Position numbers and translations under genes: made by a program. The notes beneath the pieces are model-generated. The model saw only the letters and a program-made list of their open reading frames with translations, made no database searches and was not told where the DNA came from. A DNA stretch of 64,000 nucleotides from Clostridia bacterium (GTDB lineage: Bacteria > Bacillota > Clostridia > Oscillospirales > CAG-272): NCBI GenBank assembly GCA_017466375.1, contig JAFTUH010000035.1, forward strand, positions 5,555 through 69,554, given 5' to 3'. Positions 1-64,000 of the stretch are shown here, in pieces (the stretch's first letter is position 1; each line of letters opens with the position of its first letter).

Positions 1-2143
1 CTTCGATGTTGCTGATATCTTTCGCCTGTGCATTGCCGGAGAGGACTTTGACAGTCACGTTTCCGTTTGCGGCGATTTCGGGGACACGGACGAGGAAGTT
101 TTCGCCGTCATAGTAGTGGTAGAGGATCTCGCTGTCAAGGAGGAAGCGGACGTCAGCGTAATTCTCCGCAAGGGAGGAGACGCCAGCCACCTCGGGCGAG
201 ACGGAAACGATCGCATCCGTTCCGACAGCATCCGTGCCGTTGTCGATCCGAATCGCAGATTCCGTAGCGAAAGAGGTATCGCCGCCGCCGAAAACATCTT
301 CATAGTACGCATCAATCATGCCGTCCAGCGGAGCGGTGAAATCGGCATCCGTCGAGCTGTGCAGCGTGCAGTGCACTTTGATGTATCTGCCCGTTGCCTC
401 GAAATCGTACAGATAGGTGTACATACCGTCGCGCAGAAGCTTGAAGGACTCCACCTCTGTGTAGGTTTCGTTATCGTCGCTCGTCCAGATTGTGAGGTTG
501 TTCGAGTTCAGTCGGCATACCGTGTCGCTGTCCTTGAGGACGATCACGTTGACTGTTTTAGCTTCCTTCAGATCGCGAACGATACTGTTGTTGTTCTCGT
601 CGAACGTGAATTCGGGCTGATCGGTCGGTTTGGCAACTCCCTTGTACGTGGCAGTATCCTTGCGCACGACGAGAACGTCCTCTTGCGGATTGAGACCGGG
701 TACGAACACGTCAATCGACTTGGAGGTACCGAGGGAGGGAGCCACAGCCGTAAGCGTGATCTTTTTACCGCTTGCTGCAGGCTGGGTCACCTTGCCCGTT
801 GCGGGATCAATTACGGCGGGATCGGAGGAAGACCATTCAATGTCAACAGGGGAAGTGAAGTGCTTGTTGGCAAAAGAGGTGACGAGATTCATGTCATATC
901 TGACAAGCGTCTGCTCGTTGCGCATCTTGCGGATCGTTTCAAACGAGATAGAATCCACAATGCTCTCGCCGTACTCCTTGCCGACGGAGATGCAGGTGAC
1001 GTCGATATCGAAATTGTCCTCTGCGCTCTTGGCAATTTCGGTGCTTCGAAGGAGATTGAATACGATGTTGTTTTCTCCGATCGTATCATGTGCGGTCATT
1101 TCCGCGTTCTCAAATACAGCAACCTGTTCGCCGTCGATATAGAGGATAATATCGCCGTCCGTAGTCCACTTCGTTTCAATGTGGAAGGTATCGCCCTCGT
1201 ATTTGTTCAGAATATACGTGCGGTCGCGGTCGGCGTCACGCAGGGAAAAGACGAGACCGATATCGGTGTTGACAATCGCCATGGTGACGTACGTGGTGCC
1301 TTTGTCACCGGCAGCGGAGATGTACCAGTTGAAGCCGGAAACGATGTACGGATAGAAATCGTTATCGACGCCGAGGCGGTACTCCGGCATGGATTTCGCA
1401 CAGAAGAAAAATCCGAACACTGTATCAGCCGTGCGGTCGCCGAGCGGGGCGTACGTGTCACCCGCATAGGTGAGACGGGAGTACGGTGCGAGCGGATTAT
1501 TTCCGTTCGGATCATAGCGGTCAAAGAAATTATAGCCGCCGGTGATGGTTGTAATGTTCTGGTTCGGCGTAGCCTTGGACTCGGGGTGAACGATGCGCAT
1601 ACCGCCGCGTCGGATGCCCGAGTGATTGTATACTTTGCTAGGATTGTCTGCAATGAACCATTCCTTGGAGGAGAGCACGACCGTGCCTTTCCAGACCGTG
1701 CCGTCTACCGTGATTTCGGCGGGAATCTCCGTTCCGTAATCGTTTACGGTGACACCGATTACGGAGAGATCAATGCCGTATTCCGTAGCCTTTTTGTTGG
1801 TAGCGCTTTTGATTTCTGCATTGCTTTTGGTGATCTCCGTGCCGTTCAGTTTAATCGTGACGGATTCTTTGTTCGGCGTGCGCGTAGTAAGATACAGGGT
1901 AGTCATATTCCAACGCGCACCGAGAAGCACCTCACCGGTGAGAATTGTATGGACAGCCCAGCCTTCTTCGGTGAGCTTGCCGTTAACGCTGATCTTCGTA
2001 TCGCTGTAGGATGCGTAGACCGTTTTGCCTGCAGAGGCTTCGAGTGCTGTGTCATCTGCCTGTACGGGCAGTGCGGGGACTGCACCGAGAAGCAAGACGA
2101 GCGCAAGCGCCGCTGATGTGATCTTTTTCCAGAATGCGTTCAT
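1..2143 (-). CDS. BNR/Asp-box sialidase-like multidomain surface protein, paralog P1 (N-terminal 714 codons only; gene continues past window start)
   Basis: Hand translation of the minus strand from the ATG at 2143-2141 (GGAG RBS upstream) stays open to position 1: MNAFWKKITSAALALVLLLGAVPALPVQADD... It is absent from the ORF track, presumably because there is no stop codon inside the window. It is collinear with P2. In the stretches I aligned by eye (e.g. 90-180 vs 4290-4375, 340-560 vs 4525-4745) roughly nine of ten bases match. Confidence 0.9.
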   Translation of the reverse strand, partial: MNAFWKKITSAALALVLLLGAVPALPVQADDTALEASAGKTVYASYSDTKISVNGKLTEEGWAVHTILTGEVLLGARWNMTTLYLTTRTPNKESVTIKLNGTEITKSNAEIKSATNKKATEYGIDLSVIGVTVNDYGTEIPAEITVDGTVWKGTVVLSSKEWFIADNPSKVYNHSGIRRGGMRIVHPESKATPNQNITTITGGYNFFDRYDPNGNNPLAPYSRLTYAGDTYAPLGDRTADTVFGFFFCAKSMPEYRLGVDNDFYPYIVSGFNWYISAAGDKGTTYVTMAIVNTDIGLVFSLRDADRDRTYILNKYEGDTFHIETKWTTDGDIILYIDGEQVAVFENAEMTAHDTIGENNIVFNLLRSTEIAKSAEDNFDIDVTCISVGKEYGESIVDSISFETIRKMRNEQTLVRYDMNLVTSFANKHFTSPVDIEWSSSDPAVIDPATGKVTQPAASGKKITLTAVAPSLGTSKSIDVFVPGLNPQEDVLVVRKDTATYKGVAKPTDQPEFTFDENNNSIVRDLKEAKTVNVIVLKDSDTVCRLNSNNLTIWTSDDNETYTEVESFKLLRDGMYTYLYDFEATGRYIKVHCTLHSSTDADFTAPLDGMIDAYYEDVFGGGDTSFATESAIRIDNGTDAVGTDAIVSVSPEVAGVSSLAENYADVRFLLDSEILYHYYDGENFLVRVPEIAANGNVTVKVLSGNAQAKDISNIE

Positions 2144-2184
2144 GTGATTTCTCCTTGAGAATGTTTTTTGTGGGACATAGATGC

Positions 2185-2214
2185 ATTATAGCAAATTGTT
2201 GCATGTATTGTCAA
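2185..2214 (-). promoter_or_regulatory. P1 promoter, sigma70-type with extended -10
   Basis: The minus strand reads TTGACA-atacatgcaacaatttgc-TATAAT (18-nt spacer, TGc immediately before the -10). It lies ~40 nt upstream of the ATG. Confidence 0.7.
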
Positions 2215-2302
2215 GCAAAAAATGAGTGAATTTTGTTAAAAAACAACGAAAATTTGTTGAATCGTAAAAACTCGATATTGTCCTGTAAAAATATGATATT
2301 TT

Positions 2303-2339
2303 TGCAAACAAAACACGGTCAGCCGTAAGACTGACCGTG
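2303..2339 (-). terminator. Intrinsic terminator after P2
   Basis: Stem cacggtcag/ctgaccgtg (2314-2322 / 2331-2339), followed on the minus strand by TTTTGTTTG. Confidence 0.8.
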
Positions 2340-2357
2340 CAGAGTTGTTTAGGCGGA

Positions 2358-5300
2358 TTATTTTTTGCGTTTTGCGAAGAATACGCCGGCAGCTGCAGCG
2401 CCTATGGCGATAACAGCACCTATGATGATCCAGAGCGTCGGGGATGCATTGTCCTTGTCACTGTCGGTAGAGTCGCCGGTGTTTGCGGGATCGCCTGTGT
2501 TGGCAGGATCATCCGTGTCGGGCGTAGTGGTGCCGGGAACAGATACAGATGCTACGGTAGGATATGCCGTGCCTGCATCCATGTCCTCGACAACAAACGC
2601 GTCGAGGTAATACGTAAGCGCCCCTTGGCATACGACATGCACGTAGCATACGTAAGCACCGATCTCCGCCTCTACGGGAACGGCAAAAGAATCACCGCCA
2701 TTGACGGAAAGCGTTGCGCTCGGTATATCTGCGGAAAGAGCGAGATCGAATTCAAAGTGGTTCCAGCCGTTCTTCAGTATGCCGTCCTTACTTTCACCGC
2801 GGAGAAGTGCAATCGAGTTGCCGCTGAGTGCAAAGCCGATCGGGGAAGCCTTGCCGTAATCGGGGCCGTGGGATGCTTCAAGCTCCAGCGTGAGACGCGC
2901 CTTCGTTACGTCCTCGATATACAGATCAAACGCGATCTTGCCGTCTCGTACCTCGGGGAGGGAACGGACAGCAGCGGCACCGGGGGTAAACATCAGCGAT
3001 TTCTCACCGACAGATGCCTGTGCGTTGGAAGTTTCAACCTGACCGCCCGTCGTTGCCCAGCCTTCATATTCCGTCGTGGAATTTTCAAAGGAGTCATACG
3101 CACCTTTCGTGCGGAAGAAGTAATCCATGAAATTGTAAACGTATACGAAGCGGTACTGGTTTCCTTCCGTGATCGAGTCGCTGATGGACGACACAAACAT
3201 GGTGTCACCGGCGACGTTCACATTCGGGTTCATGGCGTTGATGCAGTTGCTGTTGACCATGCCTTGATAATCCGTTCTGAGGAAGAGGTCCTGAATATCC
3301 GTGAAGTTGTACAGCCCGTCATAGGAGACAGCAACGTTCAGCGGATATCTTCTGTAGGAGCCGCCGCCGTAGACGTTGTTGCCGCCCCATATGATAAAGC
3401 TGTGACCGTCCATCTTGAAGAGTTCAGGCTGGGTGTTTGTAGCATAGATGTTGGAAAGTTCAGCCTCATCCGACCACGTTCTGCCGAAGTCGTAGGATAC
3501 GCCGTAAGCGAAGTGGAGCGTTTCTTCATATTGGCAGCGGGAGTAGAGGAACAGAACGCCGTCTTCATTTTCCATGACAGAGGGCTCACACAGACCGTGT
3601 TCACGGATATGATCCTGATCGTCACCGCCGTAGTAGCGGACAGCATCTGCGCTCATTGTCCAGGTTTTACCGTTGTCCGTCGTGTAGAGGACGGTCATTT
3701 CGCGGTGCTCATAGGGATTACCGTAGTGCTCTCTCATCAACTTGGAGTCGCGGGCTGTTGCGATGACAAAGTCCACATTCGGGCCCTCCTCGCCGTCGTA
3801 AGAGGAGACCTTAACAATATCGGAATACGTATGACGGAAGATATCGCCGGGGGTTTCATAGTTGATTTCCGCTTTGTGCCAGAGCTTACCGTTGTTGTCG
3901 GAGTATACGATGGCAGCCACATTTTCACCGTTTACCTTCTTATATCCTTGTACAAAAATGCGTCCCGTTACCTCATCGTAGCCTGAACCGTGCGGGTTTT
4001 GAAATACACCGTTGTTTATTCCCTGCATAATTCTGTGTGGAGATCTGGTGATACCGCCGTCCTGCGAGATAAAGTAGGTTGGCTGTCCATCCGCATGGAA
4101 GCCCATCAGCATACCGTTGTTCAGTTCAATGTAATATACGCCGCGGTAGCTGGAGTCCGTCTCGCGCGTGCCGTACATGACTTCATAGATCGCTTCGATG
4201 TTACCGATATCCTTCGCGTTCGCATTGCCGGAGAGAACTTTAACAGTCACGCTCTTGCCTGCCTCGATATCCGGTACGCGAACGAGGAAGTTTTCACCAT
4301 CGTAGTAGTGGTAGAGGATCTCGCCGTCAAGGAGGAAGCGGACATCAGCGTAATTCTCCGCGAGGGAGGAGACGCCTGCCACTTCAGGCGTGACCGTGGC
4401 GATAGTATCCATGATAGCGGTATCTGTGCCGTTGTCTATACGGATCGCAGATTCCGTAGCGAAAGCGGTATCGCCTCCGCCGAAAACCTCCTCATAGTAT
4501 GCGTTGATCATGCCGTCGAGCGGGGCGGTGAAGTCGGCGTCCGTCGAGCTGTGCAGCGTGAAGTGCACCTTGAAGTATCTGCCCGTTGCCTCAAAATCAT
4601 ACAGATATGTATACATACCGTCGCGCAGAAGCTTGAAGGATTTCACCTCGGTGTATGTTTCGTTATCGTCGCTCGTCCAGATCGTAAGGTTGTTCGAGTT
4701 CAGGCGGCAGACGGTATCGCTGTCCTTGAGGACGATCACATTCACCGCTTTCGATTCCTTCAGATCGCGGACGATACTGTTGTTGGTCTCATCTAATGTG
4801 AATTCGGCAACATCCAGCGCGGACGCCTTTCCTTTGTAGGCAGCGGTGTCTTTTCGCACGACGAGGATGTCCCCCTGCGGTGCGAGACCGGGAACGAACA
4901 CGTCAATCGATTTGGACGTGCCGAGGGAGGGAGCTGTTGCCGTGAGCGTGACGAGCTTCCCGCTTGCCGCAGGCTGGGTCACCTTACCCGTTGCGGGATC
5001 AATTACAGAAGGATCGGAGGATGCCCATTCGATTGCAACGGGAGTGGTGAAATGTTCGTTTGCAAAAGAGGTGACAAGATTCAGATCTCTTTTTACAAAA
5101 TCCTGCTCGTTGCCCTGATTGCGGATCGTTTCAAACGAGACGGAATCCACGATGCTCTCGCCATAGTATTTACCGAAGGAGAGACCGGTGACATTGATAT
5201 CGAAGGTATCCTCTTCACTCTTTGCCGGTTCCACGCTGCGCAGGAGGGTGAACAAAATGTAATTTGTGAAGATTGAGCTGTTTGCGGACATTTCCGCATC

Positions 5301-6350
5301 CTCGAAAACAGCGACCTGCGCACCGTCGATGTAGAGAATCAAATCACCTTCCGTTGTCCACTGCGTTTCGATGTAGAAGGTGTCGCCTTCGTATTTGTTC
5401 AGAATATACGTGCGGTCGCGGTCAGCATCGCGCACAACAAAAACAAGCCCGATATCCGTGTTGACGATCGCCATGGTGACGTACGTGGTACCTTTGTCAC
5501 CGGCGGCGGAGATGTACCAGTTGAATCCCGCCATCAGGTGCGGATAGAAATCGTTGTCTGTGCCGAGTCGGTACTCGGGCATAGAGTTGGCACAGAAGAA
5601 GAAGCCGAACACCGTATCAGCCGTGCGATCTGCGAGCGAAGCGTACGTATCACCGGAGCAGATGAGTCGAGAGAAGGGTGCAGGAGGATTCTCTCCGTTC
5701 GGATCGTAGCGGTCGAAGAAATTATAGCCGCCCGTAATGGTTTTGATGTTCTGGTTATCTGTAGCCTTGGATTCGGGATGAATAATGCGCAACCCGCCGC
5801 GCTGAACGGCAGCGGTGGGATACGCTTTGCTTGGATTACTGGTAGCAAACAACTCTTTGGAGGAGAGGATGACCGTGCCTTCCCAGACCGTTTCGCCTAC
5901 CGTAATTTCAGCAGGGATCTCAACACCGTAATCGTTCACAGTGACACCGATCGCGGAGAACGGTACGGAAAGTTCCGTGCTGGATTTGCCTGTAGCACGA
6001 ACGGTATAGCTTTTGATTTTCGCATTCGATTCGGTGAGCTGCGTGCCGTTCAGCGTGACGGAGATTTCCTTCTTATCTGTTGTGTATACAGCGAGATACA
6101 GATTTTCCGCGTTCCACTGTGCACCGATAAGGATATCGTCCTCAGCGTGTGTGGAAAGAGCCCAGCCGCTGTCGGTGAGCTTGCCGTTGACGGTGATTTT
6201 ATCCTTCGAAAACGATGCGAGTACGGTCGAGGAGTGAACCGATTCTTCTGGCGGAGCTTCATCTGCGCGGGCAGGTATAGCGGGCAGTGCGCCGAGAAGC
6301 AGGAATACAGCGAGTGCTGCCGATGTAAGTTTTTTCCGGATTGCGTTCAT
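2358..6350 (-). CDS. BNR/Asp-box sialidase-like multidomain surface protein, paralog P2 (1330 aa)
   Basis: Track ORF 2358..6389. I prefer the internal ATG at 6350 (MNAIRKKLTSAALAVFLLLGALPAIPARA), which has a GGAG RBS and a signal peptide. Asp boxes: SDNNGKLW, TTDNGKTW, SYDFGRTW, plus a degenerate SQDGGITR. C-terminal TM helix followed by a KRKK tail. Confidence 0.93.
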   Translation of the reverse strand: MNAIRKKLTSAALAVFLLLGALPAIPARADEAPPEESVHSSTVLASFSKDKITVNGKLTDSGWALSTHAEDDILIGAQWNAENLYLAVYTTDKKEISVTLNGTQLTESNAKIKSYTVRATGKSSTELSVPFSAIGVTVNDYGVEIPAEITVGETVWEGTVILSSKELFATSNPSKAYPTAAVQRGGLRIIHPESKATDNQNIKTITGGYNFFDRYDPNGENPPAPFSRLICSGDTYASLADRTADTVFGFFFCANSMPEYRLGTDNDFYPHLMAGFNWYISAAGDKGTTYVTMAIVNTDIGLVFVVRDADRDRTYILNKYEGDTFYIETQWTTEGDLILYIDGAQVAVFEDAEMSANSSIFTNYILFTLLRSVEPAKSEEDTFDINVTGLSFGKYYGESIVDSVSFETIRNQGNEQDFVKRDLNLVTSFANEHFTTPVAIEWASSDPSVIDPATGKVTQPAASGKLVTLTATAPSLGTSKSIDVFVPGLAPQGDILVVRKDTAAYKGKASALDVAEFTLDETNNSIVRDLKESKAVNVIVLKDSDTVCRLNSNNLTIWTSDDNETYTEVKSFKLLRDGMYTYLYDFEATGRYFKVHFTLHSSTDADFTAPLDGMINAYYEEVFGGGDTAFATESAIRIDNGTDTAIMDTIATVTPEVAGVSSLAENYADVRFLLDGEILYHYYDGENFLVRVPDIEAGKSVTVKVLSGNANAKDIGNIEAIYEVMYGTRETDSSYRGVYYIELNNGMLMGFHADGQPTYFISQDGGITRSPHRIMQGINNGVFQNPHGSGYDEVTGRIFVQGYKKVNGENVAAIVYSDNNGKLWHKAEINYETPGDIFRHTYSDIVKVSSYDGEEGPNVDFVIATARDSKLMREHYGNPYEHREMTVLYTTDNGKTWTMSADAVRYYGGDDQDHIREHGLCEPSVMENEDGVLFLYSRCQYEETLHFAYGVSYDFGRTWSDEAELSNIYATNTQPELFKMDGHSFIIWGGNNVYGGGSYRRYPLNVAVSYDGLYNFTDIQDLFLRTDYQGMVNSNCINAMNPNVNVAGDTMFVSSISDSITEGNQYRFVYVYNFMDYFFRTKGAYDSFENSTTEYEGWATTGGQVETSNAQASVGEKSLMFTPGAAAVRSLPEVRDGKIAFDLYIEDVTKARLTLELEASHGPDYGKASPIGFALSGNSIALLRGESKDGILKNGWNHFEFDLALSADIPSATLSVNGGDSFAVPVEAEIGAYVCYVHVVCQGALTYYLDAFVVEDMDAGTAYPTVASVSVPGTTTPDTDDPANTGDPANTGDSTDSDKDNASPTLWIIIGAVIAIGAAAAGVFFAKRKK
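2361..2576 (-). other. P2 low-complexity linker plus C-terminal TM anchor
   Basis: A Pro/Thr/Asp/Gly-rich linker containing DPANTG repeats is followed by SPTLWIIIGAVIAIGAAAAGVFFAKRKK. Confidence 0.75.
2475..2510 (-). repeat. 18-bp in-frame tandem repeat, 2 copies (DPANTG x2) in the P2 linker
   Basis: Hand translation of 2510->2475 gives DPANTGDPANTG. Confidence 0.9.
2577..3104 (-). other. P2 C-terminal jelly-roll (lectin/CBM-like) module
   Basis: FFRTKGAYDSFEN...EGW...SLMFTPGAAAVRSLP...GKIAFDLYIED...NGWNHFEFDL...YYLDAFVVEDMD is conserved in all seven complete paralogs. Confidence 0.45.
3105..4157 (-). other. P2 six-bladed-propeller-like BNR/sialidase-superfamily domain
   Basis: Asp boxes lie at aa 775-782, 830-837, 903-910 (nt 3660-3683, checked by hand translation) and 965-972, in the 1343-aa numbering of track ORF 2358..6389 (i.e. 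counted from 6389). Other sialidase-like motifs are CEPSVMENEDGVLFLYSR (E...E..DG.l....R) and SYRRYPLNVAVSYDG (R..l.v.vS.D.G). Confidence 0.7.
4164..4472 (-). other. P2 DUF2341-like beta-sandwich
   Basis: ADVRFLLDGEILYHYYDGENFLVRVPDIEAGKSVTVKVLSGNANA resembles the DUF2341 signature (D-x-RF...L-x-Y....vWVkvp.i......yyGn). Confidence 0.5.
4485..4877 (-). other. P2 F5/8 type C (discoidin/CBM32-like) module
   Basis: RDLKESKAVNVIVLKDSD...LTIWTSDDNETYTEV...YLYDFEATGRYFKVHF matches the discoidin-domain pattern (vDLg...v..i.l......i..S.Dg..w..v). Confidence 0.6.
4881..5096 (-). other. P2 bacterial Ig-like module
   Basis: The signature L-x-L-x-T-...-I-x-W-x-SSDPSVIDPATGKVTQP...LVTLTATA...K-x-I-D-V-F-V is typical of small Ig-like modules in Firmicute glycosidases. 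Confidence 0.55.
5160..5807 (-). other. P2 ConA/LamG-like jelly-roll module
   Basis: A segment of about 215 aa (GGYNFFDRY...ADTVFGFFFCANSMP...MAIVNTDIGLVF...GDLILYIDG...FDINVTGLSFGKYYG) with the alternating beta-strand character typical of lectin/glucanase folds. No HMM search was run. Confidence 0.45.
5859..6227 (-). other. P2 N-terminal beta-sandwich, CBM9/DOMON-like
   Basis: The pattern ...VNGKLTDSGWAL...GAQWNAENLYLAV...VTLNG... recurs in all paralogs. It resembles the family-9 carbohydrate-binding signature (W...W-D/N-x-x-x-LY-L/V). Assigned by eye only. Confidence 0.45.
6264..6350 (-). other. P2 signal peptide (representative domain map)
   Basis: A basic N-terminus, a hydrophobic core LTSAALAVFLLLGALPAIPA and an ARA/DE cleavage-like site. 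Confidence 0.7.
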
Positions 6351-6387
6351 GAGAATTCTCCTCAATTTGATATTAAAATACATATTC

Positions 6388-6417
6388 ATTATAACAAAGC
6401 AAAATATCCATTGTCAA
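6388..6417 (-). promoter_or_regulatory. P2 promoter, sigma70-type with extended -10
   Basis: The minus strand reads TTGACA-atggatattttgctttgt-TATAAT (18-nt spacer, TGt before the -10). Confidence 0.7.
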
Positions 6418-6473
6418 GAAAGTATACGGACGGATTTAATTGCTCTTGTCCTTGGGTTTGATTTGAAAAGCGC

Positions 6474-6506
6474 AGAAAAACACGGCCAGCCGTCAGGCTG
6501 ACCGTG
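6474..6506 (-). terminator. Intrinsic terminator after P3
   Basis: Stem cacggccag/ctgaccgtg (one non-Watson-Crick position) followed by TTTTT on the minus strand. It is homologous to the P2 terminator. Confidence 0.75.
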
Positions 6507-6525
6507 CAGAAGAGTATTATGCGGA

Positions 6526-9500
6526 TTATTTTTTGCGTTTTGCGAAGAATACGCCGGCAGCTGCAGCGCCTATGGCGATAACAGCACCTATGATGATCCA
6601 AAGCGTCGGGGATGCATTGTCTTTGTCACCCTGTGTAGTGTCGCCGGTGTTTGCGGGATCGCCGGTGTTTGCGGGATCGCCGGTATTTGCGGGATCGCCG
6701 GTATTTGCAGGATCATCCGTGTCGGGCGTAGTGGTGCCGGGAACAGAAACAGATGCAACGGTAGGATATGCCGTGCCTGCATCCATGTCTTCGACAACGA
6801 ATGTATCGAGGTAATACGTAAGCTCACCCTTGCATACGACATGCATGTAGCATACGTAAGCGCCTACCTCTGCGTTCACGGGAACGGATACTGCTTCGCC
6901 GCCGTTGATCGCAAGCGTTGCGTTCGGCGTCTCATCCGTGAGGGCGAGATCGAACTCAAAATGGTTCCAGCCGTTCTTGACAGCGTTCATGATGACATCG
7001 CCGCCGAGCAGTGTGAGCTGATCCTCATAGAGGGAGAATCCGATCGGGGAAGCCTTGCCGTAATCGGGACCGTGGGAGGCTTCAAGCTCCAGCGTGAGAC
7101 GCGCCTTCGTCACGTCCTCGATATACAGATCAAACGCGATCTTGCCGTCTCGTACCTCGGGGAGGGAGCGGACAGCAGCGGCACCGGGGGTGAACATCAG
7201 CGATTTCTCGCCGACAGATGCCTGGGCGTCGGATGTTTCAACCTGACCGCCCGTAGTGCCCCAGCCTTCATACTCCGTCGTGGAGTTTTCAAAGGAGTCA
7301 TATGCACCCTTCGTACGGAAGAAGAAGTCGGTGAAATCGCTGACCCAGATGTTGCGGAAGCGCTCGCCGCCCATCGTGTCGTCACTGATGACGGTCACCT
7401 GCATCTCGCCGTCATCGTAGAGGAAAACATTCGGGTTCATGGCGTTGATACAGGTGCCGTTGACCATACCCTGATAGTCTGTTCTGAGGTAGATATCCTG
7501 AATAGCCGTGAACGTCAGGAGATTGTCATAGGAGATAGCAACGTTCATAGGATATCTTCTGTAGGAGCCGCCGCCGTATACGTTGTTGCCGCCCCAGAGA
7601 ATGAATTCGTTACCGTCTGCCTTGAAAAGTGTAGGCTGCGTGTTGGAGGTGTAAATGTTGGAAAGCTGTGCTTCCTCCGTCCACGTCTTGCCGAAATCGT
7701 ACGAGAAGGCATATCCGAAGTGGAGAACCTCTTCGTACTGCAGGCGGGAGTAGGCAACCAGTACGCCGTCAGCCGTTTCCATGCATACCTGCTCGCAGAG
7801 ACCGTGCTCCCATTTGTGGATGGTGTCGTCTCCGCCGAAGAAGCGAACGGCGTTCGTGCTCGAGTTCCATGTTTTTCCGCCGTCGGTCGAGTAAAGGGAG
7901 AAAAGCTCGGAGTGCTCGTACTGATGTCCGTAGTACTCCTTCATTTCTTCAGAAGGACGTCTTGTGATAAGAACGAAGTCCACGTTCGGCCCTTCGCCGT
8001 CGTAGGCAGAAACCTTTATGATATCGTCGTAGGACTGAAGAATACGGTCAACTTCATATTTAAAGTTGATTTTTGCTTCCGTCCAGAGCTTGCCGTTGTT
8101 ATCGGAGTACATGATCTTAAACATACTCTTGCCGTTTTCGGGATGCACTCCCTGGACGAAAATACGTCCTGTTACGTCGTCATAACCTGTTCCCATAGGC
8201 TGGGTAAGAACATCGTACGTGCCGCCTGCCGGGAAGAGGTTTGTTCTGGATCTGCCGTTATTCTCGACAAAGTAGTAGGCAAATCCTGTGTTCTCCAAGG
8301 CTTGACCCTGTGTGTTGAACCGCAGACCGTTGTTCAGCCTAACGCTACCGCCGGGGTGGTAGTCAGAGGAGGTTTCGCGCGTACCGTACATAACCTCGTA
8401 AAGAGGCTCGATGTTTGAAATGTCTTTGGCATCCGCATTGCCCGAGAGAACGGTAACCGTTACACTTTCGCCTGCCGGAATATCGGGAATACGCACGAGG
8501 AATTTCTCGCCGTTGAACGCATGATAGAGGATCTCGTCGCCGAGCAGGAAGCGGATGTCGGCGTAGTTTGCATCCAGACACTTTGCACCGGTTTCCTCGA
8601 TGGTGACAGGGGTGAGTACATCCATCATGTCGTCGGTATTCTCGTTTTTGACAGAGAATGCGGAGGTGGTTGCAAATGCACTGCCGCCGTCACCGAAGAC
8701 GTCTTCGTAGTATGCCTCGATCATGCCGGGGATCGGTGCCGTGAAGGTAGTATCCGTTTTGGTATGGAGCGTAAAGTGAACCTTGATATAGCGTCCGGTT
8801 GCTTCAAAATCGTAGAGATATGTATACTGACCGTCTCTCAGAAGCTTGAACGGCTTTACCTGTGTGTAGGTCTTGTTGTCGTCACTTACCCAGATCGTAA
8901 GATTGCTCTCGTTCAGCCGGCAGGAGTCGTCACTGTCTTTCAGTGCGATGACGTTTACCGTTTTCGATTCCTTCAGATCACGAACGACACTGTTGTTCGC
9001 TTCGTCAAAGGTGTAGTAAGGCGCATCCGGAACGGTGGCGCGGCCTTCACTTGTGTTGATATCACCGCGCACGACCAGTACGTCTGACTGCGGGTTAGAT
9101 CCAAGCACATATACATCAATGGATGTGGTCGATCCTATAGACGGTGCCGTTGCCGTGAGCGTCACGGACTTGCCGTCCGTTTCGGGGCGCGTTACCTTTC
9201 CGGTCGCAGGATCAATCACGTCAGGATCAGAGGACTTCCATTCGATCGCAACAGGCGTTGTAAAATGCTTGTTTGCGAAAGTGGTGACGAGATTCAGATT
9301 GTAGTTGACGGTCAGCGGGTTGCCGCGGTTGTTGCTGATGGTATCGAACGTGAGGGAGTCGAGCAGCGTATCGCCGTGGCTCTTACCGACGCAGACTCCT
9401 GTGATATCGATATCAAAGTTGTCCTTCTCGCCTTTTGCGCTCTCTTTGTTGCGCAGAAGGTGGAAACGGACCATGTTTTCGCCGAGATCCCAACGGGACA

Positions 9501-10569
9501 TTTCGGCATCCTCAAAGAACGCGACCTGCTTACCGTCGATGGAAAGGATAAGGTCGCCATCCTTTGTCCATACCGTCTCAACGTAGAACGTGTCCCCGAG
9601 GAACTTGTTCAGCGGATACGTGCGGTCGCGGTCTGCATCGCGGAGGACAAAGACGAGACCGAGCTCCGTATTGATGATGGCCATGGTAACGTAGGGAAGC
9701 TCCTCCCATTCGAGAGATTTTCCCGTTATATACCAGTTCATTCCGCAGGTAGTGATGTAGGGGTAATAGTCGTTATCCGTACCGAGAGGATACACGGGCA
9801 TGGAGTTGGCACAGAACGTGAATCCGAGCACAGTATCTGCGGTGCGGTCACAGATCGCTTCAAACCCGCTTCCCTGGAAATACAGAGTGGAAGAAACGGA
9901 GGGCGGATTTTCGCCGGTTGCACTGTAGTGGTCGTAAAATTTGTATCCGCCGGTCGTTGTTGCAACGCCCTGGTTGTCGGTAGGCTTGCATATCTCATGA
10001 ACGAACTGACCGGCCTGGGTACGGACACCTGCATAACCGGCAGAGGCGCTCGGATTGTTCGCTGCAAACCATTCGGTAGAGGTGAGAAGAACCGAGCCTG
10101 TCCATACGGTGTCTCCGATCGAGATTTCAGCGGGGATCTCTACGCCGTAATCCTTTACGGTGACACCGATCGCGGAGAACGGTACGGAGATTTCCGTACT
10201 GTATTTGCCGGTAGCGCGAACGGTGTAATTTTTCATTTTCGCATTCGACTTGGTGAGCTCCGTTCCGTTCACAGTGACAGAAACACTCTTTTTCTCCGGC
10301 AGGTGTATACCAAGATACAGATTTTCTGTATCCCACTGCGCGCCGATAAGGGCACCGTCATCCGCACGTGTGGCAAGCGCCCAGCCGCCGTCGTTGAATC
10401 TGCCGTTTACGGCAATTTCAGCATTCGCAAAGGACGCGCGCACGGTAGACATGCCAGCCGATTCGGCTGCCTGTGCTTCATCTGCACGGACGGGTACAGC
10501 GGGCAGTGCGCCGAGAAGCAGAAACGCGGCAAGCGCTGCCGATGTGATTTTTTTCCAAATTACGTTCAT
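6526..10569 (-). CDS. BNR/Asp-box sialidase-like multidomain surface protein, paralog P3 (1347 aa)
   Basis: Track ORF. GGAG RBS and signal peptide MNVIWKKITSAALAAFLLLGALPAVPVRA. Asp boxes SDNNGKLW, STDGGKTW, SYDFGKTW. The C-terminal tail is identical to that of P2. Confidence 0.93.
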   Translation of the reverse strand: MNVIWKKITSAALAAFLLLGALPAVPVRADEAQAAESAGMSTVRASFANAEIAVNGRFNDGGWALATRADDGALIGAQWDTENLYLGIHLPEKKSVSVTVNGTELTKSNAKMKNYTVRATGKYSTEISVPFSAIGVTVKDYGVEIPAEISIGDTVWTGSVLLTSTEWFAANNPSASAGYAGVRTQAGQFVHEICKPTDNQGVATTTGGYKFYDHYSATGENPPSVSSTLYFQGSGFEAICDRTADTVLGFTFCANSMPVYPLGTDNDYYPYITTCGMNWYITGKSLEWEELPYVTMAIINTELGLVFVLRDADRDRTYPLNKFLGDTFYVETVWTKDGDLILSIDGKQVAFFEDAEMSRWDLGENMVRFHLLRNKESAKGEKDNFDIDITGVCVGKSHGDTLLDSLTFDTISNNRGNPLTVNYNLNLVTTFANKHFTTPVAIEWKSSDPDVIDPATGKVTRPETDGKSVTLTATAPSIGSTTSIDVYVLGSNPQSDVLVVRGDINTSEGRATVPDAPYYTFDEANNSVVRDLKESKTVNVIALKDSDDSCRLNESNLTIWVSDDNKTYTQVKPFKLLRDGQYTYLYDFEATGRYIKVHFTLHTKTDTTFTAPIPGMIEAYYEDVFGDGGSAFATTSAFSVKNENTDDMMDVLTPVTIEETGAKCLDANYADIRFLLGDEILYHAFNGEKFLVRIPDIPAGESVTVTVLSGNADAKDISNIEPLYEVMYGTRETSSDYHPGGSVRLNNGLRFNTQGQALENTGFAYYFVENNGRSRTNLFPAGGTYDVLTQPMGTGYDDVTGRIFVQGVHPENGKSMFKIMYSDNNGKLWTEAKINFKYEVDRILQSYDDIIKVSAYDGEGPNVDFVLITRRPSEEMKEYYGHQYEHSELFSLYSTDGGKTWNSSTNAVRFFGGDDTIHKWEHGLCEQVCMETADGVLVAYSRLQYEEVLHFGYAFSYDFGKTWTEEAQLSNIYTSNTQPTLFKADGNEFILWGGNNVYGGGSYRRYPMNVAISYDNLLTFTAIQDIYLRTDYQGMVNGTCINAMNPNVFLYDDGEMQVTVISDDTMGGERFRNIWVSDFTDFFFRTKGAYDSFENSTTEYEGWGTTGGQVETSDAQASVGEKSLMFTPGAAAVRSLPEVRDGKIAFDLYIEDVTKARLTLELEASHGPDYGKASPIGFSLYEDQLTLLGGDVIMNAVKNGWNHFEFDLALTDETPNATLAINGGEAVSVPVNAEVGAYVCYMHVVCKGELTYYLDTFVVEDMDAGTAYPTVASVSVPGTTTPDTDDPANTGDPANTGDPANTGDPANTGDTTQGDKDNASPTLWIIIGAVIAIGAAAAGVFFAKRKK
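6643..6714 (-). repeat. 18-bp in-frame tandem repeat, 4 copies (DPANTG x4) in the P3 linker
   Basis: The plus strand reads gccggtgtttgcgggatc repeated with minor variants. The protein reads DDPANTGDPANTGDPANTGDPANTGDTTQG. Confidence 0.9.
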
Positions 10570-10607
10570 GTGATTTCTCCTTAGAATTTCTTACATGATG
10601 TATTGCC

Positions 10608-10637
10608 ATTATAACAAATTGTTGCGTACAATGTCAA
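10608..10637 (-). promoter_or_regulatory. P3 promoter, sigma70-type with extended -10
   Basis: The minus strand reads TTGACA-ttgtacgcaacaatttgt-TATAAT. The spacer is nearly identical to that of the P1 promoter. Confidence 0.7.
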
Positions 10638-10813
10638 GAGGAAGTTGTGCAGAATTTGTGAAAAATTGCGTTATTATCACAACACGAGAAAAAGAGAGTA
10701 TTGACCTTGAAAATTGTGTTTTTTTGGTCTGCAGTTTTCCTCTGCAACAAGGACTACAGCACAATTATAGCATGATTTGCTGACAAGAGTCAATGCGCAT
10801 TTGTCGGGCAAAT

Positions 10814-10849
10814 TTATAAAAAGGACTGCCGTTGAAAACGGCAGTCCTT
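10814..10849 (-). terminator. Intrinsic terminator after P4
   Basis: A 13-bp stem aaggactgccgtt/aacggcagtcctt with a 3-nt loop and a T-run on the minus strand. Confidence 0.85.
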
Positions 10850-10854
10850 AGAGA

Positions 10855-13800
10855 TTATGCGGGTTTCTTTTTGGATTTTACAGCGATGAAGATAACTGCT
10901 CCAATGATTACGGCAGCACCTGCACCGATGCCGATCCAGAGTGCCGGAGAAGACTCACTCGAACCGGGCGTTACGCCGGGATCCACAGGCGTGGGATCAG
11001 CGTATTCGGCCCAGGAGAGGATGACGGGTGCGTCGGTCGGAACGTTGACGTACAAGCCGTCCTCGCCTTCGAATACGGAAAGAAGCTTTCCGAAATCATC
11101 CGTCTTGCGGTCATCATCTGTCATGAGAACCAGTGCGCGGAACGCGTGCGTACTTGCCGCTGTTCCTTCGGGATAAGCGAATTTGACAGTCATGCCTGCA
11201 GGCGGAATGTCATAAGTCGTAGCGTCCGCCCACGTGTCACCGCCGTCCTTGGAGATGATCGGGGAGAGAGAGTAAATTGCCGTGTTTTCAGCAAGATAGG
11301 TCTCGTCGGCACCTGCAAGCACGAAGCCCTGCATAGCGGCAGTGAATGCGGCGGTGTCATCGTAATTCTCGGAAAGCGCATCCGTAAGCTCGGTGAACGC
11401 GGAGGCTTCTGCGGAGACGATAATATCGGGCACGAACGAGTTGTCTTCGTCAATGATGAGGAACTCGTCGAGATAGTATGTAAGTTCGCCGAGACCGCGT
11501 ACGTGAACGAATGCAGCATAGTCGCCGATTTCGCTGTTTACGGGAACGGTGATGTTCTCGCCGCCGTTTACGGAAAGGGAAGCGGCAGGCTTTTCGTTCA
11601 GCATATCCAGCGAAAATTCAAAGTGGTTCCAGCCGTCCTTCAGATTGAGGGCAACAGCGGAGTCAGCACCGAGGAAGGTTACCTTATTGCCGTTCAGCTG
11701 GAAGGCAATCGGTGCGGCAAGACCGTACTCAAATCCGTAGGAGGACTCAAACTCAAACTCAAACTTCGCCTTGTCCACGTCTTCAATGAACAGATCGAAC
11801 GAAACCGTGCCGTTTTGGATGTACGGGATTGAACGGTTGGCAGAAGCACCGGGGGTAATGCACATGGAGTATTTGCCATCAGATGCCTGTGCATCGGAGT
11901 GAGCGATCTCACCGCCCGTCGTTGACCAGCCTTCCCATTCGGGATCTGTTTGCTCAAAGGTGTCGTATGCGCCTCTGGTTTTGAAGAAATAGTCGAGGAA
12001 GTTGTTGATGCGAAGTGTGTTCATCTTGCCGTTTGTGGCGGAGTTGGTGAGGAGGATGCAGTCGCCGGACTTGGATATCTGCGTGTTTGTGTTGTCGACA
12101 GCGGTTGCGGTCGTCATACCCTGAAGTGCCGTCTTGGAGAAGAGATCCAGCACGCCTTCAAACGTCATCAGATTGTCGTAGGAAACACCAATCGACAGGG
12201 GATAACGGCGGAACGAACCCTGACCGAACATATTGTTGCCGCCCCACATCATGAACTGATAATCGCCGAAGTTGAACAGATACGGCTGCGTATTGACGGA
12301 GTAAACATCGGAGAGCTCAGCTTCCTTAGTCCACGTCTTACCGTAATCGTAGGAGAAAGAGCGGCAGAGCGTGTATACGTTGTCATACTGGCAGCGTGAG
12401 TAAACGACGACGGTGCCGTTTTTTGCCTCCAGAATGTGTGCCTCGCAGACGCCGTGCTCACGGGTATGCGCGTGCTCGCCCTGTGCTTCGCCGTCGTAGA
12501 AGGCGATATCATCCGGACTGAGCGTCCATGTTTTACCGTTATCCGTCGTGTATGCAACGCGTGCAACTGCGTGACCGTAGCGGTTGTTGTAATGCTCGGA
12601 TACTGCGGGGGATTCAGTGTTCAGAACGTGTACGTAGTCTACGTTCGGACCGTCGCCGTCATTACAGGAAAGTCGGGCGATCTGCGCGTAGGAGAGCAGA
12701 TACGTGGATTCGTACTCACCGGTCTGCGTAAGCGGAGCATGCTTCCAGCTTCTGCCCATGTCATCAGAGTACATATAGTGCGTCATCAGACCGATATTAT
12801 TGCCACCGCCGTCACGGATTCTGGTGTAGCCGGTTACAATGAGACGGTCTGCAGCTTCGTCATAGATCGCGCCTTGCGGTACGCAGAGATAAGGTGCAGA
12901 TCCGACTGCGGTCAGGTAACCGCTCCAGCTTCTGCCCTGGTCCTCGGAGAAGCAGAACTTAAAGGGGGTCTCGTAGTCTGATTGTGCGGCAAAGGCGAGA
13001 ATCCGTCCGTCCGGAAGTGTGGTCGTGTAACGTGCGGTGAGAGACGGATCCGTCTCAACCGTACCGTAAACGATCTCATATACGTTCGTCTTGTTGGAGA
13101 TATCCTTTGCGTTCGCGTTGCCGGAGAGAATTTTCAGAGTAACGGAAGAATTCTTCGGAATCTTCGTAACACGGACATAGAAGTTCGTGCCGTCGAAATA
13201 GTGATACAGCATCTCGCCGTCGAGATAGAAGCGAACGTCTGCGCTGTCAGATGCAGCACACTGGACGCCGGCATCGGCAGGGGAGATCTTTTCAATGGAA
13301 TCAAACTTCGCTGTATCGGTGTTGTTTGTCAGCGTGTAGCTGCTCTCGGTTGCGAATGCCGAACCGTTATCACCGAATACATTCTCATAGTACGCATCGA
13401 TCATCTCGTCGAGCGGACCGATGAAGTCGCAGTCTCTCTCGGTGTTGGTTGTGCAGTGCACCTTGATGTATCGACCGGTTGCCTCGAAATCGTACAGATA
13501 GGTATACATTCCGTCACGCAGGAGTTTGAACGAAGGAACCTGCGTATAGGTTTTGTTGTCATCGCTCGTCCAGATGGTGAGCATCGTTTCGTTCAGCTTA
13601 TTGATCTCGTCGGAGTCCTTCAGCGCGATTACGTTAACCGTCTTCGACTCTTTCAGATCACGGATGATACTGTTGTTCGAGGTGTCGAGCGTGAACTCGT
13701 AAACATCCTGAACGGTACCCTTGCCTTCGTATGCTGTTACGTCGCTGATAACAGCGAGAACATCGCTTTCGGGAGCAAGTCCCTTAACGTACAGATCGAA

Positions 13801-15276
13801 GGACTTCTTCAGACCGGTTTCGGAATCCGTTGCGGTCAGCGTGACAAGCTTGCCGTTATTCTGCGGCTGCGTGATTTTACCGGTAGCCGGATCGATTACA
13901 GCCGGATCGGAGCTCTCCCACGTAAGAGAAAGCGACTTGTTGAACTGGGGATGCTTCCACTCGGTCGGCAGAGACAGATTGGATATGATGGAGTGCGAAT
14001 CGGGATTGGCGTTTTTATCCCCTTGGATCGTCCAGAAGCCGAGCGCATCGATCAGGTTCTCACCGTAGTATTTACCCATAGCGAGATTGGTGACGTCGAT
14101 ATCGAAATCGTCCTCGGAGGAGTCGGCGATTTCAGCACTGCGTGCGATACCCATGGTCATGATGTTCCGCGCCTCCATGCGGCGGTGCGTGCTGTCCGCG
14201 TTTTCGATCACCTTGAGAACTTCGCCGTCCACATAAAGAATTACGTCGCCGTCCGTCGTCCAGTTGATACCGATACGGAATTTCTCGCCGAGCTGCTTGT
14301 TCAGCGGGCAGGAATACGTAGCGCCGTTCATTTTCAAAGCAGAGGTGTTCAAAATAAACGAAAGACCGGAATCCGTATTCACGATTGCCATCGTGATGAA
14401 GTTGTTGTAGTAGCTGGCGTTATCTCTCAGATACCAGAAGAAACCGCAGTTGGGATATTCGCCCCAGAAATCATTCTCCGTGCCGAGCTCGTATACAGGC
14501 ATGGATCTTGCGAGAAAGTCAAATTCCACGAGCGTGTCCGCAGTGCGGTCGCCGATCGGCGCATATACATCTCCACTGTAAGTGAGAGATGTGCGGATCG
14601 AGATGGCAGGGCGAGCGGCATCTGCATTGTAGCGGTCAAAGAAATTGTAACCGCTGCCGACTGTGTTTGCTCCCTGATCGGGCGTGGGTTGCGACCACTC
14701 GTGCACAAGGCGCATACCGGATTTGTAAAGACTGCCGTGCGGAGAAAGTCGGTTGGCGTTGTCAGCAGCAAACCAATCGATGGAGGTAAGATGCGTAACA
14801 CCTTCCCAGACTGTGCTTCCGACTGCGATTTTTGTCGGGATTTTAACGCTGTAATCCTCTACCGTGACGCCAAGTGTTTCGAGAGAAACATAGTACTCGG
14901 TGTTCAGTTTGTTGGAGGAGGTTTTGGATTGAGAGTTATCACTCGTCAGTTCGACCCCGTTCAGTGTGACGGAAATCTTTTCTTTTTTCTCGTTTCTGAC
15001 AGCAAAGTAGAGATTTTCAAAATCCCACTGTGCACCGGCAGTAACATTTTCGGTGATCGGTGCGATCATGTTCCAACCGGATTCGGTCGTCAGACCGTTG
15101 AGCTTCATTTCTTCGTCCGTGTAAGCCGCGCGGATTACATTCTCTTCGGGCAGTACAGAGGGCATCGAAATGTCGGCTGTTGACTCGGCAGCATTAACTG
15201 CGAAAGCAGGTACGGTACCAACAGCCAGGATGAGTGAGAGCGTGAAAGCAAACGCTCTTTTGATGAAGGAAGTCAT
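10855..15276 (-). CDS. BNR/Asp-box sialidase-like multidomain surface protein, paralog P4 (1473 aa, long form)
   Basis: Track ORF 10855..15357. I prefer the ATG at 15276 (MTSFIKRAFAFTLSLILAVGTVPAFA) with a GGAG RBS. Asp boxes SEDQGRSW, SDDMGRSW, TTDNGKTW, SYDYGKTW. Carries an extra C-terminal module and a TM/KSKKK tail. Confidence 0.93.
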   Translation of the reverse strand: MTSFIKRAFAFTLSLILAVGTVPAFAVNAAESTADISMPSVLPEENVIRAAYTDEEMKLNGLTTESGWNMIAPITENVTAGAQWDFENLYFAVRNEKKEKISVTLNGVELTSDNSQSKTSSNKLNTEYYVSLETLGVTVEDYSVKIPTKIAVGSTVWEGVTHLTSIDWFAADNANRLSPHGSLYKSGMRLVHEWSQPTPDQGANTVGSGYNFFDRYNADAARPAISIRTSLTYSGDVYAPIGDRTADTLVEFDFLARSMPVYELGTENDFWGEYPNCGFFWYLRDNASYYNNFITMAIVNTDSGLSFILNTSALKMNGATYSCPLNKQLGEKFRIGINWTTDGDVILYVDGEVLKVIENADSTHRRMEARNIMTMGIARSAEIADSSEDDFDIDVTNLAMGKYYGENLIDALGFWTIQGDKNANPDSHSIISNLSLPTEWKHPQFNKSLSLTWESSDPAVIDPATGKITQPQNNGKLVTLTATDSETGLKKSFDLYVKGLAPESDVLAVISDVTAYEGKGTVQDVYEFTLDTSNNSIIRDLKESKTVNVIALKDSDEINKLNETMLTIWTSDDNKTYTQVPSFKLLRDGMYTYLYDFEATGRYIKVHCTTNTERDCDFIGPLDEMIDAYYENVFGDNGSAFATESSYTLTNNTDTAKFDSIEKISPADAGVQCAASDSADVRFYLDGEMLYHYFDGTNFYVRVTKIPKNSSVTLKILSGNANAKDISNKTNVYEIVYGTVETDPSLTARYTTTLPDGRILAFAAQSDYETPFKFCFSEDQGRSWSGYLTAVGSAPYLCVPQGAIYDEAADRLIVTGYTRIRDGGGNNIGLMTHYMYSDDMGRSWKHAPLTQTGEYESTYLLSYAQIARLSCNDGDGPNVDYVHVLNTESPAVSEHYNNRYGHAVARVAYTTDNGKTWTLSPDDIAFYDGEAQGEHAHTREHGVCEAHILEAKNGTVVVYSRCQYDNVYTLCRSFSYDYGKTWTKEAELSDVYSVNTQPYLFNFGDYQFMMWGGNNMFGQGSFRRYPLSIGVSYDNLMTFEGVLDLFSKTALQGMTTATAVDNTNTQISKSGDCILLTNSATNGKMNTLRINNFLDYFFKTRGAYDTFEQTDPEWEGWSTTGGEIAHSDAQASDGKYSMCITPGASANRSIPYIQNGTVSFDLFIEDVDKAKFEFEFESSYGFEYGLAAPIAFQLNGNKVTFLGADSAVALNLKDGWNHFEFSLDMLNEKPAASLSVNGGENITVPVNSEIGDYAAFVHVRGLGELTYYLDEFLIIDEDNSFVPDIIVSAEASAFTELTDALSENYDDTAAFTAAMQGFVLAGADETYLAENTAIYSLSPIISKDGGDTWADATTYDIPPAGMTVKFAYPEGTAASTHAFRALVLMTDDDRKTDDFGKLLSVFEGEDGLYVNVPTDAPVILSWAEYADPTPVDPGVTPGSSESSPALWIGIGAGAAVIIGAVIFIAVKSKKKPA

Positions 15277-15327
15277 ACAATTCTCCTTAGTGAAATTGTG
15301 CGGACGAGAGTATCCGTCACTTCGTTT

Positions 15328-15357
15328 ATTATAGCAAATTGACGATTGTTTTGTCAA
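15328..15357 (-). promoter_or_regulatory. P4 promoter, sigma70-type with extended -10
   Basis: The minus strand reads TTGACA-aaacaatcgtcaatttgc-TATAAT. Confidence 0.7.
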
Positions 15358-15410
15358 TATTTAATCAAACATTTGGGTATGAAAAAGAATATGTTGGTCA
15401 AATATTGTAA

Positions 15411-15447
15411 AAAACAGAAAAAACCCGGCAATTTTTTGCCGGGTTTT
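15411..15447 (-). terminator. Intrinsic terminator after P5
   Basis: An 11-bp stem aaacccggcaa/ttgccgggttt with a 4-nt loop, followed by a T-rich tract on the minus strand. Confidence 0.85.
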
Positions 15448-15454
15448 GAGTGGA

Positions 15455-18400
15455 TCAGGCGTTCTTTTTTGCGCCTTTCTTAGCAAGAATCAGAGACGCT
15501 GCAATGACGACCGCAATCACAGCGCCGCCGCCGATCCAAACGACGGGAGAGATGCCTCCGTCTGCACCGGGGACGTCAGGCGTAGGATCAACAAACTCGA
15601 TCCAGCCGAGGATTACGGGAGCCGTGCCGCTGACCTTGACGTACAGACCGTCTTCACCTTCCGTAACGGTGAGAAGCACGCCGTTTGCGTCAGCTGCTCG
15701 GAATGCGTGCGTGTCAGCCGCCGTTCCTTCGGGATAAGCGATCTTCACCGTCATGCCCTTGGTGGGGATAGCCGATACGTCAGTCTGTGCCCATGTATCG
15801 CCGCCGTCCTTGGAGATGATCGGAGAGAGTGCGTATACAGCCGTGTTTTCAGCAGTGTACTGCGAGTCAGCGTCGGTGATAATCATTGCCTGCATAGCTG
15901 CGGTGAGACCGGCAGCATCTGCATACGTTTCGCTGAGATTCTCGGGAACTGCGGTGAGAGCGGCAGCTTCCGCGGAAACGATCACGTCGGGTGCATATGC
16001 ATTGTCCATATCATTTACGAGGAAATCGTCGAGGAAGTACTCGAGCGTGCCGAGCGCACGGACGTGAACGTAGCAGACATAGTTGCCGATTTCAGCATCC
16101 ACGGGAACATCGATGGCTGCGCCGCCGTTGACGGAAAGGGTAGCGGCAGGTACGTCGTTCAGCAGATCGAGATTGAACTCGAAGCGGTTCCAGCCGTTCG
16201 TGAGATCAAGGGAAACCGCGGAGTCGGCACCGAGGAAAGTTGCCTTGTTTCCGTCGAGGCGGAAAGCGATCGGAGCAGCAAGACCGTACTCAAAGCCGTA
16301 AGCGGATTCAAACTCGAAGTCGAACTTTGCTTTGTCCACATTCTCAATGTACAGATCGAATGCGACCGTACCGTTCTGGAGATACGGAATCGAACGTGCT
16401 GCAGAGGAGCCGGTTGCAATGCGCATGGAGTACTTGCCTTCGGAAGCCTGCGCGTCAGAGAGACGGATTTCGCCGCCCGTCGTTGCCCAGCCTTCGTACT
16501 CGGGCGTGGTGTTCTCGAAGGTATCGTACGCACCTCTCGTGCGGAAGAAGTAATCGGTGAAATTCTCGATGCGGATCTGCTGGGAGGATGCCGCGATCAA
16601 GGTGTCGTCAATGATGGCGATTTGCGGGTTGGTGTTGTCCATAGCGGAGCCCATCATAAGACCCTGCATCGCAGTTTTGGAGTAGATATCGATGGTGTTT
16701 ACAAACGTCATCAGATTATCGTACGACACACCGATGCTGAGCGGGCAGCGGCGGAAGGATGCCTGACCGTACATGTTGTTGCCGGGCCAGAGCAAAAACT
16801 GATTGTCAGCATGGTCGAAGAGCATAGGCTGGCAGTTGACGGAGTAAACGTCGGAAAGCTCGGCGTGCGTCTGCCACGTCTTACCGTGATCCTTGGATAC
16901 GGAGCGGGAGAGCTTGAATACGTTATCATACTGGCAGCGCATGTAAACAACAACCGTGCCGTCTTTTGCTTCAAGGATACAGTGCTCGCAGTTGCCGTGC
17001 TCACGGGTGTGCGCATGTTCACCGCTTGCCTCGCCCTCGTAGTATCCGATATCATCGGGGCTGAGCGTCCATGTCAGACCGTTGTCTGTGGAATAAGCAA
17101 CACGTGTAACGCCCTGGCTGTATCCGTTGTTGTAATATTTCTCCATAGCCGGTGATGACGTATACAGCGCGTGTACGTAGTCCACGTTCGGACCGTCTCC
17201 GTCATTGCAGGAGAGACGGGCAATATTGGAATAAGAGAGCAGGTAGGAGGATTCGTATTCGCCTGTCTGCGTAAGAGGTGCCTTTTTCCAGCTTCTGCCC
17301 ATGTCATCGGAGTACATATAGCGTGTCAGCAGAACACCGTTTTCGCGGCGCCAGCCTGTCACGATGATACGTCCCGCTGCCTCGTCATAGATCGAGCCCT
17401 GCGGCACACAAAGGTAGTCGAACGAGCCGACAGCGGTAATGGCATTGCTCCAGCTTCTGCCCTTGTCGGTGGAGAGACGGTAACTGAAAGTGGCATTGTT
17501 CTCACCGCCGGAACGGAATGCCATCATGGTGCCGTTCGGGAGCGTCAGCATATAACGACTGGCGCCGACTGAGTAGGAGGTCTCAACCGTGCCGTACACG
17601 ATCTCATACACATTCGCCTTGTTGGAGATATCCTTAGCGGACGCATTGCCGGAGAGAATGTCAAGCGTTACGGAGCCGTTCTTCGGAATCTTCGTGACGC
17701 GGACGTAGAAATCCGTGCCGTCGAAATAGTGATACAGCATCTCGCCGTCGAGATAGAAGCGGACGTCAGCATTGTTCGCTGCAGCGCACTGTACGCCTGC
17801 ATCGGCGGGAGAGATCTTCGCGATATAATCGAATTTGGCGGAGTCAGCCTCATTCGTGATTGTAACAGTGCTTTCAGTGGAGAATGCGGCGCCGCCGTCT
17901 CCGAAGACGTTCTCAAAGCGTGCCTCGATCATCCTGTCGAGCGGAGCGATAAACTCTGCGTCGTTTACACCGCAGTCCGTGCAGTGTACCTTGATGTACC
18001 GTCCGGTCGCTTCGAAATCGTACAGATACGTATACATGCCGTCGCGGAGCATCTTGAACGCGGGAATTTGCGTGTATTCTTTGTTGTCGTCACTTGCCCA
18101 GATTGTGAGCATCGTTTCGTTCAGCTTGTTGATGTCGTCACTGTCCTTCAGTACGATCACGTTGACCGTTTTTGCCTCGCCGAGATCGCGGATTACGCTG
18201 TTGTTACTGCTGTCAAGCGCGAACTCGGGTACATCGGCTACCTTGCCTGTGCTCTTCTCGGGCGTGATATCCTGCTGTACGGTAAGGACGTTGCTCACGG
18301 GAGCCATTCCGGGAACGTATATGTTGAATGATTTTGTTGCTCCGGAGGCTGTTTCTGTTGCAGTCAGCGTAACCATCGTTCCGTTTTCGGCGGGACGGGT

Positions 18401-19792
18401 AACATTGCCCGTTTTGGGATCGATTACGGAAGAATCTGAAGACGACCAACTGATTGCAGAATCTTTGAAGATCGGATTGGAGAGTGTGGTCGGAAGAGTA
18501 AGATTGCCTGTTACGGCGTGGGAAGAGAAATGCTCGACATAGTTTTTCGTAAGCGCATCAAAGTGAAGAGAATCGAGCATGTTTTCGCCGTAATACTTAC
18601 CGGCGGCAAGATTGGTAACCTCGACATTGATATCGTCAGCAGCGCTTGTTGCGTTTTCGGTGTTGCGCAGGATCTGGTAGCAGATCACATTGTCAGCTGA
18701 AATACGGGTGTGCGTGCTCTCGGCATTCTTGATGACGTCGAGAATCTCACCGTCGACGTACAGGATGATGTCGCCCTCCGTTGTCCAGTTCGTACCGATG
18801 CGGAATGTGTCGCCGACCTGCTTGTTCAGCGGGCAGGAATACATCGGACCTGTGTCCTTTTCATATTTGGATGTATTCTGCAGAACGAACATAAGACCGC
18901 TGTCGGTGTTGATGATACCCATCGTCACGTAGTGATCGCTCGAATCCGTGATGTACCAGTTGAAACCGCACGTGGTGTACTCAGCCCAGAAATCGTTATC
19001 CGTACCGAGCTCGTACTCGGGCATTGCCTTTGCATGAAAATCGAATTCCACGAGCGTGTCGGCGGTACGGTCACCGAGGGGAGCGAAGTTTGCACCGCCC
19101 AGCGTTACGTATGTACGGATCGAGATGGCGACGCGGGAATCCGCATTGTAAACGTCGTACAGATTGTACCCGCCTTTGATGGGCGAGCTGTTCTGGTACG
19201 GTGTCGGCTGAGAATATGCGTGTACGAGACGCATACCGGAACGGCCGCTTCCGATACTGGAGGAGGTGCGGTTGGAGTTGTCGGCAGCAAACCAGTCGAT
19301 GGCGGTGAGAAGAATATCGCCTTCCCAGACGGCATTGCCCACCTGCACTTTGACCGGGATTTTCGTGCCGTAGCCGTCAACCGTCACGCTGAGCGTTTCA
19401 AGAGAAACCTGATACTCAACGTTCATTTTGTTGCTTGAGATTTTGGATTTTGCGTTGTCACCGTTCAGCTCAATGCCGTTTACCGTGAGCGTTACCTTTT
19501 CCTTATTATCGGTACGGACAGCGAGATACAGATTCTCATGATCCCACTGTGCGCCTGCGGTGGCGTTCTCGCCGACCTTGGTCGTCATACTCCAACCGTA
19601 TTCGGTGGTGAGACCGTTGATTTTCATCGTATCATTGGTGAATGCGGCGCGCAGTATGCTGTCGCCGGTGGTGACGGACGGGAGTGTAACCTCCGCTGCA
19701 TCAGCGGCACTTGCGGCAAAAGCGGGGGCAGCGCCGAGTACCATCAGAAGTGAAAGGACGAGGGCAATTGCTCGTTTTGTGAATGCGTGCAT
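15455..19792 (-). CDS. BNR/Asp-box sialidase-like multidomain surface protein, paralog P5 (1445 aa, long form)
   Basis: Track ORF. GGAG RBS and signal peptide MHAFTKRAIALVLSLLMVLGAAPAFA. Asp boxes STDKGRSW, SDDMGRSW, STDNGLTW, SKDHGKTW. TM tail followed by KKGAKKNA. Confidence 0.93.
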   Translation of the reverse strand: MHAFTKRAIALVLSLLMVLGAAPAFAASAADAAEVTLPSVTTGDSILRAAFTNDTMKINGLTTEYGWSMTTKVGENATAGAQWDHENLYLAVRTDNKEKVTLTVNGIELNGDNAKSKISSNKMNVEYQVSLETLSVTVDGYGTKIPVKVQVGNAVWEGDILLTAIDWFAADNSNRTSSSIGSGRSGMRLVHAYSQPTPYQNSSPIKGGYNLYDVYNADSRVAISIRTYVTLGGANFAPLGDRTADTLVEFDFHAKAMPEYELGTDNDFWAEYTTCGFNWYITDSSDHYVTMGIINTDSGLMFVLQNTSKYEKDTGPMYSCPLNKQVGDTFRIGTNWTTEGDIILYVDGEILDVIKNAESTHTRISADNVICYQILRNTENATSAADDINVEVTNLAAGKYYGENMLDSLHFDALTKNYVEHFSSHAVTGNLTLPTTLSNPIFKDSAISWSSSDSSVIDPKTGNVTRPAENGTMVTLTATETASGATKSFNIYVPGMAPVSNVLTVQQDITPEKSTGKVADVPEFALDSSNNSVIRDLGEAKTVNVIVLKDSDDINKLNETMLTIWASDDNKEYTQIPAFKMLRDGMYTYLYDFEATGRYIKVHCTDCGVNDAEFIAPLDRMIEARFENVFGDGGAAFSTESTVTITNEADSAKFDYIAKISPADAGVQCAAANNADVRFYLDGEMLYHYFDGTDFYVRVTKIPKNGSVTLDILSGNASAKDISNKANVYEIVYGTVETSYSVGASRYMLTLPNGTMMAFRSGGENNATFSYRLSTDKGRSWSNAITAVGSFDYLCVPQGSIYDEAAGRIIVTGWRRENGVLLTRYMYSDDMGRSWKKAPLTQTGEYESSYLLSYSNIARLSCNDGDGPNVDYVHALYTSSPAMEKYYNNGYSQGVTRVAYSTDNGLTWTLSPDDIGYYEGEASGEHAHTREHGNCEHCILEAKDGTVVVYMRCQYDNVFKLSRSVSKDHGKTWQTHAELSDVYSVNCQPMLFDHADNQFLLWPGNNMYGQASFRRCPLSIGVSYDNLMTFVNTIDIYSKTAMQGLMMGSAMDNTNPQIAIIDDTLIAASSQQIRIENFTDYFFRTRGAYDTFENTTPEYEGWATTGGEIRLSDAQASEGKYSMRIATGSSAARSIPYLQNGTVAFDLYIENVDKAKFDFEFESAYGFEYGLAAPIAFRLDGNKATFLGADSAVSLDLTNGWNRFEFNLDLLNDVPAATLSVNGGAAIDVPVDAEIGNYVCYVHVRALGTLEYFLDDFLVNDMDNAYAPDVIVSAEAAALTAVPENLSETYADAAGLTAAMQAMIITDADSQYTAENTAVYALSPIISKDGGDTWAQTDVSAIPTKGMTVKIAYPEGTAADTHAFRAADANGVLLTVTEGEDGLYVKVSGTAPVILGWIEFVDPTPDVPGADGGISPVVWIGGGAVIAVVIAASLILAKKGAKKNA

Positions 19793-19944
19793 GGGTATCT
19801 CCTTTATATAAAAATTTTACTGCTTACATTATACAGTATTTACCGAAAAAGAGAAAGAACTTTGTTTTCAACAAAAGTGCAGTTTTTGGAAACATTCGGG
19901 TGATACAGGAACAACCGGCAATTTCTGTACAGTGTGCTGTATTA

Positions 19945-19973
19945 ATTTTAGCAAATAGTCGGGTAATTGTCAA
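19945..19973 (-). promoter_or_regulatory. P5 distal promoter candidate
   Basis: The minus strand reads TTGACA-attacccgactatttgc-TAAAAT (17-nt spacer, TGc before the -10). This gives a leader of ~150 nt. A second TATAAT at 19828-19833 lacks a good -35. Confidence 0.55.
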
Positions 19974-20023
19974 TACAGTATTTCCTGTTTGGCGGATTAA
20001 CCCGAGATTTGAGCAATAGAACC

Positions 20024-20056
20024 AAAAAAAGCCGGCCGACAGAAGCCTGCCGACCG
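20024..20056 (-). terminator. Probable intrinsic terminator after P6
   Basis: A 9-bp stem with two G-U wobbles on the minus-strand RNA, followed by GC and T7. Confidence 0.55.
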
Positions 20057-20065
20057 ACCGGGGAT

Positions 20066-23000
20066 TTATGCGCTTTTCTTTTTGGATTTGGAGATCATCA
20101 GAACAGCGATCACTGCGATTACGACTGCAGCTGTGCCGATAGCAATCCAGATACCGACGGGGAAACCGTCTTCTGCGGAATCACCGCCGATCGGATCTGT
20201 GCCGTCGGGATCACCGGAGGAGACATCAGAGCCGTCGGGATTGGGTGCTGCGCCGGCGGATACAGTGACTGCGGGAGCACTGTCCAGATCCTGAATCAGG
20301 AAAGAGTCAACGTAGTGCGTCTGCGTATCCAAAGAGGAGAACGAAACAAACGTCGCGTATGCGCCGACCTCTGCGTTGACAGGAACGGAAGCAGCCGCAC
20401 CGCCGTTTACCGAAAGGGAAGCGGAAGGCGTTTCGCTGTCCATGGCGAGATCAAACGAGAAGTGGTTCCAGCCGTTCTTCAGATCCAGCGTGACTGCGGA
20501 ATCCGCGCCGAGGAAATGCGCCTTGTTTCCGTTAAGCGTGAAGGCGATCGGCGCTGCCTCGCCGTACTTGCGGCTGAAGCCTGCCTCAAATTCAAACTCG
20601 AGCTTTACGCTATTCACGTCCTCAATGTACAGATCAAACGATACAGCGCCGTTCTGCACCTGCGGAATAGAACGGACTGCGTTTGTACCGGCAGTCATAT
20701 ACATGGACTTGGTGCCGTCGGTGGCAAATGCATCGGAGATACCGATTTCACCGCCGTCGATCATCCAGCCCTCATACTTGACGCTGCTGTTTTCAAAGGA
20801 GTCGTATACGCCCTTCGTTTTGAAGAAATAGTCCTGATAGTTGTTGATTCGGATCGAACGAAGATCCCATCCGACATACAGATCATCACCGATAACAGCC
20901 GCCTTCGGGTTGACAAGGTCGCGCTCCTCGCTGACGCGCAGACCCTGGAAGGATGTGCGGGAGAAAGCATCCTGAATGCCTTCGATTTCCATCAGCGCAT
21001 CGTCATAGAAAATACCGATATTCATGGGATAGCGGCGGAAGGAATCCTGACCGTACAGCGTGTTGCCCGCCCACAGCATGAAGTTGTATCCGTTATCCGA
21101 CCACATTTCCGGCTGTGTATTGGTGCCGTATATGTCGGAGAGTTCAGCATCCTCCCACGTTTTTCCGTAGTCGTGGGATACGGCGATTGCCAGCTTGGTC
21201 AATCCGTCGAACTGACAGCGCAGATACGCAACGATATCGCCGTTCGGTGCTTCGAGAAAGGCACCCTCGCTGAGTCCCATCTCACGTCTGTGAACGCCTT
21301 CACCGCCGTGGAAGAAGATCTCGTTATCACTCAAATACCACGTTAAACCGCCGTCATTCGTGTAAATCGTGCGGCTTGACGTGATTTCGTATCCTGTGTT
21401 ATACTCATCAGTCATAGCATCGGAGAAGTGGTGAACCATGAAGATATAGTCTGTGTTCGGACCTTCTCCGTCATAGATGGATGTCTGAATAATGTCGCAG
21501 TAGGAGTAAAGGAAGTTCGGAATCTCACCGTTGGGAGCGATAAACTCTGCCTTTTCCCAGTTTTTGCCCATGTCATCCGAGTACATAAAGCTGGTTTCGC
21601 ACTTGCTGTAATCGTTCGGACCGCCGCTCGGGTCATGGTAGAAGGTGTTGCCGGCGAGGATAATTCTGCCGCTTTCTTCATCCTGGTACATACCGATCGG
21701 ACGGGTAAGAAATCCATACGAACCAACACCGGCCTGGTTTCCGATCCAGGTGTAGCCGTTGTCCTTCGAAAGGCTGTAAAGGAATGTGCCTTCCTCGTAC
21801 AGTGTGCTGTTTCGGAAGCTCATGAGCGTACCGTTCGAGAGAGGCAGAACCCAGCGGGATTTCGGCGGATTGCCGAGATAGGTATGTCTGGTTCCGTATA
21901 CTGCCTCGTAGACGTATTCCTTGTCGGAGATATTCATAGCATCGGCGTTGCCGGAGAGCACTTTCAGCGTCACAGCACCGTTTGCCGGGATCTCCGTGAC
22001 GCGGACTTCAAAATTTTCACCGTTGTAGTAGTGATACAGAAGTGCATCGCCGAGATAGAAGCGAACGTCGGATTTATCCTCCTTGAGACAGTTGACACCT
22101 GCCTCAGCGGGGGAGATGATGACGGCGGTATCGTACTGAACGGCAGCAGTTTCGTTGGTGACAGTCACAGCACTTTCCGTTGCAAATGCGGTATTGCCTG
22201 CGCCGAATACGTCTTCAAAGTACGCGTCGATCATGCCGTCAAGCGGGCCGATAAAATCGGAATCCGGGATATAGTGGGATGTGCAGTTGACTTTAATATA
22301 TCGACCGGTCATTTCAAAATCGTACAGATATGTGTACTGACCGGCGCGGAGAATCTTGAAGGAGCCGCCATCGGTGTATGTTTTGTTGTCCTCGCTTGTC
22401 CAGATCGTGAGCATGCTTTCGTTCAGACAGGTAACATCGTCGCCGTCTTTCAAAACGATTACATTGACCGTTTTCGATTCGCCCATGTCAAGGATTATAC
22501 TGTTGTGTGTCTGATCGAGTGCGTATTCGTGTACATCCACAAGCGTTCCGACGCCACTGTGTGCGGCGATATCGTTGTAAACTGTCAGGATATTGCCGGC
22601 GGGCGAGAGTCCCTTGACAAAGATTTCGATTTCCTTCGATGCGCCGTCGGAAGCCTTGGCGGTCAGCGTGACGAGCTTTCCGTTTGCAGCCGGGCGGGTG
22701 ACCTTGCCGGTTGCAGGATCAATCACGGAAGGATCAGAGGACTCCCACGTAAGCTTGACGGGCGTTTCAAAATGCGGATGGAAGAAATCCTTCATCAGCG
22801 TGAGACGCTCAGTAACCGAGTACTGATTGACGTTCTTATCGACGCTGCCCTGAATCATGGGGAAGCTGACGTAGTCAACAGGCGACTCGCCGTAATACTT
22901 ACCGATGGCAAGGCCGGTTACGTCAATATCAAAACTGTCAGCTTCGGAGGCAGGGGCTTCGTGGTTTCGGGTAGTACCGATCGTAACTTTAGCGGAACCG

Positions 23001-24061
23001 AAATACTCATCGTCAAAACGTACGTTTTCGAAGTAAGCGACTGCAGCTCCGTCGATAAACAGCGTTACGCCGTTTTTGGCATCCGTAAGAACGCCGACGC
23101 GGAACGTGTCACCGAGTTTTTTATTCAGCAGATAGCTTCCGTTATCCTCTTCGTCAAAGACCTGAAATACAAGACCGATTTCGGTATTGACAATGGAGAA
23201 GGAGTAACCGCCGGCCACTGCGGCATCCGCAGCGTCGTGAATCTCCCAAATAAATCCGCAGCTGGGATGGTAGGGGAAGAGATCGGTTGATTCGCCGAGT
23301 TTGTATACGGGCATGCTGTGCGCCGTAAAGTCGAACTCAACAATCGATCCGATCGAGCGGTCGTTAAGCGGAGCATATTTTTCATCCGCCCAGCTTGTAT
23401 AGGATATAATGGCGGAAGGATTTGCGGCACCTTTTACGTATTTGTCAAAGAATTTGTATCCGCCTGTGATTGTGTCCGTTCCCTGATTTTTGTCCGGTGC
23501 GCAGTTGACGTGCACGATACGCAGTCCCGATTGGCTGGATAAGGATTTAGAGGCTGTGTAGGAGGGGTTGTCAGCGGAGAGCCACTGAATTGAGGAAAGA
23601 ACGATCGAGCCTTCCCATACGTTATTGCCGAGGACAATTTTTGCTGAGATAGTCTCGCCGTAGGCACCGGTGAGACCGATCGTCTGAAAAGAAACGGCAA
23701 TTTCCGCGCTCTTTTTTTTCGTCGGGATTTTGATCGTCGCATTATCCTTGGTGAGCAGAACGCCATTCAGCGTTACAGTGAAGTCTGCCTGGGCATTATT
23801 GCGCATGCCGAGGTACAGCGTGTCCCGCGTCCACTGCGCGGCGAATGCGGCATCATCCCCGATTTTTCCGGTCATTGCCCAGCCGCTTTCGGTTGTTGAA
23901 CCGTTCATTTTGATTTCCTTATCCGTATAAGCCGCGCGGACAACGCCGTCGGTATACACGGCGAGGCTGTCGGTCGCGGTCTTGTCCTCAGCCGCAAAAG
24001 CAGGGAGGATCGCTGAGGAAACCATCAACAAGGTGATGATCAGGGCCAGAAAACGTTTCAT
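20066..24061 (-). CDS. BNR/Asp-box sialidase-like multidomain surface protein, paralog P6 (1331 aa, short form)
   Basis: Track ORF. AGGAG RBS and signal peptide MKRFLALIITLLMVSSAILPAFA. Asp boxes SKDNGYTW, SDDMGKNW, TNDGGLTW, SHDYGKTW. TM tail followed by SKSKKKSA. Confidence 0.93.
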   Translation of the reverse strand: MKRFLALIITLLMVSSAILPAFAAEDKTATDSLAVYTDGVVRAAYTDKEIKMNGSTTESGWAMTGKIGDDAAFAAQWTRDTLYLGMRNNAQADFTVTLNGVLLTKDNATIKIPTKKKSAEIAVSFQTIGLTGAYGETISAKIVLGNNVWEGSIVLSSIQWLSADNPSYTASKSLSSQSGLRIVHVNCAPDKNQGTDTITGGYKFFDKYVKGAANPSAIISYTSWADEKYAPLNDRSIGSIVEFDFTAHSMPVYKLGESTDLFPYHPSCGFIWEIHDAADAAVAGGYSFSIVNTEIGLVFQVFDEEDNGSYLLNKKLGDTFRVGVLTDAKNGVTLFIDGAAVAYFENVRFDDEYFGSAKVTIGTTRNHEAPASEADSFDIDVTGLAIGKYYGESPVDYVSFPMIQGSVDKNVNQYSVTERLTLMKDFFHPHFETPVKLTWESSDPSVIDPATGKVTRPAANGKLVTLTAKASDGASKEIEIFVKGLSPAGNILTVYNDIAAHSGVGTLVDVHEYALDQTHNSIILDMGESKTVNVIVLKDGDDVTCLNESMLTIWTSEDNKTYTDGGSFKILRAGQYTYLYDFEMTGRYIKVNCTSHYIPDSDFIGPLDGMIDAYFEDVFGAGNTAFATESAVTVTNETAAVQYDTAVIISPAEAGVNCLKEDKSDVRFYLGDALLYHYYNGENFEVRVTEIPANGAVTLKVLSGNADAMNISDKEYVYEAVYGTRHTYLGNPPKSRWVLPLSNGTLMSFRNSTLYEEGTFLYSLSKDNGYTWIGNQAGVGSYGFLTRPIGMYQDEESGRIILAGNTFYHDPSGGPNDYSKCETSFMYSDDMGKNWEKAEFIAPNGEIPNFLYSYCDIIQTSIYDGEGPNTDYIFMVHHFSDAMTDEYNTGYEITSSRTIYTNDGGLTWYLSDNEIFFHGGEGVHRREMGLSEGAFLEAPNGDIVAYLRCQFDGLTKLAIAVSHDYGKTWEDAELSDIYGTNTQPEMWSDNGYNFMLWAGNTLYGQDSFRRYPMNIGIFYDDALMEIEGIQDAFSRTSFQGLRVSEERDLVNPKAAVIGDDLYVGWDLRSIRINNYQDYFFKTKGVYDSFENSSVKYEGWMIDGGEIGISDAFATDGTKSMYMTAGTNAVRSIPQVQNGAVSFDLYIEDVNSVKLEFEFEAGFSRKYGEAAPIAFTLNGNKAHFLGADSAVTLDLKNGWNHFSFDLAMDSETPSASLSVNGGAAASVPVNAEVGAYATFVSFSSLDTQTHYVDSFLIQDLDSAPAVTVSAGAAPNPDGSDVSSGDPDGTDPIGGDSAEDGFPVGIWIAIGTAAVVIAVIAVLMISKSKKKSA

Positions 24062-24106
24062 AAATTTACTCCTTACGGGGTTTGTGGTTTTAGTTTAACT
24101 GTTAAT

Positions 24107-24135
24107 AGTATAAAAGAAAAAACGGATGTTGACAA
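24107..24135 (-). promoter_or_regulatory. P6 promoter candidate (weaker match)
   Basis: The minus strand reads TTGTCA-N17-TATACT. Confidence 0.4.
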
Positions 24136-24221
24136 TGCTTTTAAGAGACAAAAAATTCTTGTTAATGTCCGAAAACATTAAGTACAGAAAAAGGGCGCAG
24201 GCTGTGATTTTATTGGAAACG

Positions 24222-24258
24222 ATAAAAAGAGCACGGTCACCCCTTCGAGCGACCGTGC
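24222..24258 (-). terminator. Intrinsic terminator after P7
   Basis: Stem gcacggtc/gaccgtgc followed by TCTTTTTAT on the minus strand. Confidence 0.75.
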
Positions 24259-24264
24259 GGTGGT

Positions 24265-27200
24265 TTATGCGGATTTCTTTTTTGTCTTGGAGATTACGAT
24301 AACAGCGATCGCTGCGATCACGAGTACAGCCGCACCGATACCGATCCATGCGCCGACCGGGATAGCGCCTTCGACGGAGATGGTGGGCATATCGACGGTC
24401 TCGTCAGCCGCTTCTGCCCACGCGAGGATCACGGGGGAGGCGTCGGTAACTTTAATCTTAAGACCGTTTTCGGTCTCGGCGACTGAGAGAGATTTGCCGT
24501 TTGCATCCGCTGCGCGGAAAGCGTGCGTGTCTGCCGCCGTTCCCTCAGGATACGCGATCATTACCGTCATACCGGAAGCAGGGATATCCTCAGCGGAAGC
24601 AGCAGTCCATTCGCCGCCATCCTTAGAGGTGATCGGAGACAGCGCGTAAACAGCCGTGTTCTCCGCGGTGTATCCTTCGCCTGCCTCGGAAAGAACGGTG
24701 CTCTGCATAGCGCCCGTCAGCGCGGTGACATCTGCGTATGTCTCGGTGAGGTTTTCGGGAACTTCGGTGAGGGGGGCGGTCTCTGCCGTTACAACGACGT
24801 CGGGAATGTACGAGTTGTCCGTATCGTTGATGTAGAATGCATCAAGATAATAATCCAGCGAACCGAGGCAGCTCATATGTGCGTAGCAGGCATAGTCGCC
24901 GACCTCAATGTTTACAGGAATCTCGATTGCCGTGCCGCTGTTTACGGAAACGGTAGCGGCAGGTGTCTCAGCCGTCAGTGCCAGATGGATTTCGAAATGG
25001 TTCCAGCCCGTATTCAGATTCAGTGCCGCCGTTTTGTCACTTCCGAAGAAGGACAGCTCATTGCCCTCTACGCGAAGTGCGATCGGTGCCGCCTCGCCGA
25101 ATTTGCGGCTGGAGGCGGATTCAAGCTCAAACTCGAATTTTGCCTTGTTCACATCGGAAACGTAGATATCAAACGCAACCGTTCCGTTCTGGAGATACGG
25201 GATCGAACGGCGGCCGGAGGCACCTGCTTTCATGAGCATCGATTTTGTGCCGTCGGTGGCAAAATCATTGCTGACGGAGAGGTCACCGCCATCGTATGCC
25301 CAACCCTCGTATTTTGCCGTTGTCTGCTCGAAAGAGTCGTATGCGCCCTTTGTCTTGAAGAAGTAATCGAGGTAGTTATCCACACGGATCGTGCGGTAGG
25401 AGTATGCCGTGAGCAGGGAATCGCCTGCTTTCACAACCTGCGGATTGGTGCCGTCGCGTTCAGGGCTTATGCGGTTACCGTACAGACCGGTGTACAGGAA
25501 CATATCCTGAATGCCGTCCAGCTCTCTGAGCTCGTCATCCGTGAAATAACCGACGCTCAATGGATCACGGCGGTAGGAACCGTTTCCGTACATATTGTTG
25601 CCGGTCCACATGAGGAATTTGTAATCTTCATAATCGTACAGCATCGGCTGTGTATTGACGGAATATACGTCGGAAAGTTCTACGTCCGACCAGGTGATGC
25701 CGTGGTCCTTGGAAACGGCATAGCCGAGCTTATATACATCTTCAAACTGGCAGCGCGCGTACATAACGATGTCGCCGTTCGGTGCCTCGAGGATATTCTG
25801 CTCGGAGATACCCATCTCGCGGATATGGGGGATATCGCTTTGGGAGTCGTAGTAGCCGATTTCATCGGGGCTGAGCGTCCACGTCTTGCCGCAGTCCGTT
25901 GTATAAGCGACACGTCCGACGCATACGCCGTAGCCGTAATCGTAGTAGTCCGTCATTGTGGGCGATTCGTGACCGAGCACGTGGAGGAAGTCCACACCGG
26001 GTCCGTCCTCACCGTCATAGGAGTGGGTAGCTTTGATGATCGTTGCATAGGAAAGGAGGTATCTCGAATCATATCCCTCCACCGTAAGCGGTGCTTTATG
26101 CCACGTTCTGCCCATGTCATCGGAGTACATATAGCGCGTTTCCAGGAGCGTCTGGTCTTCGCCGCGGCGCCATCCGGTTACGAGAATGCGTCCGGAATCC
26201 TCATCGTAGATCTGACCTTGCGGAACGACGGCGTAATCATAGGAGCCCTGTGCGGTGATGTTGCCGCTCCAGCTTCTGCCCTGGTCGGTGGAGATTCTGT
26301 AAACAAAGGCAGCATTTGCCTGAGCGACGTTTACAAACGCCATCAGATTGCCGTTTGGAAGCTCGATCCACCAGCGGCTGCTGTAGCCGTAGGTCTCTTT
26401 CGTACCGTATATGACTTCGTATACCGCTTCTTTATTGGAAATATCTTTCGCGTCGGCGTTGCCGGAGAGGACTTTCAGCGTAACGGAATCGTTTTTCGGA
26501 ATCTTCGTGACGCGCACTTGGAAATTCGTGCCGTCAAAGAAGTGATACAGAAGTTCTCCGTCGAGATAGAAGCGTACGTCTGCGTAATTTTCAGCGAGGC
26601 TGTTCACGCCTGCATCTGCCGGGGAGATCAGGGATACAGTGTCAAACTGTGCAGTGTCCGTGTCATTCGTCAGCGTAACGGAGCTTTCGGTGGCGAATGC
26701 AGTGCCGCCGTCCCCGAAGACGTTGCTGTATTCTGCGTTAATCATGTCCTCAAGCGGACCGATGAAGTCTGCATCGTACGTATAGTGGGACGTGCAGTGT
26801 ACCTTTATGTAGCGTGCAGTTGCTTCAAAATCGTACAGATACGTGTACTGACCGTCCCGCAGGAGCTTGAACGCGGGGACTTGTGTATACGTTTTGTTGT
26901 CATCGCTCGTCCAGATTGTGAGCATGGTGGCGTTCAGTCGGGTGACATCGTCTCCATCCGTCAGCGTGATTACGTTGACCGTTTTGGACTCACCGAGATC
27001 GCGGATGATACTGTTGTTCTTCTGGTCAAAGACAAACTCATGTACGTCCGTGATTTCGCCTGCACCTTTCTGCGTGGTAAGATCGTTCTCGGCAGCAAGG
27101 ACGTTGCCTACCGGTGCGAGTCCCTTTACAAAGATCTCGATCTCTTTGGAGGCACCGTCTGCACCTTTCGCCGTCAGCGTGACGAGCTTGCCGTTTGCGG

Positions 27201-28608
27201 AAGGCTGTGTGACCTTTCCGGTCGCGGGATCGATTACGGAAGCGTCAGAGGATTCCCACGTCAGGGCTACAGCCGGGAGCTGGCCGTTTGTGAATTCACC
27301 GGGCAGTGTCAGATCGCCCGTAACGTGGTACTGATCAACGTTTTTATTTACGTTGTTCTGAATCTCTGCAAAGTCAAGCGTATCGAGAACGCTGTCGCCG
27401 TAGTATTTTCCGACAGCGACATTCGTAACGTCGATATCAAAGCTGTCCGCCTCGGAAGCAGCCGGGGTGGCATTGCGCAAAATGCCGATTGTGTAGCCGG
27501 TGGTGGTGAAGTAATCCTGGCTGTTGTTCGGATCGTCCATACGCATAGCGGAGAAATGAGCGGTTTCCTGGCCGTCGATAAGCAGGGTGACATCTCCCGT
27601 GATTCCGTCAACGAGCGTACCTATGCGGAATTTGTCGCCAAGCTGCTTGTTCAGATAGAACGATTCGGTTTTCTCAGTTCCGAACACCTGGAAGATCAGT
27701 CCGGCATCCGTGTTGGTGATCGCAAAGGAGAATCCGCCCATAGCGGCACCCTTCGCGGTGTCGTGAATATCCCATACGAATCCGCAGCTCGGAAGATAGG
27801 GGAAGAAGTCTGCAGCGTCTCCCATCTTGTACACGGGCATGGATTTCGCATAGAAATCAAATTCGAGAATCGACGGAACGCTTCTGTCGCCGAGGAGTGC
27901 ATACGTTTTATCCCCGAGGAATTGATTGCGTACATGGATCGATTCCGGATTCTTGCCGTTCGGGTTGTAAAGATCAAAATATGTGTACCCGCCCGTGATC
28001 GTTGTGCTGTTCTGCTTGTCGGTCGGTGTGCTTGTCGGATGCACGATACGCAAACCGCTGCGGCCGTATCCTGTACGGGAGGTTGTCTTATTTGCATTGT
28101 CCGCACGGATCCAATCGATGGAGGAGAGCACGATCTTGCCACTCCACGTATCATCGCCTATTTTGATCTCTGCATCGATCTCCGTACCGTAGGTCAGGGA
28201 GGAGATACCGAGCGTTTCAAACGATACCTTGTACTCGGTATTCATCTTGTTGGAGGAGGATTTTATCGTCGCTGAATTTTTGTCGATGGCGGTGCCGTTC
28301 AGCGTGACGGTGATCGTCTCTTTGTCTTCGTTTCGCATAGCGAGATAGAGGTTTTCAAGATCCCACTGTGCACCGAGGCGGTTATTCTCACCGACAACTG
28401 TGGTCATTGCCCAACCGTCGTCGGTGGTAAGTCCGTTCAGTTTGATTTCGGTGTCGCTAAACGCGGCGCGCATGACGCTGTCGGTATATGTTACATATGT
28501 AACTGCGTTCGCGGCGTCTTTTGCTGCAGCCGGCATAATCGGAATCATACCGAGCAGCAGGATGAGGGACAATACAAAGGTGAAAATTTTCTTTGCGTTG
28601 TGCATCAT
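24265..28608 (-). CDS. BNR/Asp-box sialidase-like multidomain surface protein, paralog P7 (1447 aa, long form)
   Basis: Track ORF 24265..28695. I prefer the ATG at 28608 (MMHNAKKIFTFVLSLILLLGMIPIMPAAA) with an AGGAG RBS. Asp boxes STDQGRSW, SDDMGRTW, TTDCGKTW, SKDHGITW. TM tail followed by SKTKKKSA. Confidence 0.93.
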   Translation of the reverse strand: MMHNAKKIFTFVLSLILLLGMIPIMPAAAKDAANAVTYVTYTDSVMRAAFSDTEIKLNGLTTDDGWAMTTVVGENNRLGAQWDLENLYLAMRNEDKETITVTLNGTAIDKNSATIKSSSNKMNTEYKVSFETLGISSLTYGTEIDAEIKIGDDTWSGKIVLSSIDWIRADNANKTTSRTGYGRSGLRIVHPTSTPTDKQNSTTITGGYTYFDLYNPNGKNPESIHVRNQFLGDKTYALLGDRSVPSILEFDFYAKSMPVYKMGDAADFFPYLPSCGFVWDIHDTAKGAAMGGFSFAITNTDAGLIFQVFGTEKTESFYLNKQLGDKFRIGTLVDGITGDVTLLIDGQETAHFSAMRMDDPNNSQDYFTTTGYTIGILRNATPAASEADSFDIDVTNVAVGKYYGDSVLDTLDFAEIQNNVNKNVDQYHVTGDLTLPGEFTNGQLPAVALTWESSDASVIDPATGKVTQPSANGKLVTLTAKGADGASKEIEIFVKGLAPVGNVLAAENDLTTQKGAGEITDVHEFVFDQKNNSIIRDLGESKTVNVITLTDGDDVTRLNATMLTIWTSDDNKTYTQVPAFKLLRDGQYTYLYDFEATARYIKVHCTSHYTYDADFIGPLEDMINAEYSNVFGDGGTAFATESSVTLTNDTDTAQFDTVSLISPADAGVNSLAENYADVRFYLDGELLYHFFDGTNFQVRVTKIPKNDSVTLKVLSGNADAKDISNKEAVYEVIYGTKETYGYSSRWWIELPNGNLMAFVNVAQANAAFVYRISTDQGRSWSGNITAQGSYDYAVVPQGQIYDEDSGRILVTGWRRGEDQTLLETRYMYSDDMGRTWHKAPLTVEGYDSRYLLSYATIIKATHSYDGEDGPGVDFLHVLGHESPTMTDYYDYGYGVCVGRVAYTTDCGKTWTLSPDEIGYYDSQSDIPHIREMGISEQNILEAPNGDIVMYARCQFEDVYKLGYAVSKDHGITWSDVELSDVYSVNTQPMLYDYEDYKFLMWTGNNMYGNGSYRRDPLSVGYFTDDELRELDGIQDMFLYTGLYGNRISPERDGTNPQVVKAGDSLLTAYSYRTIRVDNYLDYFFKTKGAYDSFEQTTAKYEGWAYDGGDLSVSNDFATDGTKSMLMKAGASGRRSIPYLQNGTVAFDIYVSDVNKAKFEFELESASSRKFGEAAPIALRVEGNELSFFGSDKTAALNLNTGWNHFEIHLALTAETPAATVSVNSGTAIEIPVNIEVGDYACYAHMSCLGSLDYYLDAFYINDTDNSYIPDVVVTAETAPLTEVPENLTETYADVTALTGAMQSTVLSEAGEGYTAENTAVYALSPITSKDGGEWTAASAEDIPASGMTVMIAYPEGTAADTHAFRAADANGKSLSVAETENGLKIKVTDASPVILAWAEAADETVDMPTISVEGAIPVGAWIGIGAAVLVIAAIAVIVISKTKKKSA

Positions 28609-28665
28609 GGAACTCCTTTTTGCAATTTTGCGGATTTTTTTGTGCGGATTGCACTTGGCAAATCT

Positions 28666-28695
28666 ATTATAACAAGTGAGTTTGATATGTGTCAA
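28666..28695 (-). promoter_or_regulatory. P7 promoter, sigma70-type with extended -10
   Basis: The minus strand reads TTGACA-catatcaaactcacttgt-TATAAT. Confidence 0.7.
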
Positions 28696-28780
28696 TGGAA
28701 AAAATGATAAATATTTATCAAAATATCCTACGGATTTGTATAATCTTAAGAGTAGGGTGTTTTACAAAAGACTGACAGAA

Positions 28781-28817
28781 TGCAAAAAGCACGGTCAATC
28801 ATACGACTGACCGTGCT
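28781..28817 (-). terminator. Intrinsic terminator after P8
   Basis: A 10-bp stem agcacggtca/tgaccgtgct followed by TTTTTG on the minus strand. Confidence 0.8.
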
Positions 28818-28824
28818 GTCTGTT

Positions 28825-31800
28825 TTATGCGGATTTTTTTGAGAATTTCTTGCCGATCACAATCGCGACTGCCGCGATCACAATAACGCCTGCGCCGACG
28901 CCGATCCACAGAGGTGCGGAGGATCCGCCCTCACCGGGAGTACCGGGGGTATCGGGAGTACCGGGAGTGCCCGACGTGCCGGGATCGGTTGTGTCGGGGA
29001 TCTCAGCGACCTGTGTCCATGCGAGGAGAACGGGGGAGATGCCCTTCAGCGTGACGTACAGACCGTCTTCGCCCTCTGTGATCTCGGGCATCTCGTGTCC
29101 GCCGATCTCCGTTGTGCGGAAATACGAGTTTGCCGTGTACATTTGCAGCAGTTTGAACTCATGCGATACCGCTGTCGTGCCTTCGGGATACGCAAATCGT
29201 ACCGTCATACCGTCCGTATAGAGATCGTCTGGTTTGGCTGTCTTCCACGTTTTGCCGTTATCACGGGAGTATTCGATGGTGATATCGGCAATCTTGCTGT
29301 TTTCAGCCGTGTAGCCGTCACCTGCTTCCGCAAAGAGGAGCGACTGCATATCCGCGTTCATTGCGGCAACGTCCGTGTACTTGTCGGACAGGGAAGCGGG
29401 AACCTCGGTAAGTTCACTCTCAACTGCATTTGCGAGATCGGTCGGGTAGAACGCGGGATCGTCATCAATTACGAGGAACGCATCCAGATACGTTGCGTTC
29501 TCACCGAACGTGCAGATGTCTACAAACGTGACGTAATCGCCGATTTCAGCGTTCACGGGAACGTCGATCGCCTTGCCGTCGTTGACGGTGAGCACAGCAC
29601 TCGGTGTATCGGAGAGCAGGGAAAGGGCGAATGAGAAATGGTTCCAGCCATTCTTCAAGCCGGCATCCACTGCCTTGTCAACACCGAGGAACGTGATACC
29701 GTTTTTGTCTACTGTCATGCCGATCGGTGCAGCCTCACCGTATACGTCGCTGTACGCGCTTTCAAGTTCGAGTTCAATATGTACGTTCTTCACGTCTTCG
29801 ATCCACAGATCAAAGGAGATCTCACCGTTCTGGATGTACGGAACCGAGCGGACAGCGCACGCAGAAGGAGTGAAAAGCATGGACTTGTCGCCGTCGGTGG
29901 ATTTATTCGTGCTGACGGTGACCATGCCGCCCGTAGGCGACCAGCCTTCGTATGCGACCGACGAATTTTCGAAGGAATCGTACGCGCCTCTCGTGCGGTA
30001 GAAATAATCCTCGAAGTCGTCAATGCGGATGACGAACATGCCGTCACCGGAGGTGGATGCGATCATGCTGCCGCCGATCACCTCGACGAGCGGGTTGGTG
30101 ATGTCCGTTCTTGTGCCGGTCGTCATGCCCCACAGCGCCGTTCTAGAATACACGTCAAGGATATTCTCAAACGTGTCCATGTTGTCATAGGAGACAGCCA
30201 GATTCAGCGGATAGCGTCTGTACGAGACGCCGCCGAGGACGGTGTTGCCGCCCCACATGAGGAACTTGCCGTCATTGTACTCAAACAGGATCGGCTGGGT
30301 GTTTGTCGCATAAACATCGCTCAGTTCTGCCTCCGTTGTCCACGTCAGACCGTGATCGTAGGAGAATGCACGGGCGAAGTTGTCAACGTTGTTGTACTGA
30401 CAGCGGGAGAGGACAACGAGCGTGCCATCGTCTGCTTCCAGAAGCGTCGGCTCACAGCATCCGGTCTCTCGGTTGGAGTGGCTGATACCGTGGGGGTAGA
30501 CGATTTCGTCAGCTCCGAGCGTCCACGTCAGACCGCAGTCGGTCGTATACGCAACGCGCGTTACGTTGAGATCCTCTTCGCTTTCATGATCCTGACAGCT
30601 GAGCGGAAGAACAAAGTCAACCCCCGGACCGTCCTCACCGTCATAGGAGGAAATTTTCACGATGTCGGTATAAACGAGGAACCAATTGCATTCTTTACCA
30701 AGGTTGGTCAGCGGTGCTTTTTTCCACATTCTGCCCATGTTGTCGGAGTACATAAAGTTGGTGACCAATGTCTCATCCGGATGGATAAAGCCCTGCACGA
30801 GAATGCGTCCTGTTTCGTCATCGTAGCATTCACCCTGCGGTACGGAGAGATAGTTGTTACTGCCAATTGCATCCATCGGAACGGTCCACGTTCTGCCCTG
30901 ATCGTTTGACATACTGTACGTGAACGGCGTGCCGCCCGATCCCTTGTTGTTGAGCGACAACAGACGCCCGCCGGGGAGCTCGAGATAGTAGCGTCCGTGC
31001 GTGACGTAGCCGTCGTACGTCTCACGCGTACCGTAGGTGATCTCATACACGGATTCCTTGCAGCTGATATCCGTTGCATCCGCGTTGCCGGAGAGAACGG
31101 TCAGCTCGACTGTGCTGTTCTTTTCGATTTTCGGGATTCGAACGAAGAATTTCTCTCCGTCGAAGTAGTGGTAGAGAAGCTCGCCGCCGAGGAAAACGCG
31201 CACGTCCGCACGGTTGTCGGCGAGCGTGTTTACACCGAATTCATCGGGCGTAAATGAGGCGATCACATCGTACTTGTCTGCATCCGTATCGTTGTTTACA
31301 GTTGCCTTGCTTTCGGTTGCAAACCTCTTTCCGCCGTCACCGAATACGTCACTGTACGAAACGGTGATGATGTCGGTCAGCGGAGCGGTGAAATCGGAAT
31401 AATCCGTATCGTGCGTGGTGCAGTGGACTTTCAGATATGCACACGTTGCTTCAAAATCATACAGATACGTATACTCGCCGTCTCTGAGGAATTTGAACGA
31501 GTCGATCTGCGTGTACGTTTTGTTGTCATCGCTTGCCCAGATGGTGAGCATCGTTTCGTTCAGACGGGTGGTCGTATCGCTGTCTTTCAGCGTGACGGTG
31601 TTGACCGTTTTCACTTCACCCAGCGAATAGACAAGGCTGTTGTGATTGGAGTCGAGCGAGAATTCGTACGTGTCAAGTACCTCGCCTGCACCTTTTGCCG
31701 TGTTCTCGTCATCGAAAACAACAAGTGTCTGTGCCGTCGGATTCTTGCCCTGAACGTATACGGGGATCACTTTTGTTATGCCGAGATCGGTGAACGTAGC

Positions 31801-33213
31801 CGTCAGCGTGACGTACTTGCCGTTCGTTTCGGGCTGTGTCACCTTTCCCGCATCCGTGATGACGGAGGTGTCGGAGCTCTTCCATGTCACGGGCGTTTTT
31901 GCGCTCAACTGTGCGGTCGAGACGGAGGAGGGCAGTTTCAGATCCTTCCACACCTTGAACTGATTCATGTGCGGATCGGCGATCGACGCGTATGTAAGCG
32001 AGTCTGCTACAGAATCGCCAAACGATTTGCCGAGTGCGATGTTCGTGATGTCCACATCGATATTATCGGCCTCGCTCGCCGCAGGCTCTTTGCTTCTCAG
32101 TACGTTGAAAATGATCGCAGAGTCATAATAATCGTGATAATTCTGCGAACGCAGGCACTCGACGTTTTCAAATACCGCAACCTTCACACCGTCAACGTAC
32201 AGCGTAAGATCGCCGTTCGTCTCCCAGCGCGTGCCGATGCGGAATGTGTCGCCGACCTCTTTGCCGAGCGGATAGGAGGAGTCGCCCTTTGCGTGTCTTG
32301 CTATGAACACAAGACCGCCCTCAGTGTTGATAATACCGGCAGAAACGGTCGGAAATTCGCCCGTTTTAGTCTGCGTGCCGTTCATCCAGAAGGAGAAGCC
32401 GCACGTAGCAAATCCGGGGAAGAAATCGTTATCCGCGCCCAGTTTATAAACAGGCATGCTGTTTGCCTTGAAGGTGAATTCAGCGACGGTTGCGGCACTT
32501 CTGTCCGCGATCTTCGTGAAATCGCCGCCCTGATAACCGAAGAACGTTCGCGTGGAGGGCGGATTCACACCGTTCGGATTGTAGCGGTCGTAGATTTTAT
32601 AACCGTTCGTGATGTTCTGCGTGTTTTGCTTATCCGTCGGATTTCCGTCCGGATCGACAAGTGCCATGCCGAGTTTGTGACGGATGAACACGGACGGATT
32701 GCTTCCGGAATTTACTGCAACAAAATAATCCGTGCTCGAAAGCTCAATGACACCGTCCCACGTGCCGGATTCCATGCGGATGACCGTATCAATCTCCGTG
32801 TTGTAATCCTTTACGCTCACACCGATTGAATCAAAGGGGATTGCGTATTCTGTGATACGCTTGGAAGATCCGGTTTTAAGCGAGGCGTTATCTTTCGTGA
32901 TCTCCACACCGTTCAAAGTAAGGGTGATATCTTCTTTATTAGGATTTGAAATGAGGAGATACAGATTTTTTGTATCCCACATCGCGCCGAAGGTGCCGCT
33001 TTTTCCGATGGGCGCGTGCACCGACCAATCCTCGCTTGTCATCGAGCCGTTGACGGCAATCGCTTTGTCCGTATACGGCGCGGTCAGGCGTGCGGATGCG
33101 GCAGTTGCAGCATTTGCCGCCGTGCTGTCGGCGTATACCGAAGCGGGATAAGCGCCTGCCAGCAGGACGAGCGACAGAGCTGCACTCAGAATTTTCTTTC
33201 CGAAACTTTGCAT
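28825..33213 (-). CDS. BNR/Asp-box sialidase-like multidomain surface protein, paralog P8 (1462 aa, long form)
   Basis: Track ORF. AGGAG RBS and signal peptide MQSFGKKILSAALSLVLLAGAYPASVYA. Asp boxes SNDQGRTW, SDNMGRMW, TTDCGLTW, SYDHGLTW. TM tail followed by GKKFSKKSA. Confidence 0.93.
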   Translation of the reverse strand: MQSFGKKILSAALSLVLLAGAYPASVYADSTAANAATAASARLTAPYTDKAIAVNGSMTSEDWSVHAPIGKSGTFGAMWDTKNLYLLISNPNKEDITLTLNGVEITKDNASLKTGSSKRITEYAIPFDSIGVSVKDYNTEIDTVIRMESGTWDGVIELSSTDYFVAVNSGSNPSVFIRHKLGMALVDPDGNPTDKQNTQNITNGYKIYDRYNPNGVNPPSTRTFFGYQGGDFTKIADRSAATVAEFTFKANSMPVYKLGADNDFFPGFATCGFSFWMNGTQTKTGEFPTVSAGIINTEGGLVFIARHAKGDSSYPLGKEVGDTFRIGTRWETNGDLTLYVDGVKVAVFENVECLRSQNYHDYYDSAIIFNVLRSKEPAASEADNIDVDITNIALGKSFGDSVADSLTYASIADPHMNQFKVWKDLKLPSSVSTAQLSAKTPVTWKSSDTSVITDAGKVTQPETNGKYVTLTATFTDLGITKVIPVYVQGKNPTAQTLVVFDDENTAKGAGEVLDTYEFSLDSNHNSLVYSLGEVKTVNTVTLKDSDTTTRLNETMLTIWASDDNKTYTQIDSFKFLRDGEYTYLYDFEATCAYLKVHCTTHDTDYSDFTAPLTDIITVSYSDVFGDGGKRFATESKATVNNDTDADKYDVIASFTPDEFGVNTLADNRADVRVFLGGELLYHYFDGEKFFVRIPKIEKNSTVELTVLSGNADATDISCKESVYEITYGTRETYDGYVTHGRYYLELPGGRLLSLNNKGSGGTPFTYSMSNDQGRTWTVPMDAIGSNNYLSVPQGECYDDETGRILVQGFIHPDETLVTNFMYSDNMGRMWKKAPLTNLGKECNWFLVYTDIVKISSYDGEDGPGVDFVLPLSCQDHESEEDLNVTRVAYTTDCGLTWTLGADEIVYPHGISHSNRETGCCEPTLLEADDGTLVVLSRCQYNNVDNFARAFSYDHGLTWTTEAELSDVYATNTQPILFEYNDGKFLMWGGNTVLGGVSYRRYPLNLAVSYDNMDTFENILDVYSRTALWGMTTGTRTDITNPLVEVIGGSMIASTSGDGMFVIRIDDFEDYFYRTRGAYDSFENSSVAYEGWSPTGGMVTVSTNKSTDGDKSMLFTPSACAVRSVPYIQNGEISFDLWIEDVKNVHIELELESAYSDVYGEAAPIGMTVDKNGITFLGVDKAVDAGLKNGWNHFSFALSLLSDTPSAVLTVNDGKAIDVPVNAEIGDYVTFVDICTFGENATYLDAFLVIDDDPAFYPTDLANAVESELTEVPASLSDKYTDVAAMNADMQSLLFAEAGDGYTAENSKIADITIEYSRDNGKTWKTAKPDDLYTDGMTVRFAYPEGTTAVSHEFKLLQMYTANSYFRTTEIGGHEMPEITEGEDGLYVTLKGISPVLLAWTQVAEIPDTTDPGTSGTPGTPDTPGTPGEGGSSAPLWIGVGAGVIVIAAVAIVIGKKFSKKSA

Positions 33214-33261
33214 GGGTAGACTCCTTTGGTTTTTGTTTGCAAAATATGCGTTACGATATGA

Positions 33262-33290
33262 ATTTTATCAAAAAAGCAAAAGAGTGTCAA
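33262..33290 (-). promoter_or_regulatory. P8 promoter, sigma70-type with extended -10
   Basis: The minus strand reads TTGACA-ctcttttgcttttttga-TAAAAT (17-nt spacer, TGa before the -10). Confidence 0.65.
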
Positions 33291-33343
33291 CAGAACGGGC
33301 AAATTGTTTACAATACCTATCCGAACTTGCCCTGTTTTCAAAA

Positions 33344-34564
33344 TTAGAGGCAGGATCGGATAGGTTCGCCGGCCTCAAGCATACCGAGCAGCTCTTCGCA
33401 CAGCATCAGACAGCGGGGAAGATGGAACGGTCCCTTCCACATCGAGCCCTTCTGCGTGTGGGATACGGTGCCGTCGCGGTGCAGATAGCCGTACCACTCA
33501 CCGTGTTCCTTGTCGGCGAAGTGAGAGAAGCTGTACTCAAATGTCTTCTCGAACCACTGCCAGTATTTTTCATCTTTCGTGATGCCGTACGCCATCAGCG
33601 TTGCGATCATCACTTCGTTGTGTACCCACCAGAGCTTCATGTCCCACTCGAGCTGCTCGCACGGGCGTCCGTCCACATCCACGAAGTAGAGGAAGCCGCC
33701 GTGCTCCTTGTCCCAGCCCCACTCAAGATGCCAGTCGAGGAGTGTCAGTGCTTTCTTTTCCAGCTCCTTATCATTGGAGTACAGAGCCTCGCACAGGATG
33801 AACCATGCGTTTTCGCAGGAGTGACCGGGGTTGATCGTGCGTCCTGCGGGGGTATCGATGCGCTCACCGTTTGCACCGACCGTCTCCAGCACGCATTTGA
33901 GCTCCGGCTTGAAGTGATATGTGAAGATATCATCGATAACGGAGCGGACGATTTTCGTGTAGTACTCTGCCTTTTCGGGGATCGCGCGGCGCAGAACCTG
34001 ACCGGTGCTGATCAGTACCATCGGAACGGCGGAAGCACGCTCGGCGCGGGTGGAGGCATATCCCTTCGGTGTGATTTTGTAAGGATCGCTTGCGGGATCG
34101 CGGTACAGACGCACCATCAGATCGTAGCAGGCGGCGGCTTTCTCCAGCGCATCCTTATCACCGGTCAGCGCGCCGTACTCCGCCATGCTCATCGCGTAAA
34201 AACTCTCGGAATACATGTATCTTCTCTTGCGGAGGGGGAGTCCCTCTTTCGTGACGGTGAAGAACATTCTTCCGTCGGAATCGGTGCAGTATTTCTCCAT
34301 GAAATCCTTGCCGAGCGCAGCGGCCTTCATCCATGCGTCCTTCTTGCCGTAGCGGCGGCAGAGCGCGGAGAATGTCCACAGGCATCTGCCCTGGAACCAT
34401 ACGGATTTGTCATCGCTGTATTTCTTGCCCTCGCGGTCGATGCAGGTGATGTATCCGCCGTTTTCCGTGTCGAGAAGATCGCTCTTCTCCCAAAACGGGA
34501 TGCAGTCGTTCAGAAGTGCGTCGTGGAAATGTTTCTTGTATGCGGCAAAATTCTTGTCAGCCAT
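33344..34564 (-). CDS. N-acylglucosamine 2-epimerase (AGE / renin-binding-protein family)
   Basis: Track ORF 33344..34675. I prefer the ATG at 34564 (MADKNFAAYKKHF...) with a GGAGG RBS. Family motifs are SVWFQGRCLW and MKLWWVHNEVMIATLMAY (compare the WWPHSEAMIA-type motif of AGE enzymes). About 406 aa. Confidence 0.8.
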   Translation of the reverse strand: MADKNFAAYKKHFHDALLNDCIPFWEKSDLLDTENGGYITCIDREGKKYSDDKSVWFQGRCLWTFSALCRRYGKKDAWMKAAALGKDFMEKYCTDSDGRMFFTVTKEGLPLRKRRYMYSESFYAMSMAEYGALTGDKDALEKAAACYDLMVRLYRDPASDPYKITPKGYASTRAERASAVPMVLISTGQVLRRAIPEKAEYYTKIVRSVIDDIFTYHFKPELKCVLETVGANGERIDTPAGRTINPGHSCENAWFILCEALYSNDKELEKKALTLLDWHLEWGWDKEHGGFLYFVDVDGRPCEQLEWDMKLWWVHNEVMIATLMAYGITKDEKYWQWFEKTFEYSFSHFADKEHGEWYGYLHRDGTVSHTQKGSMWKGPFHLPRCLMLCEELLGMLEAGEPIRSCL

Positions 34565-34640
34565 GGGTCTGACCTCCTGAAAAATATTTGTATGGAAACA
34601 GAGCGTGAAACACACAGGGTGCTCACGCTCTTTCCGTTTC

Positions 34641-35561
34641 TTATGCGATCGGGGACATATCCGCGCCTGCCTCAATGAGAAGACGCTTCAGTTCAGCTCT
34701 TTCTGCATCGGTGTAAACAGCAGCGGGGAATGCGCAGTTGCCCATCTCGACGCCCTTCAGCTGCATAGCGGCCTTCAGGTTCTTGATAGCCGCAACGCCG
34801 CCGCCGAAGGTGATCAGCACACGGATCACCTTGTTGATCTCGTACTGCTGCTTGCGGGCACCGTCGATGTCGCCGGAGGTGAACTTGTTGTACAGATTGA
34901 TGTACCAGGGAGCCATCAGGTTGTAGGTGGAGCCGATACCGCCGTCTGCACCCATAGCGAGACCGCTGAGGAGCATCTCGTCGGGACCGTTGATGATGTT
35001 GACGTTTCCGCCGTTGATCATCTTCAAAAGGCTGAGACGGTAGAAGTCGGACAGCGTGAACTTCAGACCGATGATATTGTCAACAGCGAGCAGCTCCTCA
35101 AATACGGGCTCGAGGTTGTTGCCGAGCATGAGGGGGGTGACGTAAACCATCAGCGGCTTGTCGGTCAGGGAAGCGATGCGCTTGTAGTAGTCGATCAGCT
35201 CGCGGTCGGTGTGCGGAAAGTATGCGTTCGGTGCCATAGCGGAGATTCCGTCAACGCCTGCCTTCGTAGCGTGGCAGACGAGCTCCTTAACGTCGCTGAA
35301 GTTCGGACCGCCGACGTGGAGGATGATCTTGCCGCGGCCTTCGTTTGCTTCCATAGCCGCCTCGCACAGATCCATTCTCGTCTTGGCGGGGAGGACGGGA
35401 CCCTCACCGGTAGCGCCGCCGACGTAGAAGCCGTGAACGCCGCCCTTGTATTCGTAATCCATCAGCTTTTTGACGGAGGGACGGATCAGCTTTTCGTTTT
35501 CGTCAATGGGAGTGAGGAGCGCGGGCATAATGCCTTTGAAGAGGATTTTGCTGTTCTGCAT
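34641..35561 (-). CDS. nanA: N-acetylneuraminate lyase (DapA/NanA family)
   Basis: The track ORF starts at a TTG at 35582. I prefer the ATG at 35561 (MQNSKILFKGIMPALLTP). GFYVGGATGEG and IIGLKFTLSDFYRL closely resemble the NanA motifs GxYVxGSTGE and GVKFTAGDFYLL, the latter containing the Schiff-base Lys. Confidence 0.8.
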   Translation of the reverse strand: MQNSKILFKGIMPALLTPIDENEKLIRPSVKKLMDYEYKGGVHGFYVGGATGEGPVLPAKTRMDLCEAAMEANEGRGKIILHVGGPNFSDVKELVCHATKAGVDGISAMAPNAYFPHTDRELIDYYKRIASLTDKPLMVYVTPLMLGNNLEPVFEELLAVDNIIGLKFTLSDFYRLSLLKMINGGNVNIINGPDEMLLSGLAMGADGGIGSTYNLMAPWYINLYNKFTSGDIDGARKQQYEINKVIRVLITFGGGVAAIKNLKAAMQLKGVEMGNCAFPAAVYTDAERAELKRLLIEAGADMSPIA

Positions 35562-35618
35562 AAGAGATACCTTGCCTTTCAAAATATATCGTTCCGCATT
35601 GCGGAAAATTGTACAGAG

Positions 35619-36254
35619 TCAGTCTCCGAGCAGTTCGGAGATCGAGAGGACGCCGCCGGAAATGTGCGCGCGGATTCGTTTTTCGGCTTCATCGGGGGAG
35701 GAGACTGTAAGAAGATCCTCCGTGAGACGTATGTGATCGTCTGCTGAGGTATGCGGCTGGTCTCGCATGACATAGTGCTGTCGGTAAAAGAGATTCGGCA
35801 GTGCGATGCGGTGGTATTCATCAATCAGCCGTGCGTTTCCGCAAGCTTCCACCAGTGCGATGTGATATTCGCTGTCTGCCGTCCATGCCTCAAAGGAGGG
35901 ACCGTATGCCGTGCGGTATTCTGCCTCAGCCTGTGCAAGCGTACGGAGATGATCCGCACGGGAGAGAAGAGAGCCGGATACGACAGACATACGGACTGCC
36001 ATGCACTCAAATCCGATACGCGCGATGTAGTTGCCGATCAGATCCTCTTTCGTGATCGTCTTGACCAGCGTGCCGCGGCGGGGAATCGTTTCGAGATATC
36101 CGTCGAATTCGAGCTGCTTCATCGCTTCCAGAACGGGCGCGGTGCTCGTGCCAAGCTCTTCAGCAATGTCGCGGCGGTTGATCATCTGCCCCGGAAGCAG
36201 CTCTCCCGTCAGCAGACGCTGGCGCAGGGAAGTATATACTTCGTTGGATAGCAT
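35619..36254 (-). CDS. GntR-family (FadR/FCD-type) transcriptional regulator, NanR-like by context
   Basis: Track ORF 35619..36368. I prefer the ATG at 36254 (MLSNEVYTSLRQRLLTGELLPGQMINRRDIAEELGTSTAPVLEAMKQLEFDGYL), which gives a winged HTH followed by an all-helical C-terminal domain. First gene of the operon that contains nanA and AGE. Confidence 0.8.
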   Translation of the reverse strand: MLSNEVYTSLRQRLLTGELLPGQMINRRDIAEELGTSTAPVLEAMKQLEFDGYLETIPRRGTLVKTITKEDLIGNYIARIGFECMAVRMSVVSGSLLSRADHLRTLAQAEAEYRTAYGPSFEAWTADSEYHIALVEACGNARLIDEYHRIALPNLFYRQHYVMRDQPHTSADDHIRLTEDLLTVSSPDEAEKRIRAHISGGVLSISELLGD

Positions 36255-36269
36255 AACACACGTCCTTTC

Positions 36270-36291
36270 TGATATATCACGTGATATATCA
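36270..36291. promoter_or_regulatory. 22-bp perfect palindrome, probable GntR operator
   Basis: The sequence TGATATATCACGTGATATATCA is two copies of the 10-bp palindrome TGATATATCA separated by CG. It overlaps the -10 element and ends 16 nt before the gntR ATG. Confidence 0.65.
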
Positions 36292-36316
36292 TAGCACAAT
36301 CTGATCTGTATGTCAA
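36288..36316 (-). promoter_or_regulatory. Promoter of the gntR-nanA-AGE operon
   Basis: The minus strand reads TTGACA-tacagatcagattgtgc-TATGAT (17-nt spacer). Confidence 0.65.
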
Positions 36317-36367
36317 GATTATTCCGTTTGTTTCTCAAAGATTTCTGTCGATTCCTGCCGCCCGCCA

Positions 36368-36396
36368 TTGACTTTTTGATGGGAATGATGTATAAT
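36368..36396 (+). promoter_or_regulatory. miaB operon promoter
   Basis: TTGACT-N17-TATAAT, leaving a leader of ~140 nt before the miaB ATG. Confidence 0.6.
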
Positions 36397-36542
36397 ATTT
36401 TAATGTAGATTTACGGAATCCAAGGCAGTCGGGGAGAGAGAAAATACGGCGCAGTTACCCCGTATACGGACGCTGCCGCGTTCACATACTGTACGTATCG
36501 CCCGACAGCCGATCGAACTCCTCAAACGGAGGTGAAACAATC

Positions 36543-37973
36543 ATGAATGAACAGAGAAAAGCGAGCCCTGCCGAATTATCTCCGGAGATTATTGAGGCAC
36601 AGTTTGCACACGCGTCGGCTGTTGCCCGTTTTTTTGCAGACCGAGGCATGGTCGGAGAGCGTGCACCGCGCTGCTACGTCCAGACGTTCGGCTGTCAGCA
36701 GAATGAGGCGGACAGCGAGCGGATCGCCGGTCTCGCAGTTCTTATGGGATATAAACTGACGGACAGACCCGAGGGCGCTAAACTGATTCTTGTCAATACG
36801 TGCGCCGTTCGTGAACACGCGGAGAAAAAGGCGCTCTCCATCATCGGACAGTATAAGCATCTGAAGGATGCCGATCCCGATCTTCTTATCGGAGTAGGCG
36901 GATGCATGGTCACGCAGAAGCACCGTGCCGATCAGCTGAAAAACAGCTATCCCTACGTCGGATTCGTGTTTGATACAGGCTCGATCCATACGCTCCCGTC
37001 GCTCGTCCATACGTCGCTCGGCGGCGGTAAGAGATCGTTCAACGTCGGTGAATCGACCGGCATCGCCGAGGGAATCCCGACAGCGCGTGCGATCTCCTAT
37101 AAAGCGTGGCTTTCGATCATGTACGGCTGCAATAATTTCTGCTCATACTGCATCGTGCCGTATACGCGCGGCAGGGAGCGCAGCCGTTCACCGGAGGCGA
37201 TTCTTGACGAGGCACGCAAGCTGATCGCAGGCGGCGCCAAGGATATCACCCTCCTTGGTCAGAACGTCAACTCCTACGGCAAGGATCTTGACGGGACGGA
37301 TTTTCCGTCCTTGCTTCGCTCGATCGCCCGTCTCGACGGCGATTTCCGTGTCCGTTTTATGACGAGCCATCCGAAAGACGCGTCCGATGCACTCATCCGC
37401 GTCATGGCGGAGGAGGAGAAAATCGTCCGCCACTTCCATCTGCCCGTCCAGTCCGGATCGGACGCGATTCTCAACCGTATGAACAGGCGCTATACGGCGG
37501 AAAAATATATCGGCATCACCGAGCGGTTGCGCGAAGCGATTCCCGATATCAGTATTACGTCGGATATCATCGTCGGATTCCCCGGCGAGACGGAGGCGGA
37601 TTTTGTGGCAACGATGGAGATGCTTCGCCGCGTCCGCTACGATATGATCTTTTCGTTCATCTATTCGCCGCGCAAGGGAACACCTGCCGCAGAGATGGCG
37701 GATCAGGTGCCGCACGACGTCAGCACTGCCCGGTTCGAGAGAATGCTCGCACTTGCCAACGAGATCTCGCTGGAAAGAAACCGCCGCTTTGTCGGGCGCA
37801 CCGTCCGCGTTCTTGCCGAAGAGGTCAGCCGCACCGATCCGTCAAAAATCACGGGGCGTGCCGATTCTCCCCGCCCGATTCATTTCACTGCCGATCCGTC
37901 CGTGATCGGACAGTTTGTAAACGTGAAAATCACTGAAGCCGATACGTTTTCGCTCACCGCGGAAATGGTTTGA
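36543..37973 (+). CDS. miaB: tRNA-i6A37 methylthiotransferase
   Basis: An N-terminal Cys triad (VQTFGCQQNEADSE...), the radical-SAM motif CNNFCSYCIVP and a C-terminal TRAM-like end. Confidence 0.9.
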   Translation: MNEQRKASPAELSPEIIEAQFAHASAVARFFADRGMVGERAPRCYVQTFGCQQNEADSERIAGLAVLMGYKLTDRPEGAKLILVNTCAVREHAEKKALSIIGQYKHLKDADPDLLIGVGGCMVTQKHRADQLKNSYPYVGFVFDTGSIHTLPSLVHTSLGGGKRSFNVGESTGIAEGIPTARAISYKAWLSIMYGCNNFCSYCIVPYTRGRERSRSPEAILDEARKLIAGGAKDITLLGQNVNSYGKDLDGTDFPSLLRSIARLDGDFRVRFMTSHPKDASDALIRVMAEEEKIVRHFHLPVQSGSDAILNRMNRRYTAEKYIGITERLREAIPDISITSDIIVGFPGETEADFVATMEMLRRVRYDMIFSFIYSPRKGTPAAEMADQVPHDVSTARFERMLALANEISLERNRRFVGRTVRVLAEEVSRTDPSKITGRADSPRPIHFTADPSVIGQFVNVKITEADTFSLTAEMV

Positions 37974-38003
37974 TACAAAAAATACAGAAAGAAGGATATA
38001 CAA

Positions 38004-38438
38004 ATGAGTGAACTTTTGACCAAGGAAATGAAGGATGCCGTAAAGGTGCTTGCCGATCTGATTCTCGCGGACAAGCGCTATCAGGAATCCACCGCAGCAG
38101 CCGAGGCGTACAACAATGACGCAGAGGTGATCCGCATGATTACGGAGTATAACGTCCATCAGACCGCGCTTACCGAGGAATACGCCAAGGAAACGCGCGA
38201 GGACAATCTCATCATTTCGATCCAGAAGCGCATCGACGCGCTTTATGAAGCAATTACCACGGCGGATTCTTATCAGAATTTTGTCCGTGCGAAGGAGGAG
38301 AGCGACGCGCTTGTCAAGGCGGTCACGGACGAGCTCGAATACGCGCTCACCGGACGCCGTCCCTGCACGCATAACTGTGCATCCTGCCACGCGGACTGCG
38401 CATCCAAATCTGCGGAGACTGATTCCGCTCAGAATTAA
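38004..38438 (+). CDS. ymcA: YmcA/YlbF (RicA/RicF)-family protein with a C-terminal Cys cluster
   Basis: A 144-aa helical protein between miaB and mutS, as in the B. subtilis order ymcB(miaB)-ymcA-(cotE)-mutS-mutL. The C-terminus reads CTHNCASCHADC. Confidence 0.65.
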   Translation: MSELLTKEMKDAVKVLADLILADKRYQESTAAAEAYNNDAEVIRMITEYNVHQTALTEEYAKETREDNLIISIQKRIDALYEAITTADSYQNFVRAKEESDALVKAVTDELEYALTGRRPCTHNCASCHADCASKSAETDSAQN

Positions 38439-38449
38439 CGGAGGGTAAC

Positions 38450-41035
<2,586 letters not shown>

Positions 41036-41058
41036 AAAATACCGTAAGGAGGAAACAA

Positions 41059-43041
41059 GTGGGATCCATACAGGTACTGAGCTTTGATGTGGCGAATCTG
41101 ATCGCCGCGGGAGAGGTCGTCGACCGCCCGTCTTCCGTCATCAAAGAGCTGATGGAAAATGCGATCGACGCAGGCGCGACTGCTGTGACGGTGGAGATCC
41201 AAAGCGGCGGTGTTGCGTTCATGCGTGTCTCCGATAACGGATGCGGCATGTCGGCGGACGATTTGCCGGTCGCCGTGCTCCGTCACGCGACGAGCAAGAT
41301 CCGTACAGCGTCCGATCTCGACGGAATAGCCACGCTCGGCTTCCGCGGGGAGGCGCTTGCCGCGATTTCGTCCGTCTCAAAGGTGCGTATTTTCTCCAAA
41401 ACCGCAGACGCCGATTTCGGCTCGCTTCTCACCTGCGAAGGCGGCAGTGTTATGAGCGTTACGGAGACAGGATGCGCGCCGGGAACGACGGTCATCGTGG
41501 AGGATCTGTTCTTCAACGTGCCGGCACGCCGCAAATTCCTCAAGAAGGATTCCACGGAAACGGTCGCAGTCACGGGCGTTGTCGAAAAAATCGCCCTCTC
41601 CTCGCCGGAAATCTCCATTAAGTATATCGCTGACGGCGAAGTCAAATTCATGACAGCCGGCGACGGCGATCTGAAAAATACAGTCTACGCCCTTTACGGC
41701 AGAGATACCGCGGCACGGCTTCTGCCGGTCGATCGCGCTGAGGGCGGTGTACGCGTCAGCGGATTCGTCAGCGATCCCTCCTGCATCCGATCGAACCGGA
41801 ATCAGGAGAATTTCTTCATCAACGGGCGCTATATCAAGAGCCGTACCGCTACTGCCGCTTTGGAGCAGGCGTACGTTACGCGCATCCCCGCGGAGAAATT
41901 CCCGCTGTGCGTTCTGAATATCGAGCTGAATCCCGCGGCGGTCGATGTCAACGTCCATCCGGCAAAGCTGGAGGTCAAGTTTTCCAACGAGAAGATTATC
42001 TTCGACGCGGTGTATTATGCCGTGATGAGTGCGCTTGAAACGGTGCCGCTTCGCCCCGAACTGAAAATCGGTACACGCACCGCACCGACTGCCGCGCCGT
42101 CGGTCAAAGCATCGACTCCGACTGAAAAACCGTTCTGGGTAAGCGGAGACGAAGCGCGCAAGCTGTTCAGTGCCACGCATGCGAAAGGCGATACAGTCAA
42201 TGCAATCCGTGCGCAGGTGAAGATTGAAACGCACGGTATGACAGCCGCCGCCACGCCTCCCCGTGAGGAGCCGCCGATGCCGGCACCGCCGCCCGTTTCA
42301 CCACGGTATGAGCGACCGACACCGCCGAGCACGGATGACGTGAAGCCCGAACCGGTGCCGCCGACTCCACCGCCGCAGCCGATTGTCCATGTACCGGTTT
42401 CCGTGCCGGCCGATCCGCCTGCCGTCCCCGAGAAATCGAACATTCCCGATTATATCATCATCGGTGAGGCGTACAATACATACGTGATCGTTCAGCTGGA
42501 GGATCGCCTCCTCATGATCGATAAGCACGCCGCGCATGAACGGATCATTTTTGATTCTCTCCGTGCCAACCTGCGCAACCGGGCGAAAAACGGGCAGATG
42601 CTTCTCGTGCCGATCCTTGTAGACATGAGCGAGGAGCAGATCCTTGCCGTGGAGGAAAACCGCGCCAATATTGAGGCGATCGGATTCTCTTTTGTAAAGA
42701 ACGGTCAGCGTCTCGACGTTACCGCCATTCCGACGGAAATCCGGCGCGATGCCGCAGTGGATCTCTTACTCACGCTTGCCGACCGTCTGAACGACGGTAC
42801 GGGAACGGTGGACAGTACCTCTCTGGAGTATTTTGAGGAGAAACTTTATCAGGCATCCTGCAAAGCCGCGATCAAGGGCGGTCGTGTGTACAACGCGGAG
42901 AGTATCCGTATGCTGTGCGACCAGATCCTCGAGAAGGATGAAAACGGCAAAGCTATCGTCCGCACATGCCCTCACGGACGGCCCATCGCATTTGAAATCC
43001 GTAAAAATTCGATAGAAAGGCAGTTCGCCCGCACAGAGTAA
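41059..43041 (+). CDS. mutL: DNA mismatch repair protein MutL
   Basis: The track ORF starts at 41017. I prefer the in-frame GTG at 41059, preceded by AGGAGG (VGSIQVLSFDVANLIAAGEVVDRPSSVIKELMENAIDAG). Confidence 0.9.
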   Translation: MGSIQVLSFDVANLIAAGEVVDRPSSVIKELMENAIDAGATAVTVEIQSGGVAFMRVSDNGCGMSADDLPVAVLRHATSKIRTASDLDGIATLGFRGEALAAISSVSKVRIFSKTADADFGSLLTCEGGSVMSVTETGCAPGTTVIVEDLFFNVPARRKFLKKDSTETVAVTGVVEKIALSSPEISIKYIADGEVKFMTAGDGDLKNTVYALYGRDTAARLLPVDRAEGGVRVSGFVSDPSCIRSNRNQENFFINGRYIKSRTATAALEQAYVTRIPAEKFPLCVLNIELNPAAVDVNVHPAKLEVKFSNEKIIFDAVYYAVMSALETVPLRPELKIGTRTAPTAAPSVKASTPTEKPFWVSGDEARKLFSATHAKGDTVNAIRAQVKIETHGMTAAATPPREEPPMPAPPPVSPRYERPTPPSTDDVKPEPVPPTPPPQPIVHVPVSVPADPPAVPEKSNIPDYIIIGEAYNTYVIVQLEDRLLMIDKHAAHERIIFDSLRANLRNRAKNGQMLLVPILVDMSEEQILAVEENRANIEAIGFSFVKNGQRLDVTAIPTEIRRDAAVDLLLTLADRLNDGTGTVDSTSLEYFEEKLYQASCKAAIKGGRVYNAESIRMLCDQILEKDENGKAIVRTCPHGRPIAFEIRKNSIERQFARTE

Positions 43042-43058
43042 CGGGTGACAGATTACAT

Positions 43059-44195
43059 ATGTTTGAACTCATCAAGAAGGACGGTTACGCACGCCGCGGC
43101 AGACTCATCACACCGCATGGCGTGATCGAAACGCCTGTGTTTATGAACGTCGCTACCTGTGCGGCGATCAAAGGCGGTCTTGCCGCAGAGGATCTCCGTG
43201 AGATCAACTGCCAGGTAATGCTGTCCAACACGTACCATCTCCACCTCCGTCCGGGCGATAAGCTCGTTGCCGATATGGGAGGTCTGCACAAATTCACAGG
43301 CTGGACCGGCCCGATCCTGACGGACAGCGGCGGATTTCAGGTGTTCTCCCTTGCGGCACTCCGAAGAATCAAGGAGGAGGGCGTGTATTTCGCCTCGCAC
43401 ATTGACGGTAAGCGCATCTTCATGGGTCCCGAGGAGAGTATGCAGATCCAGTCGCATCTCGCCTCCACAATTGCCATGGCGTTCGACGAGTGCATCGAAA
43501 ATCCCGCTGAGTATAACTACACAAAACAGTCCACAGAAAGAACGACGCGCTGGCTTTTCCGCTGTAAGACTGAGATGGAGCGTCTGAACAGCCTTCCCGA
43601 AACGATCAACAAACAGCAGATGCTGTTCGGTATCAATCAGGGATCGGTTTATGAGGATCTCCGTATCCGTCACATGAAGCAGATCGCCGAGATGGATCTT
43701 GACGGGTATGCGATCGGCGGTCTCGCGGTCGGTGAGGAAGCGGAGGAGATGTACCGCGTGATCGAGGCGGTCGAGCCGTATATGCCCACGAACAAGCCGC
43801 GCTATCTTATGGGCGTCGGTACGCCGCAGAATATTCTCGAGGCGGTGCATCGCGGGGTCGATTTCTTCGATTGCGTTATGCCGTCCAGAAACGCGCGCCA
43901 CGGCAACGTCTTTACGTGGAACGGTAAGATGAACATCCTCAACGAGAAGTACCTCCGTGATGAGCGTCCGATCGACGAAAACTGCGGATGCCCTGCGTGC
44001 CGTCTGCACAGCCGCAGCTATATCCGTCACCTTATCAAGGCAAAGGAAGCACTCGGTATGCGCCTTGCGTGCATCCATAATCTGTATTTCTACAACGAAC
44101 TCATGCAGAAGATCCGCGATGCTCTCGACGGCGATTATTTCGAGAGCTTCTATCAGAAGTATCACGAGCTTCTGGCGGAGAGAAACCCCGACTGA
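43059..44195 (+). CDS. tgt: Queuine tRNA-ribosyltransferase
   Basis: Motifs TPVFMNV, LTDSGGFQV and the zinc-site motif CGCPAC...H. Confidence 0.93.
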   Translation: MFELIKKDGYARRGRLITPHGVIETPVFMNVATCAAIKGGLAAEDLREINCQVMLSNTYHLHLRPGDKLVADMGGLHKFTGWTGPILTDSGGFQVFSLAALRRIKEEGVYFASHIDGKRIFMGPEESMQIQSHLASTIAMAFDECIENPAEYNYTKQSTERTTRWLFRCKTEMERLNSLPETINKQQMLFGINQGSVYEDLRIRHMKQIAEMDLDGYAIGGLAVGEEAEEMYRVIEAVEPYMPTNKPRYLMGVGTPQNILEAVHRGVDFFDCVMPSRNARHGNVFTWNGKMNILNEKYLRDERPIDENCGCPACRLHSRSYIRHLIKAKEALGMRLACIHNLYFYNELMQKIRDALDGDYFESFYQKYHELLAERNPD

Positions 44196-44199
44196 CATG

Positions 44200-44232
44200 A
44201 AAAAGGCTGATGCCATTGGCATCAGCCTTTTT
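44200..44232. terminator. Bidirectional intrinsic terminator (tgt / GH20 gene)
   Basis: Stem ggctgatgcc/ggcatcagcc with a 3-nt loop, flanked by A5 and T5. Confidence 0.85.
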
Positions 44233-44233
44233 G

Positions 44234-45928
44234 TTATGCGTAAAAGCGGAACAGCTTTTCGATTTCACAAAGCTCAGGCTCCTTGTTTTGGGAAAGCCAT
44301 GCCGTTCTGTACTTTTTCAGCCAGGTCTCAACATCCGAATGTTTCGTTACTTCGGTGCCGGTGATATTTGCGTAAATCTCCGTCATGACAAGCACAGCTT
44401 CCGCGGCAAGGAGAAGCGCTTCGCGGTAACTGTCCTCGCGCCATGTTTCCGCTGTCAGTGCATCCATAAGCGAGAGACAGCGTGTGTGCGCGCTTCGGAT
44501 CGTTTCAGGAGTGGGCTGCAGACATTCAAGCTGTTTCTCGTACAGGTGGTTTGAATAGCGGCGGCACAGCTGCATGAAACTGATTTTGGTTTCGATTTCA
44601 CTAAGCTCCCACAAATGAGCGGAGCCTCCTTCGAAGCCGTAAACGAGGACTTCAAAATCATGCAGAAAAGACTCCTGCTTCGTTGAAATATTCCACGATT
44701 TTGCCGCGCCGAAGAAAATGCCGCACATCGTAAGGGAAAGGGAACATGTATTTCCGTAATCGCCCCAGTTTGTGTTGAGGAGGCCCCTGGCACCGAACTT
44801 GTAAGCCGCGTCTGCCATTTGCGCAATGTTCGAGAGCGCGTTCGTTATATCCTCACAAAAGTACGGCCATGTGCGGGTACCCGGGCAGACGATCTGTGTG
44901 CGGTTCATTTTTGCGAAGCGTGCCGCACGGTCTATGTCCGGATTTGCGCCGTAATCCCAATGCAGAAGAAGAACGTCCTCGGGAATCTCGCTGATGCGTT
45001 CGGGATGCTGATGCAGAATATCCCCCCACATCATGACTTTTTTACCGCACGACCGGACATATTCGATGATCTTCTTGGCAAAGTCGACATACAATTTACC
45101 AGTATCTTCATCTTTATGGCGGCCGTTTTTCAAATCAAACGTTTCGTCACAGCATATGTTGAACCACTCTGACGAGAACAGAGGCATATATTGGTCGATC
45201 AGGCTTTTGACAAGGGAAAAACTCTCCGGATTCGTCGGGTCGATCGTATGGTGCTCCATTCTGTCCTTCCAGAATATCTGATCCACCACATGGTTTTCAA
45301 TCTCTGTGAGGTGTTTGTACTGCGGGAGCTCCAAAAGCTCATACAGGTGACCGAACGTAGCCAGGGAGGGAATAAAATCAATAAAGTTTTCTTTGCAGTA
45401 TGCGTCAAGCTCGCGAATTTCAGCGGCAGTAAGGCATCCCGTGCGCGCGGTAACCTCGGCGTACTCCTTAAATTCGTATGTATGTTCGACGTACAGCTGA
45501 AGTGAATTCAGTTTGCAGTACGCCATCTGATCGACGAGCCATTTCAGCGTCTCAAGCGTTGGAATTTTACCGCGTGTTACGTCGTGATAGAATCCGCGAT
45601 AGCCAAGATCCGGTTCATCCTCGATCTCGCAGACAGGGATGTCCTCATGCGCAAAAATCTGGCGAAGCGTCTGGATCCCGTAAAAGGCACCGCGGATTCC
45701 GTCTGCGGTGAGCGTGATTTCCGTATCGTTGACGGAGAGAGTATATCCCTCGCGCTCCCCCGTGCCATACTCAATGTAAAAAGGAATGCCGTTCTCGTCA
45801 AGCGGCAGTTTGCAAATCTGCTTTTTCAGCCGCTGATCCGTATTGGTCAGATCCGCGAGGATCGTTTTTTTTGTGAGAAACGTGTTTTTTTCAATCAGCC
45901 GTTTCGGCTGCGGAATTAAATGAAGCAT
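44234..45928 (-). CDS. GH20-like beta-N-acetylhexosaminidase family protein
   Basis: IEDEPDLGYRGFYHDVTRGKIPT resembles the GH20 motif I.D.PRF..RG...D..R. NICCDETFDL supplies a D-E pair in place of H.GGDE. No signal peptide is visible. Confidence 0.6.
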   Translation of the reverse strand: MLHLIPQPKRLIEKNTFLTKKTILADLTNTDQRLKKQICKLPLDENGIPFYIEYGTGEREGYTLSVNDTEITLTADGIRGAFYGIQTLRQIFAHEDIPVCEIEDEPDLGYRGFYHDVTRGKIPTLETLKWLVDQMAYCKLNSLQLYVEHTYEFKEYAEVTARTGCLTAAEIRELDAYCKENFIDFIPSLATFGHLYELLELPQYKHLTEIENHVVDQIFWKDRMEHHTIDPTNPESFSLVKSLIDQYMPLFSSEWFNICCDETFDLKNGRHKDEDTGKLYVDFAKKIIEYVRSCGKKVMMWGDILHQHPERISEIPEDVLLLHWDYGANPDIDRAARFAKMNRTQIVCPGTRTWPYFCEDITNALSNIAQMADAAYKFGARGLLNTNWGDYGNTCSLSLTMCGIFFGAAKSWNISTKQESFLHDFEVLVYGFEGGSAHLWELSEIETKISFMQLCRRYSNHLYEKQLECLQPTPETIRSAHTRCLSLMDALTAETWREDSYREALLLAAEAVLVMTEIYANITGTEVTKHSDVETWLKKYRTAWLSQNKEPELCEIEKLFRFYA

Positions 45929-45972
45929 AGCTTTCTCCTGTAAGATGTCGCTGCATTGCAGCCGCTTTTATG

Positions 45973-47277
45973 TCAGCCTTCACTTGCGGGTTTCTGTTCT
46001 TCAGCTTTCAGAACGAGCTTCGGCGCCGCCTTCGATTTGATGCATTTTGCCGTCACGATCACTTCTGCAATATCCTTGCGTGAGGGAATGTCAAACATGA
46101 TTTCCGTCATGCATTCCTCAAGGATCGCGCGCAGGCCGCGTGCTCCCGTCTCGCGCTCGATTGCCTTTTCGGCAACGGCACGGAGAGCACCTTTTTCGAA
46201 TTTGAGCGTAACGCCGTCCATCTCAAACAGCTTCGTGTACTGCTTCGTGAGCGAGTTTTTCGGCTCGGACAGAATCCGCACCAGCGCGTCCGCGTCGAGA
46301 TTCTCCAAGGGAACGATGACCGGCACACGTCCAACCAGCTCGGGAATCAAGCCGAATTTCACGATATCGTGCGCGGCGACATCCTTGAACAGCTCGGATT
46401 TCGCATTCGCGTTTTTGCCCTTGATCTCACCGCCGAAACCGATGGAGGTCTTTGCCGTGCGCTTCTCGATCACCTTTTCGAGTCCGTCAAAGGCACCGCC
46501 GCAGATGAACAGGATGTTTTCTGTATTGATCTGGATGAATTCCTGATTTGGATGCTTGCGCCCACCCTGCGGAGGAACGTTGGAAACCGTACCTTCGAGG
46601 ATTTTGAGAAGCGCCTGTTGTACGCCCTCGCCGGATACGTCGCGCGTAATGGACGGATTTTCGCTCTTGCGGGAGATTTTGTCGATCTCGTCGATGTAAA
46701 TAATGCCGCGCTCTGCCGCTTCGATGTCGTAATCTGCCGCCTGAATCAGACGGAGCAGGATGTTCTCGACATCCTCGCCGACGTAGCCCGCCTCAGTCAG
46801 CGTCGTCGCATCTGCAATCGCAAACGGCACGTGGAGAGTACGTGCCAGCGTTTGTGCGAGGTATGTCTTACCTACGCCGGTCGGACCGATGAGCAGGACA
46901 TTGCTCTTCTGGATGTCGACAGAGTCCTCATCAGCATCCTTCTTCGCGCTTTTTTTATCGTTGTAAAGCAGGCGTTTGTAGTGATTATATACAGCAACGG
47001 AGAGTGCAACTTTTGCACTGTCCTGCCCGATGATGTACTCGTCAAGTGTTGCCTTAATCTCTTTCGGCGTAGGCAGGGAATCAGAGGAGAGATCGTATGT
47101 GGACGCGCTCTGGTGCGTCTGCTCATAGATCAGCTCACTGCACGCCTCCACGCAGTTGTCGCAGATGCACGCGCCGCTTGACGCGGGGATCAGGAAAAGA
47201 ACCTGTTTTTCCGTCCGTCCGCAGAAGGAGCAGCGGCGCAGTCTCTGCTCATTGTTACCGTTGTTGTTGTCAGCCAT
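45973..47277 (-). CDS. clpX: ATP-dependent Clp protease ATP-binding subunit ClpX
   Basis: Zinc-finger motifs CSFCGR...CDNC and Walker A GPTGVGKT. Confidence 0.95.
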
Positions 47278-47298
47278 GGTAAATCCTTTCGTGTGGGA

Positions 47299-47883
47299 TT
47301 ACGGACGGCGGTCGATCACGCGGTCGATCAGTCCGTAAGCGGCAGCCTCCGCTGCGCTCATGAAATTGTCGCGCTCCGTGTCCGCAGCGATAATATCGAT
47401 CGGCTTGCCGGTGTTTGCGGCAAGGATAGAATTCAGCGTGTCGCGTGTGCGTAGGATGTGATCGGCGTGGATCTTGATGTCAGATGCCTGCCCCTGCATA
47501 CCGCCGAGTGGCTGGTGGATCATGATTTCGCTGTTGGGCAGAGCGAGTCGCTTGCCTTTAGCGCCGGAGGAAAGGAGAAACGCGCCCATGCTTGCTGCCA
47601 TACCGATGCAGATCGTCGATACGTCACACTTGATGAAATTCATCGTGTCGTAGATCGCCATGCCTGCGGTAACAGAGCCGCCGGGGGAGTTGATGTAGAG
47701 GCTGATGTCCTTGTCGGGATCCTGTGCCTCCAGGAAAAGAAGCTGCGCGACGACGAGGGATGCCGTAACATCGTTCACCTCATCTGCCAGAAAAATAATA
47801 CGGTCATTGAGCAGTCGGGAGTAGATGTCATACGAACGCTCTCCGCGGCTGGTCTGTTCGACTACCATTGGTACGAGTGCCAT
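47299..47883 (-). CDS. clpP: ATP-dependent Clp protease proteolytic subunit
   Basis: Motifs [11 protein letters not shown] and the active-site motif GMAASMG. Confidence 0.95.
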
Positions 47884-47966
47884 AAAAAAATACCGCCTTT
47901 CATGAGTAGGTATCGCGTCTGTGCGCGGGAAATATAAAGAAATGGATAAAAAGTGCCTGATAGAAT

Positions 47967-47997
47967 CATTACCGCTGTTTTTTGGACAGCGGTAATG
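47967..47997 (-). terminator. Hairpin between tig and clpP (terminator or attenuator candidate)
   Basis: A 12-bp stem cattaccgctgt/acagcggtaatg. The trailing sequence is U-poor on the minus strand. Confidence 0.4.
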
Positions 47998-48009
47998 AAA
48001 TATGTCAAA

Positions 48010-49308
48010 TTATTCAGCCTTGGGGGCAATGTCGGTGATGACAGCCTTTTCCTTAACGAAATCGGATGCCTTCTTGACGAGGAGATCCGCCTTGAGAGCG
48101 TCGGTTTCGATCATGCCCTTGACGCGGTCAATCTCCATATTGTATGCATCGGCGATGCGCTTGTATTCTTCCTCGATCTCATCATCCGCAACGGCGAGAT
48201 TCTCGAGAGCAGCGATCTTCTCCAGCGCGAGGCGAACCTTGACCTGTTTCTCAGCCTGCGGGCGAAGCTGCTCGCGGAGCTTGTCGAGATCCAGACCGGT
48301 GTACTGGAAGTACAGGGAAAGATCCATGCCCTGCATGCGAAGACGGTTGTCGTAGTCACGGACGTAGTTTTCAGTCTCAGCGGCAAACATAGCCTCGGGA
48401 ATATCAGCCTCAAGCTTTTCGATCAGTGCGTTCAGGAGTGCGTCCTCAACAGCGTTGTCAGCTTCCTTCGTAGCCTTCTCGGTCAGTTTTGCCTTGATAT
48501 CAGCCTTGTATTCATCGAGCGTATCGAATTCGGAAACGTCGCGGACGAAATCGTCGTCAAGAGCAGGAAGCTCGTTGAACTTGATGCCGTTCAGCTTTAC
48601 CTTGAACACAGCTTCCTTGCCGGCGAGTGCCTCAGCATGGTACTCGGTCGGGAAGGTTACGTTTACGTCAAACTCGTCGCCGATATTGTGAGAAACGATC
48701 TGATCCTCAAAACCGGGGATGAACTGACCGGAGCCGAGCTTCAGCTCGTGACCCTCAGCCTTGCCGCCGTCAAAAGGAGTGTCGTCCACAAAGCCCTCGA
48801 AATCGATGTTGACGATATCGTCATTCTGTGCGGCACGGTCGGTGATTTCAACCATACGGGAGTTGCGGCTCTGTACCTTTGCGATCTCGTCATCGACGTC
48901 TTTGTCAGTGATTTCAACGACAGTACGCTCTGCAGCGATGCCGGCGTAGTCCTTGATAGAAACCTCAGGCTTAACGTAAACCTTTGCCTTGAAGACAACA
49001 CCGTTATCGTCGATGGTGTCAACGTCGAACTCAGGCTGGCTGACGATCTCAAGACCGGATTCCTTAGCGGCATCTGCATAGGCTGTGGGAAGAACCTCGT
49101 TGATAGCGTCTTCGTAGAAGACACCCTTGCCGTACATTTTCTCCACGATGGACTTCGGTGCTTTGCCTTTGCGGAAGCCGGGGATGGTGATTTTCTTCAC
49201 CATACGCTTGTACACGCGGTCGATGGCAGCGTCAAAGGTTGCCTTGTCCACGTCAAACGTGAGCTCGTACAGATTTTTATCGGTAAGCTCGGATTTTTTC
49301 AAACTCAT
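48010..49308 (-). CDS. tig: Trigger factor
   Basis: Track ORF 48010..49323. I prefer the ATG at 49308 with a GGAGG RBS. Motif PGFRKGKAPKSIVEKMYG. Confidence 0.92.
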   Translation of the reverse strand: MSLKKSELTDKNLYELTFDVDKATFDAAIDRVYKRMVKKITIPGFRKGKAPKSIVEKMYGKGVFYEDAINEVLPTAYADAAKESGLEIVSQPEFDVDTIDDNGVVFKAKVYVKPEVSIKDYAGIAAERTVVEITDKDVDDEIAKVQSRNSRMVEITDRAAQNDDIVNIDFEGFVDDTPFDGGKAEGHELKLGSGQFIPGFEDQIVSHNIGDEFDVNVTFPTEYHAEALAGKEAVFKVKLNGIKFNELPALDDDFVRDVSEFDTLDEYKADIKAKLTEKATKEADNAVEDALLNALIEKLEADIPEAMFAAETENYVRDYDNRLRMQGMDLSLYFQYTGLDLDKLREQLRPQAEKQVKVRLALEKIAALENLAVADDEIEEEYKRIADAYNMEIDRVKGMIETDALKADLLVKKASDFVKEKAVITDIAPKAE

Positions 49309-49446
49309 TGGTTTTTCCTCCAAAATAATATCTCTAATATAATATTGTACTTTTTTTTTACGCTTCTGTCAATGATAAATCCTGAAAATCTTTTGGAATC
49401 TTGCAAAAAAAACTATACAAAATGATGAAAAACGTACAAAAAACGC

Positions 49447-50175
49447 TCAATAGTCATACGGCATCGTGATCATCGGGACAAAATCGAGAAAATCCGCAGA
49501 GATCAACGTCATGTTGATTCCCTCAAAAACGGTCGATCGCGGTACGTTGTAAACGCCGTGAATGTGTCCGAAATAGCAGTGCCGGACATCGTGTTTGTGG
49601 AGGACATCCACGAGTTCGCGGCAGACGAAATTGCGGAACACAGGAGGGAAGTGCAGATAGCAGAGGATCATTTTCTCACTATCTCCCCGAAGCGACGCTG
49701 CCTCCGTCAAACTGAGATCCAGCCTCGTTGCCTCGCGTGCGACGATTTTCTGATAATCGGCGTTTTCGGATGCATTCTGCAGACGTTCCTCCACGTACCA
49801 TCCGCGCGTGCCGCAGACGATGTAGTCCTCGCACGCAAATGCGTTGTTATAGAGAAAATCGATTGTCTTAAAGCCGCACGATTCGGTGAACTGGCGCATC
49901 TTCGACATCGTTGCCCACCAGTAGTCGTGGTTGCCCTTGCCAATCAGCTTTCGACCGGGCAGGGACTCAATGAAGGCAAGGTCTGTCCGTGCCTCCTCCA
50001 GCGTCATTGCCCAGGAGATGTCCCCCGGCACGATTACGGTGTCATCCTCGTTCACGACGGCACGCCAGCGCGCTTCGATTTTCTCCGTGTAGGACGTCCA
50101 GCGAGAGCCGAAGACGTCCATCGGCTTATCCGCCGCGAGGGAGAGATGCAGATCAGCTATGGAAAAAAGAGACAT
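49447..50175 (-). CDS. Metallophosphoesterase family protein
   Basis: Track ORF 49447..50493. I prefer the ATG at 50175 (MSLFSIADLHL...GDISW...GNHDYWW). Confidence 0.75.
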   Translation of the reverse strand: MSLFSIADLHLSLAADKPMDVFGSRWTSYTEKIEARWRAVVNEDDTVIVPGDISWAMTLEEARTDLAFIESLPGRKLIGKGNHDYWWATMSKMRQFTESCGFKTIDFLYNNAFACEDYIVCGTRGWYVEERLQNASENADYQKIVAREATRLDLSLTEAASLRGDSEKMILCYLHFPPVFRNFVCRELVDVLHKHDVRHCYFGHIHGVYNVPRSTVFEGINMTLISADFLDFVPMITMPYDY

Positions 50176-50271
50176 GGCGTCACCACCGCGTGGCGGAAAT
50201 CCTTTCTTAGTATGATAGAGGCAGAACCCGGAGAAACTGTATACGGCGCGTATGCGCTGTGGAGGGGAAAG

Positions 50272-50463
50272 ATGGATACCAGAAAACAGAATCCTGAAGG
50301 GAAGCGTTACAAGCATCTGAAAGGCGTCGTGTGCGACGTGAAGAACTGCGCCTATCACGACGGCGACGCGTATTGTGCCGCCTCGCGTATTGCAGTTGGT
50401 CCGAGTTTTGCAAAATCGTCCGGCGAAACTGTCTGTGCAACGTTCAAGCCGAAGACTCTTTGA
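50272..50463 (+). CDS. DUF1540-family small Cys-rich protein (63 aa)
   Basis: This is the in-frame 3' part of the spurious plus-strand ORF 49558..50463. The ATG at 50272 is preceded by GGAGG. The sequence MDTRKQNPEGKRYKHLKGVVCDVKNCAYHDGDAYCAASRIAVGPSFAKSSGETVCATFKPK matches the C.V..C.Y.....C.A..I.V......T.C.TF pattern. Confidence 0.7.
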   Translation: MDTRKQNPEGKRYKHLKGVVCDVKNCAYHDGDAYCAASRIAVGPSFAKSSGETVCATFKPKTL

Positions 50464-50520
50464 TGGAGATAAGTGCCGTCCACAGGGCGGCACCTATCAT
50501 ATTCGGTAAGACTGTACGGA

Positions 50521-52002
50521 TTATTCAAATACCACGGTCGCCATCTCGGCAGGATTTACTACCTTCGTGAAGCGAACGGGGAGCGAAAGTGTGCGTACAA
50601 GCGGCATCGGCGGCTCAGCACCGCCCGCCTTTTTAAGTGTGCCGAGCAGTGTCTCAGGATCGTCAGTTGCTACAGTTGTGCCGAGAGCCTCGCAAACGTC
50701 GGCAGGGAACTTGAACGGGCTCGCCGTCGATGCGAGAATGATCGGTCTGCTGTCTCCGGTGTCCTTGCGGTATTTTTCAGCCGCACCGAGACCGACGGCG
50801 GTATGCGTGTCGCAGAGGTACTTGCGCTCAGCGAAGCTGCTGCCGATTACGGCGGCGGTTTCTTCCTCGGTGCAGTAGTAGCCGGCGAAGACCTTGCGCA
50901 GACGATCCATGAGATCGGCAGGGGCGGTGTACTTGCCCGTCTCAGCAAGCTGTGCCATGCAGTCAGCCGTCATAGACGCACCACCGAGCAAGAAGAGCAG
51001 TCTCTCCAGATTGGAGGAGATCAGAATATCCATGGACGGGGACATCGTTTTGTAGAACGGACGGGTACGGTCGTATACACCCGTGCGGATGAAGTCGGTA
51101 AGCACGCAGTTTGCGTTGGAAGCACAGATCAGCTTGCCCAGCGGCAGCCCCATCTCCCGTGCGATATAGGCGGCGAAAATGTTGCCGAAGTTACCGGTAG
51201 GTACGCAGATATTCGCCTCGTCGCCCATTTTGATCGTGCCGTTCTTTACGAGATCGCAGTAAGCGGATACATAGTACACGATCTGCGGTGCGAGACGTCC
51301 CCAGTTGATCGAGTTCGCACTGGAGAAGAAGAATCCGTTCTGTTCAGCCTTTTCCGCAAGAGCCGCATCTGCAAAGATTGCCTTAACACCGCTCTGCGCG
51401 TCGTCAAAGTTTCCGTATACGGCGCATACGTTGACGTTTGCACCTTCCTGCGTCGTCATCTGTCGCTTCTGCATCGTGCTGACGCCGTCAACGGGATAGA
51501 ATACAGTGATCTTCACGCCGGGAACGTCGCGGTAGCCCTCAAGCGCCGCCTTGCCCGTATCACCGGAGGTCGCCACGAGGATGTGTGCAAGTCTCGTCTC
51601 CCCCGTCATCGTGAGCGCACGGGAAAGGAGCCGCGGCATGATCTGCAGAGCCATATCCTTGAACGCACACGTCGGACCGTGCCAAAGCTCCAGCGAGTGA
51701 ATATTCTCACCGATATGCACGATCGGAGCCGCACCGCCGGGGAAACTCGTTTCGGAGTATGCCGTTTCGCAGTCAGCAAGGAGCGCATCGCGGTCATAAT
51801 CGGTCAGAAAACGTCCGAGAATATCTGCCGCGCGCTGTGCGTAGGGCATATCCATGATTGCTTTCAGATCCTCCACAGTAAGCGTCGGAATCTCCGTCGG
51901 CATAAACAGACCTTTGTCGGGTGCAAGACCGCGTTTGATCGCCTCCGCAGAGGAGACGGCGAGGGGCGATTTGCTTGTGTCACGTGTGCTGATGTACTTC
52001 AT
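50521..52002 (-). CDS. thrC: Threonine synthase
   Basis: Motifs MKYISTRD... and the PLP-lysine motif CAFKDMALQ. Confidence 0.9.
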   Translation of the reverse strand: MKYISTRDTSKSPLAVSSAEAIKRGLAPDKGLFMPTEIPTLTVEDLKAIMDMPYAQRAADILGRFLTDYDRDALLADCETAYSETSFPGGAAPIVHIGENIHSLELWHGPTCAFKDMALQIMPRLLSRALTMTGETRLAHILVATSGDTGKAALEGYRDVPGVKITVFYPVDGVSTMQKRQMTTQEGANVNVCAVYGNFDDAQSGVKAIFADAALAEKAEQNGFFFSSANSINWGRLAPQIVYYVSAYCDLVKNGTIKMGDEANICVPTGNFGNIFAAYIAREMGLPLGKLICASNANCVLTDFIRTGVYDRTRPFYKTMSPSMDILISSNLERLLFLLGGASMTADCMAQLAETGKYTAPADLMDRLRKVFAGYYCTEEETAAVIGSSFAERKYLCDTHTAVGLGAAEKYRKDTGDSRPIILASTASPFKFPADVCEALGTTVATDDPETLLGTLKKAGGAEPPMPLVRTLSLPVRFTKVVNPAEMATVVFE

Positions 52003-52036
52003 GTTCGTAGTCCTTTTCTATGTTTTCGTATTTCGT

Positions 52037-52960
52037 TTATATGTTTGCGGCAGTAAAGCCGTATGCATTCTCAAAAAATATCTTTTGCGTGATTTCCTCG
52101 GAAATACCGCTGTCAAGCATGGCACGGTACAGCGCAGGAAGATCGGACAGATCAGCGATTCCATCGGGCGGCGTATCGATGCCGTCAAAATCGCATCCGA
52201 GGCAAAGCGCGTCCTCTCCGCCGAGGTGGAGGTAGTGCTTTATATGCCGGATCACATCCGCGATTGTGCAGTCACCGTCGGTAAGATGCGGTCGGCACAA
52301 GCTGATACCAACGATGCCTCCTGATTCGACGATTGCCGAAAATTCTTCATCCGTCAGATTCCGTGAGTGCGGATGCACGGCGAATGCATTGGAATGCGTT
52401 GCAATTATAGGGCGTCGCGCCTGTTTTGCCATGGCGATCACCTCTGCCGTTACCTGACGGGATGCGTGGGATACGTCGGGCACGATACCGATTTCAAAGC
52501 AGGTTTCTACGACCGTGCGTCCGAAATCGGTCAGCGGCGCGTCCGTGTCATGGGAGCCGCCGATGCAGGTAGTACCGCCCCACATCAGTGTGAGAAAACG
52601 CACGCCGAGGCGATATAGATAATCCAGCCGTGCCAGATCGCTGTTCAGAATCCGCGCGTCCTCCACTGCGAGGATCACACCGCGTGCAGGCTTTTGTCGC
52701 AGGGAAGTGCCTTGCCTGATCAGGGGAATTTCGTTTGCCTTCAGTTCGTCCTTCAAACGTGACGCCGTTTTCAAAAACTGTCTGTACGCGTCCTCATTGG
52801 AAAGCGAGCGGTCGCTCCATACAGCCATCGTCTGAATATAAGAATCAAACGGCGCGGATTTGCCGAGCGAGACATGCAGTGTGTTGTCTTTCAGCGGCTG
52901 ATTCTGCAAATACAGCTCCAGCGCCGTATCGCAGTGCAGATCGAACAGATTCATACTCAC
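52037..52960 (-). CDS. Membrane dipeptidase (peptidase M19 family)
   Basis: Metal-ligand motif LFDLHCDT. The start is either the GTG at 52960 (GTGA overlap with the yraN stop) or the ATG at 52954. Confidence 0.8.
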   Translation of the reverse strand: MSMNLFDLHCDTALELYLQNQPLKDNTLHVSLGKSAPFDSYIQTMAVWSDRSLSNEDAYRQFLKTASRLKDELKANEIPLIRQGTSLRQKPARGVILAVEDARILNSDLARLDYLYRLGVRFLTLMWGGTTCIGGSHDTDAPLTDFGRTVVETCFEIGIVPDVSHASRQVTAEVIAMAKQARRPIIATHSNAFAVHPHSRNLTDEEFSAIVESGGIVGISLCRPHLTDGDCTIADVIRHIKHYLHLGGEDALCLGCDFDGIDTPPDGIADLSDLPALYRAMLDSGISEEITQKIFFENAYGFTAANI

Positions 52961-53358
52961 CTCATACCGTTGATTGCGTTTCGGAAATGCCGGATATCCA
53001 GAACGTGATAGACCGCGTCGATCGCCGGATCCAGATACACTTCCATTATATCGATATTCGGAATCAGATCGGCGTATTCATCCGGATGCGCACGGAGAAA
53101 CGCACGGACTCCATTGACCAGCGAATCGCGTTTTTTTGCATCCACGCTGTCGGCAGGGCGCCCGAATTTTGTTTTCGTATCCGGATACTGCCGCCTTGTT
53201 TTCACTTCAATAAACAGGAGATGTGTGTCGTCGCGTGCAAGGATGTCGATCTCATAGTGACCGACGTACACGTTTCGCCCGAGAACGGTGAATCCGTGAT
53301 CTTTCAGATACTGTACTGCCGATTCCTCCCCGGCTGAGCCAAGCGAGCGGGTGCTCAT
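52957..53358 (-). CDS. yraN: YraN-family (UPF0102) endonuclease-like protein
   Basis: [21 protein letters not shown]...[22 protein letters not shown]. Confidence 0.85.
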
Positions 53359-54008
53359 TGGCTTTCCTCAGCGCGCTTTTTCGCGAGCGCTTCCTCCAGC
53401 TTCGCGCGATCCCTCGTCAGAAATGTCAGAAACGAACGGCGGTGAATCGGGCAGGGACCGTGCTCAAACACGGCGAGCTTGTGCGCAGGTGTCGGATATC
53501 CCTTGTGCTTCGCGAAACCGTACTGCGGATACAGGGATTCGTAATCGGCGCAGAGACGGTCACGAGTTACTTTTGCAATAATGGAAGCCGCGGCAATCGA
53601 GGGAGAGAGCGCGTCTCCGCCGATGATCGCCTTGGCAGGGAAGCGGAAGCCGCGGTCGATGTTGCCGTCCACAAGCACGAGCTCCGGTTCAATGCCGAGT
53701 CCGTCGATAGCGCGGCGCATGGCGAGCAGCGATGCTTCGAGAATGTTGATCTCGTCGATCTCTTCGGGGGAGCAGGAAGCGGCACACCACGCGATCGCGT
53801 TTTCGGTAATGATATCGTACAGTTTTTCGCGGCGGCGTTCCGTCAGTTTTTTGGAATCGTCCAGCCCCTCGGGCAAAAATCCGTCGGGCAGGATACATGC
53901 CGCAGCAACGACAGGACCGGCAAGCGGACCGCGTCCCGCCTCATCCGTGCCGCAGAGAACGCGGATGCCGGCATCCTTGAACTGTTTGTCAAAATCAAGT
54001 GTCAGCAT
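53355..54008 (-). CDS. rnhB: Ribonuclease HII
   Basis: Track ORF 53355..54176. I prefer the ATG at 54008 (MLTLDFDKQ...[18 protein letters not shown]). It overlaps the rbgA 3' end by 14 nt. Confidence 0.9.
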
Positions 54009-54900
54009 CGGTGTCGGCTCCTTTGTCCGCGCTTTCTCCGGGGATTTCCAGGGAAATACGCCCGATTTTGCCGCCGCGGAATTCATCAAGCAGCATAGTT
54101 GCGGCGCGTTCGGTGTCGATCTCGCCGCCGCTGATGAGGTAGCCGCGCTTACGTCCGACGAGGGCGAGCAGCTCATGCCCCTTCAGATCGGACAGAGGTG
54201 CAGGATCACCGAGCTTGTATCTTGTGCAGAATGCAGTCGGCGCAACCTCAAGAAGTCTGAGGCAGAGAATCCCTGCCATCGTTTCAATATCGAGGATTGC
54301 GTCGCGAATCGCTCCCGTGAGCGCGAGGTTTTCGCCAGTTCTTGCATCCTCAAATTTCGGCCAAAGCACGCCGGGCGTGTCAAGCAGATCAATGCCCGCA
54401 TTCGTCGTCACCCACTGTTTGTTCAGCGTGACGCCGGGACGGTCCTCGACTTTCGCCTTCTTTGCGCCGCAGAGCTTGTTGACAAGAGACGATTTTCCGA
54501 CATTCGGCACACCGACGATCATCGCTTTGAGACGGCGTCCTGTCATGCCTTTTTCTTCGTACCGCTTCAGCTTTTCGCTCATCATACGGCGCACGGTCGG
54601 TGCGATTTTGTTCATCCCCTCGCCCGTGACAGAATCGATTGCGAGTGCCTCGGCACCCTCCTCACGGCACGCTTTGATCCACTTTTCCGTAGCGGCAGGA
54701 TCGGCGAGAGAAGTTTTCGTCAGAAGAACGAGACGCGGTTTGCCCGCCGTCAGCGTTTTGATCTCGGGATTACGCGAAGAATTCGGAATGCGTGCATCGC
54801 GCAGTTCAATTGTCAGATCGACAAGCTTCAGATTTTCCGCGATCAGACGGCGTGTTTTCGCCATGTGCCCCGGAAACCATTGAATTGTTTGAGATGGCAT
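53995..54900 (-). CDS. rbgA: Ribosome biogenesis GTPase A (YlqF)
   Basis: Motif [11 protein letters not shown] and a circularly permuted GTPase motif arrangement (NKxD-type motif before the G1 motif GVPNVGKSS). Confidence 0.9.
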
Positions 54901-54921
54901 AGCCGCCCTCCTTGTAATTAA

Positions 54922-55536
54922 TCAGTCGAAAACGGTGAATCGGTCAAAGGGAAGTACGCGCATGACGGCTTTGCCGACAACGCAGCGCGTATCGATCATG
55001 CCGATATTCCTTGAACGGCTGTCAGCGGAGTGATTGCGGTTGTCGCCCATTACGAAGATGTATCCCTCGGGAATCGTGATCGGGAAATTCCAATCAGACG
55101 TGCGCAGGTCGTCATTTGTCAGCTTCATGTACGGCTCATCAAGAACCTTACCGTCTACTGTGACCGTCCACGTGCTGAAATCGATGTCCACCGTCTGCCC
55201 GCCCGTTGCGATCACGCGTTTGATGATCGGATCGTCATACAGGTACAAACCGACGTTGTGCACGACGACGATATCGCCGGGTGTCGGTGCATAAGCGAAA
55301 TCGCTGACGAGAAGATAATCGCGGTTGAGCAGGGTGTCTTCCATAGAAGGACCGTCAACAACGGTCGGACGGATAATGAATGTAAAAACAATCAGTATGA
55401 CAGAGGCGCAGAACACGAACAACTCCGCAATATCGAAGAGGTCGCGTGCCATGCGGTGCAAAAATCCGGGCTGTTCACCGGTGTTCCCGGTAATGCCTTC
55501 GTTTTCAGTCACGATATTGGTATCATTGGAAGCCAT
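54922..55536 (-). CDS. lepB: Signal peptidase I
   Basis: Motifs GPSMEDTL, IKRVIA and GDNRNHSADSR. Confidence 0.9.
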   Translation of the reverse strand: MASNDTNIVTENEGITGNTGEQPGFLHRMARDLFDIAELFVFCASVILIVFTFIIRPTVVDGPSMEDTLLNRDYLLVSDFAYAPTPGDIVVVHNVGLYLYDDPIIKRVIATGGQTVDIDFSTWTVTVDGKVLDEPYMKLTNDDLRTSDWNFPITIPEGYIFVMGDNRNHSADSRSRNIGMIDTRCVVGKAVMRVLPFDRFTVFD

Positions 55537-55553
55537 TTTGCGGCTCCTTTCGT

Positions 55554-56768
55554 TTATTTTTCGATCATCAGAGAGAGAAGCGTGCTGCCGTCAGCGATGT
55601 AGTTCTGCATTGCTTCTGCGTTTGCCTCAGTGAATACGGGCATGCCGTCTGCGGTCTTGCGGGAATCGTACAGGAAGAACGGCACAGCCTCATGGGAGTG
55701 CGTGCGGATCTCAATCGGAGTCGGATGATCGGGCAGAACGAGGATCTTGAAGTCCTCGCCGCACGTTTTCAGATACTCCAGCACCGGTGCAAGGATCAGC
55801 GTATCGATCTTCTCGATCGCCTTAACCTTGACATCCAGTTCACCGCGGTGTCCGCACTCGTCCGGTGCCTCAACGTGAACGTATACGAAATCACTGCCAT
55901 CCTTGAATGCGGCAATCGTGGCGTCAGCCTTGCCCGTGTAATTCGTGTGATAGTTGCCGGTCGCGCCGTCTACGTTCACGACGTTCATGCCGGCGCACAG
56001 ACCGATGCCCTTGATCAGATCGACCGCGGAGATGATCGTGCCGTTCAGCCCCCATTTCTCCTTGAAGGAGGGAAGCGCCGGCTTTTTACCGGGGCTCCAC
56101 AGCCACGGAGAGTTTGCAGGACGAAGTCCGCGGTGCCGTCTCTCCTCATTCACCGGATGGTGATTCAGCACATCGTATCCTGCTTTCATAAAGGCAAGAA
56201 ACTCTGCGCCGCCGTTCTCCGCCTTCGGGAGATGATCGCCGATCCGCTGACCGATGATGTCATGCGGACGGTCGAAGTTGTAGCGGTCATCTGCGCCGTC
56301 CCAGACGAGGCAGTGGCGGTAGCTGACACCTGTGTACAGCTTGCGTCCCGCCATCGGAAGTGCTTCGTTCAGCGCTTTTACAAGCTCGTCAGCCTCAGCG
56401 GTCGAGATTTCATCCGCACTGTGGTCGAGCATGTGGCGGTCCTCGTAGTTTGCTTCTTCCTCAGAGAGCGTGACAAGGTTGCAGCGGATGGCGGTGTCGT
56501 TATCACCGAGGGTCAGACCCATGCTGACAGCCTCCAGCGGCGAGCGTCCCTTGGAATAGATCGCGGGATCATAGGAGAGAATGGCAAGATTTGCCGTGTC
56601 GCTTTCGGGAACCATGTGGGCAGGTACGTTCATCGCCGTGCCGCCGATCGAGACTTTTGCAAGCGTATCCATATTCGGCTTGACAGCTGCCTCCATGGGC
56701 GTTTTGCCGCCGAGACCGGGGCAGGGGCGGTCAGCCATACCGTCGGGAATCAGAACAAAATACTTCAT
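55554..56768 (-). CDS. apgM: Cofactor-independent phosphoglycerate mutase, ApgM type
   Basis: MKYFVLIPDGMADRP...EAPDECGHRG, typical of the archaeal-type iPGM / alkaline-phosphatase superfamily. Confidence 0.8.
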   Translation of the reverse strand: MKYFVLIPDGMADRPCPGLGGKTPMEAAVKPNMDTLAKVSIGGTAMNVPAHMVPESDTANLAILSYDPAIYSKGRSPLEAVSMGLTLGDNDTAIRCNLVTLSEEEANYEDRHMLDHSADEISTAEADELVKALNEALPMAGRKLYTGVSYRHCLVWDGADDRYNFDRPHDIIGQRIGDHLPKAENGGAEFLAFMKAGYDVLNHHPVNEERRHRGLRPANSPWLWSPGKKPALPSFKEKWGLNGTIISAVDLIKGIGLCAGMNVVNVDGATGNYHTNYTGKADATIAAFKDGSDFVYVHVEAPDECGHRGELDVKVKAIEKIDTLILAPVLEYLKTCGEDFKILVLPDHPTPIEIRTHSHEAVPFFLYDSRKTADGMPVFTEANAEAMQNYIADGSTLLSLMIEK

Positions 56769-56956
56769 AAAATGTATACCTCCGCAGAGTGGAATATGTA
56801 GACGGATACCGTTTCAGCATCCGATTTGCATCAAAAATATACCAAACTATAGTATACCACAAATCGTGAATAAGTACAAGGTTTTTCCTAAAAAAAGTGC
56901 GTCGTTCGCAAGCAAAAAACTTTTAAGAAAATTTTTGAAAATCTTTTGAAAATCTA

Positions 56957-56985
56957 TTGAAATTTGTTTTGAAGTGTGATATAAT
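56957..56985 (+). promoter_or_regulatory. rpsT promoter with extended -10
   Basis: TTGAAA-N17-TATAAT, with TGa immediately upstream of the -10. Confidence 0.6.
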
Positions 56986-57068
56986 GTGTAACTGTATGAA
57001 AGGATGTCGGCATCCCCTCTCAGATGCCGTATCCGGGGATGTATATTTTATGTAGGGAGGTGAATGTT

Positions 57069-57332
57069 TTGCCGATTATCAAGAGTGCGAAGAAGAGAGT
57101 TAAGGTTATCGCTACCAAGACCCTTCAGAATAAGATGTTCAAGAGCCTGTACCGTACTACTGTGAAGAAGTTCCTCGCAGCAGTTGAGGCTGGCAATAAG
57201 GATGAGGCTACGCTCGCATACAAGGCTGCTGTCAAGAAGACTGACCAGGCTGTAAAGCACGGTATCATCCACAAGAATGCTGCTGCTCACAAGAAGAGCC
57301 AGTTCACGAAGCTGCTCAACAGCATGCAGTAA
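57069..57332 (+). CDS. rpsT: 30S ribosomal protein S20
   Basis: The track ORF starts at 57024. I prefer the in-frame TTG at 57069, which lies 8 nt after GGGAGG and gives (M)PIIKSAKKRVKV... Confidence 0.9.
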   Translation: MPIIKSAKKRVKVIATKTLQNKMFKSLYRTTVKKFLAAVEAGNKDEATLAYKAAVKKTDQAVKHGIIHKNAAAHKKSQFTKLLNSMQ

Positions 57333-57348
57333 TTTCCTGTATAAATAG

Positions 57349-57380
57349 AAAAGTCCGTCTGGCTGCGACGGACTTTTTTT
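57349..57380. terminator. Bidirectional terminator (rpsT / XRE gene)
   Basis: Stem aaagtccgtc/gacggacttt with T7 on the plus strand and TTTTCTATTT on the minus strand. Confidence 0.85.
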
Positions 57381-57591
57381 ATTTGTTTCGTTTTGGGTTT
57401 TCTGTAAGGCCGAGCAGAAAATCAACCGATACATCATAGTATTCTGCCAGTTTAATTAAAATATCGGTAGGAATATCGCGTTGGCCAAGCTCGTAATTGC
57501 TGTATACTTGCTGTGAGCAGTGGAGGTAGGTTGCAACTTGCTTTTGTGTTATATCGCGGTCTTCCCGCAATGCTCTAATATTCTCGAACAA
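57379..57591 (-). CDS. XRE-family HTH transcriptional regulator (70 aa)
   Basis: Track ORF 57379..57756. The long N-terminal extension would cross the divergent promoter, so I prefer the TTG at 57591, giving (M)FENIRALREDRDITQKQVATYLHCSQQVYSNYELGQRDIP. Confidence 0.75.
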   Translation of the reverse strand: MFENIRALREDRDITQKQVATYLHCSQQVYSNYELGQRDIPTDILIKLAEYYDVSVDFLLGLTENPKRNK

Positions 57592-57655
57592 TTTTAATAC
57601 CTTACAATCTGTCTTTATATATATAAATATATTATAAAAAATTTTAGCTTCTGTA

Positions 57656-57684
57656 TTGACAAATACCGCAAATTGCGGTATAAT
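57656..57684 (+). promoter_or_regulatory. Promoter of the TM2-domain gene
   Basis: TTGACA-N17-TATAAT, both hexamers at consensus. Confidence 0.7.
57664..57680. promoter_or_regulatory. Operator-like palindrome 1 (TACCGCAAATTGCGGTA)
   Basis: A perfect 8+1+8 dyad that fills the promoter spacer and the first bases of the -10. Confidence 0.65.
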
Positions 57685-57695
57685 GAAGAAAATAA

Positions 57696-57710
57696 ACCGC
57701 ATTTTGCGGT
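57696..57710. promoter_or_regulatory. Operator-like palindrome 2 (ACCGCATTTTGCGGT)
   Basis: A second copy of the ACCGCA-N3-TGCGGT dyad, 32 bp downstream of the first and just before the RBS of the TM2 gene. Confidence 0.65.
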
Positions 57711-57723
57711 ATGGAGGGTTCGT

Positions 57724-58317
57724 ATGGCATACATTAGCGTAGAATTCGCAGGGCAAAAATCATTTGGAGGTTATCTGAGAATAGATAACGGAGCGCAGAT
57801 TCAACTTTTTGACGGTCTTATTATACCCGTTGAGACTGGAACGCATTACCTCTCCTTCTCTAGTCAGACAGCGGTACAGCGAAATTTGACGAAAGCAAAC
57901 GTTGCACTTGGTAATTATCGAACGGCTCTGTGGGCAGAAAAGGATTCGGTGGACGGAAGCGTAACGCAGAGCTTTGATGAAAATGACGTTTTGTTTTTAA
58001 CGGTTGTTTCGGATGATAGTGGTCATATTCTTGATGCTCCTGAGTTCACGATGCGTGAATTTTCCGATGAAGAGATGCGTGAAGCAGATCGGTTGTATGC
58101 CGAGCAGCAAAATGCAATTCACGAGGTTGTTGAGGATGACAAGCGCAGTGCAGTGGTTGAGCTTGTTTTGTGTCTTTTTCTCGGTTGTTTTGGCGTCCAT
58201 AAATTCTATGCGAAGCAGATAGGAATGGGTATTCTGTATCTCTTAACAATGGGATTGTTTGGAATTGGCACACTCGTCGATCTGGTAAAAATTATTATGA
58301 GAATGATGAGAAAATAA
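57724..58317 (+). CDS. TM2-domain membrane protein with an N-terminal soluble domain
   Basis: The track ORF starts at 57673. I prefer the ATG at 57724 with a GGAGG RBS. The C-terminus LGCFGVHKFYAKQIGMGILYLLTMGLFGIGTLVDLV is a TM2 signature. Confidence 0.8.
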   Translation: MAYISVEFAGQKSFGGYLRIDNGAQIQLFDGLIIPVETGTHYLSFSSQTAVQRNLTKANVALGNYRTALWAEKDSVDGSVTQSFDENDVLFLTVVSDDSGHILDAPEFTMREFSDEEMREADRLYAEQQNAIHEVVEDDKRSAVVELVLCLFLGCFGVHKFYAKQIGMGILYLLTMGLFGIGTLVDLVKIIMRMMRK

Positions 58318-58326
58318 GCAATCTTT

Positions 58327-58362
58327 AAGCCGGTACCGGTTATATAGCGGTATCGGCTTTTT
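58327..58362 (+). terminator. Intrinsic terminator after the TM2 gene
   Basis: A 12-bp stem aagccggtaccg/cggtatcggctt (one G-U pair) followed by T5. Confidence 0.75.
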
Positions 58363-58379
58363 AATTTTGTTTTCGTGTA

Positions 58380-58407
58380 TTGACATTTTTTTTGTTTTCA
58401 GTATAAT
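58380..58407 (+). promoter_or_regulatory. GH43 gene promoter candidate
   Basis: TTGACA-N16-TATAAT. The spacer begins with a T8 run. Confidence 0.55.
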
Positions 58408-58517
58408 TGTATCAGAGTGCATACAAAACGACATATTCCAAAAGAGTCGGCTCTATGCCAAATCCGAGATGGAAGGCATCTCTCTCTAAAATTTTATCTT
58501 CAATGGAGGATTATTCT

Positions 58518-59405
58518 ATGCCAAACCCAATTTTGCCCGGTTACTATGCCGATCCCGATATCGCGTATTTTAACGGGAAGTTTTATCTTTATCCGACGAC
58601 GGACGGTACGAACTGGTCACCGACGTCGTTTCACGCATTTTCTTCGACGGATCTTGTGAACTGGAAAGATGAGGGCGTTATCCTTGATTTTGCCGACATC
58701 CCGTGGACGGAGGGAAAAAACGCGTGGGCACCTTCCGTCGGTGAGAAAAACGGGAAGTATTACCTCTACTATACCGCGAATACCGAATACATCGGCGTTG
58801 CCGTTGGTGATTCGCCCGTTGGTCCGTTTGTCGATATCGGCAAACCGCTTCTGACGTATAAGCAGTACGGCGGTCGTTCGATTGATCCGTATTTCTTCAG
58901 AGACGATGACGGACAGGCGTATCTCTATTGGGGCAATAAGCGGATGCACGCTGTCAAACTCGCGGATGACATGATTACGTTCGACGGTGAGGTGGTTGAT
59001 ATCACGCCGCCGTGGTACAATGAAGCTACTTGTGTTTTCAAACGAAAGGGGATCTATTACTTCACATGGTCCGTCAATGATGCGCGCTCGCCCGATTATC
59101 AGGTGCGTTGGGCAAAAAGCGACGGTCCGATGTCTCCTCCGCGCGGCGATCACCTGCTGCTTTCCAAAGATACTGCCGCCGATTCCCGTATCAAGGCTAC
59201 GGGTCATCACGCAGTCATTAACGTTCCCGGCACGGATGACTGGTATATCTTCTATCATCGCTTCTGCGCGGCGCGTTTTGGAAATGTCAATGGCCCCTGT
59301 ACCGAAGCGGGAATGCACCGTGAGGTCTGCATCGACAAACTCTGCTTTGATGAGGACGGAAATCTTCTCCGCGTCATTCCGACGATGGAAGGTGTTTCGC
59401 TGTAA
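58518..59405 (+). CDS. GH43-family glycoside hydrolase (beta-xylosidase / arabinofuranosidase-like)
   Basis: The track ORF starts at 58407. I prefer the ATG at 58518 with a GGAGG RBS. MPNPILPGYYADPDIAYFNGKFYLYPT is the typical GH43 N-terminus. No signal peptide is visible. Confidence 0.8.
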   Translation: MPNPILPGYYADPDIAYFNGKFYLYPTTDGTNWSPTSFHAFSSTDLVNWKDEGVILDFADIPWTEGKNAWAPSVGEKNGKYYLYYTANTEYIGVAVGDSPVGPFVDIGKPLLTYKQYGGRSIDPYFFRDDDGQAYLYWGNKRMHAVKLADDMITFDGEVVDITPPWYNEATCVFKRKGIYYFTWSVNDARSPDYQVRWAKSDGPMSPPRGDHLLLSKDTAADSRIKATGHHAVINVPGTDDWYIFYHRFCAARFGNVNGPCTEAGMHREVCIDKLCFDEDGNLLRVIPTMEGVSL

Positions 59406-59409
59406 TATG

Positions 59410-59439
59410 AAAAGGACTGCTGACGGCAGTCCTTTTTTT
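59410..59439. terminator. Bidirectional terminator (GH43 gene / membrane-protein gene)
   Basis: Stem aggactgc/ggcagtcct flanked by A4 and T7. Confidence 0.8.
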
Positions 59440-59443
59440 GTGC

Positions 59444-60406
59444 TTATTTTTTTCGGATGGCGTGGGCGATTATCGCGGTTATCACACCCGATAACAGAAC
59501 TACGGTGATGTCGATCGGCGCGAGGACGATGCCCGCGATCCCGTCAAAGAGAAATCCCTCACCGAATCGGTACAGATGCCCGCTCAGAAGGATCATCTCA
59601 CCGATGTACATTACAAGTGTTACAGTCGATGCCAAAACGGACGGAAGTAATACAGAGAGAATTACCCGCTTCCCAAGCGTGAAGGAGACCGCATAAATGC
59701 CGACCGTCAAGCCGAACAGGACGAAGAACACGCACATCAGTACAGCAGAGAGCGCGGAGACATAAACATCGCCCGTTCTGTAAAAGGCGGTGAAGCATGC
59801 CCAGATGCACATGGCAAGAAACGCGCCGCTTGCAACCGATTGCAGAATCAGCGGTTTTCTGCGTGAGGTGTCACCCGTGCGGATCATTTTTGCAAAGCCG
59901 TAGAAACAGTTCAGCACTGACAGGATCAGCACCACGGAAATGATGTAAAAATGCATCTTGAACGCGGGGGAGTATTCGCCCATCAGGAGATCTACCTCGG
60001 TCAGCGTCCGTTCTTCCATCTCGCCGGGAAAATACGCACACATATACATCTGCCAGCTTTCCAGCTTACTCGGAACGAGCTGAACTACGGTATGTGTGAC
60101 TGTCACCATGCTCTCCAGCAGAAACTCCGCCGCGAAGAACGCCGCAGTCGAAATCACCGTGCCGATTGCGAGCGCGAATTTTTCGATCCGCTTGAACAGC
60201 AAAGGCATCAGCGCGATCCCGAGGATCAGCGCAAGGGCGATCGGTGTGTAGGGGATGATGTATTTCGGGTAATCCTCCGCGTATACAGTGCCGTATCGGA
60301 TCATATCCGTGACAACGGCGACACCCATGTAAATCGGGTAAAACGACGCGATCAGTACGCCGAAAAGGGACCACAGACAGTATTTTTTGAACGTTTTGTT
60401 TTCCAT
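59444..60406 (-). CDS. Polytopic membrane protein, unknown function (~8 TM segments by eye)
   Basis: Track ORF 59444..60424. I prefer the ATG at 60406 with an AGGAG RBS. Last gene of the blaI-like operon. Confidence 0.7.
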   Translation of the reverse strand: MENKTFKKYCLWSLFGVLIASFYPIYMGVAVVTDMIRYGTVYAEDYPKYIIPYTPIALALILGIALMPLLFKRIEKFALAIGTVISTAAFFAAEFLLESMVTVTHTVVQLVPSKLESWQMYMCAYFPGEMEERTLTEVDLLMGEYSPAFKMHFYIISVVLILSVLNCFYGFAKMIRTGDTSRRKPLILQSVASGAFLAMCIWACFTAFYRTGDVYVSALSAVLMCVFFVLFGLTVGIYAVSFTLGKRVILSVLLPSVLASTVTLVMYIGEMILLSGHLYRFGEGFLFDGIAGIVLAPIDITVVLLSGVITAIIAHAIRKK

Positions 60407-60416
60407 GCAAGACTCC

Positions 60417-61022
60417 TTATTCAAAATAGATCATAAATCCGAGCCATTTGAACGGGATTTTTGTGACCGTTTCAAAATTGCTGGAAATGTAGCTCCACTC
60501 TACGTCGCGGTATGTCAGTTCCAGACTGTCCGTCAGTACGTAGTAGCAATCCTCCTTCTTCTGCGGACCGACGATGCCGTCCAGACGGCGCAGATATTTG
60601 AATTCCTTGCCGCCTGAGATCCCGTACTCGTTCAGTTCATACATGAAATATTTTCCGTTTGTGTGATACAGATCGTGATAATATCCGACTCCGTCAATGA
60701 AGTATGCGATGCGCAGAAATGCGTCAATATTGGCTTCTGCCGCGGATTTGAACGCAAGCCAATATTCATATCCGCCCGTCCGTCTGGTGTCTTCTACATT
60801 CACACCGTACTCGTTCGGCTTTTGTGTGATATCAATCAGCAGACAGCCGTCGGCGAGCGCGTCATCGGCTGTGTACCCGTCGGGAATATCGTTGAATCCG
60901 ATATACGCACCGTCCTCGCCTTTCTGCGGTAAGCGAGCAAGACCTACCGGTTCCGGCTTGCTGCAGGCGCATACGAGAACGGTAACAACAGCGAGAAATA
61001 TGGAAAATACAGCTTTTTTCAT
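60417..61022 (-). CDS. Putative lipoprotein, unknown function
   Basis: MKKAVFSIFLAVVTVLVCAC is a signal peptide with a lipobox-like VCAC. Confidence 0.7.
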   Translation of the reverse strand: MKKAVFSIFLAVVTVLVCACSKPEPVGLARLPQKGEDGAYIGFNDIPDGYTADDALADGCLLIDITQKPNEYGVNVEDTRRTGGYEYWLAFKSAAEANIDAFLRIAYFIDGVGYYHDLYHTNGKYFMYELNEYGISGGKEFKYLRRLDGIVGPQKKEDCYYVLTDSLELTYRDVEWSYISSNFETVTKIPFKWLGFMIYFE

Positions 61023-61034
61023 AATATTCTCCTT

Positions 61035-61949
61035 TCAGACCGCATTGGTCAGCAGAATGTATGCAGCGACCGCGATCAGCACCGTTATGGCGATAACCGA
61101 CAGCGCGGACAACTTCTTATATGACAGGATATTCTCGATACGCATCCGTATTTTTGCACCGCCGAACGCTGATGCGAATACGTTCGTTTTCTCCGCCGAG
61201 GAGAGGAGGGCATGGGCGTACCTTTTCTTTTCCTCCGTACCGCACCGTGCAAGCACCGATTCGTCGCAGGCGATCTCCATATCGGTGAGCAGAAGCTTCA
61301 GAAACAGCCAGCACATCGGGTTGAACCAGTGTGCCGCCGTGACGGTAAATGCCAACAAACGGAAAAGATTGTCCATGCGGCGGATGTGCGCCCTCTCGTG
61401 CAGGATCACATAACGGAGATTTCCGTCCTTCATCCTATACGGAATTATAATTTTCGGTTTGAGGATCCCGTACACGGCAGGCGTGCGGATTTTGTCTGAA
61501 ATGTATACGCCATCTTTGTACGGCTGTGCATCACGCATCTCGCGGAGCGTGGAGATATAGATGATGGCAAAAGTTAGAATCAAAGCGAGCGCGACCGTAA
61601 GCCAGATCACAGAAGCGGCGCCGAAGAGATTCTCGAACAGATCAACCTTGTACGTAATCGGAAAGTACGTATTCGCCGCCATAACGTGATTCATGTAGGT
61701 GGCGGACAGACCGTGCGCGAGCTCGTGCGCCGTCACAGATTTCGTTGTGAATCGGGACAGAAGTGTCATCAGTCCGTATCGACCTGTCAGCCAGACGGGA
61801 ATGCACATACGAAGATACGGGATCAGCCACAGGATGCAGACGGCGCGTCGGGGAATCCGCTTCACAAGCCGCAGAAGCAGAACGGGAACCCCGCAGATCA
61901 GTGCCGCGATGCTCATGTTGAAGATCCAGTAAAAGAGATCGCCGAGCAT
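61035..61949 (-). CDS. BlaR1/MecR1-like M56 peptidase, short form without a C-terminal sensor domain
   Basis: N-terminal TM segments and the zinc motif ILHERAHIRRMD. Only 304 aa. Confidence 0.8.
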   Translation of the reverse strand: MLGDLFYWIFNMSIAALICGVPVLLLRLVKRIPRRAVCILWLIPYLRMCIPVWLTGRYGLMTLLSRFTTKSVTAHELAHGLSATYMNHVMAANTYFPITYKVDLFENLFGAASVIWLTVALALILTFAIIYISTLREMRDAQPYKDGVYISDKIRTPAVYGILKPKIIIPYRMKDGNLRYVILHERAHIRRMDNLFRLLAFTVTAAHWFNPMCWLFLKLLLTDMEIACDESVLARCGTEEKKRYAHALLSSAEKTNVFASAFGGAKIRMRIENILSYKKLSALSVIAITVLIAVAAYILLTNAV

Positions 61950-61953
61950 CGCC

Positions 61954-62307
61954 TCACCTCCGATCGATCATCTTTTTGAGTGCGTCGATTTCCTCAGGTG
62001 TCAATGATTCGTCATCAAGCAGAGCAGAGAAGAGTGCTTTCTTGGATCCGCCGAATAAGCGCTCAATCAATCCGCGCGTTTCCGCCTTGCATACTTCCTC
62101 GCGAGTGATCAGCGACGTGCAGATGAAGCCGGGATCTGTGCGCTTCACGTATCCCTTCGCTTCGATTTTCTTGATGACGGTGTACGTTGTATTTTTGTTC
62201 CATTCGAATGCTTCCTCGGCGAGCAGGCTCACGTCTTTTGCGCTGATCGGCTCGTTTTCCCAGATCAGCTCCATGACTTTCAGCTCGCTGTCAAACAGTT
62301 TTTGCAT
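61954..62307 (-). CDS. BlaI/MecI/CopY-family transcriptional repressor
   Basis: A 117-aa winged helix: LSELKVMELIWENEPISAKDV...TTYTVIKKIEAKGYVKR. Confidence 0.85.
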   Translation of the reverse strand: MQKLFDSELKVMELIWENEPISAKDVSLLAEEAFEWNKNTTYTVIKKIEAKGYVKRTDPGFICTSLITREEVCKAETRGLIERLFGGSKKALFSALLDDESLTPEEIDALKKMIDRR

Positions 62308-62324
62308 GATTTGTCCCTCCTTGG

Positions 62325-62346
62325 ACTACTTCTGTAGTATATACTA
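62325..62346. promoter_or_regulatory. Probable BlaI/CopY-type operator
   Basis: The dyad ACTAC-N4-GTAGT (containing TACTTCTGTA, one mismatch from the CopY box TACAnnTGTA) is fused to the perfect 12-bp palindrome TAGTATATACTA, which overlaps the -10. Confidence 0.55.
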
Positions 62347-62369
62347 TCACAATAGTCTGTGCTTGTCAA
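62341..62369 (-). promoter_or_regulatory. blaI-like operon promoter
   Basis: The minus strand reads TTGACA-N17-TAGTAT. Confidence 0.55.
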
Positions 62370-62388
62370 GAGGAAAAGGAAAATTTAC

Positions 62389-62417
62389 TTGACAGGGAAT
62401 ACGCGGTATTGTATAAT
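62389..62417 (+). promoter_or_regulatory. Promoter of the DUF3298/DUF4163-like lipoprotein gene
   Basis: TTGACA-N17-TATAAT. Confidence 0.65.
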
Positions 62418-62447
62418 TGAAGTACTAAAACGAAAAGAGGACGCTGT

Positions 62448-63212
62448 ATGTTCAAAAAAATCGCCTTGTTTGCGCTGTCATCGGTTCTGGTGCTTTCGCT
62501 GGCTGCTTGCGGTGAGAAGAAGACGGAGGAGCCGCCGCAGTCTACGCCGGGTGTTCCGACTGTCGCCGTCGAGACGCTGACGTTCAAGCAAGAATCGGGC
62601 GCCATCATTGATATTGAGGCATCGTATCCGGTTGTTTCGATGAACGATTCTGCCGTTGCCGATCGGATCAACGGACAGATTCAGGCGTACGTCAATTCCT
62701 TGTACGGTGAATATATGACGGGCACCTTTACCGCTGCGGCCGATTCGTTCTATTCAAAAATGCAGTACGAGGTTACGCTTTGTACGGCGGATAGACTCAG
62801 CATCCACATCTTCGCGCTCTACTGTCAGAGCGGTCCGCAATATGTCTATGATCATGGATTCACGTTTAATCTGAAGACGGGTGAGCTCGTAAAACTCACC
62901 GATCTTTATACAGAGGATCAGATCGATCGTGCGATCCGCGGCGCTTTTGCATCGCTGGATCCGTCGAAATATCCGCAGATGTTCGAAATCTATCCGTTGG
63001 ACGAAGTAGCGCAGCACTTTTTGCATTGGTTTTCCTCTAATTCCACCTATGCGGAGAGTACTTTTGCTCATGATTTCTATCTGTCCGAAGACAGCCTGTA
63101 CCTGTTCGCCGGATCGTATAAGGGTTATACGGACGATGTAAATGCGCCGTATCGCGGGGATGGCGCGTTTATCATTGAGATCCCGTTTGAAAAGATTCCT
63201 GACGCAGAATAA
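62448..63212 (+). CDS. Lipoprotein, DUF4163/DUF3298-like
   Basis: Lipobox LSLAAC. IDIEASYPVVSMNDSAVADRINGQIQAYV resembles the DUF4163 N-terminal pattern. Assigned by eye. Confidence 0.6.
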   Translation: MFKKIALFALSSVLVLSLAACGEKKTEEPPQSTPGVPTVAVETLTFKQESGAIIDIEASYPVVSMNDSAVADRINGQIQAYVNSLYGEYMTGTFTAAADSFYSKMQYEVTLCTADRLSIHIFALYCQSGPQYVYDHGFTFNLKTGELVKLTDLYTEDQIDRAIRGAFASLDPSKYPQMFEIYPLDEVAQHFLHWFSSNSTYAESTFAHDFYLSEDSLYLFAGSYKGYTDDVNAPYRGDGAFIIEIPFEKIPDAE

Positions 63213-63217
63213 AAAAG

Positions 63218-63249
63218 AAACAGCCGAGCTGTGAAGCTTGGCTGTTTTT
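63218..63249 (+). terminator. Intrinsic terminator after the lipoprotein gene
   Basis: A 10-bp stem cagccgagct/agcttggctg with a GTGA loop and T5. Confidence 0.8.
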
Positions 63250-63253
63250 GTCT

Positions 63254-63286
63254 AACGAAAAGAGCCGATGGAATACATCGGCTCTT
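63254..63286 (-). terminator. Intrinsic terminator after the SPFH gene
   Basis: Stem agagccgatg/catcggctct followed by TTTCGTT on the minus strand. Confidence 0.7.
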
Positions 63287-63296
63287 GCAATTGGAT

Positions 63297-64000
63297 TTAT
63301 TCGTCGCAGCAGGGATCGGTAGGTGCAGGTTTTTCTTCATCCGCCGCGGGAGCAGTGGTATCGCCCAATCCGGAAGTCTCGGAGAAGATTACGTTGGCTT
63401 TCGTCATCTCCACAGCATCCGTCGGAACGATGATCTTGGACGCTTTTCCGTTGGACATGGCAACAAGTGCCTCATATTTCTTCAGTTCAAGAACGGAAGC
63501 GTCAACCCCTGCTTCCTTAAGTGCGGCAAGACCGTCAGCCTCTGCCTTTTTCGCAAGGAAGATCGCTTTCGCTTCACCCTCGGCTCTTGCGATTCTTGCG
63601 TCACGTTCACCTTCCGCGGCAAGGATCATTGCCTGCTTGTCACCTTCAGCGCGGGTAATAACAGCCGCCTTGTGTCCTTCCGCCTCAAGCAGCGTTTCAC
63701 GTCTGTCGCGTTCTGCCTTCATCTGCTTTTCCATGGCGTTCTGGATTTCGGCAGGCGGAATGATGTTTTTCAACTCGACACGGTTGACCTTGATACCCCA
63801 CTGATCCGTTGCGGAATCGAGGATTTCGGTCATTCTGCCGTTGATTAGATCACGGGATGTAAGCGTGTCGTCAAGCTCCAACTCACCGACGATATTACGA
63901 AGCGTCGTTGCAGTCAGATTTTCAAGCGCGCTGAGCGGGCTTACGGCACCGTATGTGAAGAGCTTTGCATCAAAAACTTTGAAATACACGACGGTATCGA
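63297..64000 (-). CDS. SPFH/Band-7 (stomatin/prohibitin-like) protein, C-terminal part (gene continues past window end)
   Basis: The frame stays open through 64000 (..DTVVYFKVFDAKL...). Motifs RVELKNIIPPAEIQNAMEKQMKAERDRR and a coiled-coil AEGE-repeat tail. Confidence 0.85.
   Translation of the reverse strand, partial: DTVVYFKVFDAKLFTYGAVSPLSALENLTATTLRNIVGELELDDTLTSRDLINGRMTEILDSATDQWGIKVNRVELKNIIPPAEIQNAMEKQMKAERDRRETLLEAEGHKAAVITRAEGDKQAMILAAEGERDARIARAEGEAKAIFLAKKAEADGLAALKEAGVDASVLELKKYEALVAMSNGKASKIIVPTDAVEMTKANVIFSETSGLGDTTAPAADEEKPAPTDPCCDE

Follow-up and report, generated by a model that had tools for sequence, protein, structure and literature searches.

The window analyzed here, a 64,000-nucleotide stretch of DNA from a Clostridia bacterium, probably of the gut, carries eight co-oriented genes (P1 to P8) on the minus strand between positions 1 and 33213, each beginning with ATG (Table 1). 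An earlier note on this DNA, made from the sequence alone, had described them as a head-to-tail run with a period of ~4.2 to 4.7 kb, and the ORF calls agree with it in orientation, start codons, and spacing (start-to-start distances of 4207 to 4707 bp). The seven copies that are complete in the window (P2 to P8) are intact ORFs of 3993 to 4422 bp encoding 1330 to 1473 amino acids (aa), so the claim that none of them is interrupted holds as well. No tRNA genes were found in the window, and an Rfam scan of it returned zero RNA families.

Table 1. Genes, promoters, and terminators of the array and genes of the adjoining operon, in window coordinates; the higher coordinate of each array gene marks its ATG
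Feature	Position	Strand	Remarks
P1	1..2143	-	N-terminal 714 aa of 1321-aa paralog; remainder outside window
P2	2358..6350	-	1330 aa; Val at Arg1-like position
P3	6526..10569	-	1347 aa; Gly at Arg1-like position
P4	10855..15276	-	1473 aa
P5	15455..19792	-	1445 aa
P6	20066..24061	-	1331 aa
P7	24265..28608	-	1447 aa; without ortholog in related MAG
P8	28825..33213	-	1462 aa; modeled copy; propeller ~aa 716-1070; R741, E921, R937, R1000, N1040
P1 promoter	2185..2214	-	12/12 consensus, TG extension
P2 promoter	6388..6417	-	12/12
P3 promoter	10608..10637	-	12/12
P4 promoter	15328..15357	-	12/12
P5 promoter	19945..19973	-	11/12; followed by ~150-nt leader
P6 promoter, weaker candidate	24107..24135	-	10/12
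P7 promoter	28666..28695	-	12/12
P8 promoter	33262..33290	-	11/12
P2 terminator hairpin	2313..2340	-	terminator scan
P3 terminator hairpin	6480..6507	-	terminator scan
P4 terminator hairpin	10814..10849	-	13-bp stem + U-run, -22.4 kcal/mol, z = -6.1
P5 terminator hairpin	15420..15447	-	terminator scan
P6 terminator hairpin	20030..20059	-	terminator scan
P7 terminator hairpin	24231..24258	-	terminator scan
P8 terminator hairpin	28788..28817	-	terminator scan
AGE-family N-acyl-D-glucosamine 2-epimerase-like gene	33344..34564	-	directly upstream of P8
NanA-type N-acetylneuraminate lyase-like gene (DHDPS family)	34641..35561	-	
GntR/FCD-family regulator	35619..36254	-	promoter-like site 36316-36288

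Each array gene is a separate transcription unit with a sigma-70 promoter, a ribosome-binding site, and a hairpin terminator. Promoters were scored by the number of matches, out of 12, to TTGACA-18-TATAAT; the scores bear out the proposal that the promoters are near consensus with that of P6 weaker, and all of the 12/12 sites (P1 to P4 and P7) have the TG extension. Intrinsic terminators had been claimed for P2 to P8, and the scan found those of P2, P3, and P5 to P8; it overlooked the P4 hairpin, which was recovered by folding. A search for a common operator in the eight array upstream regions and the region upstream of gntR returned only promoter elements and A/T-rich tracts.

Directly upstream of the array lies a gntR-nanA-AGE operon. 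The top 31 PDB matches of the NanA-type lyase are N-acetylneuraminate lyases (best E value, 1.9e-45), and this protein is under the NCBIfam equivalog cutoff; the AGE gene product matches the N-acylglucosamine 2-epimerase model with an E value of 4e-109 and is likewise under the NCBIfam cutoff. As in nan clusters, a NanA-type lyase and a ManNAc-processing epimerase adjoin sialidase-like genes here, and no sialic acid transporter, NanK, or NanE was found among the window ORFs scanned. At loci of distant family members (30 to 43% identity), the neighbors are a GDSL esterase and a DHDPS-family aldolase (L007 and L008), an SBP_bac_5 ABC transporter, a DHDPS-family gene, and DUF386/YhcH (L009), or a GDSL esterase and a GH2 gene (L011). 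The SBP_bac_5 system and YhcH were seen only at L009, and the DHDPS-family neighbors are ~25% identical to the window NanA and not assignable to NanA.

The array extends beyond the window, as had been supposed from the way P1 runs past its edge. An 86-kb public contig, which differs from the window by 1 mismatch across 16,350 common bases, adds the full P1 (1321 aa), another copy of 1450 aa, and one copy cut by the contig end, and the array has at least 10 copies. Protein identity among the paralogs is 41 to 76%, and neighbors are most alike, in agreement with the earlier note (P1/P2, 76%; P2/P3, 65%; P4/P5, 64%; P6/P7, 54%; remaining pairs, 41 to 50%). C-terminal tails said to be common to P1, P2, and P3 are identical in P2 and P3 but different in P1, whose tail is seen only on the longer contig; the identical tails, together with 92% nucleotide identity between P2 and P3 across 300 nt, are read as local gene conversion. 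Orthologous arrays are present in two related MAGs, with at least 7 copies in GCA_045577175.1 and at least 5 copies in GCA_054276695.1, and copy number varies among related genomes. With ortholog dN/dS values of 0.12 to 0.15, each copy is under purifying selection; the paralogs are old duplicates, and the array is stably inherited, with orthologs retained across species. The propeller and the N2 domain show the highest conservation among orthologs (82 to 90%) and are among the most divergent regions across paralogs (41 to 52%).

Behind a signal peptide, each encoded protein has ~400 aa of beta-sandwiches that fall into no class, then an aBig_2 domain, a galactose-binding F5/8C module of the NedA type, and a sandwich resembling DUF2341; the six-bladed Asp-box propeller comes next, and a C-terminal beta-sandwich and transmembrane anchor complete the common order. 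Pfam matches to aBig_2, F5_F8_type_C or F5_F8_type_C_2, BNR_2, and BNR are collinear in all copies, with BNR_2 scores near or under the Pfam threshold, and they substantiate the common propeller/lectin architecture that had been proposed, the fold itself being modeled for P8. The claim of a single collinear architecture stands for these four domains and is weaker for DUF2341, which is marginal and above threshold only in P4, P5, and P7. CBM9-like and Laminin_G_3 domains, also suggested, are absent from the HMM matches. We dropped both labels because the N-terminal 400 aa gave zero Pfam matches even at an E value of 1 and, as a profile, no match in the PDB, and because a model of the N-terminal half yielded weak multidomain jelly-roll matches only in Foldseek (TM of 0.3 or less). 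In NCBIfam, no model matches P5 or P8, the two copies tested. Beta-sandwich modules of binding type make up more than half of every protein. All products carry a Sec signal peptide; at the C terminus, the conserved pattern [S/G]-x-P-x-x-W is followed by a transmembrane helix and a Lys-rich tail, and no copy has the LPXTG that sortase-anchored surface proteins carry ahead of their hydrophobic C-terminal segment.

An AF2 model of P8 residues 620 to 1300 (pLDDT, 84; pTM, 0.82) has six blades of four strands each; in the family alignment, four Asp boxes are clear and a fifth is degenerate. Alignment, model, and the Foldseek and HMM matches, which are sialidases, place a GH33-type six-bladed Asp-box propeller in the array proteins. 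The top Foldseek match of the P8 model is the AmGH181 sialidase (8AXI; E value, 2e-20; TMq, 0.55; TMt, 0.64), in an alignment of 618 columns that spans the GH181-type layout of propeller, linker, and packed C-terminal CBM-like beta-sandwich. GH33 sialidases matched the model with TMt values of 0.41 to 0.48, and BT_1020 (5MQR, deposited as “Sialidase BT_1020”) is a weak match among the others (TM, 0.23). A PDB search with the single P8 sequence found nothing, and profiles were required. The PDB matches of the family profile are sialidases only, with E values as low as 1.7e-13 (NanI), and a profile of blades 3 to 6 plus the C-terminal sandwich had GH181 as its top PDB match (1.8e-7); identity to GH181 is 15%, with sequence similarity detectable over blades 3 and 4 only. 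Scanning metagenomes with the family profile yielded only two loci and the genome scan one; both scans depend on exact peptide patterns.

In P8 numbering, D798, E916, E921, R937, R1000, and N1040 are invariant in 23 of 23 family sequences, and relatives bearing the invariant Glu/Arg/Arg/Asn set reach down to ~30% identity. A RIP-like arginine, R741, is present in P4 to P8 and in 19 of the 23 sequences; P0 to P3 have Q, S, V, and G in its place, and this replacement is accompanied by covarying sites. D1037 is Asn in P1 to P3 and variable in the wider family. In the strand map of the P8 model, strand A begins with R741 in blade 1 and with N1040 in blade 6 and contains E921 in blade 4; R937 closes strand B of blade 4, and R1000 is part of the B-C loop of blade 5. 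In their order along the chain, we take these five residues to match, in topology, the Arg1, Glu, Arg2, Arg3, and Tyr of GH33. HMMER aligned R937 to Arg2 of both NanI and GH181. By strand topology and spacing, N1040 would be the counterpart of the GH33 Tyr and of Gln350 in GH181; this equivalence rests on strand topology because the matches of the blade 1-2 profile were ambiguous, with blades shifted in register, and the blade 5-6 profile had no PDB match whatever. Across the 23 sequences and the P8 strand map, there is no conserved Tyr in blade 6 that could be the GH33 nucleophile, and E921, its Glu partner, is invariant. The GH33 acid/base Asp is absent from the B-C loop of blade 1, which is variable, has no acidic residue there in P7 and P8, and is by an estimate from NanI numbering 8 residues shorter than in NanI. 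No conserved general-acid candidate was identified in the family alignment.

With GH33 enzymes such as Clostridium perfringens NanI, Streptococcus pneumoniae NanA, and Micromonospora viridifaciens NedA, the array family has in common the Asp-box propeller, the Glu partner, the NedA-type galactose-binding F5/8C module, the genomic link to nanA, and, in P4 to P8, a candidate arginine triad as judged from sequence. It differs from them in lacking both the Tyr nucleophile and the blade-1 Asp, and the RIP motif (F/Y-R-I-P) reads R-[YW]-x-L-x-L-P in the array family. AmGH181 (Amuc_1547) of Akkermansia muciniphila is an inverting sialidase with an E218/Q350 pair that is active without the Tyr; in GH181, His349-Gln350 replaces this Tyr, Gln367 replaces Arg1, and Asp345 and Glu218 are invariant (PMC10067855). 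Like the array proteins, AmGH181 (PDB 8AXI and 8HLS) combines a six-bladed Asp-box propeller with a C-terminal beta-sandwich packed on it; in both, the missing Tyr is proposed to be replaced by an amide side chain (Q350 versus N1040). They also have in common a further Arg and a Glu-x16-Arg arrangement, with E921 and R937 aligning on E218 and R234 at an identical 16-residue spacing in the alignment from the blades 3 to 6 profile. In contrast, the His349-Gln350 dyad is T/V/M-Asn in the array family, most members keep the RIP-like Arg1, D345 is without a clear counterpart (ahead of the Asn there is no invariant Asp), and the proteins are 2.5 to 9 times longer, carry N-terminal modules that total ~700 aa, and are anchored by a transmembrane segment, SLH, or dockerin. 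The array proteins are neither canonical GH33 nor GH181 because, by strand topology and spacing, an invariant Asn stands at the place of the GH33 Tyr nucleophile. To regard them as canonical GH33 sialidases is therefore an overstatement, and the earlier label of BNR/sialidase-like surface proteins fits their fold and genomic context (GH181 and GH33 matches only; nanA and AGE) but not a canonical GH33 assignment.

We think it probable that the array genes encode extracellular, membrane-anchored multimodular glycosidases of an uncharacterized sialidase-like family with a clan GH-E type propeller and that they form a specificity panel; we infer sialidase activity from fold, residues, and genomic context. 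An array protein would be located on the cell surface, where its N-terminal beta-sandwich modules, including the NedA-type galactose-binding F5/8C module, would bind glycan and its propeller would cleave a 2-keto-3-deoxy acid sugar from the glycan terminus; sialic acid is the most likely one (Neu5Ac or Neu5Gc, perhaps in O-acetylated form). The carboxylate may be held by R937 and R1000, plus R741 in P4 to P8. In place of a Tyr nucleophile, water positioned by E921 and N1040, both invariant, could bring about single-displacement (inverting) hydrolysis, the mechanism established for AmGH181 and its E218/Q350 pair. The neighboring NanA-type lyase would then cleave the free sialic acid, and the AGE epimerase encoded beside it would turn the resulting ManNAc into GlcNAc, with the GntR regulator in control. 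The old duplicates may have been retained for differing specificities, and P0 to P3, in which the Arg1 site is remodeled, may use another sugar or linkage. Old divergence, purifying selection on every copy, and the concentration of paralog divergence in the propeller and N2 fit the suggestion of a predicted sialidase activity that is tuned to another sialoglycan in each copy. More tentatively, the array proteins could represent a new GH family in the sialidase clan, mechanistically intermediate between GH33 and GH181, that hydrolyzes nonulosonic acid glycosides with inversion through Glu/Asn-activated water and keeps the full arginine triad. The array might then be a panel for sialic acid variants (Neu5Ac or Neu5Gc, O-acetylation, linkages) or for microbial nonulosonates, in which P0 to P3 switched sugar through coordinated changes at R741, D1037, and R1063.

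The same fold could instead act on another acidic keto-sugar or substrate (Kdn, Kdo or Dha of plant rhamnogalacturonan-II, or bacterial pseudaminic or legionaminic acids), with the paralogs covering different sugars and not sialyl linkages. The noncanonical active site, the loss of Arg1 along with covarying sites in P0 to P3, and the aldolases adjoining distant members, which belong to an unassigned DHDPS subfamily and not to NanA, would suit such enzymes. So would the presence among the fold matches of BT_1020, which we take to be a GH143/GH142 enzyme acting on Dha, and, should the hint of the record names at ruminant samples be right, glycans of plants and microbes would presumably abound. 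However, the BT_1020 match is weak, the conserved NedA-type module suits Sia-Gal caps, and the window lyase is clearly NanA-type and paired with an N-acyl-glucosamine epimerase, a pairing that makes sense for N-acetylated nonulosonates such as Neu5Ac only; we regard a different sugar as unlikely. It is quite improbable that the proteins are noncatalytic adhesins or lectins, a glycan-binding surface set whose propellers lost hydrolysis like those trans-sialidases of Trypanosoma cruzi that are inactive. This would account for the missing Tyr nucleophile and conserved acid/base Asp, the large share of binding-type modules, and the cell surface anchor, but the Glu/Arg/Arg/Asn set is invariant across relatives of ~30% identity, genes for catabolism of the liberated sugar (lyase, esterase, and transporter) recur beside family members, and AmGH181 is active as a sialidase despite the missing Tyr (PMC10067855).

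The organization of the locus bears on two further explanations. A tandem run of many paralogous surface proteins, the gene conversion between P2 and P3, and a copy number that is unequal among related genomes recall a phase-variable or antigenically variable surface repertoire with one or a few copies expressed at once, which the earlier note had offered as its alternative. Yet promoter and terminator are complete for each copy, no recombinase-type Pfam match was found among the window ORFs scanned, and an invertible switch is rejected because inverted repeats of at least 30 nt are absent from positions 1 to 36500, including the promoters. The retention of orthologs and the combination of the paralog identities with the low ortholog dN/dS are the opposite of what is seen in fast-diversifying antigens, and we consider a variable repertoire very improbable and set it aside. 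The underlying assemblies are short-read metagenomes, in which a collapsed or chimeric repeat could imitate an array; however, the copies differ from each other by 24 to 59% at the protein level, and their identical order was assembled independently in four ENA samples and is syntenic in two further MAGs, so that an assembly artifact is ruled out for practical purposes.

Removal of sialic acid is a gate-keeping step in the breakdown of mucin and host glycans, and the known bacterial sialidases belong to few families. The array is probably a toolkit for stripping different sialic acid caps from host or microbial glycans, and it belongs to a family of giant sialidase-like proteins that comprises ~140 sequence clusters among 1.84 billion representative proteins, in which we found no characterized member; nor did we find a description of this family or of the tandem array in the literature. 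A predicted active site that lacks the Tyr and keeps the arginines bears on the relation between retaining GH33 and inverting GH181 enzymes. If activity is confirmed, the ten paralogs would offer a natural series for mapping determinants of sialidase specificity and could supply glycoanalytics with sialidases specific for linkages or modifications.

Other multi-sialidase repertoires likewise comprise several paralogous sialidase-like proteins at the surface, which differ in specificity or some of which have lost activity; C. perfringens, S. pneumoniae, and Akkermansia have 3 to 4 sialidases each. To our knowledge, bacterial sialidase repertoires are small and dispersed, with one to four per genome being usual. 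The array differs from them in having at least 10 copies head to tail at one locus, with a separate promoter and terminator for each, and this tandem expansion is unusually large as well as stably inherited. The trans-sialidase superfamily of T. cruzi is also a sialidase gene family expansion (PMC3198458); it is eukaryotic and tied to immune evasion, unlike the array. As in Bacteroidota PULs and canonical nan clusters (nanA/nanE/nanK/nanT/sialidase/nanS), glycan-cleaving enzymes stand beside regulatory and catabolic genes here, and GDSL esterase partners adjoin relatives. The array locus has no SusC/D, in contrast to the PULs, and the transporter and kinase of canonical nan clusters are not in this window. 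Whereas PULs and nan clusters combine complementary families, a single enzyme family is expanded in the array.

The eight co-oriented start codons that an earlier note had read from the sequence were recovered by ORF listing and translation as ATGs at exactly those positions on the minus strand. The seven complete paralogous genes are 3993 to 4422 bp long (1330 to 1473 aa) with no internal stops, and P1, which exits the window edge, has 714 aa inside it; start-to-start spacing from P1 to P8 is 4207 to 4707 bp. The P2 protein is also encoded on an ENA contig of 86,475 bp, which shows one difference from the window over the 16,350 common bases compared and continues past the window edge through a complete P1 (1321 aa), a further copy, P0 (1450 aa), and a copy cut by the contig end. 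The tandem array described in that note is confirmed and is larger than was stated, with at least ten copies. The identical gene order was assembled in three further samples. In the related MAG JAZNHT010000023.1 ("Eubacteriales bacterium"), the AGE gene is followed by orthologs of P8, P6, P5, and P4 (75 to 85% identity) and then by three or more P1-P3-like copies; a P7 ortholog is absent from that MAG. At least five copies also stand in tandem in a third MAG, JAZPMV010000035.1. An assembly artefact, which would make the copies spurious, is excluded by the same order in four samples and by the orthologous arrays in related MAGs. Given these arrays and an ortholog dN/dS of 0.12 to 0.15, the duplications are therefore older than these species. 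Selection maintains every copy, and copy number shifts through gain and loss.

Pairwise identity is 41 to 76%. The closest relatives are neighbours ((P1, P2), P3; P4, P5; P6, P7), and P8 and the off-window P0 form the deep branches. All copies have a Sec-type signal peptide at the N-terminus and, at the C-terminus, a hydrophobic helix followed by a Lys-rich tail, with no LPXTG motif in any of them. Neighbours do share signal peptides and the REMG...EAPNGDIV motif, as had been noted; the tail attributed to P1 in common with P2 and P3 was an error. P2 and P3 (65% identical overall) have the same last 33 aa and a tract of 92% nucleotide identity, and the repeat DPANTG occurs twice in P2 and four times in P3, which indicates local gene conversion and repeat slippage.

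A consensus scan found perfect (12/12) TTGACA-18-(TG)-TATAAT sites upstream of P1, P2, P3, P4, and P7 and promoter-like sites for P5 and P8 (11/12) and P6 (10/12), each followed by a GGAG ribosome-binding site. Strong hairpin-plus-T-run terminators were detected after P2, P3, P5, P6, P7, and P8; the hairpin after P4 (-22.4 kcal/mol, z = -6.1 by folding) was missed by the terminator scan. With its own promoter, ribosome-binding site, and terminator, every gene is therefore an independent unit. There were no inverted repeats of 30 nt or more in window positions 1-36500, no matches to Rfam families, and no shared operator beyond the promoter elements. The region upstream of P3, ~100 nt longer than in most copies, holds a second promoter-like site (TTGACT-18-TATAAT, 11/12) between the P4 terminator and the main P3 promoter, ~155 nt upstream of the latter, which may serve as the promoter of a small transcript or may be what remains of a lost copy. 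The P5 leader is unusually long (~150 nt from promoter to start codon) and contains a second -10-like TGTATAAT, with no Rfam match.

Residues 28-400 and 1075-1300 had no Pfam, NCBIfam, or PDB sequence matches. In confident AF2 models, the N-terminal half consists only of beta-sandwiches (pLDDT 86.7) with weak structural matches, and in the C-terminal half a six-bladed propeller lies between a small sandwich and a further one (pLDDT 84.3, pTM 0.82). The paralogs fall into two length classes because an extra ~120-aa domain precedes the anchor in P0, P4, P5, P7, and P8 and is absent from P1, P2, P3, and P6; this domain contains SKDGGDTW, a motif resembling an Asp box, and matches Reelin_subrepeat-B/BNR weakly.

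Locations of features in the array proteins (single residues numbered as in P8), the window, and loci with distant relatives
Feature	Location	Strand	Basis or remark
aBig_2	aa ~410-490		Pfam
F5/8 type C (NedA-like galactose-binding model)	aa ~520-600		Pfam
DUF2341	aa ~675-740		Pfam, marginal
BNR_2 with Asp boxes	aa ~820-1040		Pfam
R741, motif R-[YW]-x-L-x-L-P-x-G	start of blade 1 strand A		AF2 strand map
E921	blade 4 strand A		AF2 strand map
R937	end of blade 4 strand B		AF2 strand map
R1000	blade 5 B-C loop		AF2 strand map
N1040	start of blade 6 strand A		AF2 strand map
Extra domain, P8 example	aa ~1290-1410; window ~28980-29345		
P2/P3 tract	2826-3125 vs 7030-7329 (within 2358-3125 vs 6526-7329)		
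Second site upstream of P3	10764-10793	-	
P5 leader	19793-19945	-	
GntR/FCD regulator	directly upstream of array	same as array	
DHDPS-family gene	directly upstream of array	same as array	top 31 PDB matches all N-acetylneuraminate lyases, best E 1.9e-45
AGE-family gene	directly upstream of array	same as array	4e-109 vs N-acyl-glucosamine 2-epimerase model
Overlapping long ORFs	43053-44222	both	
GH20-like gene	44234-45928	-	
GH43 gene	58407-59405	+	
Esterase/aldolase pair	L007 8174-9664; L008 19245-20727		
Esterase	L011 13041-13676		
Dockerin/cohesin genes	L009 7275-10284		

Searched against the PDB, the family profile matched only sialidases, with the GH33 enzyme NanI first (1.7e-13). In the fold comparison, AmGH181 (Amuc_1547; E 2e-20, TMq 0.55, TMt 0.64) ranked far ahead of all others, its 618 aligned columns spanning the propeller and C-terminal sandwich, and GH33 enzymes came next (TMt 0.41 to 0.48). 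GH181 was also the best sequence match (1.8e-7) to a profile built from blades 3-6 and the C-terminal sandwich, and this alignment placed E921 and R937 onto AmGH181 E218 and R234 with identical 16-residue spacing; blades 5-6 had no PDB matches by sequence. Invariant in 23 family sequences are D798, R803, Y848, D858, D866, E916, E921, R937, Q939, Y968, N971, W987, N990, R1000, and N1040. By strand topology rather than superposition, R741, E921, R937, R1000, and N1040 would lie at the places of GH33 Arg1, Glu, Arg2, Arg3, and Tyr. The Tyr and the conserved Asp of the blade-1 loop are absent, and the family therefore falls outside GH33. In GH181, an inverting sialidase family, His349-Gln350 replaces the GH33 Tyr nucleophile and Gln367 stands in place of Arg1 (PMC10067855, PMC12018670). 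The His-Gln pair is absent here and Arg1 is kept in most members, so that the family also lacks the GH181 signature; compared with GH33 and GH181, it mixes both, having a putative complete Arg triad and, at the presumed Tyr position, an amide. P0 to P3 carry Q, S, V, and G, respectively, at R741, and P1 to P3 have covarying changes (D1037N, T1039M, and R1063Y/W), which suggests a remodelled pocket. The P0 Gln at the Arg1-like position is reminiscent of GH181.

When 1.84 billion cluster representatives were searched exhaustively by HMM, 139 proteins with the sandwich-propeller-sandwich core were found at E ≤ 1e-30, many of them 1000 to 5200 aa long. The sole source name found for any member was an automatic "exo-alpha-sialidase," and literature searches turned up neither the family nor an array of this kind. 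The family belongs to the sialidase clan, its active-site combination is undescribed, and its tandem expansion is unusually large and stable.

Cleavage by a lyase and then ManNAc-to-GlcNAc epimerisation is the Bacteroides-type sialic-acid route, and genes of both enzyme families adjoin the array; no sialic-acid transporter or kinase occurs among the window ORFs scanned. Distant relatives (30 to 43% identity) are anchored by SLH or dockerin modules. In loci L007 and L008, they adjoin genes for a GDSL esterase and an aldolase of the DHDPS family; in L011 (human gut), a GDSL esterase gene and one for GH2; and in L009, dockerin and cohesin genes, DUF386/YhcH, a DHDPS-family gene, and an SBP_bac_5 ABC transporter encoded by five genes. 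These aldolases belong to a different, unassigned subfamily from the window lyase, and the general inference is therefore that the family would release a 2-keto-3-deoxy acid sugar, in many cases O-acylated; Neu5Ac in particular is indicated solely by the genes of the window itself. The conserved esterase/aldolase pair lies directly downstream of distant family members and may be a dedicated module for de-O-acylation and cleavage of the released sugar; the L007 and L008 esterases share 66% identity, and in L011 the esterase alone was confirmed. In L009, a dockerin protein and a cohesin protein come after a dockerin-bearing member, which suggests display of some relatives in cellulosome-like complexes.

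The earlier note offered two explanations for the many copies: a toolkit in which each copy is tuned to a different sialoglycan or nonulosonate linkage, or a variable surface-protein repertoire. Conservation between orthologs is highest in the propeller and N2 domain (82 to 90%); between paralogs, these two are among the most diverged parts (41 to 52%), and the F5/8C module is similar across all copies (61 to 63%). Such divergence would be expected if a common galactose-recognising scaffold carried, in each paralog, a catalytic or binding specificity of its own. An antigenic-variation repertoire would show the reverse, and no switch mechanism was found, leaving the variable repertoire unsupported. 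The sialoglycan toolkit is the best supported reading, on the basis of fold, conserved residues, and genomic association rather than activity, and the same evidence makes exo-sialidase-like catalysis moderately probable.

The remainder of the window holds housekeeping genes (miaB-like, ylbF, mutS, mutL, tgt, clpX, clpP, tig, thrC, and others). Where long ORFs on opposite strands overlap, tgt (queuine tRNA-ribosyltransferase, E 1e-158) occupies the plus strand, and the 389-aa minus-strand ORF, which has no Pfam match, is probably spurious. Amid these genes lie a GH43 gene and a GH20 beta-N-acetylhexosaminidase-like gene, the latter of which would fit host-glycan foraging.

Follow-up and report, generated by a model that had tools for sequence, protein, structure and literature searches.

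P2, a sialidase-like surface protein of gut Clostridia from a family predicted to lack the usual catalytic tyrosine

Judged from its sequence, the protein P2 is part of an uncharacterised sialidase-superfamily branch in which the usual catalytic tyrosine is missing. Its gene lies in the window (the whole 64,000-nucleotide stretch of DNA that was analysed) and is one of eight diverged tandem paralogues of an uncultured gut Clostridia (Eubacteriales) bacterium. On balance, we favour the reading that P2 is a surface-anchored, probably inverting, sialidase-like enzyme, one of eight that are separately transcribed.

P2 is an anchored surface protein

P2 is encoded by a single, unbroken frame of 1343 codons (2358-6389, minus strand). 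All of its coordinates were checked by re-translation, and its residues are numbered from the ATG at 6389 throughout. The promoter (TTGACA-18-TATAAT with an extended -10 TG) matches the sigma-70 consensus at 12 of 12 positions and, because of where it lies, the true start is the ATG at 6350 (MNAIRKK...) and not the ATG at 6389. Only two segments of P2 are hydrophobic, residues ~20-42 and 1319-1339. Promoter position and hydropathy peaks thus bear out the earlier note on this DNA, which had placed the start of a signal peptide at 6350 and a TM segment in the tail. The TM helix and the basic tail are kept in all paralogues of the array. As to a sorting signal at the C-terminus, the NCBIfam matches to GVDTG-CTERM and GG_III-CTERM lie far under the cut-off, and the candidate was dropped for a plain TM anchor. 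P2 is a cell-surface protein with an N-terminal signal peptide, a C-terminal TM helix and a basic tail.

Table 1. Features of the P2 gene and protein; positions are those of the window, residues are counted from the ATG at 6389.
Feature	Position	Strand	Basis
Promoter	6388..6417	-	12/12 consensus; equivalent sites before all eight paralogues
Signal peptide, residues 14-42	6264..6350	-	Basic n-region, hydrophobic core, ARA/DE site (MNAIRKK...PARA), hydropathy peak 20-42
M1, CBM9-like β-sandwich, residues 54-183	5841..6230	-	AF2 strands, profile vs PDB, weak Pfam
M2, ConA/LamG/pentraxin-like jelly roll, residues 194-410	5160..5810	-	Profile, Pfam, Foldseek
M3, atrophied bacterial Ig domain aBig_2, residues 424-503	4881..5120	-	Pfam PF20578, 30.9 bits vs GA 27
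M4, F5/8 type C (NedA-like galactose-binding), residues 505-635	4485..4877	-	Pfam PF22633
M5, DUF2341-like β-sandwich, residues 640-742	4164..4472	-	Pfam PF10102, via paralogue homology
M6, six-bladed sialidase-superfamily β-propeller, residues 745-1095	3105..4157	-	Pfam BNR_2, PDB profiles, Foldseek, hhalign
M6 Asp boxes	4044-4067, 3879-3902, 3660-3683, 3474-3497, 3303-3326	-	Three canonical, two degenerate
R749, equivalent of the GH33 FRIP arginine	4143..4145	-	hhalign alignment to P0026, extended without gaps to 'FRIPAMV'
E935, equivalent of the catalytic Glu (GH181 E218; Tyr-pairing Glu of GH33)	3585..3587	-	HMM and hhalign; 122/123
R951, second triad Arg (GH181 R234)	3537..3539	-	HMM and hhalign; 123/123
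R1014, third triad Arg (GH181 R305)	3348..3350	-	Alignments including hhalign; 123/123
N1054, position of the GH33 Tyr nucleophile and GH181 Gln350	3228..3230	-	HMM alignment of 'T-N-P' to 'H349-Q350-S'
M7, C-terminal β-sandwich packing against the propeller, residues 1096-1271	2577..3104	-	AF2 model, Foldseek
Pro/Thr/Asp-rich linker with PANTGD repeats, residues 1272-1318	2436..2576	-	Sequence
C-terminal TM helix 1319-1339, then KRKK	2361..2435	-	Hydropathy peak
Intrinsic terminator	2313..2340	-	12-bp G+C-rich hairpin, then T run, 3' of the stop

Modules preceding the propeller

The module order is as first described in the earlier note: Pfam, profile-to-PDB and AlphaFold/Foldseek comparisons agree with all nine of its segment calls within a few residues. 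The module then read as CBM9/DOMON-like (residues 55-177) is M1, for which a deep profile (A7) gave the CBM9 of T. maritima Xyn10A (1i82) as the best PDB match at E 1e-3, the match running through a DG..E.W...LWD..LY motif. CBM9_1 was also the Pfam family touched by the largest number of M1 copies (3 of 35, best E 0.004, below the cut-off). The support for a CBM9-like M1 is thus weak but consistent.

The ConA/LamG-like call for M2 is upheld by three kinds of comparison. A deep profile (A12) matched pentraxin 3flp at E 5e-6, Pfam returned TS_C, Laminin_G_3 and GH16 weakly, and Foldseek matched the model to the botulinum toxin Hc domain (BoNT/TeNT Hc), all of which we take to be, or to include, lectin jelly rolls of the ConA-like type. 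With its pentraxin match, M2 is a member of the ConA-like lectin/glucanase superfamily. When shallow profiles built from seven paralogues were compared with the PDB, neither M2 nor M7 gave anything significant, and only the deeper M2 profile succeeded. A Pfam scan of the giant relatives described below, aimed at naming M1 and M2, gave no matches. In the Foldseek search, which took the entire N-terminal half, botulinum toxin Hc dominated at low TM-scores, which is evidence of a ConA-like fold only and does not resolve the single domains.

M3 had been called Ig-like, in agreement with its Pfam match above threshold. M4, read as F5/8-type-C-like, scored 31.3 bits against F5_F8_type_C_2 (PF22633) in paralogue P3 and 26.7 bits in P2 (GA 27.8), and varies least of all modules between the paralogues (mean identity 62%); the propellers and M1/M2 are the most diverged. 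For M5, the DUF2341-like call holds by way of relatives. P2 itself reaches only 15.1 bits against PF10102, under the GA of 23.4, and its M5 is counted as DUF2341 because the homologous modules pass in P4 (23.6 bits) and in P0017, P0022 and P0024 (24.4-32.5 bits). In a family-wide survey of architectures, M5 lay directly N-terminal to the propeller in every member.

The propeller and the C-terminal sandwich resemble sialidases

M6 scored 42.7 bits against Pfam BNR_2 (cut-off 31.4) and has the six-bladed β-propeller with Asp-box (SxDxGxTW) repeats expected of GH33, as the earlier call of an Asp-box propeller had implied. All of the significant PDB matches of the M6 profile were sialidases. With the deep profile, GH33 chains scored from 1e-22 to 1e-16, against 7e-15 for GH181, and the shallow profile placed both at ~1e-8 to 1e-7. 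With hhalign, M6 matched a canonical GH33 protein (P0026) at a probability of 98.9%, and Foldseek put GH181 structures at the top (E 2e-19 across propeller and sandwich, ~630 alignment columns). The propeller is homologous to the GH33 and GH181 sialidases; a closer clustering with GH181 than with GH33 was not found in sequence comparisons, the M6 family being roughly equidistant from both.

The second jelly roll of the earlier note, M7, is a β-sandwich in the AlphaFold model of residues 636-1280 (pLDDT 87.5 and pTM 0.88, with pLDDT >90 across M7), and aligns with the propeller to GH181. M7 has no Pfam match, no PDB sequence match and no sequence relative beyond its own family.

The best structural match over propeller and sandwich is GH181 Amuc_1547 of Akkermansia muciniphila (8AXI/8AXS/8AXT/8HLS/9EOB), with a TM-score of 0.60-0.62 on the target, although the identity is only ~14% and GH181 itself has neither the M1-M5 modules nor the TM tail. 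The GH33 exo-sialidases (C. perfringens NanI/NanJ/NanH, S. pneumoniae NanA/B, M. viridifaciens NedA, P. acnes 7LBU) share a homologous six-bladed Asp-box propeller, with E down to 2e-22, and are colinear with P2 between the FRIP position and the third Arg. They also carry accessory lectin modules, among them the F5/8C-type galactose-binding module of NedA, which is of the same Pfam family as M4. None of the characterised GH33 enzymes compared has DUF2341, or a CBM9-like/ConA-like/Ig triplet, before the propeller. As in P2, the propeller is followed by a lectin-like β-sandwich in the trans-sialidase and sialidase of Trypanosoma cruzi and T. rangeli (1MS8, 2FHR; Foldseek E ~1e-14, roughly 650-680 columns), and M2 copies weakly touch the Pfam family TS_C. 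These enzymes differ from P2 in being eukaryotic and retaining, with a Tyr nucleophile and without the N-terminal train of modules. A sialidase-like propeller also occurs within the large multi-domain glycosidase BT_1020 of Bacteroides thetaiotaomicron (5MQR; Foldseek E 3e-16), the substrate of which is presumably a keto-acid sugar of rhamnogalacturonan-II, but there the TM-score is only 0.17-0.25, the domain set is another one and the context is a Gram-negative periplasm.

The putative active site

Active-site residues were mapped with HMM and hhalign alignments and AF2 secondary structure only, the pocket geometry being deduced from these, and conservation was counted over 123 family propellers. 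GH181 (Amuc_1547) is an inverting sialidase with sialyl-T-antigen specificity, in which His349-Gln350 replaces the Tyr nucleophile, Gln350 standing at the GH33 Tyr position, Asp345 is the general acid/base and Gln367 replaces one Arg of the triad (PMC10067855, PMC12018670). Glu218, Arg234 and Arg305 of GH181 are retained in P2 as E935, R951 and R1014, and the amide at the Tyr position recurs as N1054.

From the GH33 pair of Tyr nucleophile and Glu, the family has kept the Glu, and the Tyr position is mostly Asn (97 of the 123 propellers, 79%) or Gln (13, 11%); the two together make up 110 of 123 (89%), and Tyr occurs twice. In the AF2 model, strand A of blade 6 has N1054 as its second residue. 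The alignment around N1054 is of low identity and is held in register chiefly by R1014 and the strand itself, and the hhalign alignment to canonical GH33 ends ahead of the Tyr motif. The preceding residue is Thr, Val or Met in the window paralogues, never His. Q1042, which is Q, Y or W among the paralogues, was also considered as the nucleophile equivalent and was dropped for N1054 on the GH181 alignment and strand register.

The GH33 loop that carries the acid/base Asp after the FRIP strand is deleted, by 7 residues in the HMM alignment and by 10 in that of hhalign. The adjacent residue in P2 is the non-acidic Q769, and the column is not conserved (D in 19 and E in 17 of 123). A conserved general acid/base was not identified: D345 and H349 of GH181 have no conserved counterpart in the family, the residue aligned with D345 in P2 being C1049, which is unconserved. 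Within the Arg triad that binds the sialate carboxylate, R951 and R1014 align with the second and third Arg of GH33. The alignment to GH181 stops short of Q367, and P2 seems to keep, as R749, the FRIP-type Arg for which GH181 has Q367. An Arg of this type, 8-10 residues before a conserved Gly, is present in six of the seven window paralogues and about two thirds of the family, and is absent from P3 and from about one third of the aligned members.

E930, D865, D873, Q953, N985 and W1001 are near-invariant as well, in proteins that are 25-45% identical, and an invariant 'YDGxxGPNVD' insertion relative to GH33 is the family's own. Because the Tyr nucleophile and the acid/base loop are missing and the active-site pattern is nearer that of GH181, a GH33 label for P2 is probably wrong.

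The P2 family and the eight-gene array

An exhaustive search of 1.84 billion representatives found the module order of P2 repeated exactly in 22 representative proteins. About 45 further proteins, of up to 5,204 aa, repeat M1-M2-M3 two to seven or more times, and the grammar of the family is [M1-M2-M3]n-M4-M5-M6-M7, in which the triplet number varies from 0 to 7 or more and the core is constant. The conserved block F5/8C–DUF2341–propeller–β-sandwich is the putative catalytic unit. The tails of relatives bear SLH, dockerin or sortase-like segments in place of the TM anchor. None of the members is characterised, and their names are generic only, two being labelled "exo-alpha-sialidase" by the NCBI pipeline. 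Among the solved structures, Pfam architectures and literature searched, none had a sialidase-type propeller with DUF2341 and other lectin-like modules ahead of it, nor did that literature, including work on GH181, inverting sialidases and DUF2341, describe the P2 family. The earlier suggestion of an undescribed architecture is thus correct as far as these sources go, but the architecture is that of a recurrent, unannotated family and is not peculiar to P2.

Each of the eight paralogues has its own promoter. The array lies downstream of genes for a GntR/FCD regulator, a NanA-like lyase and a GlcNAc-2-epimerase (AGE), which are immediately upstream on the same strand. The best family matches of the latter two are N-acetylneuraminate lyase and N-acyl-D-glucosamine 2-epimerase, both under the NCBIfam equivalog cut-offs. 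The neighbourhood is syntenic in a related MAG. Beside the Faecousia homologue, nan genes are absent, and the DHDPS-family gene adjoining a homologue in an MGYG-HGUT MAG (L005) is only distant, being 24% identical to that of the window. No sialic acid transporter was recognised in the vicinity of the array. The source organisms of the family are gut bacteria.

Discussion

By analogy with Gln350 of GH181, the amide at position 1054 and Glu935 may position a water molecule and, since they would do so as in GH181, terminal sialic acid would be cleaved by an inverting, single-displacement mechanism. The lectin-like modules would retain the enzyme on sialoglycans of the host or of mucin and space it there, and the eight paralogues may cover different linkages or modified sialic acids. 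Freed Neu5Ac would be broken down by the neighbouring NanA-like lyase and N-acylglucosamine 2-epimerase, with the GntR/FCD regulator in control. We offer a wider proposal only tentatively: these proteins may form a glycoside hydrolase family that has so far gone unrecognised, or else a sister clade that branches deeply from GH181 in clan GH-E, with Asn (sometimes Gln) for Tyr and the loop gone. This would then be a second inverting propeller-sialidase lineage. Expanded into eight-gene arrays and into proteins of >5,000 aa in which lectin cassettes are repeated, it would be a major, overlooked means by which uncultured gut Clostridia harvest sialoglycans, with some members acting in cellulosome-like complexes via dockerins.

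An unlikely alternative is that P2 processes another acidic keto-sugar (Kdn, Kdo, pseudaminic or legionaminic acid, DHA), or acts non-hydrolytically, by intramolecular trans-sialylation or anhydro-sugar formation. BT_1020 (5mqr), whose sialidase-like domain we take to act on DHA, is the sixth Foldseek match, anhydrosialidases are among the profile matches, and the site is non-canonical, with neither the Tyr nor the acid/base loop and, in part of the family, no first Arg either. That the nan-type neighbourhood is not conserved in Faecousia, and that lyase and epimerase fall under the equivalog thresholds, also fits such a substrate. However, these neighbours best match a pair of enzymes specific to Neu5Ac catabolism, the nearest solved structures are true Neu5Ac sialidases, and the source organisms live in the gut, where sialoglycans are abundant. 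We give a lower probability to P2 being an ordinary retaining GH33 enzyme with a Tyr nucleophile supplied from elsewhere, either the blade-5-to-blade-6 loop (Y1041) or Y855. The loop leading to N1054 exceeds its GH33 counterpart by 8 residues and is poorly modelled, family column 1039 carries Tyr in 23 of 123 propellers, and the deep profile and the two pipeline names both point to GH33. Yet no Tyr at 1039-1042 is conserved in the family or in the window paralogues. The motif around Y855, 'TYSDIVKVS', does recall the GH33 nucleophile motif 'AYSDIVKIS', but hhalign pairs Y855 with a Tyr that P0026, as canonical GH33, has besides its nucleophile, and this candidate was rejected. The Asn or Gln prevailing at the canonical position and the deletion of the GH33 acid/base loop likewise speak against a relocated Tyr.

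The loss of both the catalytic Tyr and the acid/base loop could also mean that these proteins are pseudo-sialidases, surface adhesins or lectins that only bind host glycans. Their five β-sandwich modules, with M1-M3 multiply repeated in the giant relatives, would suit this role, and the GH181 study found no activity for Amuc_0623, which is a BNR protein too. Against this stands the near-invariance of E935, R951, R1014 and the six further propeller residues among such divergent proteins, a pattern to be expected if the active site works. Catalysis is possible with an amide at the Tyr position, as GH181 shows, and the genes adjoin catabolic genes for the product. Purely adhesive proteins are, to our mind, the least probable of these readings, and a surface-anchored, probably inverting sialidase-like enzyme is the one that we prefer.

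The release of sialic acid governs cross-feeding in the gut as well as access to mucin and other glycans of the host, and the reference enzymes for it come from a handful of cultured species and are almost all GH33. If the P2 family is active, Tyr-less chemistry of the GH181 type would be no curiosity of Akkermansia, and an Asn variant of it would be present in abundant uncultured Clostridia. The F5/8C–DUF2341–propeller–sandwich block would provide the first functional context for DUF2341, and pipelines that name the members 'exo-alpha-sialidase', or nothing, would require a model made for the family. With propellers that have diverged, the array of eight paralogues would be a natural panel for mapping how specificity is encoded.

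P2 and its modules

P2, the second gene of a tandem array, is a single open reading frame of 1343 codons on the minus strand, from 6389 to 2358; residues are numbered here from ATG 6389. Since its promoter places the beginning of transcription 3' of this first ATG, the true start is ATG 6350, and the perfect sigma-70 promoter bears out the start chosen in an earlier note made from the sequence alone. Kyte-Doolittle analysis found only two hydrophobic segments, at residues ~20–42 and 1319–1339.

The earlier note had divided the protein into nine segments, from a signal peptide through modules M1–M7 to a TM tail. We converted its coordinates into residues and checked each segment separately. In Pfam, the aBig_2 Ig module (M3; residues 424–491, 30.9 bits) and the BNR_2 Asp-box propeller (M6; 42.7 bits) scored at or over the cut-off, and the NedA-like F5/8 type C domain (M4) scored around it, with 26.7 bits in P2 and 31.3 bits in a neighbouring paralogue. 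For DUF2341 (M5), P2 reached only 15.1 bits; the homologous module was over threshold in the paralogue P4 and in the distant relatives P0017, P0022 and P0024. AlphaFold2 models of the two halves of P2, run on alignments of 22 and 26 sequences, were confident (pLDDT 87.7 and 87.5; pTM 0.72 and 0.88), and their strand blocks coincide with the proposed module boundaries.

With a 35-sequence profile, the top PDB match of M1 was 1i82, the CBM9 of Thermotoga Xyn10A, at E 1e-3; the alignment runs via the motif DG..E.W…LWD..LY, and CBM9_1 was the Pfam family met by the largest number of M1 copies; the case for M1 as CBM9-like is weak but consistent. A 24-sequence profile of M2 matched a pentraxin (E 5e-6) and, weakly, TS_C, Laminin_G_3 and GH16, while Foldseek found the N-terminal model of P2 to resemble the Hc domain of botulinum/tetanus toxin. 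As all of these include or belong to ConA-like lectin folds, the ConA-like call for M2 holds. M7 had no sequence relatives beyond its own family; it is a well-modelled β-sandwich that, jointly with the propeller, aligns to GH181 structures in Foldseek. By Pfam, PDB profiles and AlphaFold2/Foldseek, all nine calls were correct to within a few residues.

A family built on one grammar

Among 5.8 billion proteins, a word-indexed search returned only 16 relatives of P2, all of them Clostridia MAG proteins, unnamed or generically named. An exhaustive HMMER search of 1.84 billion representatives with a 1,174-position profile gave 808 matches with E < 1e-3, of which 168 had E < 1e-30. We built seven module HMMs and annotated the 170 retrieved proteins with them. 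M4-M5-M6-M7 forms an invariant block, and M1-M2-M3 a cassette in 0 to 7 or more copies; the exact P2 order occurs in 22 proteins, cassettes are repeated in ~45 giants of 2,000–5,204 aa, and a side branch has the order M4-M5-M6-M4. The architecture, which the earlier note could not match to any characterised GH33 enzyme, is no one-off: it is the grammar shared by a real family of extracellular proteins that lacks an annotation.

In the giant relatives P0029, P0037 and P0040 (3,889–5,204 aa), up to 7 or more copies of the CBM9-like/ConA-like/Ig triplet precede a single catalytic core, and a Faecousia locus (L004, 860–12613) encodes a 3,917-aa version. The C-terminal anchor differs across the family and is interchangeable: the group in the window has a TM helix and a Lys-rich tail, P0019, P0048 and P0053 have SLH repeats, and P0031, P0062 and P0063 have sortase-like xPxTGD-type signals (SPKTG/PNTGD/PPTGD) ahead of a TM helix and basic tail. 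P0033 ends in a type I dockerin, which hints that some members are placed in cellulosome-like ('mucinolysome') complexes.

The tandem array and its surroundings

Eight tandem paralogues of 1,330–1,500 aa occupy 1–33213 of the window (minus strand), the first being cut at the left window edge. The seven complete copies share 41–65% pairwise identity. A separate, near-perfect sigma-70 promoter precedes each copy; those at 2214, 6417, 10637, 15357 and 28695 match the consensus at 12/12 positions. Hairpin terminators were detected after six of the seven complete copies. Four of these hairpins have a common core, GCACGGTCAG...CTGACCGTGC; evidently, the terminators were duplicated along with the genes.

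Features of the array and other genes of the window
Feature	Position	Strand	Remarks
P2	2358–6389	-
P3	6526–10569	-
Paralogue	10855–15357	-	with extra module
Paralogue	15455–19792	-	with extra module
Paralogue	20066–24061	-
Paralogue	24265–28695	-	with extra module
Paralogue	28825–33213	-	with extra module
Sigma-70 promoter of P2	6417–6388	-	perfect consensus: TTGACA, 18 nt, TATAAT, with TG
Terminator of P2	2340–2313	-	after stop codon; 12-bp G+C-rich hairpin with T tail
Hairpins with common core	2313–2340, 6480–6507, 24231–24258, 28788–28817
Extra module (example)	10963–11418	-	in 10855–15357
Antisense ORFs (among others)	116–2116, 2337–3986, 12982–15183, 24523–28275	+	up to 1,250 aa
Regulator, lyase and epimerase genes	33344–36368	-	directly upstream of array
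GH20 β-hexosaminidase-like gene	44234–45928	-
GH43 gene	58407–59405	+

Among the paralogues, M4 (62%) and M5 (59%) are best conserved and the propeller (44%), M1 (44%) and M2 (42%) least, a pattern compatible with diversified specificity. P2 and P3 are ~90% identical in DNA through the tail and the greater part of M7 (2358–3000 versus 6526–7170), with one identical run of 80 nt, as compared to 57–85%, mostly 60–75%, elsewhere in the gene; this likeness suggests gene conversion at the 3' end. In the longer paralogues, an extra module of ~130–150 aa separates M7 from the TM tail; it includes an Asp-box-like 'SKDGGDTW', and Pfam gave no match for it. The very long ORFs antisense to the paralogues were rejected as genes. 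The sense genes contain 0–2 TTA, no CTA and 2–8 TCA per ~1,400 codons, and avoidance of these would-be antisense stops explains the ORFs as shadows.

Directly upstream of the array lie genes for a GntR/FCD regulator, a DHDPS-family (NanA-like) protein and an AGE-family protein. The top models of the latter two were N-acetylneuraminate lyase and N-acyl-D-glucosamine 2-epimerase, each below the NCBIfam equivalog cut-off; these two genes overlap by 35 nt. No sialic acid transporter or kinase was seen near them. A related Eubacteriales MAG, GCA_045577175.1, has a matching, syntenic arrangement of AGE gene and array, with a different copy number. Near the Faecousia homologue no nan genes were found, and L005, a locus of a MAG labelled uncultured Lachnospiraceae, has a distant DHDPS gene only; the nan-gene link is not universal. 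Elsewhere in the window, the GH20-like and GH43 genes sit amid the housekeeping genes mutS, mutL, clpX, tig and thrC, and are compatible with a glycan-foraging organism.

The propeller and its active site

The significant PDB matches of the propeller were sialidases without exception. A seven-paralogue profile matched GH181 (Amuc_1547) at 2e-8 and GH33 (NanI, NanJ, NanA) at about 1e-7, and a 26-sequence profile matched GH33 chains at 1e-22 to 1e-16 and GH181 at 7e-15. In Foldseek, GH181 ranked first (E 2e-19, TM 0.60–0.62, ~630 columns spanning propeller and sandwich), followed by BT_1020, trypanosomal trans-sialidases and NanI. The canonical GH33 protein P0026, with the motifs FRIP, AGD, NAR, NRNNLTL and AYSDIVKIS, aligned colinearly in hhalign (probability 98.9%). 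In sequence, the propeller is about equidistant from GH33 and GH181.

By HMM alignment, E935 and R951 correspond to GH181 E218 and R234; R1014 aligns with R305, and the 'T-N-P' of the family lies opposite 'H349-Q350-S' (GH181 numbering from PMC10067855 and PMC12018670). In hhalign, E935, R951 and R1014 pair with Glu, Arg 2 and Arg 3 of P0026, and R749 falls on its FRIP Arg via an ungapped extension three residues past the aligned block. The GH33 acid/base loop 'GRVNNAGDFG' is deleted, and the alignment stops short of the Tyr motif. In the AlphaFold2 model, N1054 is the second residue in strand A of blade 6, which we take to be the register of the GH33 Tyr. With mostly Asn or Gln at this position and the loop deleted, two defining features of GH33, Tyr nucleophile and acid/base loop, are missing. 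An amide in place of Tyr appears to be common to GH181 and the P2 family, whereas His349 and Asp345 of GH181 have no conserved counterpart.

The best-supported reading is that the P2 family comprises surface-displayed multi-lectin sialidase-like enzymes working without a Tyr nucleophile; its architecture, homology, residue conservation and genomic context are shown. A rival reading, a hidden Tyr nucleophile, has to be set beside position 1054, which is Asn in 97, Gln in 13 and Tyr in 2 of 123 family propellers. The same 123 propellers bear on the proposal of a non-catalytic adhesin, which has the lectin-like modules on its side: R951 and R1014 are present in all, E935 in 122, E930 in 120, and D865 and D873 in 116 each. 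The family might also act on another keto-acid sugar or catalyse another reaction, a rival to be weighed with both the uniformly sialidase matches and the loss of Tyr and acid/base loop. The FRIP-type Arg is less constant, being absent from P3 and about one third of members; P3 is the sole window paralogue without it, the other six retaining it. At position 1042, in the loop ahead of N1054, five paralogues have Gln, whereas 24265–28695 has Tyr and 28825–33213 has Trp. The Arg loss and this variation may point to paralogues of different specificity or activity.

Mechanism, substrate and division of labour among the paralogues are inferred. Sialidase-like catalysis would probably follow a GH181-like inverting mechanism, in which Asn/Gln and Glu place the water, and the released product would feed the local Neu5Ac catabolic pair.

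The literature searched contains no description of the P2 family. It is a variant of an already known kind, in which sialidase propellers of clan GH-E carry lectin appendages. Its active-site signature and the eight-gene array raise the interest of the module order noted earlier, itself a sound finding, and the P2 family may be a new CAZy family.
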